From an uncultured Nitrospiraceae bacterium (lineage in GTDB: Bacteria > Nitrospirota > UBA9217), in NCBI GenBank assembly GCA_964412455.1, contig CAYPOT010000009.1, forward strand, positions 5,179-69,178: a DNA stretch of 64,000 bases. Reading direction: 5' to 3'. The notes beneath the pieces were generated by a model. That model saw nothing but the letters and a program-made list of their open reading frames with translations. It had not been told where the DNA came from and ran no database searches. Shown here piece by piece: positions 1 through 64,000 of this stretch; the stretch's first letter is position 1, and every line of letters starts with the position of its first letter. The translations under genes and the position numbers were made by a program.

Positions 1-440
1 CGCTAAAATGGGTCGAAAAGGCCGCCGCCGAGACCGCTGAGAACACCGGCATGGTCCTGAATCTTGCGCTCTCCTATGGCGGGCGCGGCGAGATATTGGA
101 GGCCGTCAGGCGCATGCAGGACTCCGGCGGTGTTCCCGGGGACCTCACGGAGGAGCGTTTCGCCTCCCATCTCGACACGGCGGGACTGCCCGATCCGGAC
201 CTGATCATCCGCACGAGCGGGGAGAAGCGGATCAGCAACTTTCTTCTGTGGCAGTCGGCCTACGCAGAGCTCTATTTCACGGACGTCCTGTGGCCGGATT
301 TCGATGAGAAAGAACTTCTCACGGCGTTCCTTGATTACCAGCGCCGGCAGCGCCGCTTTGGTCTCACCGAGGAGCAGCTTGGCGGAAATGCCGGGCATCC
401 TTCCGGGGTCCTGTCGTCCGCGAACAAATTACGGCAGTAA
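1..440 (+). CDS. uppS: Undecaprenyl-diphosphate synthase (isoprenyl transferase), 5'-truncated at window edge (reading phase from nt 3)
   Basis: Translation ...LNLALSYGGRGEI...RTSGEKRISNFLLWQSAYAELYFTDVLWPDF matches the UppS C-terminal consensus. It is followed by cdsA-dxr-rseP, the classic conserved cluster. Confidence 0.85.
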   Translation, partial: LKWVEKAAAETAENTGMVLNLALSYGGRGEILEAVRRMQDSGGVPGDLTEERFASHLDTAGLPDPDLIIRTSGEKRISNFLLWQSAYAELYFTDVLWPDFDEKELLTAFLDYQRRQRRFGLTEEQLGGNAGHPSGVLSSANKLRQ

Positions 441-452
441 CGGAGTCCTTCG

Positions 453-1259
453 ATGAGCTCTACCCGTGTACTGACCAGTATCGTGCTGGTCCCCGTTCTT
501 TTCGTTGTCGTCTGGTACCTGCCGTCAGGGTATTTCGCAGCGTTGGCGATCATCGCCGCCGCGATCGGTCAATACGAGCTGTACAAGATGGCGCGGGTGC
601 GGGGTGGGATCACACCGTTGGCGCTCCTTGGAATCTTGCTCGGGGCCCTTGTTGTCCTCAATGTCTACCGCCCCATCCTTACCTACCGCGGCGGGCCGTA
701 CGTCTGGATCGCCCTGTGTGTGATGGCGGTCATCGTGGCCCGTCTTTTTTCCCGGCGGCCGGTGGAAGGAGCCCTTGATGATATTGCGGTCACGGTATTC
801 GGCATCGTTTACGTGGCCTTGCTGTTCGCGTTTCAGGTCGCGATCCATGCCGGTCCCTCCGGGAAGAAGTGGCTGGTATTCCTCTATCTGGTGATCTGGG
901 CGTCGGACACCGGCGCCTACTATGTGGGCACGGCCTTCGGGAAGCACCGCCTCTACGAGAAGATCAGCCCGAAGAAGAGCGTCGAGGGGCTTCTCGGCGG
1001 GCTCCTCGCTTCGGTCCTCGTCGCGGTACTTGGTAAACTATGGCTCGTGCCTTCGCTCGGGATCATCGAGGCCGCTGTTCTCGGGGCCGTCCTTGCGCTG
1101 GCCGGGACCGCGGGCGACCTTGCGGAATCGCTTATCAAACGGAGCGCGGGCGTCAAGGACTCCGGGACGATCATTCCCGGCCACGGAGGCCTCCTGGACC
1201 GCATGGACAGTATGCTGTTTGCAGCGCCGGTGCTGTTCTTTTATTTACGAATGAGATGA
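453..1259 (+). CDS. cdsA: Phosphatidate cytidylyltransferase (CDP-diglyceride synthase)
   Basis: 268-aa polytopic membrane protein with a CdsA-like C-terminal region (GHGGLLDRMDS); conserved position between uppS and dxr. Confidence 0.85.
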   Translation: MSSTRVLTSIVLVPVLFVVVWYLPSGYFAALAIIAAAIGQYELYKMARVRGGITPLALLGILLGALVVLNVYRPILTYRGGPYVWIALCVMAVIVARLFSRRPVEGALDDIAVTVFGIVYVALLFAFQVAIHAGPSGKKWLVFLYLVIWASDTGAYYVGTAFGKHRLYEKISPKKSVEGLLGGLLASVLVAVLGKLWLVPSLGIIEAAVLGAVLALAGTAGDLAESLIKRSAGVKDSGTIIPGHGGLLDRMDSMLFAAPVLFFYLRMR

Positions 1260-1283
1260 ATAATTTCGGTTTCTGAATGAACC

Positions 1284-1342
1284 GTAGGGGCAACCCTATG
1301 TGGTTGCCCTGCTCCAGGGCGGCCACGCAGGGCCGCCCCTAC
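1284..1342. repeat. REP-A intergenic repeat, copy 1 (GTAGGGGCAACCCTATGTGGTTGCCC-N-GGGCGGCCACGCAGGGCCGCCCCTAC)
   Basis: Near-identical ~60-bp element also at 15530-15576, 34149-34213 and 52586-52644. It has terminal inverted repeats GTAGGGG/CCCCTAC and two internal hairpins. Confidence 0.8.
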
Positions 1343-1356
1343 CTGTTCCTGATCAT

Positions 1357-2517
1357 ATGATTAAAAGGATATCCATACTCGGCTCCACCGGCTCCATCGG
1401 CACTTCCACGCTTGCCGTGGTCGAACGATTCCCGGACCGATTCGCTGTCGTCGCGATCGCGGGAGGGAACAACAGCGAGCTGCTGGAGTCCCAGATCCGG
1501 AAGTTCAAACCCTCGATCGCCGCCATTGCGGGTGAGAAGGCCGCGGAAGAACTGCGGAAGCGGTGCGCGGACCTTCCGGTCACGATCCTCTCGGGCGTCG
1601 AGGGGACGATCCGGGTCGCCGCCGCGGAGAACGCGGACATCACGGTCTCTGCCATTGTCGGCACGGCCGGGCTGGTCCCGACGATGGCCGCGATCCAGGC
1701 AGGCAAGGACATCGCCCTGGCGAACAAAGAGGTGCTCGTCACCGCCGGCGAGCTGGTCATGGCCGAGTGCCGCAGCCGGAAAGTCAGGCTCTTTCCGGTG
1801 GACAGCGAGCACAGCGCCATATTCCAGTGCCTCCATTCCGGCGAACGGGGTGACGTCAGACGTCTCATCCTCACGGCGTCGGGCGGGCCTTTCCGGAACC
1901 ATACGAAGAAGGATCTCGCGAAGGCGACCCTGGCCCAGGCGCTGAAACATCCGAACTGGAACATGGGAAAAAAGATCACCATCGACTCGGCCACCCTGAT
2001 GAACAAAGGCCTCGAGGTGATCGAGGCGCACTGGCTTTTCGGCATGGGACCGGAACAGATCAACGTGCTGGTCCATCCGCAGAGCATTGTGCACTCGCTC
2101 GTCGAATACCAGGACGGCTCCGTCGTGGCCCAGCTCGGAATGCCCGACATGAAGGGGCCCATCGCGTACGCCCTTTCCTATCCGGACCGTCTTCCCGATG
2201 TTGCGCCGGGGCTCGACCTCGCGTCCATCGCAACGCTCACGTTCCAGGAGCCGGACCGCGACCTGTTCCCCTGCCTCGGCTTCGCCTATGACGCCCTCAG
2301 GGCAGGAGGCAGCATGCCGGCGGTGCTCTCCGCCGCGAATGAAGTTGCGGTCAGGTATTTTCTTGAAGAGAAGATCGGGTTCATGGACATCCCCCGCGTG
2401 CTCAAGGCGACCATGGACGCTCATACGCCGGTATCTTTCAAAAGCGTGGACGAGGCGCTCAAGGCGGACCTCTGGGCACGGCATGAAGCCGAGAAGATCA
2501 TTGCGGAGTGCGGGTAG
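1357..2517 (+). CDS. dxr: 1-deoxy-D-xylulose 5-phosphate reductoisomerase
   Basis: MIKRISILGSTGSIGTSTL N-terminus (NADPH-binding) and LANKEVLV motif. ATG at 1357 chosen over the upstream in-frame codon at 1300, which lies inside the REP-A repeat. Confidence 0.9.
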   Translation: MIKRISILGSTGSIGTSTLAVVERFPDRFAVVAIAGGNNSELLESQIRKFKPSIAAIAGEKAAEELRKRCADLPVTILSGVEGTIRVAAAENADITVSAIVGTAGLVPTMAAIQAGKDIALANKEVLVTAGELVMAECRSRKVRLFPVDSEHSAIFQCLHSGERGDVRRLILTASGGPFRNHTKKDLAKATLAQALKHPNWNMGKKITIDSATLMNKGLEVIEAHWLFGMGPEQINVLVHPQSIVHSLVEYQDGSVVAQLGMPDMKGPIAYALSYPDRLPDVAPGLDLASIATLTFQEPDRDLFPCLGFAYDALRAGGSMPAVLSAANEVAVRYFLEEKIGFMDIPRVLKATMDAHTPVSFKSVDEALKADLWARHEAEKIIAECG

Positions 2518-2518
2518 A

Positions 2519-2640
2519 CATGACCCTCACCCCTGCCCCTCTCCCCTGGAGGGAGAGGGAAAAAGGGAGAGGGGGCTTTTTCAACGCCGAGTGCGGAATG
2601 AAAGCCGTCATTCCCCCGAACGCGGGAATCCAGGGTTGTT
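2519..2640. repeat. Two REP-like hairpin repeats: R1 (CACCCCTGCCCCTCTCCCCTGGAGGGAGAGGG...) followed by R2 (GTCATTCCC-N-GGGAATCCAG)
   Basis: R1 is repeated almost exactly at 54903-54975, with variants at 23375-23410, 53213-53265, 57782-57815 and 58160-58192. R2 is repeated at 39673-39700, 39724-39752, 57107-57140, 57160-57195 and 63608-63640. Confidence 0.75.
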
Positions 2641-2759
2641 GCTTGAATATCACGCAGGGTCTTTGACGTATCCGCTTTTATCATAGCTTTTATCGGCTTC
2701 TATCCGTGTCAAAGATTTTGCTCTTAATCTGTGGTCACAACGGTATTTAAGGAGAGACA

Positions 2760-4043
2760 ATGACGCTTATCTATTTTTTGATCGTGATCGGCATCCTCGT
2801 GTTCGTGCACGAGTTCGGCCATTTCATCATGGCGAAGCGGGCCGGCGTGCGGGTGGAGAAGTTCTCCCTCGGCATGGGACCCCGGTTGTTCGGCTATAAG
2901 AAGGGCGACACGGACTACATCATTTCGGCGCTGCCGCTCGGCGGGTACGTGAAGATGGCGGGCGAGAACCCCGACGAGGAACCCACGGGCGCGGCGGACG
3001 AATTCCAGTCCAAGACCATCTGGCAGCGGGCGAAGATCGCGGCGGCCGGTTCCGTGACCAACATCGTCCTCGCGTTCCTGCTGATGCCGCTCGTGTTCAT
3101 GATCGGCACCTATACGTTGGGATCTTCGAGGGTAGGGGGTGTGGTCAAGGGATCTCCTGCTGAGCAGGCAGGGTTTTTGGCGGGGGATACGATCGAACGG
3201 ATAAGCGGCAAAGTGGTCACTGAATGGGAAAAGGTGGATATGTTGATCGCTGTGAATCCCAATACGGAAATCACGGTGGTGATCGATCGTAACGGGGAAA
3301 AAAAGACATTGACGCTCACGCCTCAGTTGGATGCGGAACGCAATATCGGCACTGCGGGCATATACCCTTCATTGTCAGCTGAAGTGGGACGACTTCGCCC
3401 GGGGCTGCCTGCGGAAAAGGCGGGCCTTAAGGTTAACGATAAGATCCTGGCTGTGGACGGCACGACCGTCTATTATTGGAATCAATTCTCCACCATGGTG
3501 AAAGAGAGCGGGGGAAAAAAGCTTTCCTTGCTGATCGAGCGGGAAGGAAAGCGCATGACGACTGCAATTACCCCGATCATGGACAGCGGCCGGCATGTCA
3601 TCGGCGTTGAGCCGTATGTTCGCCTGGATTTCAAGAAATATGGATTTTGGGAGTCCCTTCAGCTTGGTTTCATGAAGACCCTGGAGATCGCGGACCTGAC
3701 GTTCATCACCCTGAAGAAGCTGTTCTCGTTCTCGATCTCCATCAAGGCGCTGGGCGGGCCGGTGATGATCGCCCAGATGTCAGGACAGGCGGCGGCAGCG
3801 GGCCTGTCGGCCTTTATCGCGCTTATGGCCACCATCAGCCTGTCTCTCGGCATGCTGAACCTGCTGCCCATTCCGGTGCTGGACGGCGGCCTGCTCGTGT
3901 TTCTCGCCATCGAAGCGGTCCGGAAGAAACCCCTGAGCCAGAAGGTCATGGAAGTTTCCCAGAGCATCGGCGCCGCTTTGCTGATCACCCTGATCGCGGT
4001 GGTGTCGTACAACGATGTGATGAGGCTGTTCTTCAGTAAATAG
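2760..4043 (+). CDS. rseP: RIP zinc metalloprotease (site-2 protease) with PDZ domains
   Basis: HEFGHFIMAKRAGV (HExxH) near the N-terminus and PDZ-like internal region. Conserved position downstream of dxr. Confidence 0.85.
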   Translation: MTLIYFLIVIGILVFVHEFGHFIMAKRAGVRVEKFSLGMGPRLFGYKKGDTDYIISALPLGGYVKMAGENPDEEPTGAADEFQSKTIWQRAKIAAAGSVTNIVLAFLLMPLVFMIGTYTLGSSRVGGVVKGSPAEQAGFLAGDTIERISGKVVTEWEKVDMLIAVNPNTEITVVIDRNGEKKTLTLTPQLDAERNIGTAGIYPSLSAEVGRLRPGLPAEKAGLKVNDKILAVDGTTVYYWNQFSTMVKESGGKKLSLLIEREGKRMTTAITPIMDSGRHVIGVEPYVRLDFKKYGFWESLQLGFMKTLEIADLTFITLKKLFSFSISIKALGGPVMIAQMSGQAAAAGLSAFIALMATISLSLGMLNLLPIPVLDGGLLVFLAIEAVRKKPLSQKVMEVSQSIGAALLITLIAVVSYNDVMRLFFSK

Positions 4044-4160
4044 AGAAACACCAAATCTCAAACATCAAATAACAAATAATTTTCAATGACCGAAATTTTA
4101 AACATTGGTCATTGGAGTTTGGTGCTTATTTGATATTTGTATTTTGTAATTTGGAATTAA
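4044..4160. repeat. AT-rich imperfect hairpin repeat (arms of CAAAT / ATTTG motifs)
   Basis: Left arm caccaaatctcaaacatcaaataacaaataa, right arm ttatttgatatttgtattttgtaatttgg. A sister element lies at 51180-51300. Confidence 0.6.
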
Positions 4161-4164
4161 AGCA

Positions 4165-5262
4165 ATGAACCTTATCCCCCGCAAGAAGACTCGTTCGATC
4201 GCCCTCGGCAGCGTGAAGATCGGCTGGGGCTCGCCGGTTGCCGTCCAGTCCATGTGCAACACGGACACTCGGGACGCCGACACCACGCTCGTGCAGATCC
4301 GGCGTCTTGAAGCAGCCGGTTGCGAGATCGTCCGGCTTGCCGTGCCCGACACCGAGGCCGCGAAGGCCATCGGGAAGATCCGGAAAGGTACGACCGTTCC
4401 GCTCGTGGCCGATATCCACTTCGATCACCGGCTTGCCCTCGAAGCGGTGAAGCAGGGCGTTGATGGCCTTCGCATCAATCCGGGCAATATCGGAGGCAGG
4501 GACAAGGTCGCGGAAGTAGTGAGCGCCTGCAAGGACCGGCGTCTTCCCATTCGCATCGGGGTGAACGCGGGATCGCTCGAGAAGCACCTGCTAGAAAAGT
4601 ACGGCCACCCCACTCCTGAGGCTATCGTCGAGAGCGCGTTCGGCCATATTCGCATTCTTGAGGACCTGGATTACCGGGAGATCAAGGTCTCGCTCAAGGC
4701 GTCGGACGTTCTGACCACGGTCGAGGCCTACCGCCTGTTTGCGAAGCAGTCGGACTATCCTCTGCACATCGGCATCTCCGAGGCGGGCACGATCCACTCC
4801 GGCACGATCAAGTCGAGCGTCGGCCTCGGGATCCTGCTCGCCGAGGGCATCGGCGACACCATGCGGGTGTCGCTTACCGCGGACCCGGTCGAAGAGGTCC
4901 GCGTGGCCTACGGGATCCTTAAATCGCTCAAGATCCGTGAGCGGGGAGTGAATCTTATCTCCTGCCCCACCTGCGGCAGGACCGAGATCAATATCATCGG
5001 CCTTGCCGAAGAAGTGGAGCGCAGGCTCGGCCATATCACCGAGCCGCTCACCGTCGCGGTCATGGGCTGCGTGGTGAACGGGCCGGGCGAAGCGCGCGAG
5101 GCCGACATCGGCATCGCCGGCGGCAAAGGCGTGGGCATGCTGTTCAAGCACGGCGAGATCGTGAAAAGGTTCGACGAGAAAGAACTGGCGGATGTGCTGG
5201 TGAGGGAAGTTGAGAAGATGGTTCAATTACGTTCAAAGTTCAAGGTTCAAAGTTCAAAGTAG
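4165..5262 (+). CDS. ispG: 4-hydroxy-3-methylbut-2-enyl diphosphate synthase
   Basis: 365 aa; GcpE family features (RIGVNAGSLE, CPTCGRTE Fe-S cysteines). Confidence 0.9.
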   Translation: MNLIPRKKTRSIALGSVKIGWGSPVAVQSMCNTDTRDADTTLVQIRRLEAAGCEIVRLAVPDTEAAKAIGKIRKGTTVPLVADIHFDHRLALEAVKQGVDGLRINPGNIGGRDKVAEVVSACKDRRLPIRIGVNAGSLEKHLLEKYGHPTPEAIVESAFGHIRILEDLDYREIKVSLKASDVLTTVEAYRLFAKQSDYPLHIGISEAGTIHSGTIKSSVGLGILLAEGIGDTMRVSLTADPVEEVRVAYGILKSLKIRERGVNLISCPTCGRTEINIIGLAEEVERRLGHITEPLTVAVMGCVVNGPGEAREADIGIAGGKGVGMLFKHGEIVKRFDEKELADVLVREVEKMVQLRSKFKVQSSK

Positions 5263-5374
5263 GACTTCATTTTGCCGGATACCATTCCTTTTCGTTTGCA
5301 ATCAACGGGGTTCTCTGATAAATTAACACTATCGGCTGTAGGAGCGGTTAAAGCGCGCAGCCTGGAGGCATGCG

Positions 5375-5665
5375 ATGTCGACTATATCGATCAAAGGTGA
5401 TTCTTCGGAAACAGTCAGGTCACTCCTGACAAGTGCGTTGGACAGGGAAAAGCGCATTATTACTGACAGTTTGCGAACAACACGCGATAAGGTGAATGCC
5501 CTGGCAATAATGCTGTCGGTTGATGTTGAAAAGCTGATGCGGGGCGAGATCGAGCATGCTGAATCAAAGGACATGCAATTAATCGAACTCGAAGGGGAAG
5601 TCGAACTGCTCAGGCATCTTGAGACAGAGCTCAGGGAACTTGAAACCCTTGAAATATGCAGATAA
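5375..5665 (+). CDS. Small coiled-coil protein, putative antitoxin partner of the downstream DUF6516-like gene
   Basis: 96-aa ORF overlapping the next ORF by 10 nt, indicating translational coupling. Sits in an accessory-looking region of lower GC. Confidence 0.35.
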   Translation: MSTISIKGDSSETVRSLLTSALDREKRIITDSLRTTRDKVNALAIMLSVDVEKLMRGEIEHAESKDMQLIELEGEVELLRHLETELRELETLEICR

Positions 5666-6051
5666 AGGCATACCTTGACGGAATTCTCGATACACTTGCC
5701 GCGAATCCCCATGTGGAAGCCCAAAGTATTTCCTTTGAAGAACGCCCTCCCGATGCAGTCATCATAACAGGTATTGTCGCATTCATCGACGGCTCAAAAC
5801 TGCATATCAAAGAATTCCTGGTCCTGAAACCCGCTCATGCGGCTATCCTCAAGTATGGCTATCACTACGTGTCGAGTAAAGGTGAATTGATCTTCCGATA
5901 CGACAATGCGCTCGATCCCAAGGCGAGGGGATTGTCGACCTATCCGGAGCACAAACATGCTCCCGACGGATTAAAAGAAACCCGAAGACCATCGTGGCAG
6001 GATATTTTACGAGAAATTTCGAGCTCAATAGGCCAGTACATCAGGAAATAA
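5656..6051 (+). CDS. DUF6516 / TumE-family-like putative toxin
   Basis: 131 aa with ...IFRYDNALDPKARGLSTYPEHKHAPDG, resembling the RYDNAPHh..PHHKH signature I recall for DUF6516 (from memory, not searched). Confidence 0.4.
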   Translation: MQIKAYLDGILDTLAANPHVEAQSISFEERPPDAVIITGIVAFIDGSKLHIKEFLVLKPAHAAILKYGYHYVSSKGELIFRYDNALDPKARGLSTYPEHKHAPDGLKETRRPSWQDILREISSSIGQYIRK

Positions 6052-6069
6052 AACATTTTCGGAGACCCC

Positions 6070-6171
6070 ATGCGTTATTCCCGTTTGTTCATCCCCACCC
6101 TGAAAGAAGCCCCGACCGACGCCGAGGCGGTCTCGCACAAGCTCATGGTGCGCGCGGGCTTCGTGCGATAA
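6070..6171 (+). pseudogene. Displaced 5' fragment of proS (first 33 codons, then stop)
   Basis: atgcgttattcccgtttgttcatccccaccctgaaagaagccccgaccgacgccgaggcggtctcgcacaagctcatggtgcgcgcgggcttcgtgcg duplicates the start of intact proS at 13824. The GGAGA RBS is retained. Confidence 0.85.
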
Positions 6172-6210
6172 TCGGCGCCCTGCGGCAGCGTATGATGTAA
6201 ATAAATTTGA

Positions 6211-6239
6211 TTGACAATGGTTAGTATGAATATTATAAT
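6211..6239 (+). promoter_or_regulatory. Sigma70-like promoter TTGACA-N17-TATAAT upstream of the vapB-like gene
   Basis: Exact consensus hexamers at 6211-6216 and 6234-6239 with a 17-nt spacer, inside a short AT-rich block about 50 nt upstream of ATG 6289. Confidence 0.5.
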
Positions 6240-6288
6240 AAAGTATGATATATATTTTTGAATCGTATCTGATGGCAGGAGCGGGACA

Positions 6289-6534
6289 ATGAAAACGCTG
6301 ATGAGCGAGAGGGGTCAGGTGGTGATCCCGAAAAAGATCCGGGAGACCATTCACCTCCATAAAGGCGACGAACTGGAGATCGAGGTGCGCGATGAGACGA
6401 TCGTGCTGAAGCCGCTTCGCAGGTTCAAGGCCAAAAAATGGCAGGATTACGCCGGAATCGGTGAAGGCATCGTGGCTGCCCATCTCAAGGACAAGAAGAA
6501 GGAAAAAGCCGATGAAGATGCTTATTCTCGATAG
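6289..6534 (+). CDS. AbrB/MazE/SpoVT-domain antitoxin (VapB-like)
   Basis: MKTLMSERGQVVIPKKIRETIHLHKGDELEIEV is a swapped-hairpin AbrB-type DNA-binding motif. It overlaps the downstream PIN gene. Confidence 0.7.
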   Translation: MKTLMSERGQVVIPKKIRETIHLHKGDELEIEVRDETIVLKPLRRFKAKKWQDYAGIGEGIVAAHLKDKKKEKADEDAYSR

Positions 6535-6931
6535 CTACGCACTGCTCTGTCTTTTCGATAAAAAGCGCAGGACGGAGAAGGAAGCGATAATGTCCTATCT
6601 TGAGGATGCGGGCAAAGGCAAGGCGAAGCTTTATATCAGCAAGATCAACGAAGGTGAAGTGTTTTATAAGCTCTATAAGTATTTCGGCGCCGAGATCGCG
6701 ACCGGATTCAGGGCAGACCTCAAGCGGGGAATGTTCCCCCTGCATGTCGTGCCCGTGAATGATAAACGAATAGACGAAGCGTCCGTGATTAAGGCGAAAT
6801 ATCCGGTATCCTACGCCGACGCATTTTGCATAGAACTTGCCAGGGACATGAACCTGCCTGTGGTGACAGGTGATCCGGAATTCGAGGCTGTGAAGGACCT
6901 GATAAAGCTACAGCCGCTTGCGGAACAGTAG
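6512..6931 (+). CDS. PIN-domain toxin (VapC-like)
   Basis: MKMLILDSYALL... (conserved acidic D near the N-terminus) ...TGDPEF; ~140 aa, overlapping the antitoxin stop. Confidence 0.65.
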   Translation: MKMLILDSYALLCLFDKKRRTEKEAIMSYLEDAGKGKAKLYISKINEGEVFYKLYKYFGAEIATGFRADLKRGMFPLHVVPVNDKRIDEASVIKAKYPVSYADAFCIELARDMNLPVVTGDPEFEAVKDLIKLQPLAEQ

Positions 6932-6949
6932 CTCCTATGCGGACTTTCC

Positions 6950-7056
6950 GCACGGCGAGATCGTGAAGAAGTCCGATGAGAAGGAATTGGCCGATGTGCT
7001 GGTGAGGGAAGTGGAAGATTTAGTTCGGCAAAAAAATAAAAGGTAAGATCGTATTT
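6950..7056 (+). pseudogene. Displaced 3' fragment of ispG (last ~35 codons)
   Basis: cacggcgagatcgtgaagaagtccgatgagaaggaattggccgatgtgctggtgagggaagtggaag duplicates ispG 5150-5215. It encodes ...HGEIVKKSDEKELADVLVREVEDLVRQKNKR*. Confidence 0.8.
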
Positions 7057-7115
7057 CGTTTGGTGTCTCTTACATTGATAAAATGCACCAATGTTGTTTA
7101 AGAGAGATTTCAATT

Positions 7116-8435
7116 ATGAAAAAATATTATGATCCTTTATATGGTGAAATCAAGCTAGATGAGCTTGTCTTTAGTATTATTGAAAAATGTCCTGAAATAA
7201 AGCGGCTCAGATATGTCGGCCTCATGAATTTCAAATCTTTGAGCATGCTACCTTTAACAAGCATCACGAGGTTAGAACATACAATTGGTCTATCGTACCT
7301 AGCACAATTATTTGCCGACTCAAATTCTTTTTCAAAAACATCGAGGAACAATTTAATCGTCGCTTCACTTTTTCATGATGTTAACAGCGCGTCATTTGGA
7401 CATGCTATTGAATGGGCAGTGGATCGCTATACGCCTTATAACCACGAAAAGGAAACCGAGTGGTTAGCTGATAAAGAAAAGACCTCGTTTTTAAACAAAA
7501 AGCCAATATTTATTGAGCAATATGGTGTGACAAGATATGATTTGGAAAAAGAATATGGATTTAACTTGACTAAGGCTTATCAAATTATTAACGGAGTGGA
7601 TTCATTTACAATTAACAATAATGGAATAGATCTAGATAACGTTGACAACGTTTTTCGTATGGGTTTATACATGGGGCTGGAACCTTTCGAAAAGGGATGC
7701 CCTGTAAGGTTAGCCAAGAGTTTAAAGATAGTTGACGGGCGTGATAATTTTGTTATTAAAGAGGAAGCTATTGACTTAGTGATGACATGGTATCAATTAA
7801 GAGCGAATATTTACGGGAGATTTATTTACTCCGAAGAGTATATGGGTTATGAATATCTTTTATTTCAACTTATTGCTGAGTATGCAAAACACGTTGAGTT
7901 TGATAGCATAAGAAATCTTTTTAATTACACGGATGAAAATCTATTGTGGCATTTTTATGATAAGAAGAATTCGCTCCCGTCGGTAAGTAATATAGCGAGC
8001 ATGTTATTATTGCATGATATTCCTAAGACATACGCAATATTGCGCTCAGATGAATTTGACAAAAAAGAAAAACTAATTAAACCTGGAATTCTAGATGCTA
8101 TTGCCCAAAGTGTGAGTGAGTATTTGCACAATTCTAAAGAGGTTTCGAACACATCATCAGGGGAAATATTTTTGCATTTAACGACAGACGATAGAAAAAC
8201 CAACAGACAAATTGACTTTTATGTAGAGAAGAGTGGAGAAGTTGTTAAGCAATCTATAGGTTTCGATAAGAGATACATTGTTATTGGTGTATTGGGGAAA
8301 AAAAATCTGTCAGAAAAAGTAAAAACGCTAATCGCAGAAAAAACCATTGAAAAGCTTAGAAGCAGTAATTTGGGTAATTTCGATAATATTGAATTCGTCG
8401 AATCAAATGCGTTAAAGCAAAAAGTGCTATTCTAG
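7116..8435 (+). CDS. HD-domain phosphohydrolase, dGTPase/SAMHD1-like (dNTP triphosphohydrolase-like)
   Basis: DPLYGEIKL...IKRLRYVGLMNF...TRLEHTIGLSYLA...LIVASLFHDV, pattern of Dgt/SAMHD1 N-terminal HD region. First gene of the AT-rich operon. Alternative ATG at 7083. Confidence 0.55.
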   Translation: MKKYYDPLYGEIKLDELVFSIIEKCPEIKRLRYVGLMNFKSLSMLPLTSITRLEHTIGLSYLAQLFADSNSFSKTSRNNLIVASLFHDVNSASFGHAIEWAVDRYTPYNHEKETEWLADKEKTSFLNKKPIFIEQYGVTRYDLEKEYGFNLTKAYQIINGVDSFTINNNGIDLDNVDNVFRMGLYMGLEPFEKGCPVRLAKSLKIVDGRDNFVIKEEAIDLVMTWYQLRANIYGRFIYSEEYMGYEYLLFQLIAEYAKHVEFDSIRNLFNYTDENLLWHFYDKKNSLPSVSNIASMLLLHDIPKTYAILRSDEFDKKEKLIKPGILDAIAQSVSEYLHNSKEVSNTSSGEIFLHLTTDDRKTNRQIDFYVEKSGEVVKQSIGFDKRYIVIGVLGKKNLSEKVKTLIAEKTIEKLRSSNLGNFDNIEFVESNALKQKVLF

Positions 8436-8451
8436 CCGCACCTTTTAATTT

Positions 8452-9660
8452 ATGGAAAAGAAAAAAGATATTTCGCATTTTGATTTGCTTGATTGGAATT
8501 TTACTAGAGAAGATTCGAGACTCTACTTGCACAATTTCTGTTGGTATCCTTCAAGATTCATCCCAATAATCCCAGCCCACTTAATTCAAGCCCTAAGCAA
8601 GACCAATGAAACTGTGCTGGATCCGTTTTGCGGAATAGGGACTACGTTAGTCGAGGCTTTGAAGCAGAGGCGAAATGCAATTGGCGTTGATTTAAATCCA
8701 ATCGCATGCTTTGTCTCTAAAACTAAAGGAAAAATATTGACAGGTCATAAAGTAAACCTGTCTCTAATTGAAGGCTTGTTAGAAAACCTGGCGCCGTTGA
8801 GTGGTGATGATCTATTCACAAAAAAACGCACAGGTAGAGGTCATTATAATTTACGGGAGAAGTCAATCCCAAATTACGCTGTCAATGTGGAATGGTTTCA
8901 TCCCGAAACTTTAAAAATGCTTTCGCATATATACTATTCTGTCGAAGATCTTCCGAGAGGACTTACGAGGGATATATGCAAAATATTTTTTATTTCAATT
9001 CTCATGCAGTCCTCCGGGCACGATTTGAATAAGCCATACACTTATTATGCAGACAATGTGAAGCCTAAAAAAGAAAAATTGATTAAAGACGCCTACAAAC
9101 TATATGTGCAAAAATTGGATAAATTTTTATGTGAATATAAGCTCATAGAGTTACCCGAGAAAAACAGGCTGGATTTTGCCGTATACAACGAAGATGCGAG
9201 AGGGTTAGAAGGTTTGGTGGATAAAAAAGTTGACCTTATAGTTACTTCGCCTCCGTATTTAAATGTTACTGACTATACAACTGGCTTTAGGTTAGCTCAT
9301 CTGTGGTATAGCTTTCAAAAGGATATGCGTATTGAGGACATTAAAAGAAGAGAAATTGGTGCTCGATACAGGCGGAAGTCACGTAACAGTTTAAATGAAT
9401 ATGTCGGGGATATGCAGTCAGTCCTTTGCAAAATGGACAGCGTTTTAAAGACCAATGGGTATCTTTGCTTGATTCTTGGTGAATCACAAAAATACTCCAA
9501 GATTGTGAATAAGATAATAATGGACTTTATGTCGAACGAATTGCGGTTAGAATATATTGATTCTTTTAGTCGTGAGATAATAAAAAAATTCTTCATTCAT
9601 CCAAATGGTGGGGGTGTCAGTACAGAAGAAATTATTATTTACAGAAAAAAAAGAAAGTGA
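8452..9660 (+). CDS. DNA methyltransferase, N4/N6 family (motif I FxGxG then motif IV SPPY)
   Basis: VLDPFCGIGTTLVEA...IGVDLNP (AdoMet motifs I-III) and DLIVTSPPY (catalytic motif IV) about 200 aa later. SPPY is typical of N4-cytosine methyltransferases. Confidence 0.65.
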   Translation: MEKKKDISHFDLLDWNFTREDSRLYLHNFCWYPSRFIPIIPAHLIQALSKTNETVLDPFCGIGTTLVEALKQRRNAIGVDLNPIACFVSKTKGKILTGHKVNLSLIEGLLENLAPLSGDDLFTKKRTGRGHYNLREKSIPNYAVNVEWFHPETLKMLSHIYYSVEDLPRGLTRDICKIFFISILMQSSGHDLNKPYTYYADNVKPKKEKLIKDAYKLYVQKLDKFLCEYKLIELPEKNRLDFAVYNEDARGLEGLVDKKVDLIVTSPPYLNVTDYTTGFRLAHLWYSFQKDMRIEDIKRREIGARYRRKSRNSLNEYVGDMQSVLCKMDSVLKTNGYLCLILGESQKYSKIVNKIIMDFMSNELRLEYIDSFSREIIKKFFIHPNGGGVSTEEIIIYRKKRK

Positions 9661-10766
9661 GGTGTGTCTGCGCTATGGAAAATCACATCGTCATGATGCC
9701 TAATATGATAATACCATATGGCTACGAAATAGTGCCAATTATGGCTTATCCTGCTGGTTTTATCTACAGATTTAGATTTGATGAGGAATGGCTTTCAGAT
9801 AGGATAAAAGCCGATGTGTCTTCATTGTCAGCGAAAAAGGGTTATATCGTTTTCAGAGATCCAGAAAGCGCTACGTTTTACCCCATAAGGCATATCACAA
9901 TCAAGGTGGCGCAAAGAATAGGTAAATACTATTATTTTGAATATGAATTAAATGAAATATTTGACTTTGATTCTAACGAAACATGGAGGACAAAGCAAAT
10001 AACTCAATTTAATGACTCTTTTAAGAGTTTTCATGAATCAGAGTTTAAAGACAACATTCCTGGTAAAGATATGAAGCCCCTCGTATTTTTGACTAATTTT
10101 GCACCAACCATAAATAATGAACATGTCCAATTTACAAATCCATTGGAAAATGAGTTGGAGCGATGGGGAAATATAATTTCAATTATTAAAAATATAAAGT
10201 TTTATGAAAACGTAGAATTTATAAAAATCCTTGATATAGTGCCAATGAAAAAGCGAGACGAGGAAGTGCAAGTTAAAGAGAATTATTTATTTGTACAAGA
10301 AGACGGCGATTATAAGTTGAGGATATTTCAGCTTAAGCCTAAAGGATCGGTAGAAAGGATCGAACCGAAAGATATTGAAGTAAGATCAGACGACAAATAT
10401 ATTAGCGTCATAAGAAATAAACAACGCGCAGTAGGGAAGTATGATGTGCTAAGTTTCGTTTTCCGCGTGCATGCCGGCAGTGGAGGCCAGAGAAGTTATT
10501 TAGATGTTCTACATGCTCCCAAAACAGAAGCAGCCCAGTACATTGCGCCGACACTGTATCTTCCAGTAGCTATTCAAGGAAAAAGAAAGCTAATGGTTAT
10601 AAGAATTTTATTTGCCTTTGTCTTAGTCTCATTCTATCTTTTTCCTGAGGCTATAAGTTTCATATCTGATCACAGGATTGTGAAGGATTTTGCTATGGTC
10701 CTCTTCACTATTTCTGTGATAGATATTCTGAAAGAAATACGGGACCTGTTTAAGGCGAATAGATAA
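9657..10766 (+). CDS. Hypothetical protein with soluble N-domain and two C-terminal transmembrane helices
   Basis: No recognisable motif. C-terminus LMVIRILFAFVLVSFYLFPEAI...VKDFAMVLFTISVIDIL is strongly hydrophobic. Start overlaps the MTase stop (ATGA) and its stop overlaps the next start. Confidence 0.45.
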   Translation: MRCVCAMENHIVMMPNMIIPYGYEIVPIMAYPAGFIYRFRFDEEWLSDRIKADVSSLSAKKGYIVFRDPESATFYPIRHITIKVAQRIGKYYYFEYELNEIFDFDSNETWRTKQITQFNDSFKSFHESEFKDNIPGKDMKPLVFLTNFAPTINNEHVQFTNPLENELERWGNIISIIKNIKFYENVEFIKILDIVPMKKRDEEVQVKENYLFVQEDGDYKLRIFQLKPKGSVERIEPKDIEVRSDDKYISVIRNKQRAVGKYDVLSFVFRVHAGSGGQRSYLDVLHAPKTEAAQYIAPTLYLPVAIQGKRKLMVIRILFAFVLVSFYLFPEAISFISDHRIVKDFAMVLFTISVIDILKEIRDLFKANR

Positions 10767-12907
10767 TGGTTATCGTTGGCCTAAACCTTGGTTCAACAGA
10801 ATTTAATAAGAAATTACACGACGGAGGCATCTGTATTGTTGTTGATGGTAAAGTAAAATTCGCAGTGGCTGAAGAGCGTATTTCGCGCAGAAAGCGCTCA
10901 GGCGGATTCAGGGAATCACTGGACTATGCTCTTTCTTGTTTGAATTTAGATAGGAGTAATATCGATCTTGTTGTTTATTCAAGCTGTTGTGAGAGTATTA
11001 ACAATAGCATTAACATCGCAGAATTACAGAATATAAAATCAATTCCCTGTGACCATCATCTATCTCACGCTTTAAGTGTGTATCTGACATCTCCTTATGA
11101 AAAGGCACTTATTGCCGTTTTAGACGCAGGAGGAAATCTTCTCGGTAATGACAACCATAGTGACTGGTGGCTTCATTCCCGAGAGCAGCAATCATACTAT
11201 GTCGCAGAAGGGAACAATGTCACGCTAATTGATAGAGATTTTATCTTACCTGAAGCAGCAGGCATAGGGGAAATATATCGTGCCTTTACATATTATCTTG
11301 GGTGGGAATCTTCTCGATTTGCAGGCAAGACCATGGCGCTTGCCGCATATGGAGATCCTGGTGCATTTAAAGGTAACAACATATTTGACTTGGACATAAA
11401 TGGGAACATACGCTCACATATAAAAAATAATCCGATAGAGCCCTTGTCTATGGTTGAGCAGTTACTCGATAGATATGGGAGAAAAAATGTGCCTCCTCGG
11501 AAAGATGGTCAACCGATTCTACAAGTGCATAGTGATCTTGCTCGCTGGATACAAAATGAAACGGAGGACATAGTAACCGCAAAACTTAACTATTTAATGC
11601 GTAAGACAGGCATTTCTAATCTTTGTTTGGCAGGAGGAGTTGCCTATAATTGCTCGATGGTTGGAAAGATAATGAATAATACTATGGCAAATAATGTTTT
11701 TCTCCAGCCGGCATCGGGTGATCAAGGTCAATGTCTTGGCAATGCCATGTTTGGATACACTCAAATTAGAAATGCTTGGATAAGAGTTAATCCATTCAAT
11801 CCATATCTAGGATGCGGTATTGAAATAAACCATGATACAATTCGAGGCGCGTTAAAGAGTAATAATCAGGTTACAATTAATGCCCCGCGTGATATAGCAG
11901 TAACAACTGCAAAATTACTCTCGCAAGGAGAAATAGTGGCGTGGTTCCAAGATCGGAGTGAATTCGGTCCTCGTGCCTTGGGCAATCGAAGTATTCTTGC
12001 AAACCCCTGTCTTTCGAAGAGTAAGGAGAAATTGAATTCAATAAAGGGTCGTGAAGACTTTATGCCTTTTGCTCCGACTGTTCTATACGAAAGTGCAAAA
12101 GACTATTTTGTGATTTCCGATGAATGTCCTTTTATGACTGCAGCAGTTAAGGTGCGCCCAAACGTCAGAGAAACAATACCGGCAGCTGTCCATGTGGACG
12201 GAACATCTAGAGTCCAAACATTGAGAAAAGAAAATAATCCGCTATTTTACGATTTGATACATGAATTCTACAAGTTGACAAAAGTGCCATTAATTATTAA
12301 TACTTCATTCAATGCAGCTGGTGAGCCTATTGTTGAAACACTTAATAATGCAATAGACACTTTTATGAAATTAGACATAAGATTTATGGTAGCTGGTTCG
12401 TTCCTTCTGGAAAAGCCATTGGTTAGAACATCTATGCCTAGTGTCAAAGATGCAGGTCGGTTGTTGGATATTGTATTTGGGGCGGATCTGATCGTCAACG
12501 AGACGGAATTAAGTGCGCTGCTTAGTGAGCGCTTTCCGGGAATTAAATCCTTTCCTAGAGATAAATTTTTGCTCAATGAAAAATTTATTAATTGGTTAAA
12601 AAACGGCAGAAAAACGACAACCATTAGGTATAAGAAAGTGGGTATAGATTTCCCAGTGGCGACATGTTTGCCGCTAATTCCGACAAAAGATTTTTCAAAA
12701 AATCGAGGTGAAGCGCCAGTTGGCTTTTTGAAAATAAGAAAATATATAATAAAAAAATATCGGGATCTTAATGAAACAGATGCTCGTAATGATGGATTTA
12801 AAACTCTAACGGAGCTAAGAAGTGTTCTTTTCGATATCTATGGTGCTATACAAGAAGATGACTATGTTTCTATATACTATGTTCAAATAAAAAATAATCC
12901 AAGTTAA
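10766..12907 (+). CDS. NodU/CmcH-type carbamoyltransferase (Kae1/YgjD-like N-domain + carbamoyltransferase C-domain) with ~170-aa C-terminal extension, possibly ASCH/PUA-like
   Basis: MVIVGLNLGST...DGGICIVVDGKVKFAVAEERISRRKR...CDHHLSHALSVY (Carbam_trans_N) and RSILANPCLSKSKEKLNSIKGREDFMPFAPTV (Carbam_trans_C). Tail INWLKNGRKTTTIRYKKV is a weak ASCH-like motif. Confidence 0.6.
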   Translation: MVIVGLNLGSTEFNKKLHDGGICIVVDGKVKFAVAEERISRRKRSGGFRESLDYALSCLNLDRSNIDLVVYSSCCESINNSINIAELQNIKSIPCDHHLSHALSVYLTSPYEKALIAVLDAGGNLLGNDNHSDWWLHSREQQSYYVAEGNNVTLIDRDFILPEAAGIGEIYRAFTYYLGWESSRFAGKTMALAAYGDPGAFKGNNIFDLDINGNIRSHIKNNPIEPLSMVEQLLDRYGRKNVPPRKDGQPILQVHSDLARWIQNETEDIVTAKLNYLMRKTGISNLCLAGGVAYNCSMVGKIMNNTMANNVFLQPASGDQGQCLGNAMFGYTQIRNAWIRVNPFNPYLGCGIEINHDTIRGALKSNNQVTINAPRDIAVTTAKLLSQGEIVAWFQDRSEFGPRALGNRSILANPCLSKSKEKLNSIKGREDFMPFAPTVLYESAKDYFVISDECPFMTAAVKVRPNVRETIPAAVHVDGTSRVQTLRKENNPLFYDLIHEFYKLTKVPLIINTSFNAAGEPIVETLNNAIDTFMKLDIRFMVAGSFLLEKPLVRTSMPSVKDAGRLLDIVFGADLIVNETELSALLSERFPGIKSFPRDKFLLNEKFINWLKNGRKTTTIRYKKVGIDFPVATCLPLIPTKDFSKNRGEAPVGFLKIRKYIIKKYRDLNETDARNDGFKTLTELRSVLFDIYGAIQEDDYVSIYYVQIKNNPS

Positions 12908-12939
12908 TTAGTTGCTCTGCTAAACGACAAAACACAAAA

Positions 12940-13782
12940 ATGACGCAATTTTTGAAAGACTTGCTGCGAAACTATGGGCTCTTGTACATAACGCTTACGC
13001 AGCTTTTGAGTGAGCGACCAGGAAACAAGTATGCTTCGCTGGACGAGTACTATCACAGTCTGGGCATGCAGACGCCTGATAACCCAATGTTTTACGTGCA
13101 TCCGAGCTCGGATGGCAAAACGCGCTACTTAGACGAGGGAGAGCACGATATTGAAGCGCGTGATGATGCGGGTAACAAGGTTGGAAAAGTAGTTGGCGTT
13201 TTGGAACTTCCGGAAGACGAATTCTATTTTTTTCAAGCATTCCGTCCTGGCATGTTCGATTTAGAAAAGGATCTTCCTTCATTTCTTTTTGAAATGGCAT
13301 TAATTTATGCTAATTCTCTATTTGAAAATTACATATCTAGCATTATTCGTCTCAGGTTTCAAAAACACCCAGAACTGATGGGTGTCAATAAACAAGTGAC
13401 TTATGGTCAAGTAATTAAGAGCAATTCGAAACAAGATGTCATCGAGCACCTGATTAATCGAGAAGTCCAACAATTGATGTATGAGCCTATCGGTGCAGTA
13501 TTGGAACGAATGCGAGCAAAATACGGATTTCGAGATCTAACCACGAAGTACGACGAGGAAATAATTTATCTGTCACTTATAAGAAATTGCGTTATGCATA
13601 ATTCTCGGAAGGTTGATTCTAAGCTTGCCACCAATAAACCTAAGCTAGTATTAGGCGAAAGATTGCCTGTTGAAAAGAGTCTCGTGGACACAGCAATTCA
13701 TACTTACCGAAAATTTTGCTATGAAGTTGATATCATGTTAGAAGCTATTGGATCACTCAAACAAACAAGTGAGCCTCTATGA
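12940..13782 (+). CDS. Hypothetical protein with HEPN-like Rx4H motif (LIRNCVMHNSRK)
   Basis: 280 aa, last gene of the AT-rich operon. R-x4-H near the C-terminal third is compatible with a HEPN RNase motif. No other recognisable features. Confidence 0.35.
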   Translation: MTQFLKDLLRNYGLLYITLTQLLSERPGNKYASLDEYYHSLGMQTPDNPMFYVHPSSDGKTRYLDEGEHDIEARDDAGNKVGKVVGVLELPEDEFYFFQAFRPGMFDLEKDLPSFLFEMALIYANSLFENYISSIIRLRFQKHPELMGVNKQVTYGQVIKSNSKQDVIEHLINREVQQLMYEPIGAVLERMRAKYGFRDLTTKYDEEIIYLSLIRNCVMHNSRKVDSKLATNKPKLVLGERLPVEKSLVDTAIHTYRKFCYEVDIMLEAIGSLKQTSEPL

Positions 13783-13823
13783 GGAATGTCGGCATATAGA
13801 AATTGCATGCACAGGGGGTATTG

Positions 13824-15518
13824 ATGCGCTACTCGAAACTGTTCATTCCTACATTAAAAGAGGCGCCGACCGACGCCGAGGCGGTCTCGCACAAGCTCAT
13901 GGTGCGCGCCGGCTTCGTGCGCCAGCTCGCGGCGGGGCTCTATATCTACCTTCCGCTGGGCATCCGGGTGATGGAGAAGATCAACCGCATTATCCGCGAG
14001 GAAATGAACGCCATCGGCGGCCAGGAAGTGACCATGCCGGTGCTGAATCCCGCCGAGGTGTGGCAGCAGACCGGGCGGTGGGATGCCATCGGCGGCGAGA
14101 TGTTCCGTCTCAAGGACCGCGGCGGCAGGGACATGTGCCTGGCCATGACCCACGAGGAGACCATGACCTGGCTCGCGGCGCACGATATCCGTTCCTACCG
14201 GGAACTGCCCCAGATCTGGTACCAGGTGCAGACGAAATTACGGGACGAAGCGCGGCCCAAGAGCGGCGTACTCCGGACGCGCGAGTTCACCATGAAGGAC
14301 TCCTACAGCTTCGACGCCGATGAGGCCGGGCTCGACCGGTCCTATCAACTTCATCTCGAGGCCTACAAGAAGATCTACTCCCGCTGCGGAATTCGATTTC
14401 ACGTGGTCCAGAGCGACACGGGCATGATGGGCGGCAGCATGGCGCACGAGTACATGGCGCCTTCTCCGGCGGGCGAGGACGACGTGGCGCTCTGCGATGG
14501 CTGCGGGTACGCGGCGAACACGGAGCTCGCGCTGTCCGTGCCGAAGGCGGCTGCATCATCGAACGACAGTTACGAGGAGATCGCTACGCCGGAACGGCGA
14601 ACCATCGACGAGGTGACCCGCTTCCTGAAGGTCACGCCGGACCGTTTGCTCAAGTCCATCCTCGTCACGACCGACCAGGGACCGCTGCTGGCGCTGGTGC
14701 GCGGCGACCAGACCCTGCATGAGAAGAAGCTGGCCAAGCTTATCGGACCCCATCGGCCCGCGCAGAAGGACGAGGTGAAGGCCGCTCTCGGCGTGCCTGT
14801 CGGATTCATCGGCCCCATGGGCCACAAGATCCGGAAGATCGCTGACCTGGTGCTGAAACAGGGGACCCACATCGCCGGCGCGAACAAGGAAGGCTTCCAT
14901 GTGAAGGGTGTCTCCGCGGACAAGCATTTCAGCGACGCCGAGTTCGCGGACATCCACACCGCGGCGGAAGGCGACGCCTGCGCCCAGTGCGGCAAGCCGC
15001 TGCGCATCGAGCGGGTCATCGAGATCGGGAACATCTTCAAGCTGGGCACCAAGTACTCCGTCCCGCTCAAGGCGAACTACCTTGACGAACAGGGGAATGA
15101 GAAGCCCATCATCATGGGGAGCTACGGCATCGGCCCGGCGCGCATCGCCGCCGCGGCCATCGAGCAGGGGAACGACGAGAACGGCATCATCTGGCCGGCG
15201 GCGATCGCGCCCTACCAGGTCCTGATCGTGCCGGTGAACGTGAAAGACCAGCGCTCCATGGACGTGGCCGAGGAGATGCACACGGCCCTTGAGGAAAAAG
15301 GGTTCGAGGCGCTCATGGACGACCGCGACGAACGGGCCGGCGTCAAGTTCAAGGACGCGGACCTTATCGGCATTCCGTACCGGGTCGTCATCGGCGAGAA
15401 GAACCTGAAGGAAGACCTGGTGGAGCTTAAGGAGCGGAAGACCGGGGTCGTGGTCAAGGTGAAGGTCGCCGACGCGGTGGCGGCGATCGTGAAGAAGATC
15501 GTGATGGAGAACGCGTAA
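13824..15518 (+). CDS. proS: Proline--tRNA ligase
   Basis: [32 protein letters not shown]-terminus and class II aaRS motifs. ATG 13824 preferred over TTG 13803. The first ~45 nt are notably AT-richer than the displaced copy at 6070. Confidence 0.9.
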   Translation: MRYSKLFIPTLKEAPTDAEAVSHKLMVRAGFVRQLAAGLYIYLPLGIRVMEKINRIIREEMNAIGGQEVTMPVLNPAEVWQQTGRWDAIGGEMFRLKDRGGRDMCLAMTHEETMTWLAAHDIRSYRELPQIWYQVQTKLRDEARPKSGVLRTREFTMKDSYSFDADEAGLDRSYQLHLEAYKKIYSRCGIRFHVVQSDTGMMGGSMAHEYMAPSPAGEDDVALCDGCGYAANTELALSVPKAAASSNDSYEEIATPERRTIDEVTRFLKVTPDRLLKSILVTTDQGPLLALVRGDQTLHEKKLAKLIGPHRPAQKDEVKAALGVPVGFIGPMGHKIRKIADLVLKQGTHIAGANKEGFHVKGVSADKHFSDAEFADIHTAAEGDACAQCGKPLRIERVIEIGNIFKLGTKYSVPLKANYLDEQGNEKPIIMGSYGIGPARIAAAAIEQGNDENGIIWPAAIAPYQVLIVPVNVKDQRSMDVAEEMHTALEEKGFEALMDDRDERAGVKFKDADLIGIPYRVVIGEKNLKEDLVELKERKTGVVVKVKVADAVAAIVKKIVMENA

Positions 15519-15529
15519 TTGCAGGGGAA

Positions 15530-15576
15530 ACCCTATGTGGTTGCCCTGATCCGGGCGGCCACGCAGGGCCGCCCCT
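15530..15576. repeat. REP-A repeat, copy 2 (variant GCAGGGGAAACC...)
   Basis: aaccctatgtggttgccctgatccgggcggccacgcagggccgcccctac immediately after the proS stop. Confidence 0.8.
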
Positions 15577-15607
15577 ACATTAGATCAGGCGAGAGGGGCA
15601 AGGGGAA

Positions 15608-15871
15608 ATGCTAGAGCAGGACATCGACACAATCAAGGCGATCATCGCAAAAAAGGCGGAACGATTCAATGCCCGGGCGGGCGACGTGATCTTTGCGGGC
15701 GTCGAGGGCGGCACCGTCAAGATCGCTCCGTCGGGCTTCTGCTGGCGCTGACACGTGACCCGGATAGCCCTGGTCGAGGGCTTACAAAAGGAGCTCGCCG
15801 CGACGTTCCCCTGGGTGGAACAGGTTATCGTGGTACGGCCGGAGCAGGCGGAAACGGGAAAAAAGACTTGA
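15608..15871 (+). CDS. Nfu/NifU-like Fe-S scaffold domain protein with in-frame TGA (candidate selenocysteine, CxxU) at 15749-15751
   Basis: ...GDVIFAGVEGGTVKIAPSGFCWR-TGA-HVTRIALVEGLQKELAATFPWVEQVIVV. The TGA sits where the second Cys of the Nfu CxxC motif is expected, and the frame stays open 39 codons to a TGA at 15869. Good RBS AGGGGAAATG. Confidence 0.45.
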
Positions 15872-15920
15872 ATTCCCGCTGTGAAGTGCCTATAATTTGA
15901 ACCATGGAGGGCGCATACCA

Positions 15921-16151
15921 ATGGCCGATGATTCTTTTACGCTGACACTTACTCCTCAGCAGTGCGTCGAGATAAAGAAACAGATCGGTTTCGACCTCAC
16001 CGAGATCCATATTACCAAGCGGTCGCTGAACAAGCTCAGGGTCTTCCGGCTCCGGCTGAGCGAAGAGCAGCAGCAGACCATCGCCGATGCCTGGGGCCAG
16101 AAGGTGAAAGAGCTGACGGTGACGCGCTCGGTGGCGACGCGGATCATGTGA
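15921..16151 (+). CDS. Small hypothetical protein
   Basis: GGAGG RBS 7 nt upstream of ATG 15921; 76 aa, no recognisable motif. Confidence 0.4.
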   Translation: MADDSFTLTLTPQQCVEIKKQIGFDLTEIHITKRSLNKLRVFRLRLSEEQQQTIADAWGQKVKELTVTRSVATRIM

Positions 16152-16243
16152 TACCGGTCATTTGCGGGGAGGCCCGCAATTCTCTCAAATCAGTTAACCC
16201 GGTTCATTCAGCAACCATGCCATGAAAGAAGGAGGTGAACCCC

Positions 16244-16432
16244 TTGAAAAAACTGTTTGCTGTCATGCTTTCATTGCTTATCGTAGCGGCATTCGTCTTT
16301 ATCGGCTGCGAGAAGAAACCCGAACCGCCGAAGCCCGCACCGGCCCCGGCAGTAGCACCGCCGCCTCCGGCACCAGCACCGGCCCCGGCTCCGGCCCCGG
16401 CACCCACGCCTGCGAAGCCTGCAAAGAAGTAA
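16244..16432 (+). CDS. Small lipoprotein with Ala-Pro repeat tail
   Basis: LKKLFAVMLSLLIVAAFVFIGC (lipobox FIGC) then (PA)n repeat. TTG 16244 or GTG 16235 start after GGAGG. Confidence 0.5.
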   Translation: MKKLFAVMLSLLIVAAFVFIGCEKKPEPPKPAPAPAVAPPPPAPAPAPAPAPAPTPAKPAKK

Positions 16433-16467
16433 TGTACCGCGGGATCTATCAGCTTGTGACCCTATTG

Positions 16468-16494
16468 TGGCCCCCGTCAGGGGGCCTTTTCTTT
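16468..16494 (+). terminator. Rho-independent terminator
   Basis: ggcccccgtcagggggcc hairpin followed by a T-run. Confidence 0.6.
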
Positions 16495-16653
16495 GGAAAG
16501 TACGCCATCATTTTAAAAAGCATTTGGACACGGAAGCATTAGGATTAACGCCTGATAAGGGCGGATAAAAAAACAGGAGACTCTCGCTGACAAAAGTTAA
16601 AGTACCTTCCCCTGAAATATCCGTTTTTATCCGGTTATTATCAGATTTGAGCC

Positions 16654-18498
16654 GTGACAAAAGTCGTTAGTAGGATCATCAAGGAAGCAAGAGAAAACCC
16701 TATGACCAGGCTTACGACGGACATGCTCGGCGAGATTCTCCTGAAGGCGGGGAAGCTTACGCCTGAGCAGGCGAAAGAGATCAGGATCAAACAGGACCAT
16801 CAGCGGATGAAGATCCTGAAGTCACGGGGCGAGACGATCCACCGCGGCAGGGTCCACCTCGAGGACGAAGTGTCAGCGATCGAGGTCGCCGCTTCGCTGG
16901 AGTTCGAACAGGCCGGTGCGCCGGGAAAGGTCCTTACCGAGGACCTCATTACCGAGGCCGTCGCCCTGCACGTCGGCATGCCCTTTAGAAAGATCGATCC
17001 CTTGAAGCTCAATCCGGAGATCGTCACCCAGATCCTGCCGCGGGCCTTTGCCCGCAGGAACGGCGCAGTGCCGATCGGTCGGGGTGAGGACAAGCTCACG
17101 GTCGCCGTATCGGACCCCTTCAACCTCGAGGTCGTGGAAAACATCGAGCGGATGGGATTCAAGGTTTCCCGGGTCCTCTCCCCCCGGACGGACATCCTGA
17201 AGATCATTACCGAGTTCTACGGGTTCCGCTCATCGGTGAGCGCCGCGGCCAAGGAATTGGGCTCCGAGGTGGATCTCGGGAACCTCGAACAGTTCGTCAA
17301 GATGAAGGCCGTGTCCGAGATCGAGGCCACGGACAAGCACATCGTGACCGCCGTGGAGTTCCTGTTCCGCTACGCCTTCGACCAGCGGGCCAGCGATATC
17401 CACATCGAGCCCAAGCGCGACGTTTCCGAGATCCGGTTTCGGATCGACGGCATGCTCCATGTGATCAACAAGGTCCCCAAACAGGTCCATCCCGCCTTCG
17501 TGTCCCGCATCAAAATGCTCTCCCGCATGGATATCGCCGAGAAGCGCCGGCCCCAGGATGGCCGTATCAAGACCGAATACAAGGGGCGTGAGGTCGAGTT
17601 TCGCGTGTCCACGATGCCGGTCGCGTTCGGTGAGAAAGTGGTGCTCAGGATCTTCGACCCCGATATCATCCTGCAGGACCTGGAGGAACTGGGTTTCTCG
17701 AAGCGGGAGTATGAGCTCTTTCGTTCCTTCATCGCCCGGCCTCATGGCATTGTTCTTGTCACGGGCCCCACGGGAAGCGGCAAGACCACCACGCTCTATT
17801 CCGCGCTCAAGACCGTCTCGACTCCCGAAGTGAACGTGATCACTGTCGAGGACCCCATCGAAATGGTCTACGACCGTTTTAATCAGGTGGCCGTCCAGCC
17901 GCAGATCGGCGTCACGTTCGGCACGACGCTTCGCACGATCCTCCGCCAGGACCCGGACATCATCATGGTGGGCGAGGTACGGGACCTTGATACCGCGGAG
18001 AACGCCGTCCAGGCGTCCCTGACCGGTCATCTGGTCTTTTCGACCCTGCACACCAACGACGCGCCGAGCTCCATCACGCGTCTCCTGGACCTGGGACTCC
18101 CCGCCTTCCTTATCGCGTCGACCGTGGTGGGGATCATGGCCCAGCGGCTGCTGCGGAAAGTCTGCAAGAACTGCGAACGGACGTACCAGCTTCTGCCCGA
18201 GGAGGCCGCGGCCGTCGGCCTTTCGTCCGATCTGAACCAGAAGATCATGGTAAAGTACGGCGAGGGCTGCGGTCAGTGCCGGGGCACCGGTTATCTCGGA
18301 AGGACCGGGATCTTTGAGGTCATGGAAGTGAACGAGAAGATCCGGCCGCTCATCACCGAGAAGGCGGACTCCGAGTTCATCAAGCGCACGGCCATCGGCG
18401 ACGGAATGGTGACGCTCCGCGAAGGCGCGGTGCGGAAGATGCTGAGCGGTGAGACCACCTTTGACGAGGTCATCCGCGTAACGGGGGAAAAAATCTAG
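16654..18498 (+). CDS. GspE/PilB-family secretion ATPase (orphan, with N-terminal GspE_N-type domains)
   Basis: LGEILLKAGKLTPEQAKEI (T2SSE_N), Walker A GPTGSGKTTTLY, tetracysteine CKNCER...CGQCRG. GTG 16654 or ATG 16702 start. Confidence 0.8.
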   Translation: MTKVVSRIIKEARENPMTRLTTDMLGEILLKAGKLTPEQAKEIRIKQDHQRMKILKSRGETIHRGRVHLEDEVSAIEVAASLEFEQAGAPGKVLTEDLITEAVALHVGMPFRKIDPLKLNPEIVTQILPRAFARRNGAVPIGRGEDKLTVAVSDPFNLEVVENIERMGFKVSRVLSPRTDILKIITEFYGFRSSVSAAAKELGSEVDLGNLEQFVKMKAVSEIEATDKHIVTAVEFLFRYAFDQRASDIHIEPKRDVSEIRFRIDGMLHVINKVPKQVHPAFVSRIKMLSRMDIAEKRRPQDGRIKTEYKGREVEFRVSTMPVAFGEKVVLRIFDPDIILQDLEELGFSKREYELFRSFIARPHGIVLVTGPTGSGKTTTLYSALKTVSTPEVNVITVEDPIEMVYDRFNQVAVQPQIGVTFGTTLRTILRQDPDIIMVGEVRDLDTAENAVQASLTGHLVFSTLHTNDAPSSITRLLDLGLPAFLIASTVVGIMAQRLLRKVCKNCERTYQLLPEEAAAVGLSSDLNQKIMVKYGEGCGQCRGTGYLGRTGIFEVMEVNEKIRPLITEKADSEFIKRTAIGDGMVTLREGAVRKMLSGETTFDEVIRVTGEKI

Positions 18499-18581
18499 AA
18501 CGTAAGGTGATAGGTCATAGGGCACGGCAACTGGTTTTGCGGCCCTAACCTTTCACCTTTGACCTCTGACCTGGAATCATT

Positions 18582-19862
18582 ATGGACACCATCATCACAT
18601 TCCTCTCCGACAACTGGCTGCTTTTCTGCGGCGTATTCACCAGCATCCTGCTCGCGGCGTTCTTCGCCGCCTCGGAGACGGCCATGCTGTTCGCGAACAA
18701 GGCGCGTCTGCACCAGCTTGCCGATGAGGGCAACGTGCAGGCCGAAGCGGCGCTCGGACTGGCATTGGAGCGGAACCGCCTCCACAGCAGCCTGCTGCTG
18801 GTGGAGAACTTCTTTCTGGTCCTCGCGGTGGTCCAGTGCACCGTTATTGCCCTCATTCTCTTCAACGAAACGCTGCCAGCGGTCGCGGCCACCTCGGTCG
18901 TAATGAGCATCGTGGTGGTGGTGTTTGCCAAGCTCGCGCCCAAGGGCCTTGCCGCGCGGGACCCTGACCGCTTCGCGCTGGTGGTCGCGCGTCCGATGCG
19001 GTTCCTTCTGAAGCTGATCTCCCCGGTGTCCCGTGTCGTTACCGCCACGGCCGACTTTTTCTCCGGCTCTGCGTCATCCAGGGGCCTGTCGTGCACCGCG
19101 GTGGTCACGGAAGAGGACATCAAGGCGATGATCAACCTTGGTGAGGAGGAAGGGACGCTGGAGGAGGAGGAGAAAGAGCTTCTGCACAAGGTCTTCGAGT
19201 TCGGCGATACCCTGGCTGCGGAGGCCATGCGCCCGCGGACGGAGGTCGTCAGCATACCTGCCGCCGCGGCCATCAAGGACGTGCTCGCGCTTGTCTCCGG
19301 GTTTGGCTATTCCCGATACCCGGTCATTGAAAACACCGTGGACACGGTTATCGGAATCCTGTACGTGAAGGACATTCTCATCGCGATGTCCGCGGGTGAC
19401 GTGAAAGGCGACGATCCTATCCAGCGCTTCATTCGCCCGGCTAACTTCATTCCCGAAAACAAGCGCGTGAGCGAGCTCCTGGCCGAGATGCAGAGGGACA
19501 AGTTCCAGATAGCCATCGTCATCGACGAGTTCGGCGGCACTGCCGGTCTGGTGACCCTGGAGGACCTTATCGAGGAGATCGTCGGCAATATCCACGATGA
19601 GCTGGACTCGGTGGACAAGGACGTGGAGATCGTCGACGAGAAGAACTTCATGGTCTCCGGCCAGTCCGAGATCGACGAGGTGAACGAGCTCCTGGATGTC
19701 CGTCTCCAGACGAAGGATTTCAACACCATCGGAGGGTTCGTCTTCGGCCTTTTCGGCAGGATGCCCCGGGTGGGCGAGCAGCTCAAGTACAAGGACCTCA
19801 AGTTCGAGATCCTGGAGCTGGACGGCAGGAAGATCGACAAGATGAAAATTACAAAACTATAA
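18582..19862 (+). CDS. CNNM/HlyC-CorC family transporter (DUF21-CBS pair-CorC_HlyC)
   Basis: N-terminal four TM helices, then CBS region and C-terminal transporter-associated domain. Confidence 0.8.
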   Translation: MDTIITFLSDNWLLFCGVFTSILLAAFFAASETAMLFANKARLHQLADEGNVQAEAALGLALERNRLHSSLLLVENFFLVLAVVQCTVIALILFNETLPAVAATSVVMSIVVVVFAKLAPKGLAARDPDRFALVVARPMRFLLKLISPVSRVVTATADFFSGSASSRGLSCTAVVTEEDIKAMINLGEEEGTLEEEEKELLHKVFEFGDTLAAEAMRPRTEVVSIPAAAAIKDVLALVSGFGYSRYPVIENTVDTVIGILYVKDILIAMSAGDVKGDDPIQRFIRPANFIPENKRVSELLAEMQRDKFQIAIVIDEFGGTAGLVTLEDLIEEIVGNIHDELDSVDKDVEIVDEKNFMVSGQSEIDEVNELLDVRLQTKDFNTIGGFVFGLFGRMPRVGEQLKYKDLKFEILELDGRKIDKMKITKL

Positions 19863-19867
19863 AGATT

Positions 19868-20020
19868 TACCACGGAGGCACGGAGACACGGAGGAAAGCA
19901 GTAGGGGGCAAGATCAAATAATTCAAGCTTAAGAAAAAGCGTTGTCTTTATACGTTTGGATCTAACGCGTATTTATTGATTTTCTTCTGGTGTTCTCCGT
20001 GCCTCCGTGTCTCCGTGGTA
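19868..20020. repeat. Long inverted repeat: 25-bp arms (ACCACGGAGGCACGGAGACACGGAG / CTCCGTGCCTCCGTGTCTCCGTGGT) around a ~100-bp AT-rich spacer
   Basis: Arms at 19869-19893 and 19995-20019 are complementary except for two swapped positions, and each arm is built of CACGGAG-like heptamer repeats. Confidence 0.75.
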
Positions 20021-20051
20021 GATTACATGTTGTTATTTTGGGAGGTGTATC

Positions 20052-20975
20052 GTGCGGAAGAAAGTAACGGTGGTCGGTGCAGGACATGTCGGGGCAACGC
20101 TCGCGCAGCGGATCGCGGAGATGGACCTCGCGGACGTGGTGCTTGTGGACGTGGCGGAGGGCGTTCCCCAGGGAAAGGCCCTGGACCTCATGGAGTGCGG
20201 TCCAATCCTGGGCTATGACTCGACGGTGACCGGCTCGAACGGGTATGACGAGACGGCCAACTCGGACGTGATCATTATCACGGCCGGCCTGGCAAGGAAG
20301 CCGGGTATGAGCCGGGACGACCTCCTGGCGGCGAACGGCGATATTGTCAAGGTCTGCGCAGCGAAATCCGGGAAGCGGTCGCCCAACGCGGTCATGATCG
20401 TCGTGACCAATCCCATGGATGTCATGGCGTTCGTGGCCATGAAGGCGACGGGATTTCCGCGGGAGCGGGTCTTCGGTATGGGCGGAGTGCTTGACTCGGC
20501 CCGGTTCCGGACGTTCATCGCCATGGAACTGAAGGTGTCGGTCGAGAACACCCATGCCTTCGTGCTCGGCGGCCACGGGGACACCATGGTCCCGCTGCCG
20601 CGCTATTCCACGGTGGCCGGGATACCGATCACGGAGCTCCTGAGCGCCGACCAGATCAACCGGCTCGTGGACCGGACGCGGAACGGAGGCGCCGAGATCG
20701 TCGCCCTGCTCAAGACCGGGAGCGCGTACTATGCACCTTCGGCCGCCGCGGCAGAAATGGTGGAGGCGATCCTGCTGGACAAAAAGAAGATCCTGCCCTG
20801 CTCGGTGCTCCTGGAGGGTGAGTACGGGGTCAAGAGCGTGTTCGCCGGGATCCCGGTGAAGCTGGGCGCGAAAGGGATCGAGCAGTTCGTTGAGGTGAAG
20901 CTCAATGCCGAGGAGACGTCTGCGTTCATGAAGTCCGTGGAGGCGGTAAAATCGGGATGCGCGAAATTCATGTAG
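20052..20975 (+). CDS. mdh: Malate dehydrogenase (LDH-like family)
   Basis: [19 protein letters not shown] Rossmann N-terminus. GTG start after GGGAGGTG. Confidence 0.85.
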
Positions 20976-21796
20976 ACGAGATACGGGACAACGTCGCGCA
21001 GATCTGCATTGACGCGGCGTACGATCTCAGCCAGGATGTCCTGACGGCCTTCGACCGGGCGCAGGAGGCAGAGACCTCGCCAGCGGCGAAGGAGGTCATC
21101 GGCCTCCTGAAGGAGAACGCGGCCGTCGCCCGCGAGGACCGCATTCCCATCTGCCAGGATACGGGCATCGCGGTCTTCTTCATAGAGATCGGCCAGGACC
21201 TTCGCATCAAGAACGGTTTCCTTATCGACGCTGTCAACGAGGGTGTGCGGAAGGGCTACAAGGAAGGGTATCTCAGGCGGTCCGTGGTGGACCCGCTTAC
21301 GCGGAAGAACACGGGCGATAACACTCCGGCGATCATCTACACGGAGCTGGTGCCCGGCGACAAGCTCAGGATATCCTTCATGCCCAAGGGCGCGGGAAGC
21401 GAGAACATGAGCGCCATCAGGATGCTTCGCCCCACTGAGGGTATCGAGGGCGTCAGGGCGTTCGTCCTGGAGTGCGTGAAAAACGCGGGTGCCAATCCCT
21501 GCCCGCCGATCGTCGTTGGCGTCGGCATCGGCGGCACGTTCGAGAAGGCCGCGGTCATGGCCAAAAAGTCGCTGCTCCGTCACATCGGTAGTCCCAATCC
21601 GAAACTGGAGCTCGCCTCGCTCGAAGAGGAACTGCTCAAGGCCGTGAACCGGACCGGCATCGGGCCTGCGGGGCTCGGCGGCAAGGTGACGGCAATGGCC
21701 GTGCATGTGGAGACCCACCCGTGCCACATCGCGAGCCTGCCGGTGGCGGTGAACATCAACTGTCACGCGGCGCGGCATAAAACAATAATTCTATAA
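20957..21796 (+). CDS. fumA: Class I (Fe-S) fumarate hydratase / tartrate dehydratase alpha subunit
   Basis: Fe-S hydro-lyase alpha-type N-terminal region (IPICQDTG). Overlaps the mdh stop. Confidence 0.75.
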
Positions 21797-21804
21797 ACGC
21801 TTTC

Positions 21805-21977
21805 ACCGCAGAGGACGCAGAGGAAAGCGAAAAGAACGTCATTGAAAAAAAGCAGCCAGATATATAGGTTGAAATCTCTAAAACCAAATGGCGTTGCTCC
21901 CTTGAATGCTGTTAAATACCAAATGAATAGTTTGTCAGATTTCCGGTTGTTAAGGTGTCCTCTGCGTCCTCTGCGGT
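21805..21977. repeat. Long inverted repeat: perfect 20-bp arms (ACCGCAGAGGACGCAGAGGA / TCCTCTGCGTCCTCTGCGGT) around a ~130-bp AT-rich spacer
   Basis: Arms at 21805-21824 and 21958-21977; same architecture as the element at 19868-20020. Confidence 0.75.
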
Positions 21978-21991
21978 AAAAAAGGTGAATT

Positions 21992-22561
21992 ATGAGCGTT
22001 CCCATCAAATTGACTCCTCCCCTGACTGACGAGGTCATCCTCAAGCTCAAGGCCGGCGACCGCGTCCTGATCACCGGGGTGATCTACACTGGCAGGGACA
22101 TGGCGCATAAATACATGGTCGAAGGACATGGAAAGGGCCAGGCATTTCCTTTCGACCTCAAGGGCCAGATCCTCTACTACACGGGCCCCACGCCGGCGCC
22201 GCCGGGAAGGCCCATCGGCGCTGCCGGACCGACCACGAGCTATCGGATGGACAAATACGCGCCCTATCTGCTTGAGCACGGTCTCAAGGCCATGATCGGA
22301 AAAGGCCCGCGCGGTGCGGAAGTTAAGGAATCCATCAAAAAGAACACAGCCGTCTATTTCGCCGCCATCGGCGGGGCCGGCGCTCTCATCTCCAAGGCCA
22401 TTAAAAAGGCTGAGGTCATCGCCTACCCGGAACTCGGCACCGAGGCAGTGATGCGGCTTGAGGTGGAGGATTTTCCGGTCTTCGTGGTGAACGATATCCA
22501 TGGCGGCGACCTGTACGAGAAGGGTGTGGCGGAGTACGGTGAAGAAAAAAACTACAAGTAA
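21992..22561 (+). CDS. fumB: Class I fumarate hydratase beta subunit
   Basis: 189 aa with KAGDRVLITGVIYTGRDMAHK...Fe-S hydro-lyase beta-type domain. Confidence 0.75.
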   Translation: MSVPIKLTPPLTDEVILKLKAGDRVLITGVIYTGRDMAHKYMVEGHGKGQAFPFDLKGQILYYTGPTPAPPGRPIGAAGPTTSYRMDKYAPYLLEHGLKAMIGKGPRGAEVKESIKKNTAVYFAAIGGAGALISKAIKKAEVIAYPELGTEAVMRLEVEDFPVFVVNDIHGGDLYEKGVAEYGEEKNYK

Positions 22562-22720
22562 CCACAGGCGGCTTTGCCGCACACGGTAAAGCGTTTTGTA
22601 AATAAATCAAAAAGTCTTTGTTTTAACCCGAATCCATCTGTGTGTCGCGTACACGCGACCCGTGGTTATGAGGTATTAATCCGAGTAGTTTTAAGGATTT
22701 TTGATATTCCTGGAGGATAA

Positions 22721-23254
22721 ATGACGATCAAGTCGAGGATCAGGACCGTGCCCGATTACCCCAAGAAAGGCATCATGTTCCGTGACATCACCACGCTCAT
22801 CAAGGACCCGGTTGGGTTCCGGCTGGTGATCGACACCATCACCCAGCGGTACATCACGGGCGACCATGACTTTAATGTCATCGTGGGCATCGAATCCCGG
22901 GGCTTCATCATCGGCGGCGCGCTTGCCTACACGCTCGGGAGGGGGTTCGTGCCCATCCGGAAGAAAGGGAAACTGCCCGGCGAGGTCGAGTTCCAGGAGT
23001 ATGAGCTCGAATACGGCACGGACCGCATCGAGATACACAAGGACGCGTTAAAGAAGGGCGACCGGGTGCTTCTGATCGACGACCTCCTCGCCACCGGCGG
23101 TACGGCCCTGGCCGCGGCGGCCCTGATAGAAAAGCTCGGCGGTACGGTCGTTGAAATGGCATTCATCGTGGACCTGCCGGACGTGGGCGGGAAGAAAAAA
23201 CTTCTGGACAAGGGCTACAGGGTCTTTGCGCTCACGGAGTTCGAAGGGGATTAA
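22721..23254 (+). CDS. apt: Adenine phosphoribosyltransferase
   Basis: IRTVPDYPKKGIMFRDIT...VLLIDDLLATGGT PRPP-binding motif. Confidence 0.85.
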   Translation: MTIKSRIRTVPDYPKKGIMFRDITTLIKDPVGFRLVIDTITQRYITGDHDFNVIVGIESRGFIIGGALAYTLGRGFVPIRKKGKLPGEVEFQEYELEYGTDRIEIHKDALKKGDRVLLIDDLLATGGTALAAAALIEKLGGTVVEMAFIVDLPDVGGKKKLLDKGYRVFALTEFEGD

Positions 23255-23321
23255 GTGGCGTAGCAAAGGCAATTGGACGCGGATGTACGCGGATTTGCGC
23301 GGATTGAACGTCAAGATAACA

Positions 23322-23368
23322 ACAAAGCGGAGCAGGGTCATCATGCTCCGCTTTGTTGCGTTTTCATT
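23322..23368 (+). terminator. Rho-independent terminator of apt
   Basis: caaagcggagcagggtcatcatgctccgctttg hairpin then ttgcgttttcattt. Confidence 0.6.
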
Positions 23369-23430
23369 TGCCTCTCCCCTCGCGGGAGAGGGCAGGGTGA
23401 GGGGGCATGGTTAGATAATCATACACTATA

Positions 23431-23459
23431 TTGACAGAATATCGTACACATGGTAATAT
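23431..23459 (+). promoter_or_regulatory. Sigma70-like promoter TTGACA-N17-TAATAT for the XRE-Panacea gene
   Basis: TTGACA at 23431-36 and TAATAT at 23454-59; GAGGGAGGG RBS before ATG 23484. Confidence 0.45.
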
Positions 23460-23483
23460 GGTGCCACAGAGGGAGGGTTTACC

Positions 23484-24272
23484 ATGAGTGTGTCCAGTAA
23501 AATAGGGCTCCGGATCAAAGAGCTGCGGGAAAAGGCCGATATGAGCCAGGAGTCATTGGCGCAGAAGATGAAGATGTCCCGCCCTGCCATAACGCAGATC
23601 GAGAAAGGTACGAGAAAGGTCTCTGCCGAAGAACTGGTGAACTTTTCGCAAATGTTCCACGTACCTGTTGATGGCATTTTGAATCAGGGAAAAGAGCCGG
23701 AAGTCTTTCTTCAGGAGGAAAGGGCTGCAAAGGCGGCCAAGCCGCAGATGCGTATCAGCGTTCCGCAGAAGAACCTTCAAAAGTTCAAGGAGGTGCTGTT
23801 GTACATCCTGAACAAGGTGGGCGCAAAGGAGAACATCGGCGAGACCGTCGTCTACAAGCTGCTCTACTTCATAGATTTCGATTTCTACGAGAAATATGAG
23901 GACCAGCTGGTCGGCGCCACGTACATCAAGAACAAATATGGTCCTACACCGGTCGAGTTTGCTAAGATCGTCGAGAAGATGATCAAGGACGGTGAGATCG
24001 AGAAGGTCAAGAGCGAATACTTCAAGCTCCAGCAGACCAAGTACCTGCCCCGCCGGAAGCCGGACCTCACGAAGCTCCAGGCGACCGAGATCGAGGTGAT
24101 CGACGACGTGCTGAACCGGCTCTCGGAAATGAACGCCAACCAGATCAGCGCGTACTCGCACAGCGATGTTCCCTGGATGTCGACGAAGGACGGCGAAACC
24201 ATCGATTACGAATCGGTCTTTTACCGCACGCCGCCCTATTCCGTGCGGGCCTACACGGATGAGAACGGATGA
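23484..24272 (+). CDS. XRE-family HTH fused to Panacea (DUF4065) domain antitoxin
   Basis: N-terminal HTH_XRE (IKELREKADMSQESLAQKMKMSRPAITQIEKG). C-terminal KLLYFIDFDFYEKYEDQLVGATYIKNKYGPTPVEF matches the Panacea/SocA-like signature. Confidence 0.65.
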   Translation: MSVSSKIGLRIKELREKADMSQESLAQKMKMSRPAITQIEKGTRKVSAEELVNFSQMFHVPVDGILNQGKEPEVFLQEERAAKAAKPQMRISVPQKNLQKFKEVLLYILNKVGAKENIGETVVYKLLYFIDFDFYEKYEDQLVGATYIKNKYGPTPVEFAKIVEKMIKDGEIEKVKSEYFKLQQTKYLPRRKPDLTKLQATEIEVIDDVLNRLSEMNANQISAYSHSDVPWMSTKDGETIDYESVFYRTPPYSVRAYTDENG

Positions 24273-24784
24273 GCCGATCGTTCTACAGTGAATTCGACGG
24301 GACGCTGTTTGAAAAGATCACTCATGTCCCGGAGTTCGAGAAAGATCTAAAAAAGCTCTCCAAGCGATTCTCTTCGCTCGAAAAGGACCTGCAGACCTTC
24401 ATCAAGGTCGCGATGCATCTATTTCACAAGCAGAAGATCGACAGCAATGCGATCTTTCATATATCCGATCTCGGGATCAAGTCTCCGAATATATACAAGG
24501 CCAAGAAGTTTGCGTGCCGGGCGTTGAAGGGCAAAGGAGCGCAATCGGGAATCAGGGTTATTTATGCATATCATGAGGAAGCGGATTGGGTAGAGTTTGT
24601 CGAGATTTATTATAAGGGCGATAAGGAGAGCGAGGGCAGGGAGAGGATAGCTCGAATATATGGTAAACCTCGACAGGTAGGCGGACCGCTTGCGAGCCGC
24701 AAGGCCTTGAGAGAATCGCTCCGCGCCAAAGGAAAAGCGCCGTCCGAAGTCGTGATCGCATCGAGAAAACAGGAGAGGGATTAG
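24269..24784 (+). CDS. RelE/ParE-superfamily-like toxin partner (4-bp ATGA overlap with antitoxin)
   Basis: ...ACRALKGKGAQSGIRVIYAYHEEADWVEFVEIYYKGDKE resembles the RelE/HigB core (sGiRviY...v.fl.i..K.d); basic tail. Confidence 0.45.
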   Translation: MSRSFYSEFDGTLFEKITHVPEFEKDLKKLSKRFSSLEKDLQTFIKVAMHLFHKQKIDSNAIFHISDLGIKSPNIYKAKKFACRALKGKGAQSGIRVIYAYHEEADWVEFVEIYYKGDKESEGRERIARIYGKPRQVGGPLASRKALRESLRAKGKAPSEVVIASRKQERD

Positions 24785-24839
24785 ATGCCCTCCCTATACG
24801 TTGACACGGCGTCGCGCAGAAATTATGCTGCCAACACCC

Positions 24840-24874
24840 TTGACAATGGCTTCAAGGCTGTTGTATTATAAATA
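24840..24874 (+). promoter_or_regulatory. Promoter (TTGACA-N18-TATTAT) overlapping a perfect palindrome TTGTATTATAAATACAA, likely operator
   Basis: TTGACA 24840-45; the 17-bp palindrome at 24858-24874 lies immediately upstream of the HTH gene at 24893. Confidence 0.45.
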
Positions 24875-24892
24875 CAACAGTAAGTAAGGGAG

Positions 24893-25276
24893 GTGCTCAC
24901 CATGTCAACCAAAGCGACTTTCGGGGAATTCTTCAAACAAAAAAGGATCGAGCAGAAAAAGACCTTGCGGCAATTCTGTGCGGAGAACAAGCTGGACCCC
25001 GGCAATATCAGCAAGCTCGAACGGGGGCTCATGCAACCGCCGCAGGGGAAAGACAAACTCGAAGAGTATGCCAGGTATCTTACAATCAAAAAAGGAACCG
25101 ACGACTGGTATAAGTTCTTCGATCTGGCCGCTATTGAGGCCGGCCGGATACCTGAGGAGCTGCTGAGCGATGCTAAGATGGCCGCAAATCTGCCGATCCT
25201 GTTCCGGACCTTGCGGGGAAAGAAAATATCGGAAAAGAAACTCGACGAACTGGTGGAGATGATTCGCAAGGCATAG
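24893..25276 (+). CDS. Small XRE-like HTH DNA-binding protein
   Basis: LRQFCAENKLDPGNISKLERG helix-turn-helix; 127 aa. Confidence 0.5.
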   Translation: MLTMSTKATFGEFFKQKRIEQKKTLRQFCAENKLDPGNISKLERGLMQPPQGKDKLEEYARYLTIKKGTDDWYKFFDLAAIEAGRIPEELLSDAKMAANLPILFRTLRGKKISEKKLDELVEMIRKA

Positions 25277-25487
25277 CCTATCCATTTCTCAGTCTGTTTA
25301 ATTAGGTTTTCGAAAGAATGCGTATATCCAAGTAATGACATGGCAAACCAAGCGAAAAAGACAGAGCACTCAGGATCGAAGAAAGGTTGCGGCTCATACT
25401 GGGGACGAAAGAAGGACGCAAAGACAGAAAGCAACCGCAAGCGCCGCGAAGACGGCAAGAGATTGATTCGAGAGACAGCGAGAGTAT

Positions 25488-25751
25488 ATGAACCGAAGAA
25501 ATAAATCCAGACCACAACGCACCGCTGATGCTCTTTGCCAGAAACACAAGGTCAGCGTCACGGGGAAATCCCATGACGTTGTACTCCATGCCGATACAGA
25601 AGACGGCGGCTTCTGGGTCGAGTGCCCCTCGCTTCCCGGCTGCGACTCGCAGGGCGACGCGGTAGAGGATGCGCTAAAGATGGTGAAGGACGCCATCAAG
25701 GGACATCTGGAGGTCGCGGCAGAGCGGAAGAAGAAGAGGGCGGCCGCGTAA
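25488..25751 (+). CDS. HicB-like (UPF0150) antitoxin-domain protein
   Basis: VVLHADTEDGGFWVECPSLPGCDSQGDAVEDALKMVKDAIKGHLE matches the HicB N-domain consensus. Its stop directly abuts the DUF3800 start (TAAATG). Confidence 0.6.
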   Translation: MNRRNKSRPQRTADALCQKHKVSVTGKSHDVVLHADTEDGGFWVECPSLPGCDSQGDAVEDALKMVKDAIKGHLEVAAERKKKRAAA

Positions 25752-26387
25752 ATGCCCTATATTTTCATGGACGAGTCAGGCGACCTTGGATTTGATTTCA
25801 CCAAGAAAGGGACTTCGCAATATTTTCTGATTACGTTCCTGTTCAGCAACAATAAGAGGGACATTGACAAATGCGTCAAAAAGGTCCATGCGGGCTTGCG
25901 CAAACGGTATAAGAGAGTTGGCGTACTGCATGCATATAAGGATGAACCGGTAACCAAAAAGCGATTACTTTCGCTACTTGCGGAGAAGGATTGCACTATC
26001 ATGGCAATCGTGCTGAACAAGAGAAAGGTCTACACAAACCTTCAGGATGAGAAGCCGGTCCTTTACAATTACGTGACCAATATCTTGCTCGACAGGATAT
26101 TCTCAAAAAAACTGCTGCGCGGCAACGAACCAATCGAGATCATCGCCTCGCGTAAGGACACGAGCAGGTTCCTGAATTTGAACTTCAAATCCTACCTGCA
26201 GTCGCAATTGGCCAAGAATCACAATGTGACGGTAAGCGTTACGATCAAGACCCCGGCGGAAGAGAAAGCACTTCAGGCGGTGGATTTCGTGAGCTGGGCG
26301 ATATTCAGGAAGTATGAGTCGAAGGACGAAGAGTACTACAGGATCATCAAAGGGCTGATCGTCGAAGAGAAACCGTTGTTCCCCTAG
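25752..26387 (+). CDS. DUF3800-domain protein
   Basis: MPYIFMDESGDLGFDF... is the characteristic DUF3800 N-terminus (iy.DESG). Confidence 0.6.
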   Translation: MPYIFMDESGDLGFDFTKKGTSQYFLITFLFSNNKRDIDKCVKKVHAGLRKRYKRVGVLHAYKDEPVTKKRLLSLLAEKDCTIMAIVLNKRKVYTNLQDEKPVLYNYVTNILLDRIFSKKLLRGNEPIEIIASRKDTSRFLNLNFKSYLQSQLAKNHNVTVSVTIKTPAEEKALQAVDFVSWAIFRKYESKDEEYYRIIKGLIVEEKPLFP

Positions 26388-26484
26388 AAACAACAAAGCC
26401 CCGTTCGCTAGTTTCGAGGCGCCCTGCGGTACCCCACGAACGAGGACTTACTTGTTGCTATTATGATAATGCAGGGGCGGAAGT

Positions 26485-26692
26485 ATGTCAAGGGTTTTGA
26501 GCAGTTTAATTCTCGGTCCGAGTGCAGCATAAAGGCTGGCGCGGCAGTCATGTGAAGCTGATGAAACCGGGTAATCCCGTCATTTTGTCGATCCCCCTGC
26601 ACAAGGGGAAACCGGTCAAGAAAGGCTTGCTGGTTGCTCAGGTCAAGAAGGCGGGGATGACGGTGGAGGAGTTCTTAAAATTGTACAAATAA
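26485..26692 (+). pseudogene. Degenerate HicA-like toxin (frameshifted, with internal stops)
   Basis: Frame 1 MSRVLSSLILGPSAA* (stop 26530). Frame 2 continues ...GWRGSHVKLMKPGNPVILSIPLHKGKPVKKGLLVAQVKKAGMTVEEFLKLYK*, the HicA GSH..KL...P.H.GK...GtL..I.KqAG signature, with TGA/TAA just upstream in that frame. Confidence 0.55.
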
Positions 26693-26734
26693 GCAATATG
26701 GTATCCAGTAAGATGTTGAAAATGAGTAGGCAAT

Positions 26735-27682
26735 TTGTTGATGACAGTTGGATTCTTACGAGCGAATGAAAATATGCCGATAGTAACTGATTCTAGACTG
26801 AACTCTGAAGCAGATATTAAATTCGAGACGTATCGCGGTTACCTCGATGCTGTCAGAAGGCACATATATCAAACATACGGATCTTGGAAGCACTTCGGAC
26901 GGACCTGCATTGATCAAACGCTACATATGCAAGGGATAGGTGTCTTTGATCAACCCTGGGTAGAACGGTTTCTCAAAATAGCATGGAATACTGAATTCAT
27001 TTTGTCTGACGGAGCCAAAGATGTAGAATTGGTCCGCATCAATAATCAGTGGTCACCGATTCAGGCGTATTATGCAATATATGCATGCGGGGAAGCCTTG
27101 GCCTATGTTCTTGACGGAAATAAAGCAGACGGCCATCAGAAAACTCTAACGAAGCTGACAGATTATTTTGAAAAAAACAGTCTCTCACCATGGAATCTAT
27201 CCTACGAGGGGCCACGAGGAAGGACTTGCCAGGACCACAAGCCTCATAATTTTTCTGCTGACATAAGAATACCGCATAACTTGCAGAGAAGCGACGTGAC
27301 ACCGCAGGAGTTGATTGCAAAGTGCCTTAAGGCAGAGCATGCCAACCGTGTTGATGATACATGGCAAAAAAGAAGGTGTCAGTTCAAATACAACTTCGAC
27401 CCGGGTCGGACCAGCCTATTGCACTTCATGTATAGACTCCGGATCAAATCCAACTACAAAGAGATTGATCTTTTCGTATCGCAGGCCCCGGCAGCTAAGA
27501 TCCTCAATTTCAACACATCTTTACAGTATATTTGTTTTTATACGCTTCTGTATATGGAGGTCGCGCTGGCCAGAAAATGTAAAAAGAGTTTTCTTCTTGC
27601 TCTGGGGGATAAGTATTTGACTGTGAATCCAAGAGCGCATAAATTAAAGCGTCGACTGGAATTCTATAATTCCCAGATATAA
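26735..27682 (+). CDS. Hypothetical protein (315 aa), accessory region
   Basis: No confident motif. Lower GC than the core. Immediately upstream of the nuclease-helicase gene. Confidence 0.4.
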   Translation: MLMTVGFLRANENMPIVTDSRLNSEADIKFETYRGYLDAVRRHIYQTYGSWKHFGRTCIDQTLHMQGIGVFDQPWVERFLKIAWNTEFILSDGAKDVELVRINNQWSPIQAYYAIYACGEALAYVLDGNKADGHQKTLTKLTDYFEKNSLSPWNLSYEGPRGRTCQDHKPHNFSADIRIPHNLQRSDVTPQELIAKCLKAEHANRVDDTWQKRRCQFKYNFDPGRTSLLHFMYRLRIKSNYKEIDLFVSQAPAAKILNFNTSLQYICFYTLLYMEVALARKCKKSFLLALGDKYLTVNPRAHKLKRRLEFYNSQI

Positions 27683-27722
27683 ATCTACCCGAGGTCAACG
27701 TCCTTCAAAGAGCACATTAACC

Positions 27723-30569
27723 ATGTCAAAGATGGACATCGCACGGAGCATTTCCGCATGTAACTGCTGGCAGGACTTCAAAGAAGCAATGCAGCCCTTG
27801 TCGAAGAAGGAAAAGGGTGACTGCTTTGAAGAACTGACCAAACAGTATTTGCTTATCGAGCCGAAGTATCAGACCCAGTTGCGTCACGTTTGGCGGCTCG
27901 AAGAAGTACCATCGAAGACCAGAAAGCATCTCAATCTCCCCGATTTAGATGAAGGGACCGACCTTGTAGCAGAAACAGTAGATGGAGGTTATTGGGCGAT
28001 CCAATCCAAGTATCGTGAAGACGAAACAACCTCCCTCACTCGCCGCGAACTCAGCACATTCACCGACCTGGCTTTCTCCATCTGTAAGAACATCGAACTT
28101 GGCCTGATATGTACCACCGCGGACCGCTTCAGCCACAAGCTGCGGCTTCATGGAGAGCGGCTCTCCTTCTGTGCCGGCGATGTCTGGTCAGCTCTTGATA
28201 AAGAGTTTTTCGGTCGTCTGCACGCTGTCCTTAAAGGCAGGGAAGTAAAGCTACGCCCCAAACATCCACGGGACCATCAAAAAAGCGCCATTCAGAACGC
28301 CTTTGATCATTTCATCCAGAATGGCAATGACCGCGGCAAGCTGATCATGCCATGCGGAACTGGGAAAAGTCTGGCCGCATACTGGATAGCCGAAAAACTG
28401 AACGCCCATTCGATCCTCATTGCGGTCCCGAGCCTTTCCCTTATCAAACAGACTCTGGAGGTCTGGGCGCGGGAATCGGTTGCTAATGGTCGGGCCATTC
28501 ACTGGATGGCTGTCTGCAGCGATGAAACCGTCGCGAAAAGCGAGAAAAAGGATATTGCAGTGCTGACCCAGGATCTTGGCGTCCTTGTGCATACAGACCC
28601 GGTGGAGATAGCCGACTGGCTCAGGAAAAAGGAGAAGGGAACGACGGTCGTATTCAGCACGTACCAAAGCGGAAAGGCCATAGCCGAAGCGGCCAAGATA
28701 GCGAAAGTCACCTTTGACATCGCGATCCTCGATGAAGCGCATAAAACAGTAGGCAAAAAGCAGGGATTGTTCAGTTATCTTCTGCATGATGAGAATATCC
28801 CGATCCGGAAGCGGATATTCATGACTGCGACTGAAAGGCGCTACCGGGGGCAGAGCGACGACATTGTCAGTATGGATGACATATCCCTGTACGGAGAGAC
28901 CTTTGAGCTGCTGAGTTTTAAGAGAGCGCTCGAATACAAAGAACCTATCCTGAGCGATTATAAGATCGTGACCGTAGCCGTTTCGCGACAAGAGATAGCC
29001 GACATGGTTAAGCGCAATGTCTTCGTAAGGCCGGACAAGGGTGAATGGGACGAGGATGTTGAAGCGGAATCGCTTGCGGCTCTGGTTGCCCTGCGAAAGG
29101 CCATGAACTCATATCCCATCCGTCACGCAATCTCCTACCACAGCAGTATTGCCCGCGCAAAGATGTTTAAAACAAATCAAGAGCAGTTCTCAGATACATT
29201 TTCTGAATATAACCGTATAAACACCTACCATGTTTCCGGAAAAACGCCCACTGCAGTCCGTGCCCGAGAGATCAGAGATTTTGCAAGCGCAGACCGCGCA
29301 CTTATAACGAATGCTCGTTGTATGGTCGAGGGAGTGGATATTCCTAATGTTGACTGTGTTCTTTTTGCCGATCCGAAGAACAGTATAGTGGATATTGTGC
29401 AAGCGGTTGGGCGTGCATTGAGACCGGCAATAGGAAAAGACTATGGCTATGTGATTGTTCCTGTCCTTCTGGAAAGAAACGACGGTACGGATGTATCAAT
29501 GCCCCAGAGCGCATACGCTACGATCATCACAGTCCTGCGAGCGCTGGCCGAGAATGACGAGAGGATTATAGAATATTTCAGAGGGATTTCGCAGGGAGCA
29601 CGGCGCGAGGGCAAGGAAAATGTATTTGAGATCAACATTCCAGAAAGTTTGCATATCAACCTGCCGGATTTCGTCCAATCTGTAGAACTTCAAGTCTGGT
29701 CTCGCATTGCACGTCTGGCATGGCGGCCGTTTGAAGAGGCCCGCGCTTTCGCCCGGTCGTTGGCACTAAGAAACCAAGATGATTGGAAATCCTATTATAA
29801 AGGCTACTTGTCACGCATGTATAAAAAGCCAGTGGATATTCCTGCAGCTCCCAATGAAGTGTATAAGTACAATGGCTGGAAGAGTTGGGTAGACTGGTTA
29901 TGGATAGAAGGCCTCGCGCCAAGTGATTATGCATGGCGGTCGTTTGAAGATGCCCGTGCTTTTGTACATTCATTGGGGCTCAGAGGTATAAATGACTGGA
30001 GGCTTTATTGTACGGATAAGCTGCCAGATAAAGGTAGTAAACCAGCGGACATACACGCAGACCCATATAAAGTATATAAAGACAAGGGCTGGAAGAATTG
30101 GGGGGATTGGCTAGGGCTTGGCGCGGGAACTATTGAACCCAGAAAACAATTATATCGGTCGTTTGAAGAAGCTCGTTCTTTTGTGCGATCGTTGGGGCTC
30201 TCTGGCCAAACGGAATGGACTCTCTACTGTAAAGGTCAATTGCCCGGCAGGGATAAGAAGCCGGATGATATACACTCTAATCCCTATAATACTTATAATA
30301 ACATATGCTGGAAGAGCTGGGATGACTGGCTTGGAACGGAAACCATAGCACCACAAAATCGAGTATTTCGGCTTTTTGAGGAAGCCCGCACTTTTGCGCG
30401 TTCGTTGGGGCTTCCAAGCGAAAAAGAATGGCGTCTCTACTGTAAGGGTGAGTTACCTGGTAAGGGAAAGAAACCTGATGACATACCGTCTGCTCCATGG
30501 TTAACTTATAAGGACGATGGCTGGAAGAGTTGGGGTGACTGGCTTGGAACTAGACGCGTTAAGAAGTAA
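27723..30569 (+). CDS. Mrr-like restriction endonuclease domain + SF2 (DEAH) helicase + four C-terminal ~70-aa tandem repeats
   Basis: DLVAETVDGGYWAIQSKY (Mrr_cat-like PD-(D/E)xK), Walker A MPCGTGKSLAAYW, DEAHK. C-terminal repeats share the pattern RSFEEARAFVRSLGL..EW.LYCKG.LPGK.KKPDDIPS.PY..YKD.GWKSWGDWLG. Confidence 0.65.
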   Translation: MSKMDIARSISACNCWQDFKEAMQPLSKKEKGDCFEELTKQYLLIEPKYQTQLRHVWRLEEVPSKTRKHLNLPDLDEGTDLVAETVDGGYWAIQSKYREDETTSLTRRELSTFTDLAFSICKNIELGLICTTADRFSHKLRLHGERLSFCAGDVWSALDKEFFGRLHAVLKGREVKLRPKHPRDHQKSAIQNAFDHFIQNGNDRGKLIMPCGTGKSLAAYWIAEKLNAHSILIAVPSLSLIKQTLEVWARESVANGRAIHWMAVCSDETVAKSEKKDIAVLTQDLGVLVHTDPVEIADWLRKKEKGTTVVFSTYQSGKAIAEAAKIAKVTFDIAILDEAHKTVGKKQGLFSYLLHDENIPIRKRIFMTATERRYRGQSDDIVSMDDISLYGETFELLSFKRALEYKEPILSDYKIVTVAVSRQEIADMVKRNVFVRPDKGEWDEDVEAESLAALVALRKAMNSYPIRHAISYHSSIARAKMFKTNQEQFSDTFSEYNRINTYHVSGKTPTAVRAREIRDFASADRALITNARCMVEGVDIPNVDCVLFADPKNSIVDIVQAVGRALRPAIGKDYGYVIVPVLLERNDGTDVSMPQSAYATIITVLRALAENDERIIEYFRGISQGARREGKENVFEINIPESLHINLPDFVQSVELQVWSRIARLAWRPFEEARAFARSLALRNQDDWKSYYKGYLSRMYKKPVDIPAAPNEVYKYNGWKSWVDWLWIEGLAPSDYAWRSFEDARAFVHSLGLRGINDWRLYCTDKLPDKGSKPADIHADPYKVYKDKGWKNWGDWLGLGAGTIEPRKQLYRSFEEARSFVRSLGLSGQTEWTLYCKGQLPGRDKKPDDIHSNPYNTYNNICWKSWDDWLGTETIAPQNRVFRLFEEARTFARSLGLPSEKEWRLYCKGELPGKGKKPDDIPSAPWLTYKDDGWKSWGDWLGTRRVKK

Positions 30570-30607
30570 TAGTAATATCAATAGACGAAAGGTTAAACAG
30601 ATACGAA

Positions 30608-31408
30608 ATGAAAATCGAAGGTAATGGGTTTTTGACCACTCTTTTGCCAGACATATCGCAGACGGTTCCCGGCGTCAATAAGGCTTTATTTTGCTTACTG
30701 CAAGATGTCATCAATTATGCAGAGAGCCTAAAAGAATCATTGCAGGTCGCCAAACAGGAAACAGATCAAGAAAAGCAGAAAATTATCGCGACAGTTACTT
30801 ACATTCGACTTTTAGAAGTCGTTGAAGCGGCGTTCATCCTTTCCGCTTATGGAATTAGAGAAGAGTTGCAGTCGCTATTTCGCATATTCTTAGACGCTTA
30901 TTTTGTGCATGCCAACTGCTGTAGCAGCCCAGAATTTATCCCTGCCTATATTCTTAGTGACGAACAGTCACGTCTTAAAATGCTTAATGTGGCGACGAAG
31001 TATGATAGCGAGATGTTCAAAGCGACAAAAGAATATGCAACAGCCGAATTGAAAAACCAACTTGAAAACAAGATACGCGAGGAAAAAATTGAAGCATTCA
31101 ACTCGTACCTCTATGCGAAAAATGTTAATTGCGAACAAATATACGATTCTCTATACAGGCTGATGAGCGCCTCAGTGCATACAACTCCCAGATGTTTAAG
31201 CAATTATATAGAAACTGACGAACATGGGGTCATATTGCAAGTCTTGCATGGCTCTAGGCCGGAAGACACCAACCACGCATTGTTTGATATGTCGTGGTTT
31301 TTCTTAAAGGCTATACGCGGGATCTGTGAATTGTTCCAGCTCCCCATGGGGACGTTAGATTGTTTTGACAAACGGATAAAGGAATATGAAACCGAAAGAA
31401 AAGATTGA
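30608..31408 (+). CDS. Hypothetical protein (266 aa), downstream of the nuclease-helicase
   Basis: 39-nt gap after the helicase stop; no recognisable motif. Confidence 0.4.
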   Translation: MKIEGNGFLTTLLPDISQTVPGVNKALFCLLQDVINYAESLKESLQVAKQETDQEKQKIIATVTYIRLLEVVEAAFILSAYGIREELQSLFRIFLDAYFVHANCCSSPEFIPAYILSDEQSRLKMLNVATKYDSEMFKATKEYATAELKNQLENKIREEKIEAFNSYLYAKNVNCEQIYDSLYRLMSASVHTTPRCLSNYIETDEHGVILQVLHGSRPEDTNHALFDMSWFFLKAIRGICELFQLPMGTLDCFDKRIKEYETERKD

Positions 31409-31578
31409 GAATGAGAGTCGAATATTGAATGTAATTTCGTTCATGGTCAGCCGAAAATTAGGCGCGAACGGATCCTGTATTTATTGATTCATGATGCGGA
31501 CTGAAAGCACTTATACTGAACTAAAAATAAGCGGCAGGCCATCTGGCCTGCCTTTGTCGTCTTCCGCATGCGCATCGC

Positions 31579-31827
31579 TCAATGCACCGAGCACGATATG
31601 CAAAGGTCGTAGGAGCGCACGAGCATCTGGGCGAGGAGCTCGATGTCCCGGTCCTTTTTCCCTTCCCGGGCATACTGCTCGGCAAGCGCCATCAGGTCGT
31701 GCTGAATATTGGCATGGTTCTGGCTCGTGGGGATCACGCAGTCGCTCTTGACGATCCCGCCTTCCTTGTCGAACTCGTAGCAATGATATAAGATCCCCCG
31801 GAGTATGCCTTGATTCTCGTATTGCAA
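31579..31827 (-). pseudogene. Displaced 3' fragment of the [NiFe] hydrogenase large-subunit gene (last ~75 codons plus terminator)
   Basis: Encodes ...GILYHCYEFDKEGGIVKSDCVIPTSQNHANIQHDLMALAEQYAREGKKDRDIELLAQMLVRSYDLCISCSVH, ~90% nt identical to hydA 32775-33000. The direct repeat spans ~31500-31800 vs ~32702-33003. Confidence 0.8.
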
Positions 31828-31943
31828 ATTTGCCGCTAATCGGCTAAATTTCTGCCATGTTCTGAATCTACGTGTGTCATTTCAACTCTGGAAACTGAAA
31901 TTATTGATAGATGCGTAAAAATGAAATGGGGTGAATCGACGTC

Positions 31944-32276
31944 ATGATCAACCGATCAATTCTGGTAGTCAGGGCGAAAGAGCCGTTCGTGCAATGGATC
32001 AACTCCCTTCCCGATCCTGCTGGAGTCTCCCGGAAGCAGGTCGATCTCGATAATACAGCCTATCTTCTGCCGGAATACGCGTATGACGAAGAAAAAGAGG
32101 AGCTTCTCGCTCAGTTCTTCGATCTGATCTTTCAGGAACAATTGAGCGGCTGGTGGACTGATGAGAGTGGCTGGCCGCAGAAGCGGGACATTGCCATGTT
32201 CAACAAGTGGTTCGAAGTAGATTTTCATTCGGCAGTGCTCGATCTTGTTGATACGCCGCTGGAAGAGGACGAATAG
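31944..32276 (+). CDS. Hypothetical acidic protein (110 aa) within the hydA-3' duplicated insert
   Basis: No recognised motif. Paired with the downstream wHTH gene. Confidence 0.4.
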   Translation: MINRSILVVRAKEPFVQWINSLPDPAGVSRKQVDLDNTAYLLPEYAYDEEKEELLAQFFDLIFQEQLSGWWTDESGWPQKRDIAMFNKWFEVDFHSAVLDLVDTPLEEDE

Positions 32277-32315
32277 CGGTTAGTCAGTCCCGCTTGCTAC
32301 TGAGAGAGGTGAGTT

Positions 32316-32690
32316 ATGAAAGTGAAAAAGATCAACATAGGCATCAAAGATCTAGCGGAAAGCTTGAAGGATTTTGCCGCGACGTGGAAAAAGTCGGAAT
32401 CCGGCAAGAAGACGAGGAAAGAGGAGGGCATTTACTTTGACTCCATCGATTCGATGCGGTCTGTGTTGACGAACAACCGGCTGCTTATCCTGAAAACGAT
32501 CCGGGACCGCAATCCGGGCTCCGTCTACGAGTTGGCAAAAATACTGGAACGGGACCTAAAAAACGTTAACCAGGACCTGAAGCTCCTAGCCGACATCGGC
32601 CTGGTTACTCTGGTGAAGACGGACGCCGATAAGAAGCGTGTTGTGCCCCATGTTGATTACGGTAAGATCATGCTTGAAATACCGGTGTAA
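32316..32690 (+). CDS. Winged-helix DNA-binding protein (MarR/ArsR-like)
   Basis: NRLLILKTIRDRNPGSVYELAKILERDLKNVNQDLKLLADIGLV wHTH. Confidence 0.45.
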   Translation: MKVKKINIGIKDLAESLKDFAATWKKSESGKKTRKEEGIYFDSIDSMRSVLTNNRLLILKTIRDRNPGSVYELAKILERDLKNVNQDLKLLADIGLVTLVKTDADKKRVVPHVDYGKIMLEIPV

Positions 32691-32719
32691 TGACTTTCAT
32701 GGAAGCACTCATACTGAAC

Positions 32720-32750
32720 TAAAAAAGAGGCAGGCCATGTGGCCTGCCTC
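32720..32750 (-). terminator. Rho-independent terminator of hydA (minus strand)
   Basis: gaggcaggccacatggcctgcctc hairpin followed by a T-run on the minus strand. A degenerate copy at 31527-31556 lies in the duplicated fragment. Confidence 0.6.
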
Positions 32751-32774
32751 TTCTGTTCATGTGATGTTTGACGC

Positions 32775-34049
32775 TCAATGCACAGAACATGATATGCAGG
32801 GGTCGTAGGACCTGACAAGCATCTGGGCGAGGAGTTCGATGTCCCTGTCCTTCTTGCCTTCCCGGGCATACTGCTCCGCCAGCGCCATCAGATCGTGCTG
32901 GATGTTGGCGTGGTTCTGGCTCGTGGGGATCACGCAGTCGCTTTTGACGATCCTGCCTTCCTTGTCGAACTCGTAGTAATGATATAAGATGCCCCGCGGT
33001 ACTTCTACCGCTCCGACGCCGATCCCTTCCCGCGGCACCACCTTCTGTCGTGGCTCCTGCCATGCCCCATCCAACATTCCGTTGATCAGGTCGATCGAGT
33101 CCATCACCACATGCACGCATTCCACTAACTGGGCGACATTGTTCATGAAGGGATTGTGGTTCACCGGCTTGAGCCCGAAGCTTAGGGAGAGCTCTTTCGC
33201 GGCAGGATGCAGGAAGGCGAAGTTGTTGTTCAGGCGGGCGAGCGCGCCGACTGCCAGCGACGACCGCGAGAGCTTGCTCCACTTGGACGTGGACTGTCCG
33301 ACCATATACTCGTTCGTCATCAACCGGTACTCGTGCTCTTTCCTGACCACGCCGTCCGTCGAGACCAGGTCTCCGCCGATGAAAGGATAACTCCCCTTGC
33401 CCTTGAGCGAAACGAATTCGGTCTCCCGCTTGAAGTCAGGAACAACAAATTGCCGGAACAGGTCCGCGGTGAGGGTGAGGTCATCCACGACATCCTGCAG
33501 GCGGTACTTGAACTTCACCAGTTCATTTTTTTCCGGCAGCATGGTGAACCCGCCGATCACGGTCCGCGTGGGATGCATCCTCCGGCCGCCGACGCAGTCG
33601 CACATATCGTTCGCGAGCAGCTTGATCTTGGCCGCGCGTTTTATTACATCGGGATGGGAATCGATGAGCGGGAACACGCTTCCGACGTTCAGGAAGTCCG
33701 GGGCAGCCAGGAAATACAGGTGCAGGATATGGCTCTGGAGCGTTTCCATGTGCTTCAGCAGGAGCCGCAGTTTCCCCGTTTGCTCCGTGGGAACGATGCC
33801 GAAGGCGTTCTCGACCGCCCGGATGCTGGCCAGCGTATGGCCGATGGAGCAGATGCCGCAGATCCTGCCGCAGATCCAGGGAGCGTTCTCCCATTTCTTC
33901 CCGACCAGCATCGCCTCGAAGAAGCGCGGCGTCTCCACGACCTCCCAGGTCGCGTCTTCGACCTTTCCGTCTTTGATGGAGATCTTGATGTTGCCGTGGC
34001 CTTCCACCCGGGTGAGGTGGCGTATGTCGATGGACTGCGATAGCTTCAT
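32775..34049 (-). CDS. hydA: [NiFe] hydrogenase large (alpha) subunit, group 3-type (sulfhydrogenase/Mvh-like)
   Basis: N-terminal RICGICSIGH and C-terminal DPCISCSVH Ni-binding cysteine pairs. Cys, not Sec, is used. Confidence 0.85.
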   Translation of the reverse strand: MKLSQSIDIRHLTRVEGHGNIKISIKDGKVEDATWEVVETPRFFEAMLVGKKWENAPWICGRICGICSIGHTLASIRAVENAFGIVPTEQTGKLRLLLKHMETLQSHILHLYFLAAPDFLNVGSVFPLIDSHPDVIKRAAKIKLLANDMCDCVGGRRMHPTRTVIGGFTMLPEKNELVKFKYRLQDVVDDLTLTADLFRQFVVPDFKRETEFVSLKGKGSYPFIGGDLVSTDGVVRKEHEYRLMTNEYMVGQSTSKWSKLSRSSLAVGALARLNNNFAFLHPAAKELSLSFGLKPVNHNPFMNNVAQLVECVHVVMDSIDLINGMLDGAWQEPRQKVVPREGIGVGAVEVPRGILYHYYEFDKEGRIVKSDCVIPTSQNHANIQHDLMALAEQYAREGKKDRDIELLAQMLVRSYDPCISCSVH

Positions 34050-34148
34050 TGCTGCCTCTCGGTTGTACGTATATCGTCAGATCTATTTACTGAATATCAT
34101 GCATTGCGGATTTCGGATTCCGGAATGAAGACCGTTCATACCGTTGTC

Positions 34149-34213
34149 GTAGGGGCAACCCTATGTGGTTGCCCTCATTCGGCGTTCGGGCGGCCACGCA
34201 GGGCCGCCCCTAC
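34149..34213. repeat. REP-A repeat, copy 3, overlapping the 3' end of hydD
   Basis: gtaggggcaaccctatgtggttgccctcattcggcgttcgggcggccacgcagggccgcccctac. The last ~13 codons of hydD (...VGAALRGRPNAE*) are encoded by the repeat. Confidence 0.8.
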
Positions 34214-35017
34214 TGTCTTCCGCATTTCCGAAGCGTGCCCCGCGAACCCGCCGAAGCACTCCAGCCGGTCGAGCATGGTCTCCTCGGAGAACCCGTACTT
34301 CTTCATGATCTCTTGCATCTGCTCCACATTGGCGTCCACGGTCGGGCCGCGGCAGCCCCAGCAGCCGAAGCGGCTGTTCGGGCACCAGGAGTCGCACCCG
34401 CCGCGGGTGATGGGGCCGAGACAGGGTTCGCCCAGGTCGAAGAGGCAGGTATTCTCGTTCGCCTTGCATTCCATGCAGACGGGATACTTGGGCTGGACGA
34501 TGGACTTGCCGAGCACTACGTTCGTGACGATCTTCTCGACCTCTTCCTTCTTCACCGGGCAGCCGAAGATCTGGAGATCCACTTTCACGAAGTCCTCGAG
34601 CGGCCTTGCGGTGTCGTTGGTCTCGATGGGGTGGGCGCCGTACACCTCTTTTTTCACCCAGGCGGGGTCCTTGAAGCGGTTCTTGAGCTGGTTCACGCCG
34701 CCGAAGCAGGCACAGGACCCGAAGGCTACGAGTACCTTGGCCCTTTCCCGTATTGTCTTCAGCCGCTCGATCTCGTCGGCGCGGGTGACGCTCCCCTCCA
34801 CAAAGGCGATCGCGTAGTCGTCTTTCTCCTCGGTCATGGCCTCACGGAATGTCCGCACGTCGACGAGGGAAAGAAAGTCGAGAAGCGTGGCTTCGTTGTT
34901 CACGAGCTGGAGCTGGCAGCCCTCGCAGGACGAGAGCTCGAAGAAAGCGACCTTCGGACGGGGGATGGGAATGCCGAGATAGGTCCGTTGTGTCGGTTCG
35001 CTCTTATTCACGATCAT
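34175..35017 (-). CDS. hydD: [NiFe] hydrogenase small (delta) subunit
   Basis: FELSSCEGCQ N-terminal cluster-binding motif and further Cys clusters. Confidence 0.8.
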   Translation of the reverse strand: MIVNKSEPTQRTYLGIPIPRPKVAFFELSSCEGCQLQLVNNEATLLDFLSLVDVRTFREAMTEEKDDYAIAFVEGSVTRADEIERLKTIRERAKVLVAFGSCACFGGVNQLKNRFKDPAWVKKEVYGAHPIETNDTARPLEDFVKVDLQIFGCPVKKEEVEKIVTNVVLGKSIVQPKYPVCMECKANENTCLFDLGEPCLGPITRGGCDSWCPNSRFGCWGCRGPTVDANVEQMQEIMKKYGFSEETMLDRLECFGGFAGHASEMRKTVGAALRGRPNAE

Positions 35018-35334
35018 CGCTCCTATAAAGCGGCACTATGAGCTTCAGATTTTCTCCAAGAAGCTGTGAATCAAGTCTTTGACACTGACCAACAGTAGGC
35101 GCTTCTAAGCGAGACCCTGAGAACGGCTATGATAACTGCGGATACAGCAAGAACTCTAAATATTTTATTTGAGAGTATTACAGAAAAAAGATCCGATGCC
35201 AGCGGGCACTATGCCTCATCCTGTTGATCCTGCAATCTTGTCTAATCCTGCTTCTTCAGGATTTTCATCCGCTTCTTCTGTGTCAAAGGTTCAATCTGTG
35301 TCCTCAGTGTCCAAAAAACGCAGTTCTGGTTGTA

Positions 35335-36240
35335 TCAAATGGCCTCTTTCAGGTTCAACACGCTCCAGTAATCGAACACCGGACCGGACAGACAGGTATA
35401 GGTCGAACCCACGTTGCAGCGGCAGCACTTGCCCATGCCGCAGTGCATTCTCCGTTCGAGGGAAACGAACATCTTTTGCATGGGGATGCCGAGCTCAGCG
35501 AGCAACGTGCAGACCGATTTGAACATGATCGGCGGGCCGCAGACGATGGCGAACGTATTGTCGATGAACGAGGCGGAGCGGTCCTTGCTGATGTCCCCGA
35601 GGACCCTGGTGGTGAACCCGACCGGGCCGGTCCACGCCGCGTCCGCCTTCTCGACAATGACATGAAGGTCGATGTCGTCTTTTTTCCACATCTCATACTG
35701 GTATTTGAACAGGAGTTTCGCCGGGTTCTTGGTGCCGTACACAATGTCCACGTGGTCGAACATGCTCCGGTGTTCCTGCACATGGGCAATGGGCGAACGC
35801 AATGGCACCAGTCCGAGCCCCCCGGCGATCAGCAGGATGTTCCCGCCGTGCATGCGCTCCATGGGGAAGCTGGTGCCGAAGGGGCCGCGGATGCCCACGC
35901 GCGTTCCCCGCTGGGCGCGCGCGAGGACACCGGTGAGATTTCCCACCACGCGGATGCAGAGCTCGATGTCCTCGTGGTTGCTCGACGAGGACGAGATGGA
36001 GAACGGCGCCTCGCCCACCCCGGGGATCTCGAGCATGATGAACTGGCCCGGACTGAAGGAAAAGTGCTTCCGGTCCTCGGCGTCCATGATCCGGACCCGG
36101 TAGAGGTTTTCCTGCTCCGTCAGGGCGTATACGCTGGTGATCTCGGCCTTGTAGGTGAACTCGAAGCTGTCGAGGTCGCCCTTCCGGTGGAACTTGTGGC
36201 GGTGCGGGGTCACGCTATGGAACGCGAGACGGTGGTCCAT
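35335..36240 (-). CDS. hydG: Hydrogenase gamma subunit: FAD/NAD(P)-binding oxidoreductase with C-terminal [2Fe-2S] (HydG/AsrB-like)
   Basis: Ferredoxin-reductase-type fold ([25 protein letters not shown]) and [11 protein letters not shown] cluster motif. Confidence 0.75.
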
Positions 36241-36241
36241 A

Positions 36242-37285
36242 TCACTGCTCCTCTCCCCGGACGCTTGCGATCACCTCGGGGACCGTGATGCCGGCAAGAC
36301 AGGCCTCGCCGCAGCGTCCGCAGCCCACGCAGAGGGACTCTTCATAGGCCTCGACGAACCCGCGGTGCTTGTGATAATAGCGGTACTTGAGCCGGGAACT
36401 GCGCTCCGGCCGGAAATTGTGGCCCCCGGCCACCTCGGCGAAGTCCACGACGTTGCAGGAATAGAGCGTTTTGGTCTTCCGCGCCGTTTTCAGGTCCGAG
36501 GCCACGGTCTCTTCGACGCCGTAGCAATAGCAGGTGGGGCAGACGTTGGCGCAGGTCCCGCAGCCCAGGCACTTGTCGCCCCACTGCTTCCAGACCGGGG
36601 ACTGGAACTCCATGTCCAGGATCTTGGTGAGGTCCGTGGTGTCCACGTGCGTCGTGAACAGCTTGTTCTTCTCCGCCACGGTCCTCATGTACTGCAGGTG
36701 GTCCGCTTCTTTCGGCGTTTCCGTTTTCAGGTCCTTGCTGATCGCGTAGGCCTCGGCTGACAGGATCTCGATGAAATATTTGTCGCCCATATCAGTGAGG
36801 AAGAGGTCGAACCCGTGGAGCACGGTGTCGGCGCCCATGGAACGGCAGAAGCAGAAGGGCTGGGGCCGGCAGTCCATGCCGATGATGAACATGTTCTTCC
36901 GCTTGGCGGCATAGTAGGGCATGGGATAGACGGAGCCCATCAGCACCTTGTCGAGCTTGTTGAGGGCGTTGATGTCGCAGGCATGAAGACCGAAGAACAC
37001 ATAGGGCCGGTCGATATGATAGTCTCTGTCCTTGGTCCAGTCCCTGCCGGAGATCTTGAAGGTCGCGAGGTCCTCGCGGAAGGGGAGGAAGTACCGTTTC
37101 GCGGGAAGCCTGGTCGCGGTGTAGCCCAGGTCGAGTTTCCGGTAGTCCGCGACCTGCTCGAAGGCGTAAAGGGGCGCGCCGTTCCGGTCCACGCCTGTCC
37201 GCACCGGCCCGACGACCGGGTTCTTTTCGGCGAGCAGGTCAAAGAGGGCTTTCATCTCTGTTTTTTCTGCAATGCGGAACAACAT
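36242..37285 (-). CDS. hydB: Hydrogenase beta subunit: 4Fe-4S protein (HydB/AsrA-like)
   Basis: [14 protein letters not shown] and [11 protein letters not shown] ferredoxin motifs. ATG at 37285 preferred (MLFRIAEK...) with AAGGA upstream. Confidence 0.75.
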
Positions 37286-37606
37286 GGCCGGTGTCCTTGT
37301 GTCGCTGTGACGATGGAGATGGTCCGGAATGACTGTATTGACCTGACCCGGACAAGCCGGAACCAAATATGCCACGAAGTCGCTAAGGCACAAAGAATGC
37401 AAAATCTATTAGCCGCAAAGAGGCACAAAAAGCACAAAAAAGCCCATTCCTATTTTTGCGTCTCTTGCGCTTTTTTGCGGCAAAGATTCTTGCCCTTTTG
37501 ACTAGAATTTGATTCCTTAGTTCCTAAGTATAGCACAGGCAGGCAGGGGGATGCCGGTGATGGTTGCAGGATCATGATTTCAAGGGAAGGATGACGGCGG
37601 CAGCGG

Positions 37607-39556
37607 TCAGGACAGGCTCTGGACGAGATCGTAGAGGACCGGATAATCTCCGCGCGCGTTTCCGGTCTCCGACCGGAGCAGCCGGAGCGCCTCGGGAACG
37701 TACTTCAGGAAGTACTTCTTGCCCTTCTCGACAGAAAGGAACCCGTAGGCGCCGAGGGCCTGCATGTGGCGCTGGAGGCGGCAGGGGAGGAGCGTGTCAA
37801 GGAACGCGATCTCATCGAACTCCCGGGCCTCCTTGTTCATCCCCTCAATATAGTGCGCGACCAGCCGTTCACGCATGGTGTCGTCAAGCCGGTGGTAGGG
37901 GTCCCAGAGGATGGACGCGATATCGTAGGCAGGCGGGGCCATGCGCGCGCCCTGGAAATCGATAACATGAGGAGCGCCCCGCCGGACCATGATGTTCTGG
38001 CTCTGGAAGTCGCGATGAATGATCACCGGCAGGAAGGAATTGACGGTCTTCGCGAGAAGGTGGAGTTCCTCGTCCAGGGCCTTGCGATCGGAGATCTTCG
38101 CTTTTCGCAGACCCGTGACGAACCGTTCAAGAAAATAGGACGTCTCCCATCTCAGGTGGTCGTAGTCGAATATTCGCGACGCCAGGATCGGGCAGTCGAC
38201 CACATGTTCCGAGGCCCGGCTGTGGAGCTTGACCAGGATGTCGAGAACGCGGCGATACAGTGCCTCGACCACCTCGGCATCGTGAGGAAATCTGAGGTAG
38301 GAGTGCAGGGAAAGGTCGCCGAGGTCCTCGAAGAGCGCCCGCCTGCCCGGCTCATCCGTTCCGAGCAGCTGCGGGACCGGGATCCCCTGGGCATGGAAGA
38401 ACTTGGCGTAAAGGAGATGGCGCTCATAGTCGGGGTCGTCGCGTTTGCACTCCATCATGACCGCCGTCATTTCGCCTTTCAGCACGCGGAAATACCGGCG
38501 GTCCGAACCGCCGAGGCCGATGAGGACCGCTTTCGCGATGCTTCCCTTTCCCGCAGCCGGCGCTTCGAAGAAGGAGAAAAGGGGGCCTGCGAGGCCGACG
38601 TCCTTTCTCATCGCCGCCTGCGTCGATGGCTGCATCTCGACCTCCGTGAGCGGGAGCTCATAGCCGGGCCCGATGATGCAGTTCTCGTGGGCGCCCGTGA
38701 CCTCCGCGCCCGGCATGACGACGCAGTTCCGGAGGCGGCTGCCGCCCCGTACGGAACTGTTCTGTTCGATCACGGCATAGCCGTCCACGTCGATCTCGCC
38801 GACCCGCGCCGAGTGGGAGCAAAAGACCGTTTCACCGATCATCCCGAGCGTGTCAAGGACGGCGGCGGTGTAGCTCGCGGGCGTGCCGATATCGCTCCAG
38901 TAGGAGCCGGTGAAGTCCAGGGTCTTCACCTTGTAGCCGGCCTTCGACGCTGCGATCCATGCTTCCGTGGCGTGGGAGACACCGGGTGACAGGAACCGGA
39001 GGATGTCGGGCGAATAGACCGCGACGCCGGTGTAGGCGACCTTCCTCGCGATGCGCGCCGGATCGGGCCGCGAGGCGCCGGGATTCTCCACGTCGATCAC
39101 GCAGTCATTATCGTCGATGACGACATTGCTCAGGTCGGGATGCCGGTGGGTCACGAGCGTGGCGATGTTGCCCGAGGCGAAATGGTCCTCCACGAGCTTG
39201 TTGAACGAGATGTCCAGCAGGATGTCCGCGTTATGGACGATAAAATGTCCGCCGGCGAGAAATGATTCGGCGTTCTTGAGCGCGCCGCCGGTGCCCAGAA
39301 TGGTATTTTCCTGAAAGAACGTGACCTGATCCGCATAGGGCGAGCCCTGGAACCATTCGCGGATCATCTCCGGCTTGTGATGGAGGTTGACGCCGATCTG
39401 CCCCTCGCAGATGGAGGTGAGCTTTCCGAGGATTATCCCGATGAGGGGCCTGCCGAGAAGCGGCAGCAGCGGCTTCGGGATGTGGTTCGTGACCGGCCTG
39501 AGCCGTTCGCCGAGGCCGGCCGCGGGGAGGAATATGTTAAGAGGTATTTTCGGCAT
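37607..39556 (-). CDS. Bifunctional sugar-1-phosphate nucleotidyltransferase (MurU-like, with LbH) / phosphotransferase-family kinase (AmgK/APH-like)
   Basis: N-terminal LPAAGLGERLRPVTNHIPKPLLPLLGRPLI (NTP_transferase G-x-G-x-R) and C-terminal APH-like kinase region (HRDFQSQNIMV). Adjacent to namZ. Confidence 0.6.
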   Translation of the reverse strand: MPKIPLNIFLPAAGLGERLRPVTNHIPKPLLPLLGRPLIGIILGKLTSICEGQIGVNLHHKPEMIREWFQGSPYADQVTFFQENTILGTGGALKNAESFLAGGHFIVHNADILLDISFNKLVEDHFASGNIATLVTHRHPDLSNVVIDDNDCVIDVENPGASRPDPARIARKVAYTGVAVYSPDILRFLSPGVSHATEAWIAASKAGYKVKTLDFTGSYWSDIGTPASYTAAVLDTLGMIGETVFCSHSARVGEIDVDGYAVIEQNSSVRGGSRLRNCVVMPGAEVTGAHENCIIGPGYELPLTEVEMQPSTQAAMRKDVGLAGPLFSFFEAPAAGKGSIAKAVLIGLGGSDRRYFRVLKGEMTAVMMECKRDDPDYERHLLYAKFFHAQGIPVPQLLGTDEPGRRALFEDLGDLSLHSYLRFPHDAEVVEALYRRVLDILVKLHSRASEHVVDCPILASRIFDYDHLRWETSYFLERFVTGLRKAKISDRKALDEELHLLAKTVNSFLPVIIHRDFQSQNIMVRRGAPHVIDFQGARMAPPAYDIASILWDPYHRLDDTMRERLVAHYIEGMNKEAREFDEIAFLDTLLPCRLQRHMQALGAYGFLSVEKGKKYFLKYVPEALRLLRSETGNARGDYPVLYDLVQSLS

Positions 39557-39659
39557 AGGTCTTTACTTCAGGAGACAGGAGCCAGGAGTCAGGAGTCCAG
39601 AAGAAAAGCGGGTACCGGCCTTCCTCCTGCATTCAGAATCTCGATTACGTATGATTGTT

Positions 39660-39760
39660 CAGTAAAAAAAGTCGTCATACCCGCGAAAGCGGGTATCCAG
39701 GGAGCAAGAATATGCTAGAGAATACTGGATTCCCGTTTACACGGGAATGACGGAATATAC
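39660..39760. repeat. Pair of R2 REP hairpins in opposite orientation (BIME-like)
   Basis: gtcatacccgcgaaagcgggtatccag and ctggattcccgtttacacgggaatgac. Confidence 0.7.
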
Positions 39761-39787
39761 AAGAAGTCGACTTTTTTTGCGAGTTCA

Positions 39788-40972
39788 TCACGTATACAAT
39801 AAGTATTTTTTCCTGATCTTCTCGAACTCCTTCAGCTCGTCCTTCCACCACACTTCCATGTCCCTGATGTCCTTCCAGGATTCGATGTCCGTCCGGAGCT
39901 GCCCGCTGCCGGCAAGGATATCGATCGGCATCTTTATCTCTTCATATTCATAGGGAGGTTGTTTCCAGGCGAAGTCCCTCGGCCAGGTATTATGGACCGC
40001 CTTCAGGATGGCAACGCCGGTCTTGAAGGGCTTGAACTTTTCCCGGTCCGTTACGTGGATCTGGGCGCCGCCGCAGAGGATGCCTGTGTGCTTCTGAAAG
40101 GTCGGCTCGAAAAAAAGCGGACGGAACATCACGCCGGGAAGCTTGAACTCCCGGAGCTGGTCCACAAGGGTCTGCGGGTGGATGAAGGGAGCGCCGAAGA
40201 TCTCGAAGGGGCGCGTCGTGCCGCGACCTTCGGACAGGTTCGTTCCCTCCAGGAGGCACATCCCGGGATAGACGAGCGCCGCGTCCAACGTCGGCATGTT
40301 GGGCGAAGGCATGACCCAGGGGAGCAGGGTCTGGTCGAACCATGACTTCCGCTTCCAGCCCTGCATGGGGACCACGCGGTAGTGGATGCCGGGATGGAAG
40401 GTGTCCTCAAGGTAATGACCGATCTCCCCGATGGTCATGCCGTGCCGGACGGGGAGCGGTCTGAGGCCGACAAAGGAATGGTAGCCCTGCCGCAGGACCG
40501 GTCCTTCGGTGATATGCCCGCCGATGGGGTTCGGCCGATCCAGAACAACGACCGTTTTCCCCGCCTCGCGGCAGGCCTGCATGCAGAGGTCGAGGGTCCA
40601 GATGAAGGTGTAATAGCGGGTGCCCACGTCCTGGAGGTCGATGGCCAGGACGTCGATGTTCTCGAGCATGGCGGCAGTTGGTTTGCGTACGGACCCATAA
40701 AGGCTGGCGACCGGCAGGTCCGTGGCCGTATCGCGGAAGCCCTCCCATTCGACCATATTGTCCTGGGTCTGGCCGTAGATCCCGTGCTGCGGGCCGAAGA
40801 GTGCGGCGAGCCGGAACTTCTTCGAGCGGCGGAAAACGTCCACTGCGTGCCCGATCTTCCGGTCCACACTGGCGGGATGCGCCACGAGACCGACGCGCGC
40901 GCCTTTCAGGTCCCTGGGCCAGAGCTTCTCGACGAGGTCGAGGCCGGTGAGTGTTGCTTTCTTGACGGCCAT
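39788..40972 (-). CDS. namZ: DUF1343 protein, exo-beta-N-acetylmuramidase NamZ-like
   Basis: 394 aa; VGLVAHPASVD...LFGPQHG N-terminal signature of the DUF1343 family. Confidence 0.65.
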   Translation of the reverse strand: MAVKKATLTGLDLVEKLWPRDLKGARVGLVAHPASVDRKIGHAVDVFRRSKKFRLAALFGPQHGIYGQTQDNMVEWEGFRDTATDLPVASLYGSVRKPTAAMLENIDVLAIDLQDVGTRYYTFIWTLDLCMQACREAGKTVVVLDRPNPIGGHITEGPVLRQGYHSFVGLRPLPVRHGMTIGEIGHYLEDTFHPGIHYRVVPMQGWKRKSWFDQTLLPWVMPSPNMPTLDAALVYPGMCLLEGTNLSEGRGTTRPFEIFGAPFIHPQTLVDQLREFKLPGVMFRPLFFEPTFQKHTGILCGGAQIHVTDREKFKPFKTGVAILKAVHNTWPRDFAWKQPPYEYEEIKMPIDILAGSGQLRTDIESWKDIRDMEVWWKDELKEFEKIRKKYLLYT

Positions 40973-41061
40973 GAGCGGATTATAGGTTGGATCAGTCCGG
41001 ATGGCAACAGAAATTTCCCCGCCCGGTTGAAAAAAGCGGAAGTATCCTCTATAATGCCGCC

Positions 41062-41268
41062 ATGATATACAAGGTTGTGGAGACGTGCACCGTCACGGAC
41101 GTCGAGATCGAACGCATTCTGAACGAGTGGACCGGGCGGGGGTACTCGTTCGCCAGCATTCAATTCGTCAGCACCGAGGCTTCGCGCAGGCCGGGGATGG
41201 CCTTTGTCTTCTTCACGCAACGGGAAGAGGGCGATCCCGCGGGCACGGCAGGGAGGACGGCCACGTGA
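41062..41268 (+). CDS. Small DUF4177-like protein
   Basis: MIYKVVETCTVTDVEIERILNEWTGRGYSFASIQFV. Confidence 0.4.
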   Translation: MIYKVVETCTVTDVEIERILNEWTGRGYSFASIQFVSTEASRRPGMAFVFFTQREEGDPAGTAGRTAT

Positions 41269-41448
41269 CCGTTCACCCTGTTCTCACTGCGTTTTGACAG
41301 GACATGCGGCACCTTCCTCTTGCCAAGAGCGGGGGAAGTATCGTATACTGTGCATGCCTTGTTTCTCCCTTCTCCGTTCAGGGAGCATCTCGCACAGGGA
41401 CGTAATTTCGCCCGCGCCGGTATGGCGGAAGTAAAGGACATCTTATCT

Positions 41449-42108
41449 ATGAAACGAAGTACGATCGCTCTCGCTCTTATCTTGTCGCTGCTGTCCCTTG
41501 CCGCCGTGGGCTTCAATGGCTGCGGGAAAGGGAACACCATCACCTCGATCACCGTGACGCCGGCAGCGCCGTTCATTGTCAAGGACACGGCGCTGCAGCT
41601 TTCCGTTACCGCTCATTTCTCCGACGGGATGACTTTGTCCTCGTGGACCCAGGTAACATGGCAATCATCGGACACCGCTGTCGCGACCGTCAGCGGCGCC
41701 GGGCTTGTCACCGCGGGTACAGCTACAACAGGTACGGTCGTTATCACGGCGATCGATAAAGCCCACCCGGAGATCACGGCCAGCGTTACTGCCACCATTG
41801 TTGATCTTACTTCTATAGAAATAAAGCCATTGAGTGCGGATGCATTCATCAGCGCCGGGACATCAACGCAATTTACCGCAACGGGGACGTACTCAGCCGG
41901 GACTACCGGGCCGTCAAACCTGACGGAGTTGGTCTCCTGGGCTTCGTCGAGCACCAATATCGCGGTGATCAGCAATGTTACGGAATCGAAGGGGATCGCC
42001 ACTGCAGGAACAACGACAGGAACAACGACGATCACGGCAAAAGTTTTGGCGACAAGCATAACGGGAACACCCATAATAGGAACCGAGACATTGACAGTCG
42101 TTCCCTAG
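41449..42108 (+). CDS. Lipoprotein with bacterial Ig-like (Big_2-type) domains
   Basis: MKRSTIALALILSLLSLAAVGFNGC lipobox, then repeated ITSITVTPAAP.../IEIKP... Ig-like units. Confidence 0.65.
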   Translation: MKRSTIALALILSLLSLAAVGFNGCGKGNTITSITVTPAAPFIVKDTALQLSVTAHFSDGMTLSSWTQVTWQSSDTAVATVSGAGLVTAGTATTGTVVITAIDKAHPEITASVTATIVDLTSIEIKPLSADAFISAGTSTQFTATGTYSAGTTGPSNLTELVSWASSSTNIAVISNVTESKGIATAGTTTGTTTITAKVLATSITGTPIIGTETLTVVP

Positions 42109-42134
42109 GAGCGTTCCGCTGCGGCAGGTGATCC

Positions 42135-42815
42135 ATGAACGTCCTCATCATCCAGAACGTGACGTCCGAGGGTCCCGGCACCATCGCGGACCACCTACAT
42201 ACGACGAATACTCCCTTTACCTGCATCGACCTCGAACAAGGTCAATCCCTCCCGCCTATCGACGCATTCACCCACCTCACTATCATGGGCGGTCCCATGG
42301 CGGTCTATGAGATGGACCGCACGCCCTACCTCAAGGACGAGGCTGCTTTCATCGAGAAGGCGATCAAAGCGGGCACGCATGTGCTCGGCGTCTGCCTGGG
42401 AGCGCAGCTGCTCGCCCATGTCCTCGGCGCCCGCGTCTATCCCGGCGGCACGCAAGAGGTCGGCTGGGGAGAGGTGACGCTCACCGGCGAGGGCATGGGG
42501 GACCGGTGCATGCGGTACCTCGCTGTTGACGGAAGGAATATCTCGCAGGTCTTCCAGTGGCATGGTGACACCTTCGACCTGCCCGAGGGCGCGGTGAGGC
42601 TCGCGTCATCGGACGTCTATCCAAACCAGGCATTTCGTTATGGCGACCGCGTCTACGCGCTCCAGTTCCACATCGAGGTCACGCCGGCTATCGTGAGCGG
42701 CTGGCTCAGGAATGAACAAGGGATCGATCTTCCCGTGATCGACAAACGGTCGCAGGAGATCTACGGCCCTTATCGCGAACGGGCAGAGGGTTTTTACAAG
42801 AGTTTTTTCCAGTAG
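42135..42815 (+). CDS. Class I glutamine amidotransferase-like protein
   Basis: GVCLGAQLL catalytic Cys context and a C-terminal His/Glu region. Confidence 0.7.
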   Translation: MNVLIIQNVTSEGPGTIADHLHTTNTPFTCIDLEQGQSLPPIDAFTHLTIMGGPMAVYEMDRTPYLKDEAAFIEKAIKAGTHVLGVCLGAQLLAHVLGARVYPGGTQEVGWGEVTLTGEGMGDRCMRYLAVDGRNISQVFQWHGDTFDLPEGAVRLASSDVYPNQAFRYGDRVYALQFHIEVTPAIVSGWLRNEQGIDLPVIDKRSQEIYGPYRERAEGFYKSFFQ

Positions 42816-42977
42816 ACCGCCTGCGCGCAATTCCCTGTCCGTCATCGCGCCGATTGCATTCACACTATTATTTGGCGGATATTGTTTTGTTTGACAGCGC
42901 CGGGATTAGTTGCTATACTTTTAAAACCGTTAAGGGATTATCGGTGAGACCAATTCGGCGATCATAAGGAGGAGAAG

Positions 42978-45566
42978 ATGAAAAGCATCAAATGGCTCTT
43001 TGCAGGTGTGCTGCTTCTGGGTATTTCGTTCGTCCTTGCGGCATGCGGAGGAGGCGGAGGTGGAGGAAGCGCCCCACCGGCGACGTACACCATTTCGGGC
43101 GTGGTAAGCGGCGCCACCACGACGGGGGTGACGATCAACCTGACCGGCGCGTCAACGGCGACTACGACCACCGCTACGGACGGGAGCTACAGTTTCACGG
43201 GGCTCGCGAACGGTAGTTATACGGTGACACCATCCAAGTCCTTGTTTACCTTCAATCCAACAAGTTTGGCTGTAAGCGTGAGCGGTGCGAACGTGACCGG
43301 CAGGAACTTTACGGCCATATCCAACCCAACTGGTATAACCTACAGCATTTCCGGTACGGTAAGCGGGGCCAGCGGTGTGACGATCAACCTGAGCGGCGAC
43401 AACACCGGATCCGTGGTAACGGGCGGGACATACACTTTCTCCGGCCTTGTGGCAGGGAGCTACACGGTGACACCTTCCCTCTCCGGTTATACATTCAGCC
43501 CCACAAATAGAGCCATAACGTTGTCAGCGGATTCAACGGCGAATGATTTCGTTGCGATGGCGATACCGGTGGCCTACAGCATCTCCGGCAATGTCAGCGG
43601 CACAACGGGCGTGACAATCACTGTGACCGGCGGCACGGCCAATACGGGCGCCATCACTGACGGTTCTGGCAACTACACCGTCACGGGCCTCTATGACGGA
43701 AACTACACGGTCACGCCGTCCAAGACGGGATTTACGTTCAACCCAATTAGTACCGCCGTACCCATTAGCGGTGCGAACGTGACCGGCAAGAACTTTACGG
43801 CTACGGCCAATACCGCGCCCACCTACACCCTTTCCGGCGCGGTAAGCGGTCCTTATTTCGAGGGCGTGACGATCACGATGACCGGTGACGGGACCGGGAC
43901 GACGACCACCAACGCGAGCGGAAATTACAGCTTTGCGAACCTGCCGGCGGGGACGTATACCCTTACCCCGTCTCTGGCGGGCTACACCTACAGCCCTGCC
44001 GCTCCGGCGGTTGCTGTCAGCGCAAACACGGTACAGAACTTCACTGCTTCGTCAGCGGTAGTTTCCTATAGCATCTCCGGCACGGTGAGCGAGACCACCG
44101 CGAAGACCGGCCGTATCTATATCCAGGCGTACTGGAGCACCTGCCCGGATTGCGGTCCCGTCGCGGGAACGAGCCTTGCCTCCGCGGGGACGTACACGAT
44201 CAGAGGCCTCCAGTCCGGAGACTATGTGGTGGTTGCGGGAATGGATTATATGGACACGGGAGCAATAAATGCCACTAACCCGGCTGGGGGTCCGGTTGCG
44301 GCTACTATTGCATCGGCCAATCTTGCCGGTGTCAACATTACTGTCGCCGACCGGACGCTCCCTGCGCCGGTAACCCCGACCGGGCTGATGATCTTTCCGT
44401 CAAGCGGCGCGGCATTTGTTGTCTGGGATACGCCTTGGAATGCTAACTACGAAGAGATCGCTACATCGTATAAGATTTACTGGGGCACGGACACTGCCGC
44501 ATCGAACGGCGGTACCATAACCGTCGCCGCGCGTGACGATGCCCACTATCTCCAGGCCGGCCTCACCAACGGTGCCATGTATTACAAGATAACCGCGCTG
44601 GTGGACGCCACGGAAAGCACGGCGTCTACGGTAGTAGCGGTGACCATCGGCGCCACGACCGGAGCCAACACCGTGTCCGGCACGGTCACTTTCCCCGGAA
44701 CGGCCACGGGACCGATGGTGGTCGGCGTATACAGCGATACCATCGGTATTTATTTCACCACCATCGCGAGTCCCGTGAGCCCCCAGTCGTACAGCGTTGC
44801 CGGGGTCACTGACGGGAGCTACGATGTTTTCGCCGTCATTGACATGAACAGCAACGGAGTGTTTGGCAGCGGGGATATAGGCAGCACGGAGGACAATCCG
44901 GTTACGGTGAGCGGCAACACCAACACAACGAAGAACCTCACCCTCTCCTCGGCCAGCGCGAGCGCCAAAGTCACCACGGACCACCAGTTCGATGGGACGA
45001 ACCACAACTACCAGGTCCAGTCCGAAGTGGAGGATGGGGTCAAACGCGCTGTTGCCGTGACGCTGGTCTCGGGTCTGAACGTGGCCGTGCCGTCCGACAT
45101 GGGCAAGGAATGGAACTTCCAGATGAATCAGTGGCTTGGCGCCACAAGCCCGACCGTGGGGGATAGCTATGTATTCAAGGTGACCTACTCCGACGCGACC
45201 ACTGAGACCCTATCGGGCAGCGTGACCGCGGTGCTCGGAACGACTGCTATGGCGCAGAACCTGGCAGCCGTGACAGATGGGACGGGTGGCAGCAGCGCTT
45301 CGGTTCCGTTGTTCACCTGGGCCGCGCCCGCATCTCCCCCGGCGACCTACACTTATAGAGTGAATCTCTATGGCAATGACGCTAACTGGTGGTACCCGCA
45401 GGATAACGGTCTGCCGAGCACGACGACTCCGCTTCAAGTGCTGTATAATGCGGATGGCCGGGCTTCCAAAGCAAGCCTGACGCAGGGGACCACGTACACC
45501 TGGCAAGTTAAAGTTCAAGACGCCGCTAGGAATAGCGCGACGCGTCAAGCCACCTACAGTTATTAG
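42978..45566 (+). CDS. Large surface lipoprotein with ~6 carboxypeptidase-regulatory-like/Ig-like repeats and fibronectin-III-like region
   Basis: Lipobox LAACGGG, then repeated TYTISGVVSG...GSYTVTPSKSLFTFNP...VSGANVTGRNFTA modules. Confidence 0.7.
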   Translation: MKSIKWLFAGVLLLGISFVLAACGGGGGGGSAPPATYTISGVVSGATTTGVTINLTGASTATTTTATDGSYSFTGLANGSYTVTPSKSLFTFNPTSLAVSVSGANVTGRNFTAISNPTGITYSISGTVSGASGVTINLSGDNTGSVVTGGTYTFSGLVAGSYTVTPSLSGYTFSPTNRAITLSADSTANDFVAMAIPVAYSISGNVSGTTGVTITVTGGTANTGAITDGSGNYTVTGLYDGNYTVTPSKTGFTFNPISTAVPISGANVTGKNFTATANTAPTYTLSGAVSGPYFEGVTITMTGDGTGTTTTNASGNYSFANLPAGTYTLTPSLAGYTYSPAAPAVAVSANTVQNFTASSAVVSYSISGTVSETTAKTGRIYIQAYWSTCPDCGPVAGTSLASAGTYTIRGLQSGDYVVVAGMDYMDTGAINATNPAGGPVAATIASANLAGVNITVADRTLPAPVTPTGLMIFPSSGAAFVVWDTPWNANYEEIATSYKIYWGTDTAASNGGTITVAARDDAHYLQAGLTNGAMYYKITALVDATESTASTVVAVTIGATTGANTVSGTVTFPGTATGPMVVGVYSDTIGIYFTTIASPVSPQSYSVAGVTDGSYDVFAVIDMNSNGVFGSGDIGSTEDNPVTVSGNTNTTKNLTLSSASASAKVTTDHQFDGTNHNYQVQSEVEDGVKRAVAVTLVSGLNVAVPSDMGKEWNFQMNQWLGATSPTVGDSYVFKVTYSDATTETLSGSVTAVLGTTAMAQNLAAVTDGTGGSSASVPLFTWAAPASPPATYTYRVNLYGNDANWWYPQDNGLPSTTTPLQVLYNADGRASKASLTQGTTYTWQVKVQDAARNSATRQATYSY

Positions 45567-45593
45567 CGAATCTGTGATAAAGCCGTAAATATA

Positions 45594-45620
45594 AAAGGGG
45601 CCTTCGGGCCCCTTTTTTTT
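45594..45620 (+). terminator. Rho-independent terminator
   Basis: aaaaggggccttcgggcccctttttttt. Confidence 0.7.
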
Positions 45621-45861
45621 GGTATGCCAGGCATGACGCTCTGTACTTCGATACAGGCCGGTCAGGTGTGGCGCCTGACTGGCGACTTGGAGGTGCAAAT
45701 CCTCTACGGACCTTGATGGGAGGAACCGTTAGCCGAACAGCAAGGGTGTCCGGGGCGACCCGGAATCTGAAGGAAGCTGTAAGCAAAGTCCCGGCCTGAC
45801 GAACAGAAATCGCCTATCCGCCCATTGCACAGCGGACCTTAAAGCTATGCGGGGGAGGTCA

Positions 45862-45890
45862 TTGACATCCTGCTCGCCGGTCCGTATACT
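45862..45890 (+). promoter_or_regulatory. Sigma70-like promoter TTGACA-N17-TATACT upstream of the T2SS operon
   Basis: TTGACA at 45862-67 and TATACT at 45885-90, ~40 nt before gspC ATG 45929. Confidence 0.45.
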
Positions 45891-45928
45891 GCTTTCGGAA
45901 AGGCGGTATAGCGCGCTGCCGGTGCCTG

Positions 45929-46486
45929 ATGAAGATCGACAATGACAGGATGCACAAAGTATTCGCAGCTCTTCTATTCATAGCGGGGAGCATGCTCGCC
46001 GCCATGGCCGCGCCTGTACCGGTCTGCCATGCGCAGACATCGGCGTACCGCCTGGTCGGAACGGTCGAGAGCGGGCCGTTCACCGGCGCGGTGCTGGACG
46101 ACTCCACGGACGGCCAGACCTTTTACCGGTTGAACGAGAAACTGGCTGACGAATCGCGGATCGTGAAAGTGAAGAGCGATCATGTCGTCCTGAAATGGCC
46201 GGACGGCGCAACGACCGAGCTTTACGTATCACAGGGAAGTGCGGTCAGTGCGGCCGGAGCTGCGCAACCGCGATCAACGCCGGACGTTCGGAACAGAGTG
46301 AAGCCTGTTCAGCCGCCATCGGTCCGTCCGGAGCCGAGCCCGGGCGGCGACGCCTTGGAGGAAAGACGCGCAAGGATAGAGCAAAACCGCAGGGATCTGG
46401 ATGCCAGGTTTGACAAGCAGAAAGGCCCGAGACAGGGAAGCAGCAGAAAGAGGAGCCGCTCCTCCGGCACAGACGAGGGGGACTGA
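45929..46486 (+). CDS. GspC-like protein 1 (GspC N/HR domain only, no PDZ)
   Basis: Signal-anchor plus YRLVGTVESGPFTGAVLDDSTDGQTFYRLNEKLADESRIVKVKSDHVVLKWPDG, paralogous to the next gene's HR domain. Confidence 0.55.
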   Translation: MKIDNDRMHKVFAALLFIAGSMLAAMAAPVPVCHAQTSAYRLVGTVESGPFTGAVLDDSTDGQTFYRLNEKLADESRIVKVKSDHVVLKWPDGATTELYVSQGSAVSAAGAAQPRSTPDVRNRVKPVQPPSVRPEPSPGGDALEERRARIEQNRRDLDARFDKQKGPRQGSSRKRSRSSGTDEGD

Positions 46487-46593
46487 CGACGCCTTGTGCG
46501 GCAAGCAAAAAACACCCGTTTTTCCATGATGTTCCGCACCAAAAAAATTGACAATGCAGGAGCATGAGAGTATAATTTTTCAGGTGGCTTATT

Positions 46594-47427
46594 ATGAAGG
46601 AAGGCAGCAAACTATACACATTGGCCCTGCTCGCGCTCCTGACGCTGTCGGCGTACCTGCTTGCCGATACGGTGGACGCCATGATCGGCAGAAGCCTTGA
46701 CGCGTCCGCGAAGGTTTCGACGCCGGTCAACCAGGAGCGGGCGGGCATCGAGCCGCGCAAGGAACTATCCGATTATTCTTCGATCCTGGAGCGGGGGCTG
46801 TTCGGCGACGGCAAAGGGCCCTCGAGCGGTCCCGCGGCGGCGGAAACGTACACCACCCATACCCTCATCGGCACGGTCGAGGGCGACAGCTTTGCCGGCG
46901 CCGTGCTTGCCGATGCGGCGAACCTGCAGGCCTTCTACCGCCGGGGCCAGAAACTGCCCGACGGCGCTCAACTCGTCAAGGTGAACCGCGACCATGTCTC
47001 GCTCAAGCGGCCCGACGGCGTGATCGTCGAGATCCAGCTCGTCGACGATACGAAGATCGTGAACATTGCGAAGGCGGTCCCGGACAGCGGCGTCAGGAAA
47101 CTATCCGAGGGCAAGTACGTGGTCGATCAGCGCGAGGTCGCGTCCAGCACGGAGAACCTGAGCCAGCTCCTGACGCAGGCCCGCGCCCTTCCTTTTATCG
47201 AACAGGGAAAGACCGTGGGGTTCCGCATCAGCGAGATCGTACCCGGCAGCCTTTACGAGAAGATCGGACTGGTGAACGGCGACGTCATCCAGCGGGTGAA
47301 CTCGCAGGATGTGGACGATCCGGGCAAATTTTTCCAGATGTATCAGGGGCTGAAGGACGAGAGGCAGGTTTCCATCGATCTGCTCAGGAACGGCCAGCGG
47401 CAGACCGTGAACTACGATATCCGGTAA
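46594..47427 (+). CDS. gspC: Type II secretion system protein C (HR domain + PDZ)
   Basis: HTLIGTVEGDSFAGAVLADAANLQAFYRRGQKLPDGAQLVKVNRDHVSLKRPDG plus C-terminal PDZ (GFRISEIVPGSLYEKIGLVNGDVIQRVN). Confidence 0.7.
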   Translation: MKEGSKLYTLALLALLTLSAYLLADTVDAMIGRSLDASAKVSTPVNQERAGIEPRKELSDYSSILERGLFGDGKGPSSGPAAAETYTTHTLIGTVEGDSFAGAVLADAANLQAFYRRGQKLPDGAQLVKVNRDHVSLKRPDGVIVEIQLVDDTKIVNIAKAVPDSGVRKLSEGKYVVDQREVASSTENLSQLLTQARALPFIEQGKTVGFRISEIVPGSLYEKIGLVNGDVIQRVNSQDVDDPGKFFQMYQGLKDERQVSIDLLRNGQRQTVNYDIR

Positions 47428-47527
47428 TAACTGCCGAAACGGGGAACAGAACGACCGTTTCTTTCCTGCTCCCCTGCTCCCCGGTCCTGATCTTCCAGCA
47501 GTTTCAGTAATTACGGAGGCCCATTAC

Positions 47528-49489
47528 GTGAAAATGATCCCGGCCCTGCTCCTCGCAGGGCTTCTTAGCATTAGTGTGACCTACGCGCAGGCCCCCGATC
47601 CCCCGGCGGCCGACCAGCAGGACCTTCCGAAGATCACCCGGACCAGGGATGATTATATCACGCTGAACTTTTCGAACATCGACATCGCCGCGCTGGTGAA
47701 GGTCATGAGCGAATTCACGCGCAAGAACTTCATTCTCGACGAAAAGGTCGCCGGGAAGGTGACGCTGATGACACCGACCAAGATATCACCGGAGGAGGCT
47801 TACCAGATATTTCTCTCGGCGCTTGAGATCAAGGGTTTCACCGCCGTGGAGGACGGCAGTATCATCCGTATCGTTCCCACTGCCCAGGCCCGGCAGAGCG
47901 GCCTCAGGGTGATGCTGGAAGGTGATATGCAGGGCGAGGGCTACGTCACCAAGATCATCCGCCTGTCCTATGTGAACCCCCAGGAGCTCGTCCGGACGCT
48001 TACGCCGCTCATCACCAGGGACGGCAACCTCATCGCCTCTCCCTCCACGAATTCGCTCATTATCACCGACTCCGTGTCCGCCATCAGGAAGATCGAGCAG
48101 CTGGTCGCCGCCCTGGACGTCCAGACCCCCACGGGCCAGGGCAAGATCAATGTGTATTACCTCAAACACGCGAGCGCGGAGGACATCTCCAAGGTGATGC
48201 AGGCGCTGGTGTCCCGGCTGCCGGTGCCGCCGCCGGGCGGCGCGGCCCAGCCCGCGGGCCCGGCAACGATCCTGGAGGGCGCGGTCACCATCACCGCGGA
48301 CAAGCTTACCAACTCGCTTATTGTCGTCGCCTCGCCCATCGACTACGAGACCATGAAGGACGTTATACAGAAGCTCGATATACGGCGGCGGCAGGTGTAC
48401 GTCGAGGCCGCCATCGTCGAGATGGGGCTCTCCAAATCGCGCGAGCTGGGATTCGAGTTCCAGGCGGCGAACCTCAACAAGCTCGAGGGAAGCAACCAGA
48501 CCAGCATCATTGGCGGCACGAACTTCGGCAATATCGCTACTGCGGCAAGCGGCCCGGTAGGCCTCGCGATGCTGCCCGGATTGAACGTAGGCGCCGTGAA
48601 GGGTACCTTCACGTACGATGGCCGGCAATTCCTGAACATCGGCGCGCTGCTGCACGCTCTCCAGTCCGACGGTGATGTGAACGTGCTGTCCACGCCCAAC
48701 ATCCTGACGAGCGACAACCAGAAGGCAGAGATCATGGTGGGCGAGAACGTGCCGTTCAAGACCGGCCAGTCCCAGAACGCGGCGACAGGCGGCAGTTCGA
48801 TCCTGACCACCATCGAGCGGAAGGACGTGGGCATCAGCCTCAAGATCACGCCCCAGATCACCTCCGAGGACAACGTGCGGCTCGAGATATACCAGGAGAT
48901 ATCGAACGTGGTCGAGAGCGCGACGCCTAACGCCGACGGCCCCACCACGAGCAAGCGCTCGGCGAGCACCACGGTGGTGATCAAGGACCGTGAGACCATG
49001 ATCATCGGCGGACTGATCCGCGACAACGTGACCACATCGGAGCGCAAGGTGCCGTTCCTGGGAGACATCCCTCTTCTCGGCTGGCTCTTCAAGTATAAGA
49101 GCACCAGGGTCGAGAAGGTCAATCTCATGATCTTCATCACGCCCTACATCATCAAAAACGAACAGGATGCCGCCGAGATCACGCGCCGGCAGAACGCGAC
49201 ACAGGAGGACTTCCGGAAGGACCAGCGCTTCGAGAAGAAGGGCATGGAGCCGGTCATGCCTGCACCTGATAAGCAGGACAGGGAAAAGAAGGATGCCGAA
49301 AAGAAGGCCCTCGTGACGCCGCCGGCGGCGGAACAACCGGTCGCTGTTGAAAGTGCGCCTGTCCCTGCGCCGAAAGCGGCGGAGGCCGGGAAAGAGGAGC
49401 CCGCCGCGACATCTGCTTCCCCCGCTTCTGCGGAACAGCCGGCAGCGCCTGCCGGGAATATCCCTGTCCCTGCCGAGGGCGCGCGGTGA
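47528..49489 (+). CDS. gspD: Type II secretion system secretin
   Basis: N0/N1 domains and C-terminal secretin domain (VPFLGDIPLLGWLFKYKS). Confidence 0.85.
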   Translation: MKMIPALLLAGLLSISVTYAQAPDPPAADQQDLPKITRTRDDYITLNFSNIDIAALVKVMSEFTRKNFILDEKVAGKVTLMTPTKISPEEAYQIFLSALEIKGFTAVEDGSIIRIVPTAQARQSGLRVMLEGDMQGEGYVTKIIRLSYVNPQELVRTLTPLITRDGNLIASPSTNSLIITDSVSAIRKIEQLVAALDVQTPTGQGKINVYYLKHASAEDISKVMQALVSRLPVPPPGGAAQPAGPATILEGAVTITADKLTNSLIVVASPIDYETMKDVIQKLDIRRRQVYVEAAIVEMGLSKSRELGFEFQAANLNKLEGSNQTSIIGGTNFGNIATAASGPVGLAMLPGLNVGAVKGTFTYDGRQFLNIGALLHALQSDGDVNVLSTPNILTSDNQKAEIMVGENVPFKTGQSQNAATGGSSILTTIERKDVGISLKITPQITSEDNVRLEIYQEISNVVESATPNADGPTTSKRSASTTVVIKDRETMIIGGLIRDNVTTSERKVPFLGDIPLLGWLFKYKSTRVEKVNLMIFITPYIIKNEQDAAEITRRQNATQEDFRKDQRFEKKGMEPVMPAPDKQDREKKDAEKKALVTPPAAEQPVAVESAPVPAPKAAEAGKEEPAATSASPASAEQPAAPAGNIPVPAEGAR

Positions 49490-51174
49490 GACGCCTGCTC
49501 GGCGAGATACTCGTTGAGTCAGGACTTTCCCCCGAACGGCTCAATAAGACCCTTGAACTCCAGAAAAAACGGGGTGGCCGCATCGGCACGCTCCTCATGC
49601 GGCTGAACTTCGCCACCGAGGCCGAGGTGCTCACGGCCCTGGGCGCCCAGCTCGGCCTTCCCTTCCAGCCAACGATCGGCGAGCTCGACCGCGAGCTTGC
49701 TCTCAAACTTCCCATCACCTACGCCAAGAAAGCCGTTGTCATTCCCCTTCGCCGGGAGGACGGGACCGTCCTCGCCGCGACGGCGGAGCCGCTCCTCCTG
49801 TCCACGGTGGACGACCTTGCCGTGCTGTTCGCTTCGCCTGTCGAACTTTGCCTCGCTCCGTCCGATGCGATCCTTGACAATCTGAACCGGCTGCACAGCG
49901 AGGGGCTGAACAAGGCCGAGGACACGGCGCAGGAAATGGAGGAGGAAGACCTGTCGTTCCTGGCCGCGGAGCTCGAAGAGCCTACGGACCTTCTTGAGGC
50001 GACCGACGACGCGCCGATCATCCGGCTCGTGAACTCGCTCCTGTCCCAGGCCATTCGCGAGCGGGCCAGTGATATTCACATCGAACCGTTCGAGAAGGAG
50101 GTCGTGGCGCGGTTCCGCATCGACGGCATCCTGTACAACATCCTGACCATCCAGAAGCGCTTCCAGGTCAGCATCGCCTCGCGCGTCAAGATCATGTCGG
50201 GGCTGAATATCGCCGAGAAACGGCTGCCCCAGGACGGCGGCATGCGGATCAAGATCGGCGGCAAGGACGTGGACATCCGCGTTTCCATCGTGCCCACGGC
50301 CTTCGGCGAGCGCATCGTGCTGCGCCTCCTGTATCGGGAAAGCGCGCTCCTGCCGCTGGACCAGATCGGTTTCACCGGCGAGACCCTCCGGCGGTTCGAA
50401 GAGTTCATCACCAAGCCGCACGGCATCATCCTCGTCACCGGTCCGACCGGCAGCGGCAAGACCACGACGCTCTATGGCGCGCTCTCCAAGATCAACTCGC
50501 CGGACAAGAACATCATCACCATTGAAGATCCCGTGGAATACCAGCTCAAGGGCATCGGCCAGATCCAGGTGAACGCCAAGATCCAGCTGACCTTCGCCGC
50601 CGGCCTCCGGTCCGTGCTGCGCCAGGACCCGGACGTGATCCTCGTGGGCGAGATACGGGACTCCGAGACCGCCGAGATCGCGATCCAGGCGGCGCTCACC
50701 GGTCACCTCGTCTTCTCCACGCTCCACACGAACGACGCGGCCGGGTCCATAACGCGCCTCCTGGACATGAAGGTCGAACCGTTCCTTATTTCCTCATCGG
50801 TCATGGCCATTCTGGCCCAGCGGCTGGTGCGCGTGCTCTGTACGCAATGCCGCGAGATCTATGAGCTGACGCCGCTGGAGATGAAGGAGCTCGAGGTCGT
50901 CCCGACCGGCCAGAACCCCATGGCGTACCGCGCCAAGGGATGTCCGGTGTGCTTTCAGACCGGGTATCTGGGACGGTCCGCCATATATGAACTGCTGGAG
51001 ATCGACGACGAGGTCCGCCAGCTCATCATGAAGAACGCCGACGCGTCGACGATCAAGGCCCTGGCGGTGAAGAAGGGGATGACGACCCTCCGCCAGGACG
51101 GCGCCGACAAGGTGCTGAAAGGCATCACGTCGGTGGACGAGGTCGTGCGGGTGACGCAGAAAGAAACGCAATAA
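49486..51174 (+). CDS. gspE: Type II secretion system ATPase
   Basis: Walker A GPTGSGKTTTLY, Asp/His boxes and a tetracysteine zinc motif. Overlaps the gspD stop. Confidence 0.9.
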   Translation: MRRLLGEILVESGLSPERLNKTLELQKKRGGRIGTLLMRLNFATEAEVLTALGAQLGLPFQPTIGELDRELALKLPITYAKKAVVIPLRREDGTVLAATAEPLLLSTVDDLAVLFASPVELCLAPSDAILDNLNRLHSEGLNKAEDTAQEMEEEDLSFLAAELEEPTDLLEATDDAPIIRLVNSLLSQAIRERASDIHIEPFEKEVVARFRIDGILYNILTIQKRFQVSIASRVKIMSGLNIAEKRLPQDGGMRIKIGGKDVDIRVSIVPTAFGERIVLRLLYRESALLPLDQIGFTGETLRRFEEFITKPHGIILVTGPTGSGKTTTLYGALSKINSPDKNIITIEDPVEYQLKGIGQIQVNAKIQLTFAAGLRSVLRQDPDVILVGEIRDSETAEIAIQAALTGHLVFSTLHTNDAAGSITRLLDMKVEPFLISSSVMAILAQRLVRVLCTQCREIYELTPLEMKELEVVPTGQNPMAYRAKGCPVCFQTGYLGRSAIYELLEIDDEVRQLIMKNADASTIKALAVKKGMTTLRQDGADKVLKGITSVDEVVRVTQKETQ

Positions 51175-51179
51175 TAAGC

Positions 51180-51300
51180 GCCAAATGACAAGAATCAAAT
51201 CACAAATAAATTTCAATTTTCAAACGCCAAATTCCAACCGTTTGGGATATTGATATTTGAATTTTGGAGCTTATTTGAGATTTGCTATTTGTAATTTGGA
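51180..51300. repeat. AT-rich CAAAT/ATTTG hairpin repeat (sister of 4044-4160)
   Basis: caaatgacaagaatcaaatcacaaataaatttc ... atttgaattttggagcttatttgagatttgctatttgtaatttgg. Confidence 0.6.
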
Positions 51301-51314
51301 GCTTGTACCAATCC

Positions 51315-52532
51315 ATGCCCATCTACGAATACAAAGGCGTCAACGCAATCGGCAAGAGCATCTCCGGCGTCCTGGACGGCGAGAGCCTGAAGACCGTGAA
51401 GGCGAAGCTCAGGAAGGACGGCATCGTCGTTCTTGAGGTCCGTGAGGGCAGCGCGGTGCGGGCGGCGCGCTCACGGGAGTTCCACTTCGGCGGGGGAAGG
51501 GTCAAGGCCGGTGACCTCGCCAATGCCACGCGCCAGCTTGCCACGCTCCTTTCGGCCGGCCTCCCGCTCATGGAGGCGCTGAACGTGCTTGTGGACCAGG
51601 AGGAGGGCCAGGCGCTCAAAGGAGCGCTCGCGTCGGTGCGCGATTCGGTGCGCGGCGGATCCTCCCTCGCCGACGCCCTCAAGACGAACGCAAAGGTCTT
51701 CTCCCCGCTCTATGGGAACATGGTGACGGCCGGCGAGGCGAGCGGGACCCTCGAGATCACGCTGGACCGGCTCGCCGATTTTCTCGAGGAGCAGGTCCGT
51801 TTCCAGGGCAGGCTCACGGCGGCGCTGGCGTATCCCGCGCTCATGACCGTCATCGGCATCGGCGTTCTGTTCTTCCTGTTCAGCTTTGTCCTGCCCCGGG
51901 TCGTCGGGATGTTCGAGGATATGCGGCAGCAGCTCCCGTTCATTACCGTGGTCCTTCTGGCGGTGGTGCGGGTCCTGTCGGGATTCTGGTGGCTGATCCT
52001 GCTTACGGTGGGTGGCGCGGGTTGGTACGTGCAGCGGTATTTCAGCACGGCCGCGGGCAAGGTGAACCTGGACGGTTGGCTGCTACGCATGCCGGTGTTC
52101 GGGACGCTCATCCGGATGATCGCCGTGTCGCGGTTCACCCGGACCCTGGGGACGCTGCTGCAGAGCGGGGTGCCGACGCTCACGGCGCTGGACATCGTGC
52201 AGAACGTCATCGGGAACACGGTGCTTGCCGAGGCGGTCCGGAAGGCGCGCGAGAACGTGCGCGAGGGCGAATCCATCGCCGATCCCCTGCGGCGGAGCCG
52301 CCTCTTCCCGCCCGTGGTGGTCCAGATGATCTCGGTCGGTGAAAAGAGCGGCGAACTGGAAAAAATGCTCCTTAAAGTGTCGGATTCCTTCGACCGGACC
52401 GTGGAGTCGCGCATCGCCGCACTGATGTCCCTCGTGGAACCGGCGATCATCCTGGTGATGGGGCTCATTATCGGATTCATCGTCATCGCCATCCTGCTGC
52501 CGATCCTGCAGATGAGCTCGGCGGTGAGATAA
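51315..52532 (+). CDS. gspF: Type II secretion system inner-membrane platform protein
   Basis: MPIYEYKGVNAIGKSISG N-terminus, two GspF repeats. ATG 51315 preferred over 51282. Confidence 0.85.
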   Translation: MPIYEYKGVNAIGKSISGVLDGESLKTVKAKLRKDGIVVLEVREGSAVRAARSREFHFGGGRVKAGDLANATRQLATLLSAGLPLMEALNVLVDQEEGQALKGALASVRDSVRGGSSLADALKTNAKVFSPLYGNMVTAGEASGTLEITLDRLADFLEEQVRFQGRLTAALAYPALMTVIGIGVLFFLFSFVLPRVVGMFEDMRQQLPFITVVLLAVVRVLSGFWWLILLTVGGAGWYVQRYFSTAAGKVNLDGWLLRMPVFGTLIRMIAVSRFTRTLGTLLQSGVPTLTALDIVQNVIGNTVLAEAVRKARENVREGESIADPLRRSRLFPPVVVQMISVGEKSGELEKMLLKVSDSFDRTVESRIAALMSLVEPAIILVMGLIIGFIVIAILLPILQMSSAVR

Positions 52533-52585
52533 GTCGATTGCGGATTGCGGAGTGCGGAACGAGAACAGCCGATCCTGCGGTAAAC

Positions 52586-52644
52586 CGTAGGGGCAACCCC
52601 ATGTGGTTGCCCCCGGGCGGGCGGCCACGCAGGACCGCCCCTAC
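52586..52644. repeat. REP-A repeat, copy 4
   Basis: gtaggggcaaccccatgtggttgcccccgggcgggcggccacgcaggaccgcccctac between gspF and gspG, preceded by GATTGCG heptamer repeats. Confidence 0.8.
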
Positions 52645-52700
52645 GAATAGGGTTTCACCCGTGTCCATCTGTCGTTACTAAGGTTGTCAGGAGGTTCTTC

Positions 52701-53135
52701 ATGAAAAACCAGAAAGGTTTCACCCTCATCGAGATCATGGTCGTGGTGATCATTCTCGGGCTCCTGGCGGGTCTCGTCCTGCCGAAGATCCTCGGCCGCG
52801 AGGAAGAGGCGCGTGTCAGCTCTGCCAGGCTGCAGATCAAGTCCCTGGAGAACGCCCTCGACGGGTACAAGCTGGACAATGGTTTCTATCCGACGACGGA
52901 CCAGGGGCTCGAGGCGCTCATCAAAAAACCGGAGGCCGGCCGAATTCCGAACAAGTGGCGCGAGGGAGGATACCTGAAGCCGGCGCGCATTCCCAAGGAC
53001 CCCTGGGGCATTGACTTCCACTACTATTCCCCCGGCAACGAGAACCGTGAGTACGAGATCATTTCGTACGGTCCCGACGGCGAGCCGGGCGGCGAGGGCA
53101 AGAGCGCCGATGTTGAGAGCTGGAAGATAGAATAA
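52701..53135 (+). CDS. gspG: Type II secretion major pseudopilin
   Basis: MKNQKG|FTLIEIMVVVIILGLLAGLV prepilin motif. Confidence 0.9.
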   Translation: MKNQKGFTLIEIMVVVIILGLLAGLVLPKILGREEEARVSSARLQIKSLENALDGYKLDNGFYPTTDQGLEALIKKPEAGRIPNKWREGGYLKPARIPKDPWGIDFHYYSPGNENREYEIISYGPDGEPGGEGKSADVESWKIE

Positions 53136-53139
53136 AGAA

Positions 53140-53757
53140 ATGGGGATTGCGGATGGTTCGACGGGGCTCACCATCATGAGTGTGTCGACTGATTGCGGAT
53201 TGCGGAATGCCCCCTCACCCTGCCCTCTCCCCTCAGGGGAGAGGATTAAGGTGAGGGGTGGTGTTTCTTCCGGCTTCACGCTCATCGAGCTGGCGATGGT
53301 GATCGTGGTGCTGGGTGTCATGATCTCGCTCGTGATCCCGACCCTGGGCGAGATGACCGGGGCGAACCTGAAACGGAGCGCCCGGCACCTGACCGGCATG
53401 ATCCGTTTCCTGCGGGACGAGGCCGAGGCGAAAAAAACCGTGTACCGGCTCCGGTTCGATGTCACCGGCGGACACTACTGGGCCGAGACCCTGACCGTGA
53501 CCTCTGACCGGACCGCCGAGTTCAAACGGCTGTCGTCGGCCATTTCCACAGAAGGGAGCCTTTCGGGCAATACCACGTTCAAGGACGTCAAAGCCGGGAG
53601 CCATCCAGACGACCCGTATATCCTGTTCACCCCCGACGGCTGGGTGGAGAAGACCTTCATCCACCTGCGGGACGGCAATGGGAAGGATTTCACACTCCTC
53701 GTCCAGCCGCTCACCGGAGAAACCGAGCTCCGCGAGGGAGAGGTGGAGGAGAGATGA
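53140..53757 (+). CDS. gspH: Minor pseudopilin GspH-like (start uncertain: ATG 53140 or GTG 53251)
   Basis: ...GVSSG|FTLIELAMVIVVLGV prepilin motif. Sequence upstream of GTG 53251 is built from R1/GATTGCG repeats. Confidence 0.65.
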   Translation: MGIADGSTGLTIMSVSTDCGLRNAPSPCPLPSGERIKVRGGVSSGFTLIELAMVIVVLGVMISLVIPTLGEMTGANLKRSARHLTGMIRFLRDEAEAKKTVYRLRFDVTGGHYWAETLTVTSDRTAEFKRLSSAISTEGSLSGNTTFKDVKAGSHPDDPYILFTPDGWVEKTFIHLRDGNGKDFTLLVQPLTGETELREGEVEER

Positions 53758-54185
53758 GGCATTGCGGATTGCGAATTGCGGATTGCGAATTGCAAAAGAC
53801 GGATTTAAATCCACAATCCGCAATTCGCAATCCGCAATTAAATGGTTTTACCCTCCTTGAAGTGATGCTGGCGGTGGCGATCTTGTCCCTCGTGGTCGTT
53901 TCGCTGATGGGACTGAGCAGCCGAAGCACGCAGGATGTGATGCTTGCCGAACACATCACGACGGCGACGCTTCTGGCGAAGCGGGTCATGACCGAGACGC
54001 TCTTGATCCGCATCCAGCTTCCCCGGGAGGATGAGGGCGAGTTCGAAGAGGAGGAGTTCGGGGACTATGCCTGGAAGATGATCGTCGCTCCCACACCGGT
54101 GCCGCTTATCATGGAGGTGCGGGTGGCGGTCCTCTGGAAGGAAGGGGAGCGGGAAGAGAAAGTTGAGCTGGTGAGCTATGAATAG
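53754..54185 (+). CDS. gspI: Minor pseudopilin GspI-like with a 31-aa repeat-encoded leader
   Basis: ATG overlaps the gspH stop (ATGA). Leader MRHCGLRIADCELQKTDLNPQSAIRNPQLNG|FTLLEVMLAVAIL. Confidence 0.65.
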   Translation: MRHCGLRIADCELQKTDLNPQSAIRNPQLNGFTLLEVMLAVAILSLVVVSLMGLSSRSTQDVMLAEHITTATLLAKRVMTETLLIRIQLPREDEGEFEEEEFGDYAWKMIVAPTPVPLIMEVRVAVLWKEGEREEKVELVSYE

Positions 54186-54879
54186 GACCAGTTCGGAGTT
54201 CGGAGTTCGGAGTGCGGAATGGAACAACAGGTGCTCTGGCGATCATGATCATACTCCGCAATCCGCAATCCGCAATCCGCACTCGAGTGGCTTCACGCTT
54301 CTCGAAGTGCTCCTGGCGCTGTCGATCCTGGCGGTCATCGCGACCACGATCTACAGCAGCTTTTCGACCGCTGGAAGGAATGTGGAGAGCGCCGAAGAAG
54401 TCCGTGACGGGACGGACCGGGCGCGGACCCTGCTTGCCCGGCTGACAAACGACATTGCGAACGCTTACGTCGGAATGAGCGGGACTTTCCTTTACGGCAA
54501 GAAGGTCGAGACGGAGGAGGACAAACTGCGTTTCGACAGCATCTATCTCACGACGCTGACGAACTGGCGGAAGCCGGACTCGAAAGAGATGGAGCTCTGG
54601 GAAGTCGGATATTTCTTCCAGGAGAGGCCCGACGGCAGCGGCCGCGTTCTGATGCGCAAGGAAAAGCGGGAGCTATCCAGCGACGTTCCTCCCCGCGAGG
54701 GCGGCATTGACTACGAGTTAACGGATACTGTTGCGGGTCTTCAACTTCGATATTCCTCTGACGGCGCGAAGTGGACCGATGAGTGGACCCAGGGTGGTCT
54801 GCCCAAGGCAGTGGACATCGTCCTGACCCTTGATGACGGCAGGGTCTACGCGACGAAGGTCGACATCGGGCATCAATAA
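54178..54879 (+). CDS. gspJ: Minor pseudopilin GspJ-like with a 38-aa repeat-encoded leader
   Basis: ATG overlaps the gspI 3' end. Leader ...HTPQSAIRNPHSSG|FTLLEVLLALSIL. Confidence 0.65.
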   Translation: MNRTSSEFGVRSAEWNNRCSGDHDHTPQSAIRNPHSSGFTLLEVLLALSILAVIATTIYSSFSTAGRNVESAEEVRDGTDRARTLLARLTNDIANAYVGMSGTFLYGKKVETEEDKLRFDSIYLTTLTNWRKPDSKEMELWEVGYFFQERPDGSGRVLMRKEKRELSSDVPPREGGIDYELTDTVAGLQLRYSSDGAKWTDEWTQGGLPKAVDIVLTLDDGRVYATKVDIGHQ

Positions 54880-54902
54880 AAAGAAAGTGCGGAGTGCGCG
54901 TA

Positions 54903-54975
54903 GACATGACCCTCACCCCTGCCCCTCTCCCCTGGAGGGAGAGGGAAAAAGGGAGAGGGGGGCTTTTTCAATGCG
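54903..54975. repeat. R1 REP-like hairpin repeat (near-identical to 2519-2590)
   Basis: gacatgaccctcacccctgcccctctcccctggagggagagggaaaaagggagaggggggctttttcaa. Confidence 0.8.
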
Positions 54976-55777
54976 GAGTGCGGAAGGACGAAATATAAGC
55001 AATAACAACCGCGGGGTAGCGCTTCTGATCGCGCTGCTGGTCACGACGCTGCTCATGGCGCTCATTGTCGAGTTTGCCTACGGGACGCGGGTGAGCCTCC
55101 GCGCGGCGGTGAATTTCCGGGACAGCCAGCGGGCCTACTTTCTTGCGCGGTCCGGCGTGAACTTCGCGGGTAAGATCCTCGCCGAGAACCTGAAAAATGG
55201 AAAGCTCCAGGACAACCTGGAACAACGCGAGTGGCAGGTGGTGCCTATCGTGAGCGAAGGCGACACCGAGCTCCGGGTGCGCTGGGAGGACGAGGCAGGA
55301 AAGATCAATATTGCGCCCCCGTTCTACAATAACAACCAGGATTGGTTCGGGGAACTATTGTTCAATACGGTCGTCAGTCAGGAGGTCGTCGATAAGATCA
55401 AGGACGCAACAGGAAACAAGGTCTATCTTCTCGGCCAGCTTCATCAGGTCATGAGTGACGAGGAATACGGCAAAGTGCAGGATTTCCTGACAACGTACTC
55501 TGCCGGAGCGATCAACGTCAATACCGCAACGGAAACGGTCCTCAGGAGCGTGTTGAAAGGCAAGATAGCAACTCCGGACTTTATCATGATGAAGCGGAAA
55601 GATAAACCTATCCCCGATCTGGGCGGCATGGACATAAATAACGAGAGGTACTCGACGACAAGCAACACGTTCTTTGTCCAGTCCTACGCGACAGTCGGCG
55701 GGTATACGAAGAAGGCGGAAGCCATGATAACAAGGCACAGCGGGGGATTCACCGTTCAGTACTGGAAAATATTATGA
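54971..55777 (+). CDS. gspK: Type II secretion minor pseudopilin GspK
   Basis: MRSAEGRNISNNNRGVALLIALLVTTLLMALIVEF. ATG 54971 preferred over ORF-track start 54830, which overlaps gspJ and runs through the R1 repeat. Confidence 0.7.
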   Translation: MRSAEGRNISNNNRGVALLIALLVTTLLMALIVEFAYGTRVSLRAAVNFRDSQRAYFLARSGVNFAGKILAENLKNGKLQDNLEQREWQVVPIVSEGDTELRVRWEDEAGKINIAPPFYNNNQDWFGELLFNTVVSQEVVDKIKDATGNKVYLLGQLHQVMSDEEYGKVQDFLTTYSAGAINVNTATETVLRSVLKGKIATPDFIMMKRKDKPIPDLGGMDINNERYSTTSNTFFVQSYATVGGYTKKAEAMITRHSGGFTVQYWKIL

Positions 55778-57099
55778 AAGTTGTTGGCTTGAACATAGAC
55801 ACGGGGCGGCTTGCGGTCTCCGTGGTGCAGCGAAAGTTCGGCAAGTCCGAGCTGATGGATTCGTTCATCCGCTCCTTCGTCACCGACGCCGAACTGGTTG
55901 AGGTCCTCCGGGAGCAGTCTGCGGTCTGGGCAGGGGCGAAGATCGTCCTTGCCATCCCCGGCCGGTTCTTCAGCCAGCGCGTGCTCACGCTCCCTTTTGC
56001 CGACAGGAAACGCGTCGAGAAGGCCCTGCCTTTCGAGGTCGAGGACATCATACCTTTTGATCTCGAAGACGTCGTGCTTGATCATCTCGTGCTGGGGAGC
56101 GCGGGGGTCGGGAAGGAATCGGAAACGCAGGTGCTCTGCATGATGCTGCCGAAGGCGGTCCTGCGTCAACACCTGGACCTGCTGGCGGGCGCGGGGATCG
56201 ACCCCCAGGCCGTTGTGCCGTCCTATGCCGGGCTCTTTTCCATCGCGAACATGATGCCTATAGAGTCCGGCACGCTCCTGCTCTGCGGTTCCGACGCCTG
56301 CCTCAGGTCCCCGGTCGCGCTGAAGGCCCTCCGGAGCTTCTCCGGCAGCCAGTCCACCGGTGGTCTCCGTCATGTTCTGCAGGCGCTCGTGACCGAGCAT
56401 CGGGAGCCAGTGGAGAAGGCGGCGCTGCTGATCGACAATGAGGCTGCGCTGGCGGTCCTTGTCGAGGCCGGTGTTGCGGCGGAGCCGGTGACGCCGGAGA
56501 TCAACGGGAAGAAGGCGCAGGACCCGGTCAGCCTGGGGATCGCGCTCCTGGACGAGTTGAACTTCCGCAGGGGCGAGTTTGCGTATCGTGCGGCGGACGA
56601 AGGTACACGCCGCAAGAGGCGCATGCTCATCATCGCCGGGGCGGTCGCTGCCGTCCTGTTCACCGTGAATGTCGCGGTGAAACTGTCCATCGTCCGTTCC
56701 GGCTATGGAAAGCTCGACGCCGAGATCAAGGAGCTCTATCGTCAGACCTTTCCCGACGGCAGGCCGGCTGACGATCCAGTGAGGCAGATGCAGGACAAAA
56801 TGAACGAGGCGAAGAAGCGTTTCGGGGTTTTGGGCTCCGGGACATCGGCGCTGGACGTGATGAAGACGGTCACCGACGGCATCCCGAAAGAGGTCCGGGT
56901 CAATTTTACCGAATTCGTCCTGGAGAGCGAACGGCTGAAGCTCCAGGGAGAGGCGTCCTCGTTCGAGGCCGTGGACAAGATCAAGGCCGAGCTCCAGAAA
57001 TCGCCGCTCTTTGCCGATGTCGCGGTGCAGGATACCCGCATGGGTGTTGATAACAAGGTGAAGTTCCGGTTCGAGATGAAGTTGAAGCAGGGGATGTGA
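55774..57099 (+). CDS. gspL: Type II secretion system protein L
   Basis: 441 aa, PilM/actin-like N-domain, central TM segment (MLIIAGAVAAVLFTVNVAV). Overlaps the gspK stop. Confidence 0.7.
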   Translation: MKVVGLNIDTGRLAVSVVQRKFGKSELMDSFIRSFVTDAELVEVLREQSAVWAGAKIVLAIPGRFFSQRVLTLPFADRKRVEKALPFEVEDIIPFDLEDVVLDHLVLGSAGVGKESETQVLCMMLPKAVLRQHLDLLAGAGIDPQAVVPSYAGLFSIANMMPIESGTLLLCGSDACLRSPVALKALRSFSGSQSTGGLRHVLQALVTEHREPVEKAALLIDNEAALAVLVEAGVAAEPVTPEINGKKAQDPVSLGIALLDELNFRRGEFAYRAADEGTRRKRRMLIIAGAVAAVLFTVNVAVKLSIVRSGYGKLDAEIKELYRQTFPDGRPADDPVRQMQDKMNEAKKRFGVLGSGTSALDVMKTVTDGIPKEVRVNFTEFVLESERLKLQGEASSFEAVDKIKAELQKSPLFADVAVQDTRMGVDNKVKFRFEMKLKQGM

Positions 57100-57106
57100 A
57101 CTCTTT

Positions 57107-57195
57107 CGTCATTCCAGTGGAAACGGGAATCCAGTCTTTGCATGCTGTTCCTTGGGTCCTGGGTACCCGCTGTCGCGGGTATGACGACATATAGT
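57107..57195. repeat. Pair of R2 REP hairpins
   Basis: gtcattccagtggaaacgggaatccag and ggtacccgctgtcgcgggtatgacgac. Confidence 0.7.
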
Positions 57196-57259
57196 GAGTA
57201 CATTGCAGTTCGAAAGAAGGCTGACCGTGTTCATCCGTGGTTGCCCTTAGAGGTTTTAT

Positions 57260-57763
57260 TTGAAGCTGGAATCGAAGGATAAAAAGACACTCATCATCGG
57301 CGGATCGATCGCGGCGGCGATCCTGCTGTACGCGTTCGTCCTGTCTCCGTTCATGGAGGACCTTGGCCGGAAGCGCGACCTCATTCCGAAAAAGCAGCGC
57401 GACCTCGAGGACATGAAGAAGCTCCGCGACGAGTACGGGGAGATCCAGAAACAGCTGCAGCTGGTCCAGGACGCGGCTGCCAAGCGCGGCCCGCTCCTGA
57501 CGGAGATCGAGAACATCACGAAGCGAGCTAACCTGAACAGCAAGATCGTATCCCTCAAACCCCAGCCAGGGGCCCAGACCGACGGTTTCAAGGAGAGCAT
57601 CGTCGAGATCAAGCTCGACAACATCACGCTCTACGACGTGGTGAACTATGTCTACCTCCTGGAGAAAGCGACAGTCCGCGTCCGGAAGCTCTCGTTCAAA
57701 CCCCGGTATGATAACCCGAAGATCCTGAACGCCACGCTGCTCGTATCAAGCGCCGGTTTATGA
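57260..57763 (+). CDS. gspM: Type II secretion system protein M
   Basis: TTG start; N-terminal TM (LIIGGSIAAAILLYAFVL) then a GspM-like periplasmic domain. Confidence 0.6.
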   Translation: MKLESKDKKTLIIGGSIAAAILLYAFVLSPFMEDLGRKRDLIPKKQRDLEDMKKLRDEYGEIQKQLQLVQDAAAKRGPLLTEIENITKRANLNSKIVSLKPQPGAQTDGFKESIVEIKLDNITLYDVVNYVYLLEKATVRVRKLSFKPRYDNPKILNATLLVSSAGL

Positions 57764-57823
57764 TGGGTCAGTATTTTTTCACCTCCCCCTTGAGGGGGGA
57801 GGGTAGGGTGAGGGTGAAGAGAT

Positions 57824-58204
57824 TTGAAGAATAATCTTTTAGTACTCGCCAAAGACCTCAGGAAAAACTCAACTGACGCAGAACGACTATTGTGGAAACA
57901 TCTTCGAGGCAAGCAATTTGACAGGATGAAATTCAGAAGACAACAGCCGATTGGCAGGTATATTGTTGATTTCGTCTGTTTCGAAAGGAAAATAGTCGTT
58001 GAAGTCGATGGTGGTCAGCATACAGATGCGAAAGATCAGGATGCAATCCGGGATTCCTGGTTGCATGGTCAAGGGTACACGGTGTTTCGCTTCTGGAACC
58101 ATGATGTTTTGCAAAATATCGAAGGTGCGTTAATCAAAATCCTGAATCACCCTCCCCAAACCCCTCCCCTCAAGGGAGGGGATAATTATTATCATGATCG
58201 ATAG
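57824..58204 (+). CDS. DUF559 (Vsr-like endonuclease fold) protein inserted in the T2SS operon
   Basis: LAKDLRKNSTDAERLLWKHLRGKQF...VDFVCFERKIVVEVDGGQH...RFWNHDV is the DUF559 signature. Flanked by R1-variant hairpins at 57782-57815 and 58160-58192. Confidence 0.65.
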   Translation: MKNNLLVLAKDLRKNSTDAERLLWKHLRGKQFDRMKFRRQQPIGRYIVDFVCFERKIVVEVDGGQHTDAKDQDAIRDSWLHGQGYTVFRFWNHDVLQNIEGALIKILNHPPQTPPLKGGDNYYHDR

Positions 58205-59024
58205 AACAACGCTCATTCGCAGGCTTTCCTTTGCCCTCTACTTCGTCATTGCCTTTCTGACGTTCCTTGTATTCCTGTTCCCTTTTGAGCGGATCAAAAC
58301 CAGGCTGGAATCAGAGGTCCGGTCGCGAACTCCGCTGGAACTGAGCATTACGCGCATTTCGCCGCTGTTTATAAACCGGTTCGTGCTCTCGGAGGTGGTT
58401 GTGGCCGACCGAACCGGCAGGGTGCTGTTCGAGAGCCCGTCGGTCCGCACGCATGTGTCGCTTTTCAGATTCCTCCGGGGCCTCCTGACCGTGAACATCA
58501 AGGCGAAGGCCTACGGCGGGGCCGTGTCCCTGAGAACGGAGCAGGGCGCGAAACGCCAGTACATCGCCCTGGACGCTGAAGGGCTGGACATCGGCTCGTA
58601 TACGCTCTTAAAGAACCTCGGCATCACGTTGTCGGGAAGGCTGGGCGGATCGTATGAGGCGACCGGAGATGCGGGCAAAGGACGTCTGGTGATCAAGAAC
58701 CTGGCGAGCCGCGAGCTCAAGATCATGGGGTTCCCGGTGCCGGACCTGGATTTCGATCAGGCGTGGCTCGAAGGCGAGGTCAAGGGGGACCGTTTCACCA
58801 TCCGGAAGCTGGAGCTCGACGGAAAAGAACTGAAGGTCCGGATCACGGGTGACCTGGTGATGCGGGAGCGGGGGACCCTCAATCTGGTGGTGAAGTTAAA
58901 GCCGTCGGAGCGTCTCGCAACGGAACAGGCAGGGCTTCTTTCATTCCTCAAGAACAGGGACGCCGAGGGGTTCTACCAGTTCACGCTCGGGGGAACGGTG
59001 ACTGAACCGATGCCGCGGCTGTGA
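58194..59024 (+). CDS. gspN: Type II secretion system protein N
   Basis: N-terminal TM (LSFALYFVIAFLTFLVFLF) and GspN-like periplasmic domain at the end of the gsp operon. Confidence 0.6.
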   Translation: MIDRTTLIRRLSFALYFVIAFLTFLVFLFPFERIKTRLESEVRSRTPLELSITRISPLFINRFVLSEVVVADRTGRVLFESPSVRTHVSLFRFLRGLLTVNIKAKAYGGAVSLRTEQGAKRQYIALDAEGLDIGSYTLLKNLGITLSGRLGGSYEATGDAGKGRLVIKNLASRELKIMGFPVPDLDFDQAWLEGEVKGDRFTIRKLELDGKELKVRITGDLVMRERGTLNLVVKLKPSERLATEQAGLLSFLKNRDAEGFYQFTLGGTVTEPMPRL

Positions 59025-59069
59025 TCTTTTCGCACCCCTGTCCTGTCGTTCTACCGCATCTCTTTCCGC

Positions 59070-59870
59070 TCAGAATTTCAGGATGAACTTTACGCCGATC
59101 TCGGTAGAGTTGTTGTCCGGTTCGACCAGGCCCCAACCGGTGGGTGCTCCATAGTAGGTGAGGGGCTTCATATTCGATCTGTCGATCTTCCAATACTTGT
59201 AGAAGGGTTCGATGATGATGTCTTGTTTGCCGGACCGAACGAACCGGAGGGAGACGCGATAGCCGTGGCCCGTTGACTGCTGGTTCTCAACGTCATTGAA
59301 GCCTTGATCCGCGTCGCTCAGGTAGCTCTTTTGTGTCCCCGAGATGAATAGATCGTACTCGAGGGTATACCCGAAGCTCCAGTCGTCGCGGCTCTTTGGG
59401 GCGCCTTCAATGCCGATCGGGATGTAGAGATAGGTCGATTCCCGCCTATAGCCGCCGGGACCCTTGTTCGCTCCGTCGAACAGGTACCGGTAACCGAATC
59501 CTATATAGGGAAGGTAGTATTCCGACAGGTACACGAAATCAGTCGGACCGATAACCCCACGGGTCTCGAACATCGTGTCGCTGATGCCCTTCACGGTGAG
59601 CGATGTGCCATCCTGGTAGGAACCGACATAATCCACCTTGCCGGTGGTCAGAGTGCCATCGACCTTCCACATCAGCGCTTTGCCGATCCTGGCATAAGAG
59701 GCGTTTACCCCGTACATGTATCCGCTTTCCCGCATGAGGCCCGGCTCTTTGTAAGTTATGTGCGAGAGCTGTATCCCGGCGTCGAACATCTCGGGTTTCA
59801 AGGTGAGCGCTGATGCTTCGGACATCCCGGTCAGGACGAGGCATGCAACGAGCAGGACCGATCTTTTCAT
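59070..59870 (-). CDS. Outer-membrane beta-barrel protein (MipA/OmpV-like?)
   Basis: Signal peptide MKRSVLLVACLVLTGMSEASA, alternating amphipathic strands, C-terminal ...KFILKF. GGAGGAGAGA RBS. Confidence 0.55.
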   Translation of the reverse strand: MKRSVLLVACLVLTGMSEASALTLKPEMFDAGIQLSHITYKEPGLMRESGYMYGVNASYARIGKALMWKVDGTLTTGKVDYVGSYQDGTSLTVKGISDTMFETRGVIGPTDFVYLSEYYLPYIGFGYRYLFDGANKGPGGYRRESTYLYIPIGIEGAPKSRDDWSFGYTLEYDLFISGTQKSYLSDADQGFNDVENQQSTGHGYRVSLRFVRSGKQDIIIEPFYKYWKIDRSNMKPLTYYGAPTGWGLVEPDNNSTEIGVKFILKF

Positions 59871-60130
59871 TCTCTCCTCCGCGTACATGTTGGGGTTTCA
59901 GAAAACGATCAGGCGATGGCCGATCCGGTGCCATGCTGTTCATGAGAGCAGGTCATGAAAAAATGTCAAGAATGGCCCGCCCGTCAGGCAGGACAATGCC
60001 CCCGTCGCGTCATAGGCACTGACATGGTAGAGCGTGCTTCCGTTCATGTAGCCCAGTCCGAAGCCGAACAGGCCTTCACCCGACATAACCTTCGCCGGGC
60101 GAGTGTTGTTTTCCTGTGTCGTCGAAAACT

Positions 60131-61330
60131 TCAGAACCTTAACGCCAGACTCGCCGAGGCCTGCGCTTCCTGTTCCTCGAAGTCGTACGCACCAGCAAGG
60201 TCGAAGCGCAGGAAGAACACGCGCAGACCCAGCCCGGCCGTATAAACGACATTGGCGAGGTCGTTCGCTGTGTTCTTGTAGGCGCCTGCCCGAAGGCTCA
60301 GGATCTCGTTCAACACGGTGAGCTCGATTCCGCCCGCGATGGTCTGGTCCTCGGTGCTTTCCGTGAAGGACTTGTTCTTGGACAGGTCGAAGTCCGCCGA
60401 CAGCGTCAGGTTGTCGATGGGCTTCCAGGCCACGCCCGCCCGGTACTGGGGCTTGATCTCGATCTCGCCTGCCGCCACCGCCGCGAGTGACACGTCGCCC
60501 GTCCCGTTCTTCACCGCGGCAACTCCGGCGATTGGGAACGAAGGCGAATTGAGATACCGGCCCACGACGCCGATGTCGAGGCCGGCAACGGGCTTATACA
60601 GGATGCCCGCGTCGACCGAAGCCTTGCTGCTCGTCGTCTCGCTGTTATTCATGGTGTCGCTGAAGGTGTCATAATTGCCCGTGCGGATGCTTTCCGAATG
60701 GAGGAAGGTGCTGGCATAGATCATCTTGGCGTTGGCGCCGATCAGGACGTGGTCTCCCAGCGGGGTCGCAAAGGAGATGGCCGGTTCCACCAGGACGACG
60801 CCGACCGCGGTGACCGCCGAGTTGTTGTTCTGGATGGACGGCGTTGGCAGCGCAGTGCCCAGGTTCAGTGTGTCGATGGTTGGGAATATCTCCGCGTAGC
60901 CTATGCCGATCGCACTGAACGCCAGCGCTGAACTGGAAACGGGGAACGACACGAGCAGCCCTCCCGACACATCAGCGTTCGTGACGGCGTTCGGGCGGTC
61001 CAGGTCGAGGAGAAACGCCTTCAGTTCGTTCACGGCCGAATAGTTTAAGGCGTTCATCTCGTCGTAGATGACATTAATGCGGTCCCAGTTGTTGCTGAGG
61101 TCCATGTAGTCCCGGAGCGCCACGCCGACCGGGATGCGTATGTCCACCTTCCGGAAGTTGGCCAGCGCGGCCGGGTTCCAGTATACAGCTGTCGAGTCGT
61201 TCACCGCGGCCACCGACGCGCCGCCCATCCCGAGGGCCCGCGGGCCGAGGACGGCGAACTGCGCCGCCTGCGCCAGGACCGGGACTAGGACCAGTGAAAG
61301 TGCAAGCAGGACCGAACAATATCTTTTCAT
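60131..61330 (-). CDS. Outer-membrane transport protein, FadL/TodX/PorV-like
   Basis: Signal peptide MKRYCSVLLALSLVLVPVLAQA, then LGPRALGMGGASVAAVNDSTAVYWNPAALA (FadL-family N-terminal pattern); C-terminal ...ALRF. Confidence 0.5.
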   Translation of the reverse strand: MKRYCSVLLALSLVLVPVLAQAAQFAVLGPRALGMGGASVAAVNDSTAVYWNPAALANFRKVDIRIPVGVALRDYMDLSNNWDRINVIYDEMNALNYSAVNELKAFLLDLDRPNAVTNADVSGGLLVSFPVSSSALAFSAIGIGYAEIFPTIDTLNLGTALPTPSIQNNNSAVTAVGVVLVEPAISFATPLGDHVLIGANAKMIYASTFLHSESIRTGNYDTFSDTMNNSETTSSKASVDAGILYKPVAGLDIGVVGRYLNSPSFPIAGVAAVKNGTGDVSLAAVAAGEIEIKPQYRAGVAWKPIDNLTLSADFDLSKNKSFTESTEDQTIAGGIELTVLNEILSLRAGAYKNTANDLANVVYTAGLGLRVFFLRFDLAGAYDFEEQEAQASASLALRF

Positions 61331-61454
61331 GACCATACCTCCCCTATCGAATATTGAGTGATGGAAGCATATCACGGAAGCTTTCATAAATCAAGGTTCC
61401 GGTTGGGAAATAGAATTTGACAACCCCTATGGTAAGCAATAGAATGACCGCACC

Positions 61455-62825
61455 ATGAAAGCAAAGGTCAAAACGGTCTATGTATGCCAGTCCTGCGGCT
61501 CGCAGTCGCCGCGGTGGATGGGAAAATGCCCCGACTGCAACCAGTGGAACACGCTGGTCGAGGAGCGGGTCGAGAAGCAGAAGGACATCGGGGCCGCCAA
61601 GCGCGGCAAGGGGTCGGAGCCGCTCTCCCTGAACGAGATCACGATCGGCGACGAGGACCGGTTCGTCACGAAGATCGGCGAGCTCGACCGGGTGCTGGGC
61701 GGCGGTATCGTGACCGGGTCCGTCGTGCTGATCGGCGGCGACCCGGGCATAGGAAAATCCACGCTGGTGCTTCAGATGCTCAGGCAGGTGTCGGAGCTTC
61801 GCGGCAAGGCGCTCTACGTATCGGGCGAGGAATCACCCGCCCAGATCAAGATGCGCGCGCAGCGCCTGGGCGTCAAGGCGGAGAACCTTTACGTACTGGC
61901 CGAGACGTCGCTCGACGAGATCCTGCGCGCTGCCGATGAGCTTCAGCCCCAGGTCATCGTTATCGACTCGGTCCAGACGGTCTATACGTCGGAGTTGCCG
62001 TCAGCTCCCGGGAGCGTGGGCCAGGTGCGCGAAGTGTCCGGCAGGCTCATGATCCATGCCAAGAAGACGGGCATCCCGACCTTCCTCATCGGCCACGTGA
62101 CCAAGGACGGCGCCATCGCCGGTCCACGCGTGCTCGAACATATCGTGGATACGGTTCTCTATTTCGAGGGCGACCGGGGCCATGCCTTCCGCATCCTGCG
62201 GGCCGTTAAGAACCGCTTCGGGTCCACGAACGAGATCGGCGTGTTCGAGATGAAGGAATCAGGTCTCGCCGAAGTGGCGAATCCGTCGGAGATGTTCCTT
62301 GCCGAGCGGCCGAAGGACGCAACGGGTTCCGTGGTCGTCTCGTCCCTCGAAGGCACGCGGCCCATCCTGGCCGAGCTCCAAGCGCTCGTAACCCCCACCA
62401 AGATGACCATGCCGCGCAGGACCAGCATCGGCGTGGACTACAACCGCGTATCGCTGCTCATCGCCGTGCTCGAAAAACGGGTCGGCATGCATCTCATGGG
62501 TATGGACGTGTTCGTGAACGTGGTCGGCGGCCTCAAGATCGACGAGCCCGCCGTGGACCTCGGCATTATCGCTGCTGTTGCTTCGAGCTTCCGTGATAAG
62601 CCTATCAACGCCAATACCGTCGTGATGGGCGAGGTGGGCCTTGCCGGAGAGGTCCGCGCCATCAGCCAGGCTGAGGTGCGGTTGAAGGACGCGGCGAAGC
62701 TCGGATTCACGCGGTGCATCCTGCCCGCAGTGAACGTGGAAAAGCTGGACAAGGCCGCGGGCCTCGGGAAGATGCAGCTCATGGGAGTGCGGACCGTGGA
62801 TGAAGCGATGGAGAGGTTGTTTTGA
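61455..62825 (+). CDS. radA: DNA repair protein RadA/Sms
   Basis: N-terminal C4 zinc finger CQSCGSQSPRWMGKCPDCNQW, Walker A GDPGIGKST, KNRFG motif, Lon-like C-domain. Confidence 0.9.
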   Translation: MKAKVKTVYVCQSCGSQSPRWMGKCPDCNQWNTLVEERVEKQKDIGAAKRGKGSEPLSLNEITIGDEDRFVTKIGELDRVLGGGIVTGSVVLIGGDPGIGKSTLVLQMLRQVSELRGKALYVSGEESPAQIKMRAQRLGVKAENLYVLAETSLDEILRAADELQPQVIVIDSVQTVYTSELPSAPGSVGQVREVSGRLMIHAKKTGIPTFLIGHVTKDGAIAGPRVLEHIVDTVLYFEGDRGHAFRILRAVKNRFGSTNEIGVFEMKESGLAEVANPSEMFLAERPKDATGSVVVSSLEGTRPILAELQALVTPTKMTMPRRTSIGVDYNRVSLLIAVLEKRVGMHLMGMDVFVNVVGGLKIDEPAVDLGIIAAVASSFRDKPINANTVVMGEVGLAGEVRAISQAEVRLKDAAKLGFTRCILPAVNVEKLDKAAGLGKMQLMGVRTVDEAMERLF

Positions 62826-62939
62826 GGGACGGGTCGACAAGTTCCCAGGATTCGCGAAAATTGCCGATGAATGGTGTTGGATGTCGATGCAATTTGGTAT
62901 AGTATAAAAGAGAACGATCGTAATGCGGAGGTGTCAGAC

Positions 62940-63161
62940 ATGAAATTTACGAGAATAACCGTTGATCCTGAGGTAATGTTCGGAAAACCATGCATACGCG
63001 GTTTGCGGTTTCCCGTGTCCCGTGTTCTCGGGTTGCTTTCAGCCGGAGAATCAAAAGATTCAATTCTAAAAGCCTACCCCTACCTTGAGCCGCAGGATAT
63101 CGATGAAACGCTTGCATACGCGGCGGCGTTCGCGGATGAGGAAATCATGGAGTTTGCGTGA
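62940..63161 (+). CDS. DUF433 antitoxin-like protein
   Basis: MKFTRITVDPEVMFGKPCIRGLRFPVSRVL is the typical DUF433 N-terminus; GGAGG RBS. Confidence 0.6.
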   Translation: MKFTRITVDPEVMFGKPCIRGLRFPVSRVLGLLSAGESKDSILKAYPYLEPQDIDETLAYAAAFADEEIMEFA

Positions 63162-63481
63162 GATTTCTCATTGACATGCCGCTTTCACCGGGACTTGCAA
63201 CATGGCTCAGGGAACGCGGCCACGAGGCTGATCATGCGTCTGCTGTCGGTCTTCATAACGCAAAGGACCAGCGGATCATCGAGGTCGCGCGAGAACAGAA
63301 CCGCATCATTGTTACAGCCGACCTTGACTATCCTCAACTTCTTGCCGTTAGCCGCGCCAAAGATCCGGGTGTCTTTTGTTCCGAGGCGGAAACTACAATG
63401 AGCAAGAGATGCTGCGGCTTCTGGAACGAGTTCTTGAACGCTCTCCCGAAGAGAAGCTTCGCAATACTGTTACGGTTGTAG
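63158..63481 (+). CDS. DUF5615 (PIN-like) putative toxin
   Basis: MRFLIDMPLSPGLATWLRERGHEADHA... resembles the DUF5615 N-terminus (MkfLlDenls...l...G.d). Overlaps DUF433 by 4 nt. Confidence 0.55.
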   Translation: MRFLIDMPLSPGLATWLRERGHEADHASAVGLHNAKDQRIIEVAREQNRIIVTADLDYPQLLAVSRAKDPGVFCSEAETTMSKRCCGFWNEFLNALPKRSFAILLRL

Positions 63482-63515
63482 ATAAAGTCCGGATCAGGCG
63501 TTGTCCGTTGCCGAT

Positions 63516-63682
63516 AGACTAGTACAGTGTAAATTTAATTCCTGATGGTGTCGCGCCCTTTTTCTCGTCACCCCGGCATGATTTTAGCCGGGGTCCAGAG
63601 GTTTAAATCCCTGGATTCCGGCTTAGAACGTGCCGGAATGACGGCGTTGAACCATTAACAACTATGTTTACAGTGTACTAGA
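63516..63682. repeat. REP hairpin cluster bounded by imperfect 15-bp inverted repeats CTAGTACAGTGTAAA / TTTACAGTGTACTAG
   Basis: Contains an R2-family copy (cctggattccggcttagaacgtgccggaatgac) and a further hairpin ccccggcatgattttagccgggg. Confidence 0.5.
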
Positions 63683-63843
63683 GTTGTCGAAAATCGCCTG
63701 ATACGATGCTCATGTCACCGCTTGCTGGCCGACATCCGGACCGTGGACGAAACGAGGGCGCGGCTGTTTTGAGAGGAAACTGCTCGACGAAGGCGCACCG
63801 AGTGAAAAGGCATGGTCAATTGTCGGTTCAGGAGGAAAAAGCC

Positions 63844-64000
63844 ATGAAGTGCGTTTTTTGCGATGGTGAAACGAAGAAACAGGCGGTGACGTTCAGTTAC
63901 GAAGAGGGCGACAGATACTTTCTTGTTGAACATGTTCCCGCCGAGGTATGCGAGCGGTGCGGTGAAAAGACATATTCGCCCGATGTCGCGGATGAGATGC
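63844..64000 (+). CDS. YgiT/MqsA-type zinc-ribbon antitoxin-like protein, 3'-truncated at window edge
   Basis: MKCVFCDGETKKQAVTFSYEEGDRYFLVEHVPAEVCERCGEKTYSPDV (CxxC...CxxC zinc ribbon). Confidence 0.5.
   Translation, partial: MKCVFCDGETKKQAVTFSYEEGDRYFLVEHVPAEVCERCGEKTYSPDVADEM

Follow-up and report, generated by a model that had tools for sequence, protein, structure and literature searches.

The window, the 64,000-nt stretch of contig CAYPOT010000009.1 analysed here, carries four near-identical copies of a short repeat, REP-A (58-65 nt), all in one common orientation. Each copy is a head-to-head pair (doublet) of two related 26-nt REP units, and on the + strand the A-type unit lies to the left and the G-type unit to the right in all four doublets. 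The copies and their neighbouring genes are as follows.

1284-1342, + strand: REP-A doublet 1, flanked by cdsA (453-1259) and dxr (1357-2517); units 1284-1309 (A-type, +) and 1317-1342 (G-type, read on the - strand), linker TGCTCCA at 1310-1316
1300-1356, + strand: spurious N-terminal extension of dxr, 19 codons from a GTG inside doublet 1
15521-15578, + strand: REP-A doublet 2, beginning 2 nt past the proS stop (15518); left unit 15521-15546, linker 15547-15552, G-type unit 15553-15578
32775-34049, - strand: hydA, large [NiFe] hydrogenase subunit (PF00374), 99 nt downstream of the REP
34149-34213, + strand: REP-A doublet 3, flanked by the minus-strand genes hydD and hydA; units 34149-34174 (A-type) and 34188-34213 (G-type), linker of 13 nt at 34175-34187
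34175-35017, - strand: hydD, small (delta) subunit of a group 3b-like [NiFe] hydrogenase (PF01058, 280 aa)
34175-34213, - strand: REP-encoded HydD tail, V-G-A-A-L-R-G-R-P-N-A-E and a TGA stop
52587-52644, + strand: REP-A doublet 4, flanked by gspF (51282-52532) and gspG (52701-53135); units 52587-52612 (A-type) and 52619-52644 (G-type, 1 mismatch), linker at 52613-52618

The four-copy repeat described in the first-pass annotation is real: both half-patterns occur four times each at three or fewer mismatches, against 0 expected (100 shuffles). A strand-neutral unit pattern, GTAGGGGCRRCCCNNNGTGGYYGCCC, found eight units in the whole window, forming four inverted pairs, and GTAGGGGC gave no further occurrence in the window outside the four copies. 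Two of the earlier coordinate pairs, 1284-1342 and 34149-34213, were kept, while 15530-15576 was corrected to 15521-15578 and the start at 52586 to 52587. The linkers measure 7, 6, 13 and 6 nt, not 4-12 nt as first given. Neighbours assigned by Pfam support the placement of all copies at gene boundaries (4/4 doublets), the order being cdsA/REP/dxr, proS/REP/small ORF, hydD/REP/hydA (minus strand) and gspF/REP/gspG. No additional REP-A was present in the 5.3 kb of public contig upstream of the window, and the four doublets lie within ∼69 kb of contig (the window plus this upstream piece). In a search of the whole window with Rfam 15, no family was found at the REPs at the gathering threshold. 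The sole Rfam match in the window was a group II intron domain at 45749-45930.

The REP-A unit consists of an unpaired GTAG foot and an 8-bp stem that opens with three G-C pairs and encloses a 6-nt loop. The stem base, GTAG-GGGC...GCCC, is common to all units in the window, and the foot is GTAG in seven of the eight. The remaining one, GCAG, belongs to the degenerate left unit of doublet 2, GCAGGGGAAACCC, which has two mismatches (the foot and one position in the stem); this doublet is in early decay. The units of a doublet are diverged sisters whose differences are compensatory within each hairpin, with stems GGGCAACC/GGTTGCCC versus GGGCGGCC/GGCCGCCC. Compensatory maintenance of the stem was also seen across four pair combinations in units drawn from a genome scan with a pairing-neutral pattern (RR...YY). 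Both variable stem positions were Watson-Crick paired in 138 of 143 units among the matches listed, compared with 33% expected from marginal frequencies, and the combinations among these matches were GG/CC (66 units), AA/TT (37), GA/TC (23) and AG/CT (12).

An unpaired 5' GTAG followed by a hairpin in single-stranded DNA is the shape of substrate bound and cut by REP-associated tyrosine (HUH/Y1) transposases (RAYTs). Single REP-A units, folded computationally as single-stranded DNA, form the 8-bp hairpin at -8.8 and -11.1 kcal/mol and leave the 5' GTAG unpaired. Folded as RNA, the doublet has its energy minimum in a single long hairpin (-37 to -47 kcal/mol, z-scores -3 to -7), predicted for all four copies on both strands, with doublet 1 at -46.4 kcal/mol. 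For the doublet as DNA, the computed two-hairpin and long-hairpin folds are nearly isoenergetic. The element had been described as a double hairpin. The two unit hairpins do fold; however, since the long hairpin is the RNA optimum and the DNA folds are so close in energy, the double hairpin competes with the long hairpin as an alternative fold. A role as intrinsic terminator was considered and rejected: none of the copies is followed by a T-run on either strand, and a terminator/promoter scan of 33900-35400 did not flag the REP.

At the hydrogenase locus the minus-strand hydD ORF (35017 to 34175) ends in ...EMRKT-VGAALRGRPNAE and the stop. All codons from GTA on are made up of the G-type REP unit and the linker, with the TGA stop inside the inter-unit linker. 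REP-A thus supplies the end of hydD including its stop, as had been proposed, with 12 codons rather than ∼13. HydD is 280 aa long versus 267-284 aa (mostly 269-274 aa) for its homologues, which are named sulfhydrogenase subunit delta. The best 120 of these stop 4-12 residues past a conserved (E/A)(M/L)R(K) in unrelated, mostly basic tails, and the homologue ending can be summarised as ...EMRKT[IV]K.K and the stop. In three REP-free relatives with 90-92% amino acid identity (L124/L125, L126/L127 and L128), no REP unit is present in the hydD-site DNA and DNA similarity is lost at the GT of the Val codon. Because the homologue tails are unrelated and the REP-free relatives diverge at this codon, the comparison with relatives lacking the insertion upholds a remodelled C-terminus: the tails differ, and the same tail was not found without the repeat. 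None of the REP-free relatives compared provided a clean empty/filled site pair at hydD, since their intergenic DNA is rearranged and full of other simple repeats. One relative has a REP at the same hydD site in another reading frame, resulting in a different tail, RRGGPAWPPE, and an orthologous copy of doublet 3 (L239) differs from that in the window by 4-nt, 7-nt and 1-nt indels. The REP-supplied hydD tail is probably a harmless side-effect of a kind known for REPs.

Doublet 1 also gives rise to an ORF that extends dxr upstream, which had been called spurious. The Pfam DXP_reductoisom domain begins at residue 5 of the protein that starts at ATG 1357, the gene callers of the public contig adopt this 386-aa form, and in the REP-free relative L178 dxr begins directly after cdsA. 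All three support the ATG at 1357 as the true dxr start and the upstream extension as spurious.

GTAG-tagged REP families typically comprise more than 100 dispersed, mostly extragenic copies per genome. A REP-A-specific 24-nt core pattern matched at least 120 metagenome loci. Among the matches listed there are at least 123 doublets in at least 102 distinct flanking contexts, counted across metagenomes and not in one genome. Again among the matches listed, the boundaries are sharp, with Y immediately before GTAG and R immediately after CTAC, 98 of the 123 doublets show either of the two most frequent intact left ends, starting with GTAG, and linker lengths group at 6-8 or 17-20 nt. By a crude ORF-based classification, 20 of 47 classifiable contexts were convergent, 23 unidirectional and 4 divergent. 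This bias toward gene 3' ends agrees with that reported for GTAG REPs (PMC3733652). The unit consensus also recurs among metagenome-assembled genomes labelled with many phyla (matches listed from a genome-collection scan).

Neither the window nor the 5.3 kb of public contig upstream of it contains a RAYT gene. At three metagenome loci (L134, L186 and L190), on other contigs, a RAYT-like HUH/Y1 gene has a REP-A doublet upstream and/or in frame inside it. All three genes contain a G-to-A doublet in frame, encoding VGAALRGRP...GQPHRVAPT in L190, and L186 and L190 have a second doublet directly 5' of the start codon. VGAALRGRP is the peptide that the G-type unit adds to HydD, and it is encoded within RAYT genes in both L190 and P0172. 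Close to the subclass 2.4 pattern, the motifs are NHFH, WQ and YVVNNP in L190, NHFH, WQ and YIMYNP in L186, and DHFH, WQ and YIRDNP in L134. The proteins matched NF047646, 'REP-associated tyrosine transposase', at 55.7-58.2 bits (E ∼1e-15), below the cut-off of 80, in an alignment of two stretches divided by the REP insert. PF01797 (Y1_Tnp) scored 16.6-20.1 bits, below its cut-off of 23. Most of the close homologues P0121-P0240 have a precomputed PF01797 match, and the L190 protein is 53% identical to one so annotated, P0179. Homologues were collected with a synthetic query in which the N- and C-terminal parts of the L098 RAYT were joined via a REP-A-encoded linker; VGA...APT-type linkers occur in 105 of the best 120, and the exact A-type peptide VGATLCGCP in 0 of these 120. 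A phmmer search of solved structures with the L190 protein gave no meaningful match. From these sequence features, we regard the three genes as candidate cognate RAYTs.

Taken together, REP-A is very probably a GTAG-headed REP family in head-to-head doublets, REPIN/BIME-like and spread by a RAYT-type transposase. The choice between 'REP or MITE' that had been left standing is settled as REP by the unpaired GTAG foot with its hairpin, the inverted doublets, the dispersal over at least 102 contexts, the association with RAYT-like genes and the lack of DDE-type anatomy with terminal inverted repeats. A RAYT of the TnpA-REP subclass 2.4 type would have spread the doublets in trans, acting on single-stranded DNA. 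Doublets would have been inserted mostly just 3' of genes and then inherited vertically, and one of them has hit the last hydD codons, exchanging a short native tail and stop for 12 REP codons and a stop in the linker. The anatomy, dispersal and covariation of REP-A, the REP-derived HydD tail, the presence or absence of copies in relatives and the linkage of the doublet to RAYT-like genes elsewhere are direct observations. Mobilisation by a RAYT in this organism is inferred, as would be any influence of the RNA hairpins on operon mRNA.

It is also possible, at a clearly lower probability, that REP-A copies are primarily host-selected hairpins acting in cis, as stabilisers of mRNA 3' ends, processing barriers or protein-binding sites, with their mobile origin secondary and purifying selection keeping the REP sequence at each site. 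The strong predicted RNA hairpins (-37 to -47 kcal/mol) and the gene 3'-end bias of the contexts are consistent with this, as is the finding that three copies out of four (those at cdsA-dxr, hydD-hydA and gspF-gspG) separate genes that run in one direction and probably form operons. However, orientation is indifferent to transcription (13:10 among metagenome contexts and 3:1 among the window copies), and without a T-run after the hairpin the copies are no intrinsic terminators.

The orthologous sites bear on both sides of this question. In relatives, the doublet at site 1 is present in L156, L173 and L220. At site 2, L159, L178, L129 and L244 carry a doublet with intact GTAG foot at the corresponding place, where orthology rests on BLAST coordinates and match positions. 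Site 4 has orthologous copies in L212, L131 and L130. Doublets are kept at all four sites in relatives and are near-identical, although third codon positions of the flanking genes show 53-81% identity, close to synonymous saturation, and other intergenic DNA is unalignable. These relatives, however, were fetched through an exact 24-nt REP match; persistence is therefore over-sampled and conservation inflated, and homogenisation by a transposase or gene conversion would give the same picture. In addition, copies are absent (L178 at site 1, L124-L128 at site 3), right-truncated (L155 at site 4) or decaying (window copy 2) while the operon is retained. That the doublets are actively maintained and not merely tolerated seems to us rather unlikely. 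If it were true under unbiased sampling, it would mean either site-specific selection for hairpins in operon architecture or continuing RAYT-driven homogenisation, the latter accompanied by horizontal spread of one REP/RAYT system across phyla.

A MITE of a classical DDE insertion sequence, with GTAGGGG/CCCCTAC as terminal inverted repeats, would share the terminal inverted symmetry, the small size and the intergenic dispersal of REP-A. We consider it highly improbable. Reading of the flanks of the four window copies and of the metagenome flank listing found no direct duplication that could represent a target site, the only preference being the Y before GTAG and the R after CTAC. Each half also folds into a hairpin of its own and varies in a compensatory way, which a terminal inverted repeat does not need, and the sole transposase-like genes beside or around REP-A are HUH/Y1 RAYT-like. 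Chance or convergent GC-rich intergenic hairpins, such as independent terminators, would account for the hairpin nature alone and are already refuted by 26-nt patterns found four times each against 0 expected and by near-identical 58-65-nt elements in at least 102 unrelated contexts.

As a REP family, REP-A can be compared with several known systems. GTAG-tagged REPs have an unpaired GTAG, a 6-13-bp stem, sub-families with complementary stem changes and a predominance of HH dimers; they lie between unidirectional or convergent ORFs and overlap ORF ends or reside inside ORFs, encoding VGA... peptides (Di Nocera, De Gregorio & Rocco 2013, PMC3733652). REP-A agrees with this super-family in foot, complementary stem changes, dimers, location and VGA... 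peptides. The nearest named example is GTAG-11 of Geobacter uraniireducens, which encodes VGAGCPRPGRGDRAP inside Gura_3370 (PMC3733652); the match is one of description, with the REP-A GGGCAACC/GGGCGGCC stems and 6-nt loop set aside, and the host of REP-A is probably a member of Nitrospirota. Geobacter, suggested at first by the flavour of the repeat and the genes present, was rejected as host, since cluster mates of GspG at 90% identity carry the labels of Nitrospiraceae/Nitrospirota metagenome-assembled genomes. With REPINs (Bertels & Rainey 2011, PMC3116915; 2017, PMC5581495) REP-A shares inverted REPs, a short spacer and the possibility of one long hairpin, as well as the occurrence as doublets and not singlets (4/4 here) kept at orthologous sites in related lineages. 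Unlike REPINs, the REP-A arms are distinct sub-types that leave A.C mismatches in the long hairpin, so the hairpin of each arm is preserved better than the long hairpin. The RAYTs associated with REP-A also belong to another class than the Pseudomonas and E. coli types.

Subclass 2.4 is characterised by a 'canonical long REP' whose stem has three G-C pairs at its base, with GT[AG]G as the 5' foot, in-frame REP insertions between HuH and Y, the motifs NH[IFV]H, WQ and YIxNNP, and occurrence in many phyla (Quentin, Siguier, Chandler & Fichant 2018, PMC6006769). REP-A in L134, L186 and L190 and the 120 homologues show the same features, with protein motifs close to those listed, the RAYT loci being on other metagenome contigs and not in this genome; the putative assignment to the subclass was made from motifs and architecture and not through the HMMs or tree of that study. 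E. coli BIMEs (Y and Z2, TnpA-REP YafM) resemble REP-A as alternating inverted pairs of two related sub-types within operons, and have been linked to mRNA stability (PMC2817692, PMC6006769). In contrast, E. coli REPs have bulged stems and a RAYT of subclass 2.2, while the RAYT-like proteins of REP-A fall under the NF047646 equivalog cut-off.

REP-A forms a clearly delimited REP sub-family, built as an A-type/G-type heterodimer and accompanied by candidate cognate RAYT genes; it opens no new question. Its setting is uncultured lineages, probably Nitrospirota, from sediments, soils and groundwater. It is an annotation hazard, as it makes false start codons (dxr) and adds tails to real proteins (HydD VGAALRGRPNAE here, RRGGPAWPPE in one relative), and its peptide words VGA...RP and G.P...APT also occur in unrelated proteins, where they can give rise to spurious similarity. 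At hydD it provides a clean natural case in which a REP replaces the stop codon of a gene without apparent harm.

The window was scanned with a strand-neutral pattern, GTAGGGGCRRCCCNNNGTGGYYGCCC, which detected eight units arranged as four inverted doublets of REP-A, a family of GTAG-footed REP doublets. The first-pass annotation had claimed a repeat of four copies, and this was confirmed: each half-pattern was found four times at ≤3 mismatches, versus 0 expected from shuffled sequences. No further GTAGGGGC exists in the window beyond the four elements. With neighboring genes assigned by Pfam, the doublets matching the strand-neutral pattern are:

1284-1342, + strand: REP-A copy 1, cdsA/dxr boundary
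15521-15578, + strand: REP-A copy 2, boundary of proS and a 47-codon ORF
34149-34213, + strand: REP-A copy 3, between hydB-hydG-hydD and hydA, minus-strand genes of a group 3b-like [NiFe] hydrogenase
52587-52644, + strand: REP-A copy 4, gspF/gspG boundary

Copy 2 had been recognized as an element but placed at 15530-15576, a span that missed its degenerate left end, GCAGGGGAAACCC. The linkers of copies 1-4 are 7, 6, 13 and 6 nt. A single orientation (+ strand) is shared by the four doublets, a bias that with four copies is only suggestive; since GC skew is positive over nearly the entire window, the window may sit in one replichore. REP-A is absent from the extra 5.3 kb of contig upstream, and a motif search of the 64-kb window found no HUH motif of the type present in REP-associated tyrosine transposases (RAYTs). 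Proteins that cluster with the window's GspG at ≥90% identity carry Nitrospiraceae/Nitrospirota MAG labels.

The left, or A-type, unit of REP-A is GTAG-GGGCAACC-CTATGT-GGTTGCCC, and the right, or G-type, unit is GTAG-GGGCGGCC-CTGCGT-GGCCGCCC on the other strand. These sister units differ at six positions, by transitions only; the four differences in the stem are compensatory inside each hairpin (AA/TT versus GG/CC). As single-stranded DNA, each unit is predicted to fold into an 8-bp hairpin with GTAG free. For the doublet as RNA, the predicted minimum-energy fold is one long hairpin (-37 to -47 kcal/mol), whose DNA counterpart is predicted to be about equal in energy to a two-hairpin fold. Covariation was measured with a pattern allowing any purine/pyrimidine combination at two variable stem positions. 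Both variable pairs are Watson-Crick in 138 of 143 units from the 120 genome-collection loci listed, compared with 33% expected from marginals; therefore, the conserved structure is the small single-unit hairpin. Since no T-run follows the hairpin at any of the four copies, none appears to resemble an intrinsic terminator, and an Rfam scan of the window gave no family at the four sites. As RNA hairpins within operons, the doublets may have secondary effects.

A metagenome search with a REP-A-specific pattern, ATGTGGTTGCCC-N(2-20)-GGGCGGCCACGC, retrieved at least 123 doublets in at least 102 distinct flanking contexts. Among the matches listed, doublet boundaries are sharp (GTAG...CTAC, preceded by Y and followed by R) and linker lengths fall into two classes, 6-8 nt and 17-20 nt. 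By a crude ORF-based classification, 47 contexts comprised 20 convergent, 23 unidirectional and 4 divergent, the unidirectional ones dividing 13 versus 10 by REP-A orientation. These contexts favor gene 3′ ends and show no preferred orientation, as has been reported for GTAG REPs (PMC3733652). A loose unit pattern, which gives phylum scatter among the matches listed and no copy counts, occurred in MAGs labelled Acidobacteriota, Chloroflexota, Clostridia, Desulfobacterota-like lineages, Nitrospirota, Planctomycetota, Bacteroidota, Gammaproteobacteria and others.

REP-A, with its dispersed GTAG-footed doublets and covarying stems, is physically associated with RAYT-like genes. In three metagenome loci retrieved with REP-A, a gene encodes the motifs HUH (NHFH or DHFH), WQ and Y(I/V)xxNP. 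The three proteins matched NF047646 ('REP-associated tyrosine transposase') at E ~1e-15, under the equivalog cut-off, and fell just under the gathering score of Pfam Y1_Tnp; that of locus L190 is 53% identical to the homologue P0179, which has a precomputed PF01797 match. Each of the three genes carries a G-to-A doublet in frame; that of L190 encodes VGAALRGRP...GQPHRVAPT, of which VGAALRGRP is common to the HydD end in the window. A second doublet lies directly upstream of the RAYT-like start codon in L186 and L190, and within 5.7 kb L186 carries four doublets plus another unit on its own. Linkers of the VGA...APT type were present in 105 of the best 120 homologues of an L098-based query. Quentin et al. 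2018 (PMC6006769) report this arrangement for TnpA-REP subclass 2.4 only: the REPs are long, have a stem base of three G-C pairs and are inserted in frame between HuH and Y, and the distribution is scattered over phyla. A GTAG REP family listed for G. uraniireducens by Di Nocera et al. (2013) lies within a gene and there encodes VGAGCPRPGRGDRAP. We propose that a subclass-2.4-type RAYT, working on single-stranded DNA, would mobilize REP-A doublets in trans. In L098 (7275-8000; MAG labelled delta proteobacterium), the in-frame linker of a RAYT-like gene contains one A-type-like unit and eight tandem GQARGPEN repeats, then ...GQARGPAPT; within the transposase ORF, half-REP units thus form an expanded array.

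By BLAST, the window is syntenic with metagenome contigs at 72-89% nucleotide identity.

Occupancy of REP-A sites in relatives
Site 1 (cdsA-dxr): present in L156, L173, L220; absent from L178
Site 2 (after proS): present in L159, L178, L129, L244; absent or altered in none
Site 3 (hydD-hydA): present in L239; absent from L124-L128
Site 4 (gspF-gspG): present in L212, L131, L130; right-truncated in L155

Since sites are occupied in relatives whose flanking genes have third-codon-position identities of 0.53-0.81, the insertions are apparently old and vertically inherited, with occasional loss or decay. Persistence is over-sampled, since 24 nt of REP had to match exactly for these relatives to be fetched; the sole unbiased observations are site 1 of L178 and the hydD relatives, where REP is absent.

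The hydD ORF (35017..34175, - strand) terminates in ...EMRKT-VGAALRGRPNAE and a stop. From the GTA codon on, its DNA is the G-type unit and then the linker, which contains the TGA stop. The best 120 HydD homologues (75-92% identity) end 4-12 residues past a conserved ...A.EMRK in tails that are unrelated and for the most part basic, for example TITAK, TVKVKV and AVKVKG. In three close relatives (L124/L125, L126/L127 and L128), hydD DNA is alignable as far as GT in the GTA (Val) codon and divergent beyond, and no REP unit was found. The earlier proposal that the repeat remodelled the HydD C-terminus is supported. L239, at 88.7% nucleotide identity in this region, has a doublet at the same place, which differs from copy 3 by 4-nt, 7-nt and 1-nt indels; because of these, its HydD ends differently, in ...EMRKTV-RRGGPAWPPE. 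That one insertion is read in two frames, with the operon kept in both lineages, speaks against selection on the tail sequence. GTAG REPs overlapping ORF ends or inside ORFs are documented (PMC3733652). Upstream, hydG and hydD are separated by a 317-nt AT-rich spacer (35018-35334, - strand) with a terminator-like hairpin and T-run at 35209-35196, minus strand; the two genes overlap in L124 and L128 and lie ~22 nt apart in L239. The spacer may be a further small insertion, or else an sRNA locus.

The mechanically called dxr ORF starts at GTG 1300, within copy 1. This extension, suspected earlier, is spurious, because in the ATG-1357 protein the DXP_reductoisom domain (Pfam) begins at residue 5, public gene calls give the 386-aa form, and in L178, without REP at site 1, dxr directly follows cdsA.

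Several other features were observed. A low-GC island (5262-13823; ~43-44% GC versus 54-61% elsewhere) lies between ispG (4165-5262) and proS (13824-15518), which are directly adjacent in L178. At or inside its left end are duplicate fragments of the ispG 3′ end (5148-5224 ~ 6950-7026) and the proS 5′ end (6070-6167 ~ 13824-13921). The island, whose public gene calls include MazE/PIN, TumE, an N6/N4 methylase, an HD protein and a carbamoyltransferase, resembles one or two nested integrated elements. Degenerate heptamer arrays (GATTGCG/GAGTGCG/GATTTCG) and their complement occur at 34096-34127, 52530-52561, 53754-53840 and 54190-54285, a short way left of the A-type unit in copies 3 and 4. In the metagenome contexts listed, the motif is in 21 of 102 left versus only 2 of 102 right flanks, an asymmetric association. 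A second dispersed family, a hairpin CCTCTCCCCT-nnn-GGGAGAGG with GGGTGAGGG beside it, has two 80-nt copies (2502-2581 and 54888-54967; 96% identical) and others at 23371-23408, 53207-53244 and 58161-58181; among the matches listed, many unrelated MAG loci have similar sequences flanking their REP units. A third, hairpin CGTCATTCCCgcgaaaGCGGGAATCCAG, lies at 2605-2633, 39671-39755 and 57104-57188 and includes an 85-nt inverted pair with 80% complementarity. Rfam matched group II intron domains D1-D4 (RF02001) at 45749-45930 (+; 53.6 bits, E = 6e-8), directly after an 862-aa ORF (42978-45566). Three tandem 213-219-nt repeats at 29896-30540, 61-71% identical to the reference copy, lie in a 948-aa ORF (27723-30569) and are probably a repeated protein domain.

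REP-A belongs to an already well-described kind of element, and its use lies chiefly in annotation and in the clean example it provides.

Follow-up and report, generated by a model that had tools for sequence, protein, structure and literature searches.

The window analyzed here is a 64,000-nt stretch of DNA from an uncultured Nitrospiraceae bacterium, in which the spacer between ispG and proS is a composite of three cassettes that in relatives occur one per genome. The order is ispG, a gene for a 96-aa protein followed by one for TumE, a stump of proS, vapB and vapC, a stump of ispG, a five-gene operon, and proS, as already described in an initial annotation of this sequence. The left flanking core gene is an intact ispG (positions 4165 to 5262, plus strand, as are all genes and blocks described below), a 365-aa ORF with GcpE Pfam domains in the gene calls, whose product shows 82 to 94% aa identity to ispG proteins of Nitrospirota. 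The body of this gene, up to approximately position 5205, is 95 to 100% identical to that of one relative (L110), and its tail (5211 to 5262) is a different, clade-typical variant (...RSKFKVQSSK). The right flanking core gene is an intact proS (13824 to 15518) encoding a 564-aa ProRS with tRNA-synt_2b, tRNA_edit, and HGTP_anticodon domains. The flanks have a G+C content of ~62% versus ~36% in the five-gene operon (7116 to 13782). Since all of the cargo genes are co-oriented with ispG and proS and no convincing terminator was found between the cargo and proS, the latter can still be transcribed.

Composition of the three cassettes

The first cassette (T block; 5287 to 6167) is a single colinear unit consisting of a promoter/operator-like edge, a tumA-like gene, tumE, and the proS stump. 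The tumA-like gene (5375 to 5665) codes for a putative TumA-type antitoxin of 96 aa and overlaps tumE by 10 nt; its product has no match in Pfam, NCBIfam, or PHROG, and the gene is found upstream of TumE in all TumAE-carrying relatives. The downstream gene (5656 to 6051) encodes a toxin with a DUF6516 domain (PF20126; E = 2.6e-19; 69 bits against a cutoff of 23.4) that also matches the PADLOC model PDC-M44B (E = 7.5e-15). It scores 52 bits with the NCBIfam TumE equivalog model, below the cutoff of 90, and is thus a member of the TumE family rather than an equivalog.

The second cassette (V block; 6176 to 6939) is a complete vapBC unit with its own promoter, a perfect TTGACA-17-TATAAT consensus at 6211 to 6239. 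The products of vapB (6289 to 6534; PF04014, E = 9e-13) and vapC (6512 to 6931; PF01850 [PIN], E = 3.9e-13), whose genes overlap by 23 nt, are predicted to form a VapBC type II toxin-antitoxin (TA) system, with the PIN-domain toxin encoded after the AbrB/MazE-fold antitoxin. At the nucleotide level, this block is 80% identical to L001 (11108 to 11857) and 87% identical to L097 and L098.

The third cassette (A block; 7047 to 13823), set apart by its composition, is the AT-rich operon, which comprises genes for an HD protein (7116 to 8435), an N6/N4 DNA methyltransferase (8452 to 9660), an unknown protein (9657 to 10766), a carbamoyltransferase-ASCH protein (10766 to 12907), and a second unknown protein (12940 to 13782); the named assignments come from Pfam and PADLOC searches. 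The first four of these genes are kept together in two relatives (L089 and L090) and represent an uncharacterized conserved cassette; the nearest homolog of the 713-aa signature protein of the operon is 55% identical.

The ispG-proS spacer in relatives

The initial annotation had proposed an insertion hotspot and suggested a comparison of orthologous loci, which indeed uncovers both empty sites and alternative cargo. Approximately 12 relatives (L002, L003, L004, L046, L084 to L086, L091, and L093 to L096) have an empty site with a spacer of just 74 to 173 nt. Three (L001, L097, and L098) carry vapBC alone, without any repeats, and another three (L102 to L104) have TumAE as the sole cargo, while TumAE is accompanied by other cargo in at least seven (L099 to L101 and L105 to L108); the spacer of L110 contains a gene for a single 193-aa protein. 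The composite state is confined to one lineage among the sampled loci, and in ~30 related loci neither the proS 5′ end nor the ispG 3′ end was found a second time. The spacer is thus an integrase-free, core-gene-flanked variable hotspot in a clade of Nitrospirota (class UBA9217).

Recombination among members of this clade is evident from the relatives themselves, which form a star-like, mosaic group whose rseP alleles fall into two deeply diverged classes. Both the ispG tail and the proS segment from 13824 to 14750 differ from the nearest backbone relatives, but with relatives of this kind, none of them close enough to be a parent, no clean recombination tract could be mapped in ispG or proS.

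Provenance of the gene-end copies

The duplicated gene ends are real and far beyond chance expectation, with blastn E values of 1e-27 for an 82-nt core of the proS copy and 8e-19 for the best 66 nt of the ispG copy. The starts assigned to them in the initial annotation hold, and the ends were drawn generously: the proS stump spans 6070 to 6167, with 6171 being merely where its 33-codon ORF runs to a stop, and the ispG stump ends at 7046 rather than 7056.

The proS stump corresponds to the first 98 nt of the gene and is 85% identical to the resident copy (13824 to 13921), with 14 mismatches among the first 42 nt and a single one over the remaining 56. It is 97% identical to the proS of the empty-site relative L084, with the first 41 nt being identical. 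Together with TumAE, it is 94.6% identical to L109, and both L109 and L084 are of the stump type at 13 of the 15 diagnostic sites in the proS 5′ end. More generally, the stump-type 5′ sequence is found in all TumAE-linked proS genes, versus the intact type in vapBC-linked ones. The stump retains the clade-type ribosome-binding site, 18 nt past the tumE stop, and the entire stretch from 5287 to 6167 is colinear (80 to 95% nucleotide identity) with the TumAE-proS region of 11 contigs (L099 to L109). The TumAE-proS spacer is 17 to 20 nt in every contig readable there, the sole exception being L108, whose sequence breaks off at the tumE stop; a full-length proS follows in L099, L100, L102, and L103, and otherwise proS reaches the contig end. 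At the other extremity, a conserved left edge (5290 to 5330) is common to L102, L099, and L105. The proS stump is the truncated end of a TumAE-proS arrangement widespread in the clade.

The intact proS carries the 5′ allele seen in L085, L086, L094, and the vapBC-linked loci and agrees with L085, an empty-site genome, at 11 of the 15 diagnostic sites. Its "AT-rich" 5′ end is accordingly an ordinary chromosomal allele, which weakens the earlier proposal that the island supplied a replacement start for the gene. The 56-nt near-identical stretch is the most conserved part of proS across the relatives, and a crossover cannot be placed in it because both allele classes vary at its sole informative site, position 87.

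The ispG stump (6950 to 7046; 97 nt) comprises the last 32 codons and the stop codon (7044 to 7046), in frame throughout, with one conserved F changed to S. Its first 77 nt (6950 to 7026) are 83% identical to 5148 to 5224 of the resident gene, with evenly spread differences. Identity to other alleles of the clade (L094, L110, and L097) is 84 to 91%, and its tail (...EVEDLVRQKNKR) is unlike that of the resident ispG. Judging from these allele affinities, both stumps appear to be imported alleles and not duplicates that arose in situ and diverged.

Structure of the junctions

The V block begins 8 nt past the proS stump and ends ~10 nt short of the ispG stump, leaving two tight junctions. At the first (J1; 6168 to 6175), homology to proS stops at 6167 and homology to the L001 vapBC block starts at 6176, with the intervening 8 nt assignable to neither parent block. 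At the second (J2; 6940 to 6949), homology to the sequence downstream of vapC in L001 stops ~8 nt past the vapC stop, and homology to ispG resumes at 6950 after ~10 nt of filler. The partner sequences have at most 3 nt in common at these joints. A candidate GCG microhomology at J1 would need an L097-type parent, and the spacer in the window is closer to L001.

Proposed origin of the composite locus

We consider it probable that DNA from related strains recombined through one flanking gene and was joined illegitimately at its other end, thereby stacking cassettes. The stumps would then probably be leftovers of these cassette joins and not sites at which a mobile element docked. In such a scheme, the "alleles" of the locus differ among genomes (empty, TumAE, vapBC, or other cargo), and DNA bearing a different allele would enter through one homologous exchange in ispG or proS combined with one illegitimate join. 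This is tantamount to homology-facilitated illegitimate recombination (HFIR) or, equivalently, to a single crossover of a circularized chromosomal fragment. If the second join did not reach the opposite flank, the cassette already in place would be retained and the incoming one added, resulting in stacking instead of replacement. Each event would leave a stump of a flanking gene at a novel joint, and at least two events would be required. The predicted product is the T block up to proS nt 1 to 98, the V block, and then the last 97 nt of ispG with the AT-rich operon and proS.

This proposal draws on the observed hotspot states, the colinearity between each stump and a block next to which relatives have the full gene, the tight homology-free joints, and the lack of mobile-element hallmarks. 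One-sided homology, as in HFIR, is seen in the T block running into the proS 5′ end and in the A block lying between the ispG 3′ end and proS, and a homology-free joint is seen at both J1 (8 nt) and J2 (~10 nt). We infer the mechanism itself, the order of the events, which proS and ispG alleles are native, and an ispG-AT operon-proS donor allele, of which no instance was found among the relatives. The earlier interpretation of the duplicated gene ends as recombination scars thus stands. A Campbell-type event, which it had also invoked, is possible in a homology-driven version, in which the DNA would have come from a related chromosome and not from a mobile element.

Alternative explanations

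A different reading was raised in the initial annotation, namely, that the proS 5′ and ispG 3′ ends are att sites at which one or more circular elements bearing a copy of either gene end integrated, the integrase having been lost or acting in trans. The locus would then be a CIME-like decayed element comparable to e14 and phage 21 in the icd gene of Escherichia coli, where integrating prophages duplicate the gene end and the repeats flank one integrase-encoding element. Gene ends present as direct repeats are what such integration classically leaves behind; the 56-nt proS stretch following a diverged 42-nt arm resembles a core with foreign arms; and the AT-rich cargo is clearly foreign. As in icd, foreign DNA adjoins a duplicated end of a housekeeping gene, the copies show many synonymous differences, and the host gene is intact. 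Nevertheless, we regard this reading as improbable. The repeats are interleaved (ispG 3′ end, proS 5′ stump, ispG 3′ stump, and proS 5′ end) rather than nested or tandem, and both of the segments that they bound hold vapBC, which is solitary and repeat free in L001, L097, and L098. Unlike in icd, the stumps are part of alleles that relatives carry on their chromosomes, with that of proS being of the TumAE-linked type and colinear with TumAE just as in full TumAE-proS loci. The supposed core coincides with the most conserved part of proS, and the ispG copies have no identity core at all. The gene calls within 10 kb on either side contain no integrase, in line with the initial annotation, and no recombinase domain occurs among the island proteins or the gene calls (window positions ~1 to 22900 plus 4.3 kb upstream). 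Likewise, no tRNA is present in the window, no terminal inverted repeat or target site duplication was found at the block edges, and the lack of a second stump in the ~30 loci means that there is no recurrent endpoint.

An intragenomic tandem duplication of the interval from the ispG 3′ end to the proS 5′ end, followed by divergence and by cargo acquisition that differed between the copies and the joint, would naturally give the order of proS stump and then ispG stump seen in the layout. However, the copies are 15 to 17% apart, with each being closer to alleles of other genomes than to its partner, and the proS allele of the stump is the type linked to TumAE clade-wide. Nor does any close relative show two identical or nearly identical cargo copies on either side of a bare proS-5′|ispG-3′ joint. 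Moreover, the presence of a complete vapBC, a common allele of the site, exactly at the supposed joint would be a coincidence, making this origin decidedly improbable.

Finally, all of the structural evidence comes from metagenome assemblies, and an assembler might have stitched together T, V, and AT-operon alleles of three coexisting strains. The short-read contigs of run ERR3094302 do not span the junctions; they end at nt 72 within each proS copy, as a k = 31 graph would be expected to do where 44 nt are shared. Such a chimera is nevertheless very improbable. The joints (6167/6168 and 6939 to 6950) lie at the ends of homology and not within shared sequence, no shared repeat at J1 or J2 could mislead an assembler, and no k-mer path could make joints between partners sharing at most 3 nt. 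Moreover, the structure, including both joints, recurs in another assembly (ENA ERZ27247837 k141_2157167; L083/L087), which has only 2 mismatches in 22 kb.

Comparison with known systems and implications

One-sided recombination is itself a known phenomenon and not new. HFIR has been defined experimentally as the integration of adjacent foreign DNA through one homologous anchor and one illegitimate join in Acinetobacter baylyi, Streptococcus pneumoniae, and Pseudomonas stutzeri and also in E. coli conjugation (PMC3240628). The locus resembles these cases in that its joints lack homology and contain no more than 10 nt of filler and in that its blocks are bounded on the opposite side by a conserved core gene. 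It differs in being known from sequence alone and in that the "foreign" DNA comes from a related genome, where it is another allele of this locus, which is why the joint retains a stump of the flanking gene on the opposite side. HFIR has also been proposed for T6SS effector/immunity arrays that retain old modules and 3′ gene remnants (PMC5361080). The locus shares with the T6SS clusters of Vibrio cholerae and with Rhs/CDI orphan modules the addition through one flank, the shifting of older modules, and the gene-end remnants. In those systems, however, the conserved flank lies inside the toxin gene and retention is explained by immunity value, whereas here there are two unrelated housekeeping flanks, the retained modules are TA pairs, and additions came from both sides. 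A third parallel is provided by core defense hotspots such as cDHS1 of Pseudomonas aeruginosa, for which transfer by homologous recombination in the flanks has been proposed, with the manner in which core-gene-flanked hotspots are built being a stated open question (PMC10250203). Like cDHS1, the present site lies between fixed core genes, holds cargo that is highly variable, and lacks a consistent integrase; unlike it, the site is much smaller (0.1 to 8.6 kb), belongs to an uncultured lineage, and preserves physical scars of cargo addition.

More speculatively, the resident TA cassettes (vapBC and TumAE) may be the cause of stacking over swapping: a swap by clean crossovers in both ispG and proS would delete an addiction module and kill the recombinant, such that only rare one-sided, module-keeping events survive. 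If true, TA pairs would be ratchets that grow integrase-free hotspots, with stumps of the flanking genes as their footprints. Separately, the HD/DNA methyltransferase/unknown/carbamoyltransferase-ASCH cassette could be an undescribed DNA-modification-based defense system. We hold both of these ideas to be doubtful.

For annotators, the locus is a caution that duplicated gene ends are not necessarily att sites. Homologous recombination in flanking genes normally leaves no trace. Here, in a rare natural case, traces have survived: relatives still have the "parental" alleles with a single cargo (TumAE-proS and ispG-vapBC-proS), and each joint of the composite retains a stump of the opposite gene. 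Together, these parental alleles and stumps would make one-sided homologous plus illegitimate recombination a concrete and checkable route of island growth in this uncultured Nitrospirota lineage.

Organization of the ispG-proS interval

The interval between ispG and proS in the window spans 8.6 kb, with every gene on the + strand. Intact ispG (4165-5262) forms the left flank and is followed by a 96-aa gene that overlaps the gene of a TumE-family toxin (5375-6051; PF20126, E = 2.6e-19 for the toxin), a 98-nt copy of the start of proS (hereafter the proS stump, 6070-6167), a sigma-70 promoter of perfect consensus (6211-6239) ahead of vapB/vapC (6289-6931; PF04014 and PF01850), and an in-frame 97-nt copy of the end of ispG with the tail ...EVEDLVRQKNKR (the ispG stump, 6950-7046). 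Next come five genes of an AT-rich operon (7116-13782), encoding in order an HD-domain protein, an N6/N4 DNA methyltransferase, an unannotated protein, a carbamoyltransferase-ASCH fusion, and another unannotated protein; intact proS (13824-15518) forms the right flank. The G+C content of the operon is ~36%, as against ~62% in the flanks.

The two proS copies share 85% identity; 14 of their differences fall within the first 42 nt and a single one within the last 56. The two ispG copies are 83% identical, with mismatches distributed along the full copy. The blastn E values (1e-27 for proS and 8e-19 for ispG) exclude chance; the duplicated gene ends reported in the initial annotation are real, although the end coordinates assigned to them were slightly generous. 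A second assembly of the locus (L083/L087) has an identical layout, with 2 mismatches in 22 kb. Both mismatches sit in ispG (4165-5262; L083/L081/L082 compared), which may reflect strain heterogeneity adjoining the hotspot, and Logan contigs show one difference from the window.

States of the locus in relatives

In the Nitrospirota lineage of the window (class UBA9217, an assignment taken from the name of the L084 record), the gene order uppS-cdsA-dxr-rseP-ispG-proS is conserved. We sampled the ispG-proS locus by three routes, namely, ispG, a proS core DNA pattern, and TumE homologues. The spacer is empty (74-173 nt) in about 12 relatives (L002-L004, L046, L084-L086, L091, and L093-L096), holds vapBC as its sole cargo in L001, L097, and L098, holds TumAE as its sole cargo in L102-L104, and carries different cargo upstream of TumAE in L099-L101 and L105-L108; in L110, the cargo is a 193-aa membrane protein (2568-3149). 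This comparison of orthologous loci, with its empty sites and alternative cargo, bears out the earlier proposal that the site is a hotspot. Among the sampled loci, the composite arrangement with duplicated gene ends occurs in the lineage of the window only.

The cargo ahead of TumAE is varied: L099 (4783-8396) encodes a second VapBC-like pair along with AhpC/TSA peroxiredoxin, CsgG/Lcl_C-like, and DUF559 endonuclease-like proteins, and in L105 (1-2352) a VF530 protein precedes TumAE. Insertions of 0.5-2.2 kb between ispG and proS are also found in more distant Desulfuromonadales and other genomes (L008, L009, L011, L016, and L092).

Component alleles of the composite locus

At the sequence level, the locus reads as three alleles of one site joined head to tail: a TumAE allele cut at nt 98 of proS (T block), a complete vapBC allele (V block), and an allele made up of the ispG stump, the AT-rich operon, and proS. 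The T block (5287-6167) is one colinear unit with 80-95% nt identity to TumAE-proS in eleven other contigs. From a conserved promoter/operator-like element at its left edge (5290-5330), it runs through both TumAE genes and a 17-20-nt spacer into proS, which is a full gene in the relatives but ends at nt 98 in the window. The proS 5' allele of the stump type (...TCC CGT TT...) is common to all TumAE-linked proS genes, and the intact type (...AAA/AAG...) is found in vapBC-linked loci and at several empty sites. Because the intact proS of the window agrees with L085, an empty site, at 11 of the 15 diagnostic sites, its 5' end is an ordinary chromosomal allele and not island sequence; this weakens the suggestion that the island had supplied an AT-rich replacement for it.

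The V block (6176-6939), promoter included, is 80% identical to the vapBC allele of L001 and 87% identical to those of L097/L098; it starts 8 nt past the proS stump and ends ~10 nt ahead of the ispG stump. The latter is a distinct allele of the clade, with 84-91% identity to L094, L110, and L097 versus 83% to the resident ispG. At the joints that follow the T and V blocks (J1 and J2, respectively), the partners have at most 3 nt in common and the joints sit where homology ends. A GCG microhomology at J1 is conceivable, holding only with an L097-type parent. None of the dispersed small repeats of the window lies at a junction.

Origin of the composite locus

The best fit for the locus is recombination with DNA of related strains, one-sided homologous and completed by an illegitimate join (homology-facilitated illegitimate recombination [HFIR]). 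The incoming DNA would have undergone homologous exchange in one of the flanking core genes, its other end would have been joined illegitimately, and at least two such events would be needed. HFIR is defined experimentally (PMC3240628) and has been put forward for T6SS and Rhs arrays that keep old modules and gene remnants (PMC5361080). Since the relatives are star-like and mosaic in sliding-window and informative-site scans of proS and ispG, the sole informative core site is polymorphic, and the donor of the AT-rich operon is absent from the databases, the events may have occurred in either order, either copy of proS and ispG may be the native allele, and the substrate may have been linear (HFIR) or circularized (Campbell-type). 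By the same scans, the L084-like stump need not be the native copy, and the G at stump position 87 is no argument against a crossover inside the repeat, because that site is polymorphic in both allele classes. We further speculate that an addiction ratchet may operate, whereby toxin-antitoxin cassettes would enforce stacking, since clean replacement would delete the addiction module (for general background, see PMC12548467 and PMC7167474).

That the stack is an assembly chimera is unlikely, given joints at the ends of homology whose partners share so few nucleotides. Site-specific integration of circular elements at the gene ends, as first proposed, predicts repeats flanking the element, a recombinase, and recurrent endpoints. 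Repeats are present, but the two pairs are interleaved rather than flanking, and both of the segments that they bound hold vapBC, a cassette that in relatives stands by itself with no repeats. No integrase is present among the gene calls within ±10 kb, in agreement with the initial annotation, the window has no tRNA, no block edge shows a TIR or TSD, and no second stump occurs in the whole sample of loci. This model fails on the defining features tested, and the proS 5' and ispG 3' ends are unlikely to be att sites. Duplication in situ followed by divergence is contradicted by the closer similarity of each stump to alleles of other genomes than to its own partner.

Cargo of the locus

TumE-TumA is a validated toxin-antitoxin superfamily that targets translation (PMC10584680). 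The first four genes of the AT-rich operon form a cassette (7116-12907) that is also found, at 50-55% aa identity, in L089 (4410-10133) and L090 (303-6026); its third gene encodes an unannotated protein of ~370 aa with a hydrophobic segment at the C terminus. In L089, the cassette adjoins genes for a Type ISP restriction (R-M) enzyme, Toprim/SNF2, and mobile-element genes. The fifth gene of the operon (12940-13782; 280 aa, no matches) lies outside the conserved cassette. PADLOC matches only the methyltransferase of the cassette, the other members lack a PHROG match, and relaxed Pfam, NCBIfam, and PHROG searches left the 96-, 369-, and 280-aa proteins without annotation. The carbamoyltransferase-ASCH fusion had no relatives in a metagenome scan and none above 55% identity in a large protein search, so that these searches yielded no donor allele for the operon. 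Plasmid, phage-family, and viral-contig searches recovered only generic NodU-like carbamoyltransferases (~30-36% identity) without the ASCH fusion. The gene combination of the cassette is not described in the literature searched, and we consider it a candidate for an undescribed DNA-modification/defence system.

Other repeats and variable regions of the window

A G+C-rich, hairpin-forming REP-like element of 56 nt occurs at 1286-1341, 15523-15578, and 52589-52644 (68-100% identity), with one copy beginning 5 nt past the proS stop codon, and is also present at the end of contig L110. An element of 80-98 nt with a long CT/GA-rich palindrome is found at 2502-2598 and 54888-54985 (96% identity); the former copy, in the dxr-rseP spacer, is located exactly where alignment with relatives fails, so that it resembles a small element of the mobile or repeat kind. 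Ahead of ispG (4052-4155) lies an AT-rich 'TATTTGATATTTG...' motif block, which belongs to an imperfect inverted repeat of 47 nt and appears again at 51249-51300. The empty ispG-proS spacer of L084 (11099-11210) is filled with motifs similar to those of the block, which may serve as a shared promoter or regulatory element.

In the PDZ region of rseP (3000-3750), the alleles fall into two classes separated by deep divergence, which points to recombination or diversifying selection. Mutual identity among the window, L084, and L110 is 90-99% there, while L085, L086, and L001 reach an identity of only 60-74%, although the flanking parts of rseP are ~95% identical in all of those compared. At its C terminus, IspG is hypervariable over the final 10-20 residues throughout the clade (P0001-P0120), with many unrelated lysine/serine-rich tails, and the tail of the window (5211-5262) is encoded by tandem GTTCAAR heptamers. 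The tail type RSKFKVQSSK, considered for a link to TumAE alleles, shows none, as L102 carries another tail. Three tandem repeats of ~213 nt (29896-30540; 61-71% identity) and a pair of 230-nt repeats 1.2 kb apart (31576-31805 and 32772-33001; 89% identity) probably encode repeat domains. A pair of paralogous genes for T2SSE/PilB-type ATPases (17498-18174 and 50174-50850) has 71-79% nt identity in the conserved parts.

Relation to known systems

The locus behaves similarly to the integrase-free core hotspots of Pseudomonas, the construction of which is an open question (PMC10250203), and to HFIR-type sequential displacement arrays, and is in this respect unlike a site-specific integrative element. 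What makes it valuable is that both the scars and the parental alleles with a single cargo can be seen.

Follow-up and report, generated by a model that had tools for sequence, protein, structure and literature searches.

A mobile, co-inherited four-gene cassette with a carbamoyltransferase and a candidate membrane-anchored modified-base reader: a possible undescribed anti-phage system

Methylases of the PF01555 type act on polymeric DNA, and relatives of Kae1 and TsaD acylate tRNA adenine at N6. There is a TobZ-family enzyme that carbamoylates 5hmC, on DNA as well as on RNA (PMC8670742). In the PUA-Cal-HAD network, a PUA-like sensor binds methylome-derived m6-dAMP, leading to dNTP depletion, and PUA-like sensors are linked to methylases and to modified-base synthesis operons (bioRxiv 10.64898/2026.01.15.699771). 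Here we describe a cassette for which we found no description in PADLOC, Pfam, NCBIfam, PHROGs or the literature. A previous sequence-only reading of the locus knew of no described defence system with this composition, and this stands: PADLOC matches on the block are to generic methylase models only, and literature searches were negative. The cassette lies in a window of 64,000 nucleotides (the whole stretch of DNA analysed) from an uncultured Nitrospiraceae bacterium, with the following features.

4165-5262, ispG (GcpE), flank of the five-gene block
6950..7026, + strand, remnant of a copied ispG 3' end at the left edge of the AT-rich block (83% identity to 5148-5224)
7083-8435, + strand, ORF 1, which opens the five-ORF block 7083-13782
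7116..8435 (ORF from 7083), + strand, gene 1, SAMHD1-like HD phosphohydrolase (Pfam HD, family profile)
8452..9660, + strand, gene 2, PF01555-type DNA methyltransferase (Pfam N6_N4_Mtase, PADLOC MTase_II)
9657..10766, + strand, gene 3, EVE/YTH-like PUA-fold, Ig-like domain and 2-TM (alternative start 9675)
10766..12907, + strand, gene 4, TobZ/NodU-type carbamoyltransferase fused to a YqfB-like ASCH domain (Pfam, PDB matches)
12940..13782, + strand, gene 5, HEPN-type protein (invariant RNCxxHN)
13824..13921, + strand, proS 5' end, right boundary (85% copy at 6070-6167; proS domains)
13824 (true ATG) to 15518, proS, flank of the five-gene block

The region reads ispG, tumA/tumE, a proS 5' copy, mazE/PIN, the ispG 3' copy, the five-gene block and proS, and the copied gene ends mark nested insertions. 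GC content is 0.32-0.42 over 7001-13500 against 0.55-0.65 in the flanks, and falls from 0.51 to 0.36 directly past the ispG remnant; the view that the block is foreign DNA within an insertion hotspot is supported. The five plus-strand ORFs of the sequence-only reading, with spacings of 17, -4, -1 and 33 nt, were reproduced, as were the AT-richness of the block in a ~60% GC chromosome and the ispG-proS hotspot with its copied ends. That the genes form one operon had also been proposed, from their tight packing; a promoter/terminator scan found no plus-strand terminator between the five genes and no sites in excess, which is compatible with a single transcript without proving it.

The order SAMHD1-like HD, SPPY methylase, gene 3 and carbamoyltransferase-ASCH is identical in 14 independent loci, so that carbamoyltransferase, PF01555 methylase and HD protein do recur together, the pattern that a gene-neighbourhood check had been proposed to look for. 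These loci come from metagenomes and from MAGs of Syntrophobacterales, Patescibacteria, Gammaproteobacteria, Sedimenticola, Thermodesulfovibrionales, Rariloculaceae and Mariprofundaceae. The cassette is rare (7 loci in 185,579 species genomes) and patchy across unrelated phyla. Across the eight complete loci the divergence of the four genes is rank-correlated (rho 0.76-0.93), and catalytic motifs are kept in every copy in which the contig covers that part of the gene. The conserved unit thus has four genes and not the five first proposed, since gene 5 is missing from every other cassette locus and accompanies the cassette in this genome only. Its R215, N216 and H220 are invariant within an RNCxxHN (RNxxxH) motif, 11 of the 24 members of its family give weak HEPN_RiboL-PSP matches, and its homologues are solitary among TA genes (BrnT/BrnA, PIN, MqsA). 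We take gene 5 to be a separate gene of the HEPN RNase type, for a toxin or for defence, housed in the same island.

Gene 3 and the carbamoyltransferase are also found as a pair alone, with a MutT-like NUDIX gene, or with a uridine-kinase-like gene. The evolutionary core is therefore the gene 3 reader plus the carbamoyltransferase, and the methylase and HD protein are one of several accessory sets; the SAMHD1-like HD, NUDIX and uridine-kinase-like proteins share no homology but all three have free nucleosides or nucleotides as their substrates. Most four-gene loci lie in prophages or integrase islands or adjoin R-M systems, and neighbours of cassette and pair loci include Type ISP R-M, HsdM, ThsB-TIR, GIY-YIG, SPARTA, TA modules, integrase, TraG, prophage portal and capsid genes and a P2 GPA replication gene, an apparent, qualitative association with defence islands judged on about a dozen loci. 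A role in conflict or defence, as suggested from the single locus, is the best reading of these neighbourhoods. The pair also occurs in a housekeeping context in Nonomuraea and, with the uridine-kinase-like gene, next to RNR and Tmk, so that in some lineages it may serve metabolism or regulation.

The domain calls of the sequence-only reading (HD, PF01555/SPPY, carbamoyltransferase with an extra domain, Rx4H) all hold in Pfam searches and alignments. Gene 1 matches Pfam HD (E 1e-05), and its family profile finds SAMHD1 at E 1.7e-10; R52, H55, H87-D88 and GIDLD, which aligns with GIDVD of SAMHD1, are invariant in every locus having that part of the ORF. Neither the PADLOC dGTPase models nor NCBIfam match it, and profile and alignment place the protein with the SAMHD1 dNTPase type and not with Cas3-like HD proteins. 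Its start is more likely M12 (7116) than 7083, because the SAMHD1 alignment and all homologues begin there. No domain is assigned to the C-terminal half of the protein. In the loci examined, gene 1 always heads a four-gene cassette. Gene 2 matches Pfam N6_N4_Mtase (E 3.7e-20) and PADLOC MTase_II (E 2.3e-37), with a mad2 match (E 1e-11) confined to the AdoMet motif, a generic methylase region. Its motif order is permuted, with DPFCGxG at residue 57 and SPPY at residue 266; SPPY is kept in 13 of 13 other copies and DPFCGxG wherever the contig includes the N-terminus. Distant relatives in phages and archaeal viruses are annotated as N4-cytosine or PspGI-like methylases.

Gene 3 is the most informative part of the cassette, and by its fold a candidate modified-base reader. 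The "two-TM protein" of the sequence-only reading does carry a C-terminal 2-TM hairpin (residues 310-359; hydrophobic hairpin kept in 116 of 121 relatives), a description that omitted the EVE/YTH-like PUA-fold domain at residues 1-183, which has no Pfam match, and the Ig-like beta-sandwich at about 185-307. Among 1.84 billion representatives there are 353 gene-3 clusters at E<=1e-10. Translation may start at ATG 9675, the start called in ENA, which would leave a 14-nt gap instead of a 4-nt overlap with gene 2. Gene 4 has the Kae1-like N domain and YrdC-like C domain of the TobZ/NodU type (Carbam_trans_C E 4.8e-64, Carbam_trans_N E 1.8e-38), with PDB matches to NovN (1.1e-71), GdmN and TobZ, NCBIfam similarity to TsaD, and the HHxSH metal motif in all copies. 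At about 31% identity to the phage 5hmC enzymes it is, judged by sequence, no nearer to them than to antibiotic carbamoyltransferases. The "extra C-terminal domain" noticed earlier is a YqfB-like ASCH domain (residues about 605-700, 12578-12865; E 4.9e-06, 27.6 bits against a cut-off of 21.2), although some variants of the pair are without it. YqfB is the top PDB match of its profile, weak by sequence (E 0.006); the equivalents of YqfB K21, T24, R26 and Y89 and the GRKxTTIR motif are kept, whereas Asp takes the place of E74, invariantly, and of H70.

We tentatively favour, at somewhat less than an even chance, the view that genes 1-4 are one mobile, co-inherited cassette, most likely of an undescribed anti-phage or anti-MGE type, working through carbamoylated nucleotides. 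The acceptor, product and phenotype that we infer would be as follows. The core would consist of two proteins, the carbamoyltransferase, usually ASCH-fused, and a membrane-tethered protein with a cytoplasmic EVE/YTH-like reader. The transferase would convert carbamoyl phosphate and ATP to carbamoyl-AMP and then carbamoylate a pyrimidine, probably cytidine-type, nucleoside or nucleotide, while the ASCH pocket would choose or proofread cytosine that is substituted at N4 or modified in some other way. In gene 3, the EVE-like domain would bind the resulting modified nucleotide and switch the protein, via its Ig-like domain and 2-TM hairpin, to a membrane-perturbing abortive-infection state; the hairpin could, however, be a mere anchor and not an effector. 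In the four-gene variant, the SAMHD1-like HD would turn (d)NTPs into nucleosides, both feeding the transferase and draining the pool, and the SPPY methylase would set a private mark on host DNA, probably m4C; when phages cause the chromosome to be degraded, the breakdown products of this mark would supply the infection-specific input. This last step would, by analogy, parallel the methylome-derived m6-dAMP alarm of the PUA-Cal-HAD network. If the model is true, carbamoylated nucleosides are used in bacterial immunity.

A mechanism at the level of DNA would account for the PF01555 methylase in the cassette at least as well. In R-M-like self-marking, the methylase and the carbamoyltransferase would decorate host DNA, for example with m4C, an N-carbamoylated base or both, the ASCH domain would flip the cytosine or bring it into position, and the HD protein and membrane-bound EVE reader would tell marked from unmarked DNA and restrict invaders. 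The DNA-type methylase with invariant SPPY and DPFCGxG, the tight co-inheritance of the four genes and the EVE, YTH and ASCH folds, which typically read bases in polymers, are all in its favour, as is tRNA adenine acylation by the Kae1/TsaD relatives. One family member, moreover, does carbamoylate a base in DNA (PMC8670742). Against this, no cassette protein shows a nuclease fold in Pfam or PADLOC, and the HD belongs with SAMHD1 dNTPases and not with Cas3-like proteins. Canonical DNA lacks a hydroxyl group that could accept the carbamoyl, and genes for a hydroxymethylase or TET enzyme are not linked; a reader of the self-mark beside its writer is also a poor match to simple restriction logic. 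The core pair, furthermore, occurs without any methylase, and its alternative partners, NUDIX and uridine-kinase-like, are free-nucleotide enzymes. Hypermodification or self-marking, as first proposed, is weakened because the accessory sets suggest that the substrates are free nucleosides or nucleotides, and we hold it to be unlikely while it remains the main rival. The suggestion of a phage-type, mobile-element DNA-hypermodification cassette is disfavoured because IMG/VR contains no relatives of gene 3 or of the HD protein.

The housekeeping neighbourhoods of the pair (Nonomuraea; RNR/Tmk with the uridine-kinase-like gene) and the catabolic role of YqfB on ac4C would suit a function outside immunity, in which the pair would serve nucleoside salvage, modification or regulation, for example by processing at the membrane the modified cytidines that RNA turnover releases, and the four-gene form would be a selfish or addictive mobile variant. 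That form, however, is rare, patchy over phyla and strongly AT-shifted here, most loci examined are in prophages or integrase islands or adjoin R-M, TA or SPARTA, and a DNA methylase with a SAMHD1-like enzyme is unusual for salvage, so that we regard this explanation as distinctly improbable. We give only a slim chance to Type IV-like sensing, where the transferase would O-carbamoylate the 5hmC/5hmU nucleotides or DNA made by certain phages, the PUA-like domains would recognise the product, the HD would destroy the pool of modified dNTPs, and abortive infection would fall to the membrane protein. Although O-carbamoylation of 5hmC is the sole demonstrated nucleic-acid activity of the enzyme family, and the methylase-free pair suits a sensor of foreign modification, the co-inherited methylase would have no role, the transferase has no special similarity to the phage 5hmC enzymes, and carbamoylation of its bases would be more likely to shield phage DNA than to expose it.

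Several known systems share parts of the cassette. With CBASS/Pycsar-type TM effectors it has only a logic in common, a cytoplasmic ligand-binding domain (putative in gene 3) with a short C-terminal TM and an adjoining nucleotide-modifying enzyme; it has no cyclase, CD-NTase or SAVED/CARF, and carbamoylation, the chemistry presumed for its ligand, has no parallel in the signals known so far. Type II R-M, MADS, BREX and DISARM likewise combine a PF01555 methylase with co-inherited putative effectors in a mobile island, but the cassette has no restriction endonuclease, PglZ, helicase or other signature gene. The N-terminal HD of gene 1 aligns with SAMHD1, its metal ligands (H, HD, D) and R164-equivalent Arg being invariant, yet dNTP-depletion defence by bacterial dGTPases is a single gene whereas gene 1 belongs to a four-gene cassette. 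The YqfB-type N4-acylcytidine amidohydrolases (PMC6972931), which provide the top solved-structure match for the gene 4 ASCH, are free-standing, while the cassette ASCH is fused to, or directly follows, the carbamoyltransferase. The phage 5hmC carbamoyltransferases (MetaGPA, eLife 2021, PMC8670742) have the same two-domain TobZ/NodU-type architecture (PF02543 + PF16861) without the ASCH fusion; the cassette is cellular and has no linked dCMP hydroxymethylase, thymidylate-synthase homologue or TET gene.

In the case of the PUA-Cal-HAD network (bioRxiv 10.64898/2026.01.15.699771), the sensors differ, those of the cassette belonging to another PUA family (an EVE/YTH-like fold plus ASCH) and its reader being membrane-anchored; Calcineurin-CE and HAD are absent from the cassette, its hydrolase is a SAMHD1-type HD, and it has a carbamoyltransferase, an enzyme that goes unmentioned in the paper on that network. 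What the two have in common are PUA-superfamily pocket domains as sensors of modified bases or nucleotides, a role that we infer for the cassette, the linkage of a DNA methylase with enzymes that make modified bases, a nucleotide-pool hydrolase among the outputs, and a setting in defence islands or MGEs.

The AT-rich block at 7083-13782 lies between ispG and proS, and its reading from sequence alone as five closely packed ORFs on the forward strand holds at every position, with spacings of 17, -4, -1 and 33 nt and a GC content of 0.32-0.42 across 7001-13500 against about 0.55-0.65 in flanking genes. The duplicated gene-end fragments that had been described around it prove to be two direct repeats, one derived from proS, whose first 98 nt are copied at 6070-6167 (85%), and one from ispG, whose last 77 nt are copied at 6950-7026 (83%). 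The features of this region are the following.

4165-5262, ispG (GcpE), left flank
5375-5665, 96-aa ORF overlapping the TumE-family toxin gene, with which it forms a two-gene module (5375-6051)
5656-6051, TumE-family toxin (Pfam TumE, 2.6e-19; PADLOC candidate PDC-M44B, 7.5e-15)
6289-6534, MazE-type antitoxin, in a module at 6289-6931
About 6512-6931, PIN-domain toxin (Pfam PIN, 3.9e-13), followed by the ispG 3' copy
7083-8435, + strand, gene 1, SAMHD1-like HD protein
8452-9660, + strand, gene 2, SPPY methylase
9657-10766, + strand, gene 3, EVE/YTH-like, Ig-like and two-TM protein
10766-12907, + strand, gene 4, carbamoyltransferase (CT) with ASCH domain
12940-13782, + strand, gene 5, HEPN-type protein
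13824 (ATG) to 15518, proS, right flank

Because of the two direct repeats, the hotspot reads in order as ispG, tumA-like/tumE, a proS copy, mazE/PIN, an ispG copy, the AT-rich block and proS, that is, as three nested cargo insertions, each carrying a diverged copy of the end of a flanking core gene. The TumE module looks like a separate, earlier insertion, because the copy of the proS 5' end comes after it, and the MazE/PIN module is the second nested cargo. For gene 1 the most likely start is 7116 (MKKYYDP...), where all of its homologues and the alignment with SAMHD1 begin, and gene 3 may start at 9675 instead. A scan of the AT-rich block for promoters and terminators gave counts at the level of shuffled sequence, which are uninformative in DNA so rich in AT. 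At positions 16334-16402 of the window, within a small ORF (16222-16542), an 18-nt GC-rich unit (CCCGCACCGGCCCCGGCA) occurs three times and probably encodes a Pro/Ala-rich repeat.

The proposal that all five genes form one operon stands in part: genes 1-4 make up a co-inherited cassette of about 5.8 kb that recurs in the same order elsewhere, whereas the HEPN gene is a separate element, absent from the other loci. Within the window, gene 5 may be co-transcribed with the cassette. When we followed up the suggestion that co-occurrence be checked across genomes, we recovered 14 independent four-gene loci, including the window, all with the order HD, methylase, gene 3, CT. Four came from the neighbourhoods of homologues (L003, L005, L007, L009), five from a scan of species genomes (L014-L018) and four from a metagenome scan (L022-L024, L026), and their hosts include Syntrophobacterales, Patescibacteria, Gammaproteobacteria, Sedimenticola, Thermodesulfovibrionales, Rariloculaceae and Mariprofundaceae MAGs. 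The catalytic motifs are intact in all copies whose contig includes the relevant portion of the gene, and in L009 the ASCH domain is encoded by a separate gene directly 3' of the CT gene. How far each of the four proteins has diverged from its window counterpart is correlated in rank across the eight complete loci (rho 0.76-0.93), and genes 1-4 travel as one unit. The cassette is rare, with 7 loci in 185,579 species representatives, and the gene 3 family comprises 353 clusters at E<=1e-10 in 1.84 billion representatives.

Mobile or defence-rich DNA surrounds most of the four-gene loci whose flanks could be read. A Type ISP R-M system directly adjoins the cassette in two loci, one of which also has ThsB-TIR and GIY-YIG genes nearby; another locus has an integrase upstream and a ResIII/methylase set with TraG downstream, and HsdM is also among the neighbours. 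One cassette is part of a prophage, with portal, protease and capsid genes after it, and another lies 3' of an integrase and a replication gene of the P2 GPA type. In the window, two toxin-antitoxin modules precede the cassette, and the one with TumE matches PADLOC candidate PDC-M44B. The exception is L016, with transporter and radical-SAM genes in its flanks. A phage origin was rejected, with profile scans of IMG/VR using gene 3 and the HD protein returning no relatives and gene 3 having no match in PLSDB, and the cassette is cellular or prophage cargo rather than a typical phage DNA-modification operon. A natural-product cluster was also rejected, as scaffold-biosynthesis genes are absent from all loci.

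In the profile libraries searched (Pfam, PADLOC, NCBIfam and PHROGs), gene 1 has a single match, a weak one to Pfam HD (E 1e-05), and none to the PADLOC dGTPase models or NCBIfam. Its significant PDB matches are SAMHD1 chains only (E 4e-07 with the single sequence, 1.7e-10 with the family profile), a likeness that spans only about 100-200 N-terminal residues. The invariant residues R52-x-E-H55, H87-D88 and D174, the last within a GIDLD motif aligned with GIDVD of SAMHD1, match the metal and phosphate ligands of that enzyme, and we predict gene 1 to be a SAMHD1-type HD phosphohydrolase. Gene 2 encodes a DNA methylase of the PF01555 family whose motifs stand in permuted order, DPFCGIG at residue 57 and SPPY at residue 266; it has the AdoMet and (S/D/N)PPY motifs and matches the PADLOC Type II methylase models (E 2e-37). 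SPPY and its distant virus homologues, annotated as N4-cytosine or PspGI-like enzymes, speak for m4C as a candidate product, but N6-adenine enzymes (MboIIA) match too.

Gene 4 is predicted to be a complete carbamoyltransferase of the TobZ/NodU type. Its Kae1-like N domain (PF02543, Carbam_trans_N; E 1.8e-38) scores 133.3 bits against a Pfam cut-off of 24 and its YrdC-like C domain (PF16861, Carbam_trans_C; E 4.8e-64) 215.4 bits against a cut-off of 27; its PDB relatives are NovN, GdmN and TobZ (E 1e-71 to 1e-48). The metal-binding HxxxH signature of the Kae1-like domain occurs as HHLSH at residue 97, and HHxSH is present in all 17 copies examined. The extra C-terminal domain that had been noticed is real and is an ASCH domain (27.6 bits, cut-off 21.2); full-length homologues of the CT-ASCH fusion are numerous, with ASCH precomputed in most of them. 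As a single sequence the ASCH region had no meaningful match in the PDB, and a family profile was needed: built from 21 domains, it gave one meaningful solved relative, YqfB, a weak match over nearly the full length (E 0.006). YqfB is the E. coli N4-acetylcytidine amidohydrolase, in which mutagenesis showed Lys21, Thr24 and Arg26 to be essential and Tyr89 to contribute (PMC6972931). In this alignment (E 0.006) the ASCH counterparts of all four residues, among them the Lys and Thr of the YqfB Thr-Lys-Glu triad and the Arg of its oxyanion hole, are invariant or nearly so, but Glu74 of the triad is replaced by an invariant Asp.

Sequence searches with gene 3 returned no match in Pfam, NCBIfam, PADLOC, PHROGs or the PDB, and it falls outside Pfam EVE/YTH membership, with none of 24 family members having any Pfam match even at E<=10. 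An AlphaFold2 model built from 24 homologues is confident (pLDDT 88.5) and has three parts: residues 1-183 fold as an alpha/beta domain, an Ig-like sandwich follows (about 185-307), and the C-terminus forms two helices at the hydrophobic segments 310-337 and 340-359. Fold searches with the whole protein return Ig-like matches only; the fold matches of the N-terminal domain include YTH domains (6.5), McrB N-terminal readers (5.8), YqfB (5.5), the 5hmC-dependent nuclease VcaM4I (5.5) and ASCH (5.4), and its modelled fold is a PUA-like beta-barrel. On account of the model, the hydrophobic helices and the fold matches, we predict that gene 3 is a membrane-tethered protein with a modified-base-reader fold of the PUA superfamily. 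Each hydrophobic segment is bordered by basic residues and no signal peptide is present; under the positive-inside rule, both soluble domains would be cytoplasmic. At the level of the family alignment there is a conserved cluster of aromatic and basic residues (GFxYRFRFDEEW; R38, R40, R78), a candidate for the aromatic pocket in which such readers bind a modified base. Of 121 full-length relatives, 116 retain the C-terminal hydrophobic segment. One relative (P0189, 565 aa, L031 6006-7703, without an adjacent CT gene) looked like a new effector fusion and was set aside, since its C-terminal 280 residues are low-complexity, look like read-through and are probably an artefact that leaves the architecture doubtful. 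Its gene sits between Xre-RES, GmrSD and an integrase.

The HEPN-like Rx4H motif that had been read in gene 5 is indeed present as an invariant RNCxxHN (R215-N-x3-H220). The family, of about 270 aa with a second invariant motif, ELPEDEF, has no Pfam model; 11 of 24 members have weak matches to HEPN_RiboL-PSP, weak Cthe2314 and Swt1 matches also occur, and searches of PADLOC, NCBIfam, PHROGs and PDB sequences returned no match for gene 5. With the Rx4-6H catalytic motif set in a helical domain, we classify it as a HEPN-type protein. Among the cassette loci examined it lies beside the cassette only in the window genome, and its homologues in soil and other metagenomes (L011, L012, L013) are solitary, next to BrnT/BrnA, PIN and MqsA genes. 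These proteins may constitute a HEPN toxin or defence family, not yet described, that consists of a single gene and carries a sensor or antitoxin-like domain at the N-terminus.

Elsewhere gene 3 and CT are found as a pair on their own: in Nonomuraea (L006), with the PY..., GFRYR.RFD..W and VGKYD motifs retained in the gene 3 homologue, and in L029, flanked by a FitA/PIN module and an integrase. The CT of a Bacteroidetes MAG (L020) has no ASCH domain, and a MutT-like NUDIX-WGR gene (PADLOC candidate PDC-S07) lies tightly upstream of the pair; the pair adjoins a TIR-APAZ/short-pAgo (SPARTA) system and a transposase, and positions 4481-11811 carry, on one strand and with overlapping ORF ends, a PLD-like nuclease, the SPARTA pair, NUDIX-WGR, the gene 3-like gene and CT. 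The TIR and PLD genes were considered as alternative partners and rejected: PADLOC assigns the TIR gene, together with a 514-aa gene next to it, to SPARTA, the PLD gene matches only DrmC/DpdK/MkoC-type models, and both are counted as neighbours only. In L032 (5636-9380) a uridine-kinase-like gene (NF004018, E 3e-29) is translationally coupled to both the CT gene, again without ASCH, and the gene for a 459-aa gene 3-like protein, between which it lies; the neighbours encode class II ribonucleotide reductase and thymidylate kinase, suggesting a form of the pair linked to nucleotide metabolism. Because the pair occurs alone and with differing partners, the invariant module is CT plus the EVE-Ig-2TM protein. 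The variable candidate partners (SAMHD1-like HD, NUDIX and uridine/cytidine-kinase-like) are unrelated enzymes, each of which acts on free nucleosides or nucleotides. A number of weak leads point together to cytosine or cytidine: the YqfB-like ASCH domain, the uridine/cytidine-kinase family, the SPPY methylase, the similarity of the NUDIX protein to pyrimidine dNTP diphosphatases, and 5hmC, the one nucleic-acid substrate known for transferases of this family (PMC8670742).

As the best model for these genes, we tentatively propose a carbamoylation-based system, with function assigned entirely by comparative inference. CT would form carbamoyl-AMP and carbamoylate a cytidine-type nucleoside or nucleotide picked by the ASCH pocket, and the EVE-like domain of gene 3 would bind the product and act at the membrane through its two-TM hairpin. 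The SAMHD1-like enzyme may convert (d)NTPs to nucleosides, both supplying substrate and depleting the pool, and the methylase may place a private mark that, once broken down, yields products signalling that a phage has induced chromosome degradation. It is possible, if doubtful, that enzymatic carbamoylation of a nucleoside or nucleotide is a bacterial immune chemistry, in which the product, probably of the cytidine type, is an alarm ligand for a membrane-anchored EVE-like receptor or an antiviral nucleotide analogue, and in which the input of the four-gene form is a private DNA methyl mark freed when phage degrades the chromosome. DNA self-marking in the manner of R-M would give the methylase a natural role; however, the cassette is without a nuclease (no nuclease family was detected in genes 1, 3, 4 and 5 by Pfam, PADLOC or NCBIfam), and self-marking leaves the methylase-free pair and the free-nucleotide partners without explanation, and we regard it as unlikely. 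A non-immune role in nucleoside processing, to be weighed with the housekeeping neighbourhoods of two pair or triple variants (Nonomuraea L006 and L032), appears distinctly unlikely. Type IV-like sensing of 5hm-pyrimidines seems highly improbable.

The suggestion that this composition matches no described defence system is borne out: PADLOC-DB v2 recognises only a generic MTase_II, with no match for genes 1, 3, 4 and 5, and full-text literature searches found neither a description of such a system nor a paper tying a carbamoyltransferase to ASCH/EVE readers, a methylase or defence. Gene 2 has the methylase features of Type II or classical R-M, but the cassette has no cognate restriction endonuclease; the phage 5hmC-carbamoylation pathway needs a hydroxymethylase or TET and residence in a phage, and the cassette has neither, since no homologue of dCMP hydroxymethylase/thymidylate synthase and no TET was found in the window or any related locus and IMG/VR scans gave no relatives of gene 3 or the HD protein. 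Gene 1 shares the H...HD...D metal site and the N-terminal core of SAMHD1/dGTPase HD enzymes, whereas dGTPase defence is a single gene and gene 1 sits in a four-gene cassette and misses the curated models. Because the features that define known systems are lacking and the literature searches gave no description, we place the cassette, and especially the CT and EVE-Ig-2TM pair, outside every described kind of system: each enzyme is a member of a known superfamily, and the system itself belongs to none. If it is a defence system, it would add carbamoyl transfer, not yet seen in immunity, to a repertoire that so far includes methylation, deazaguanine, phosphorothioate, cyclic nucleotides and chain terminators, and would bring a new signalling or effector chemistry to prokaryotic immunity together with a new family of membrane-tethered receptors on the EVE/YTH fold. 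A nucleobase- or nucleoside-directed CT with a YqfB-like pocket and a product-specific reader are also potential tools for labelling and detecting nucleic acids. A close parallel is PUA-Cal-HAD, in which a PUA-like sensor binds Dam-derived m6-dAMP; sensors related to it have links to methylases and to genes that make modified bases (bioRxiv 10.64898/2026.01.15.699771). The mechanism proposed here would, by analogy, mirror that sensing of a methylome-derived nucleotide, and, if true, would make the cassette a second, independent case of a writer, a PUA-like reader and a nucleotide hydrolase acting together, PUA-Cal-HAD being the first and only just shown.
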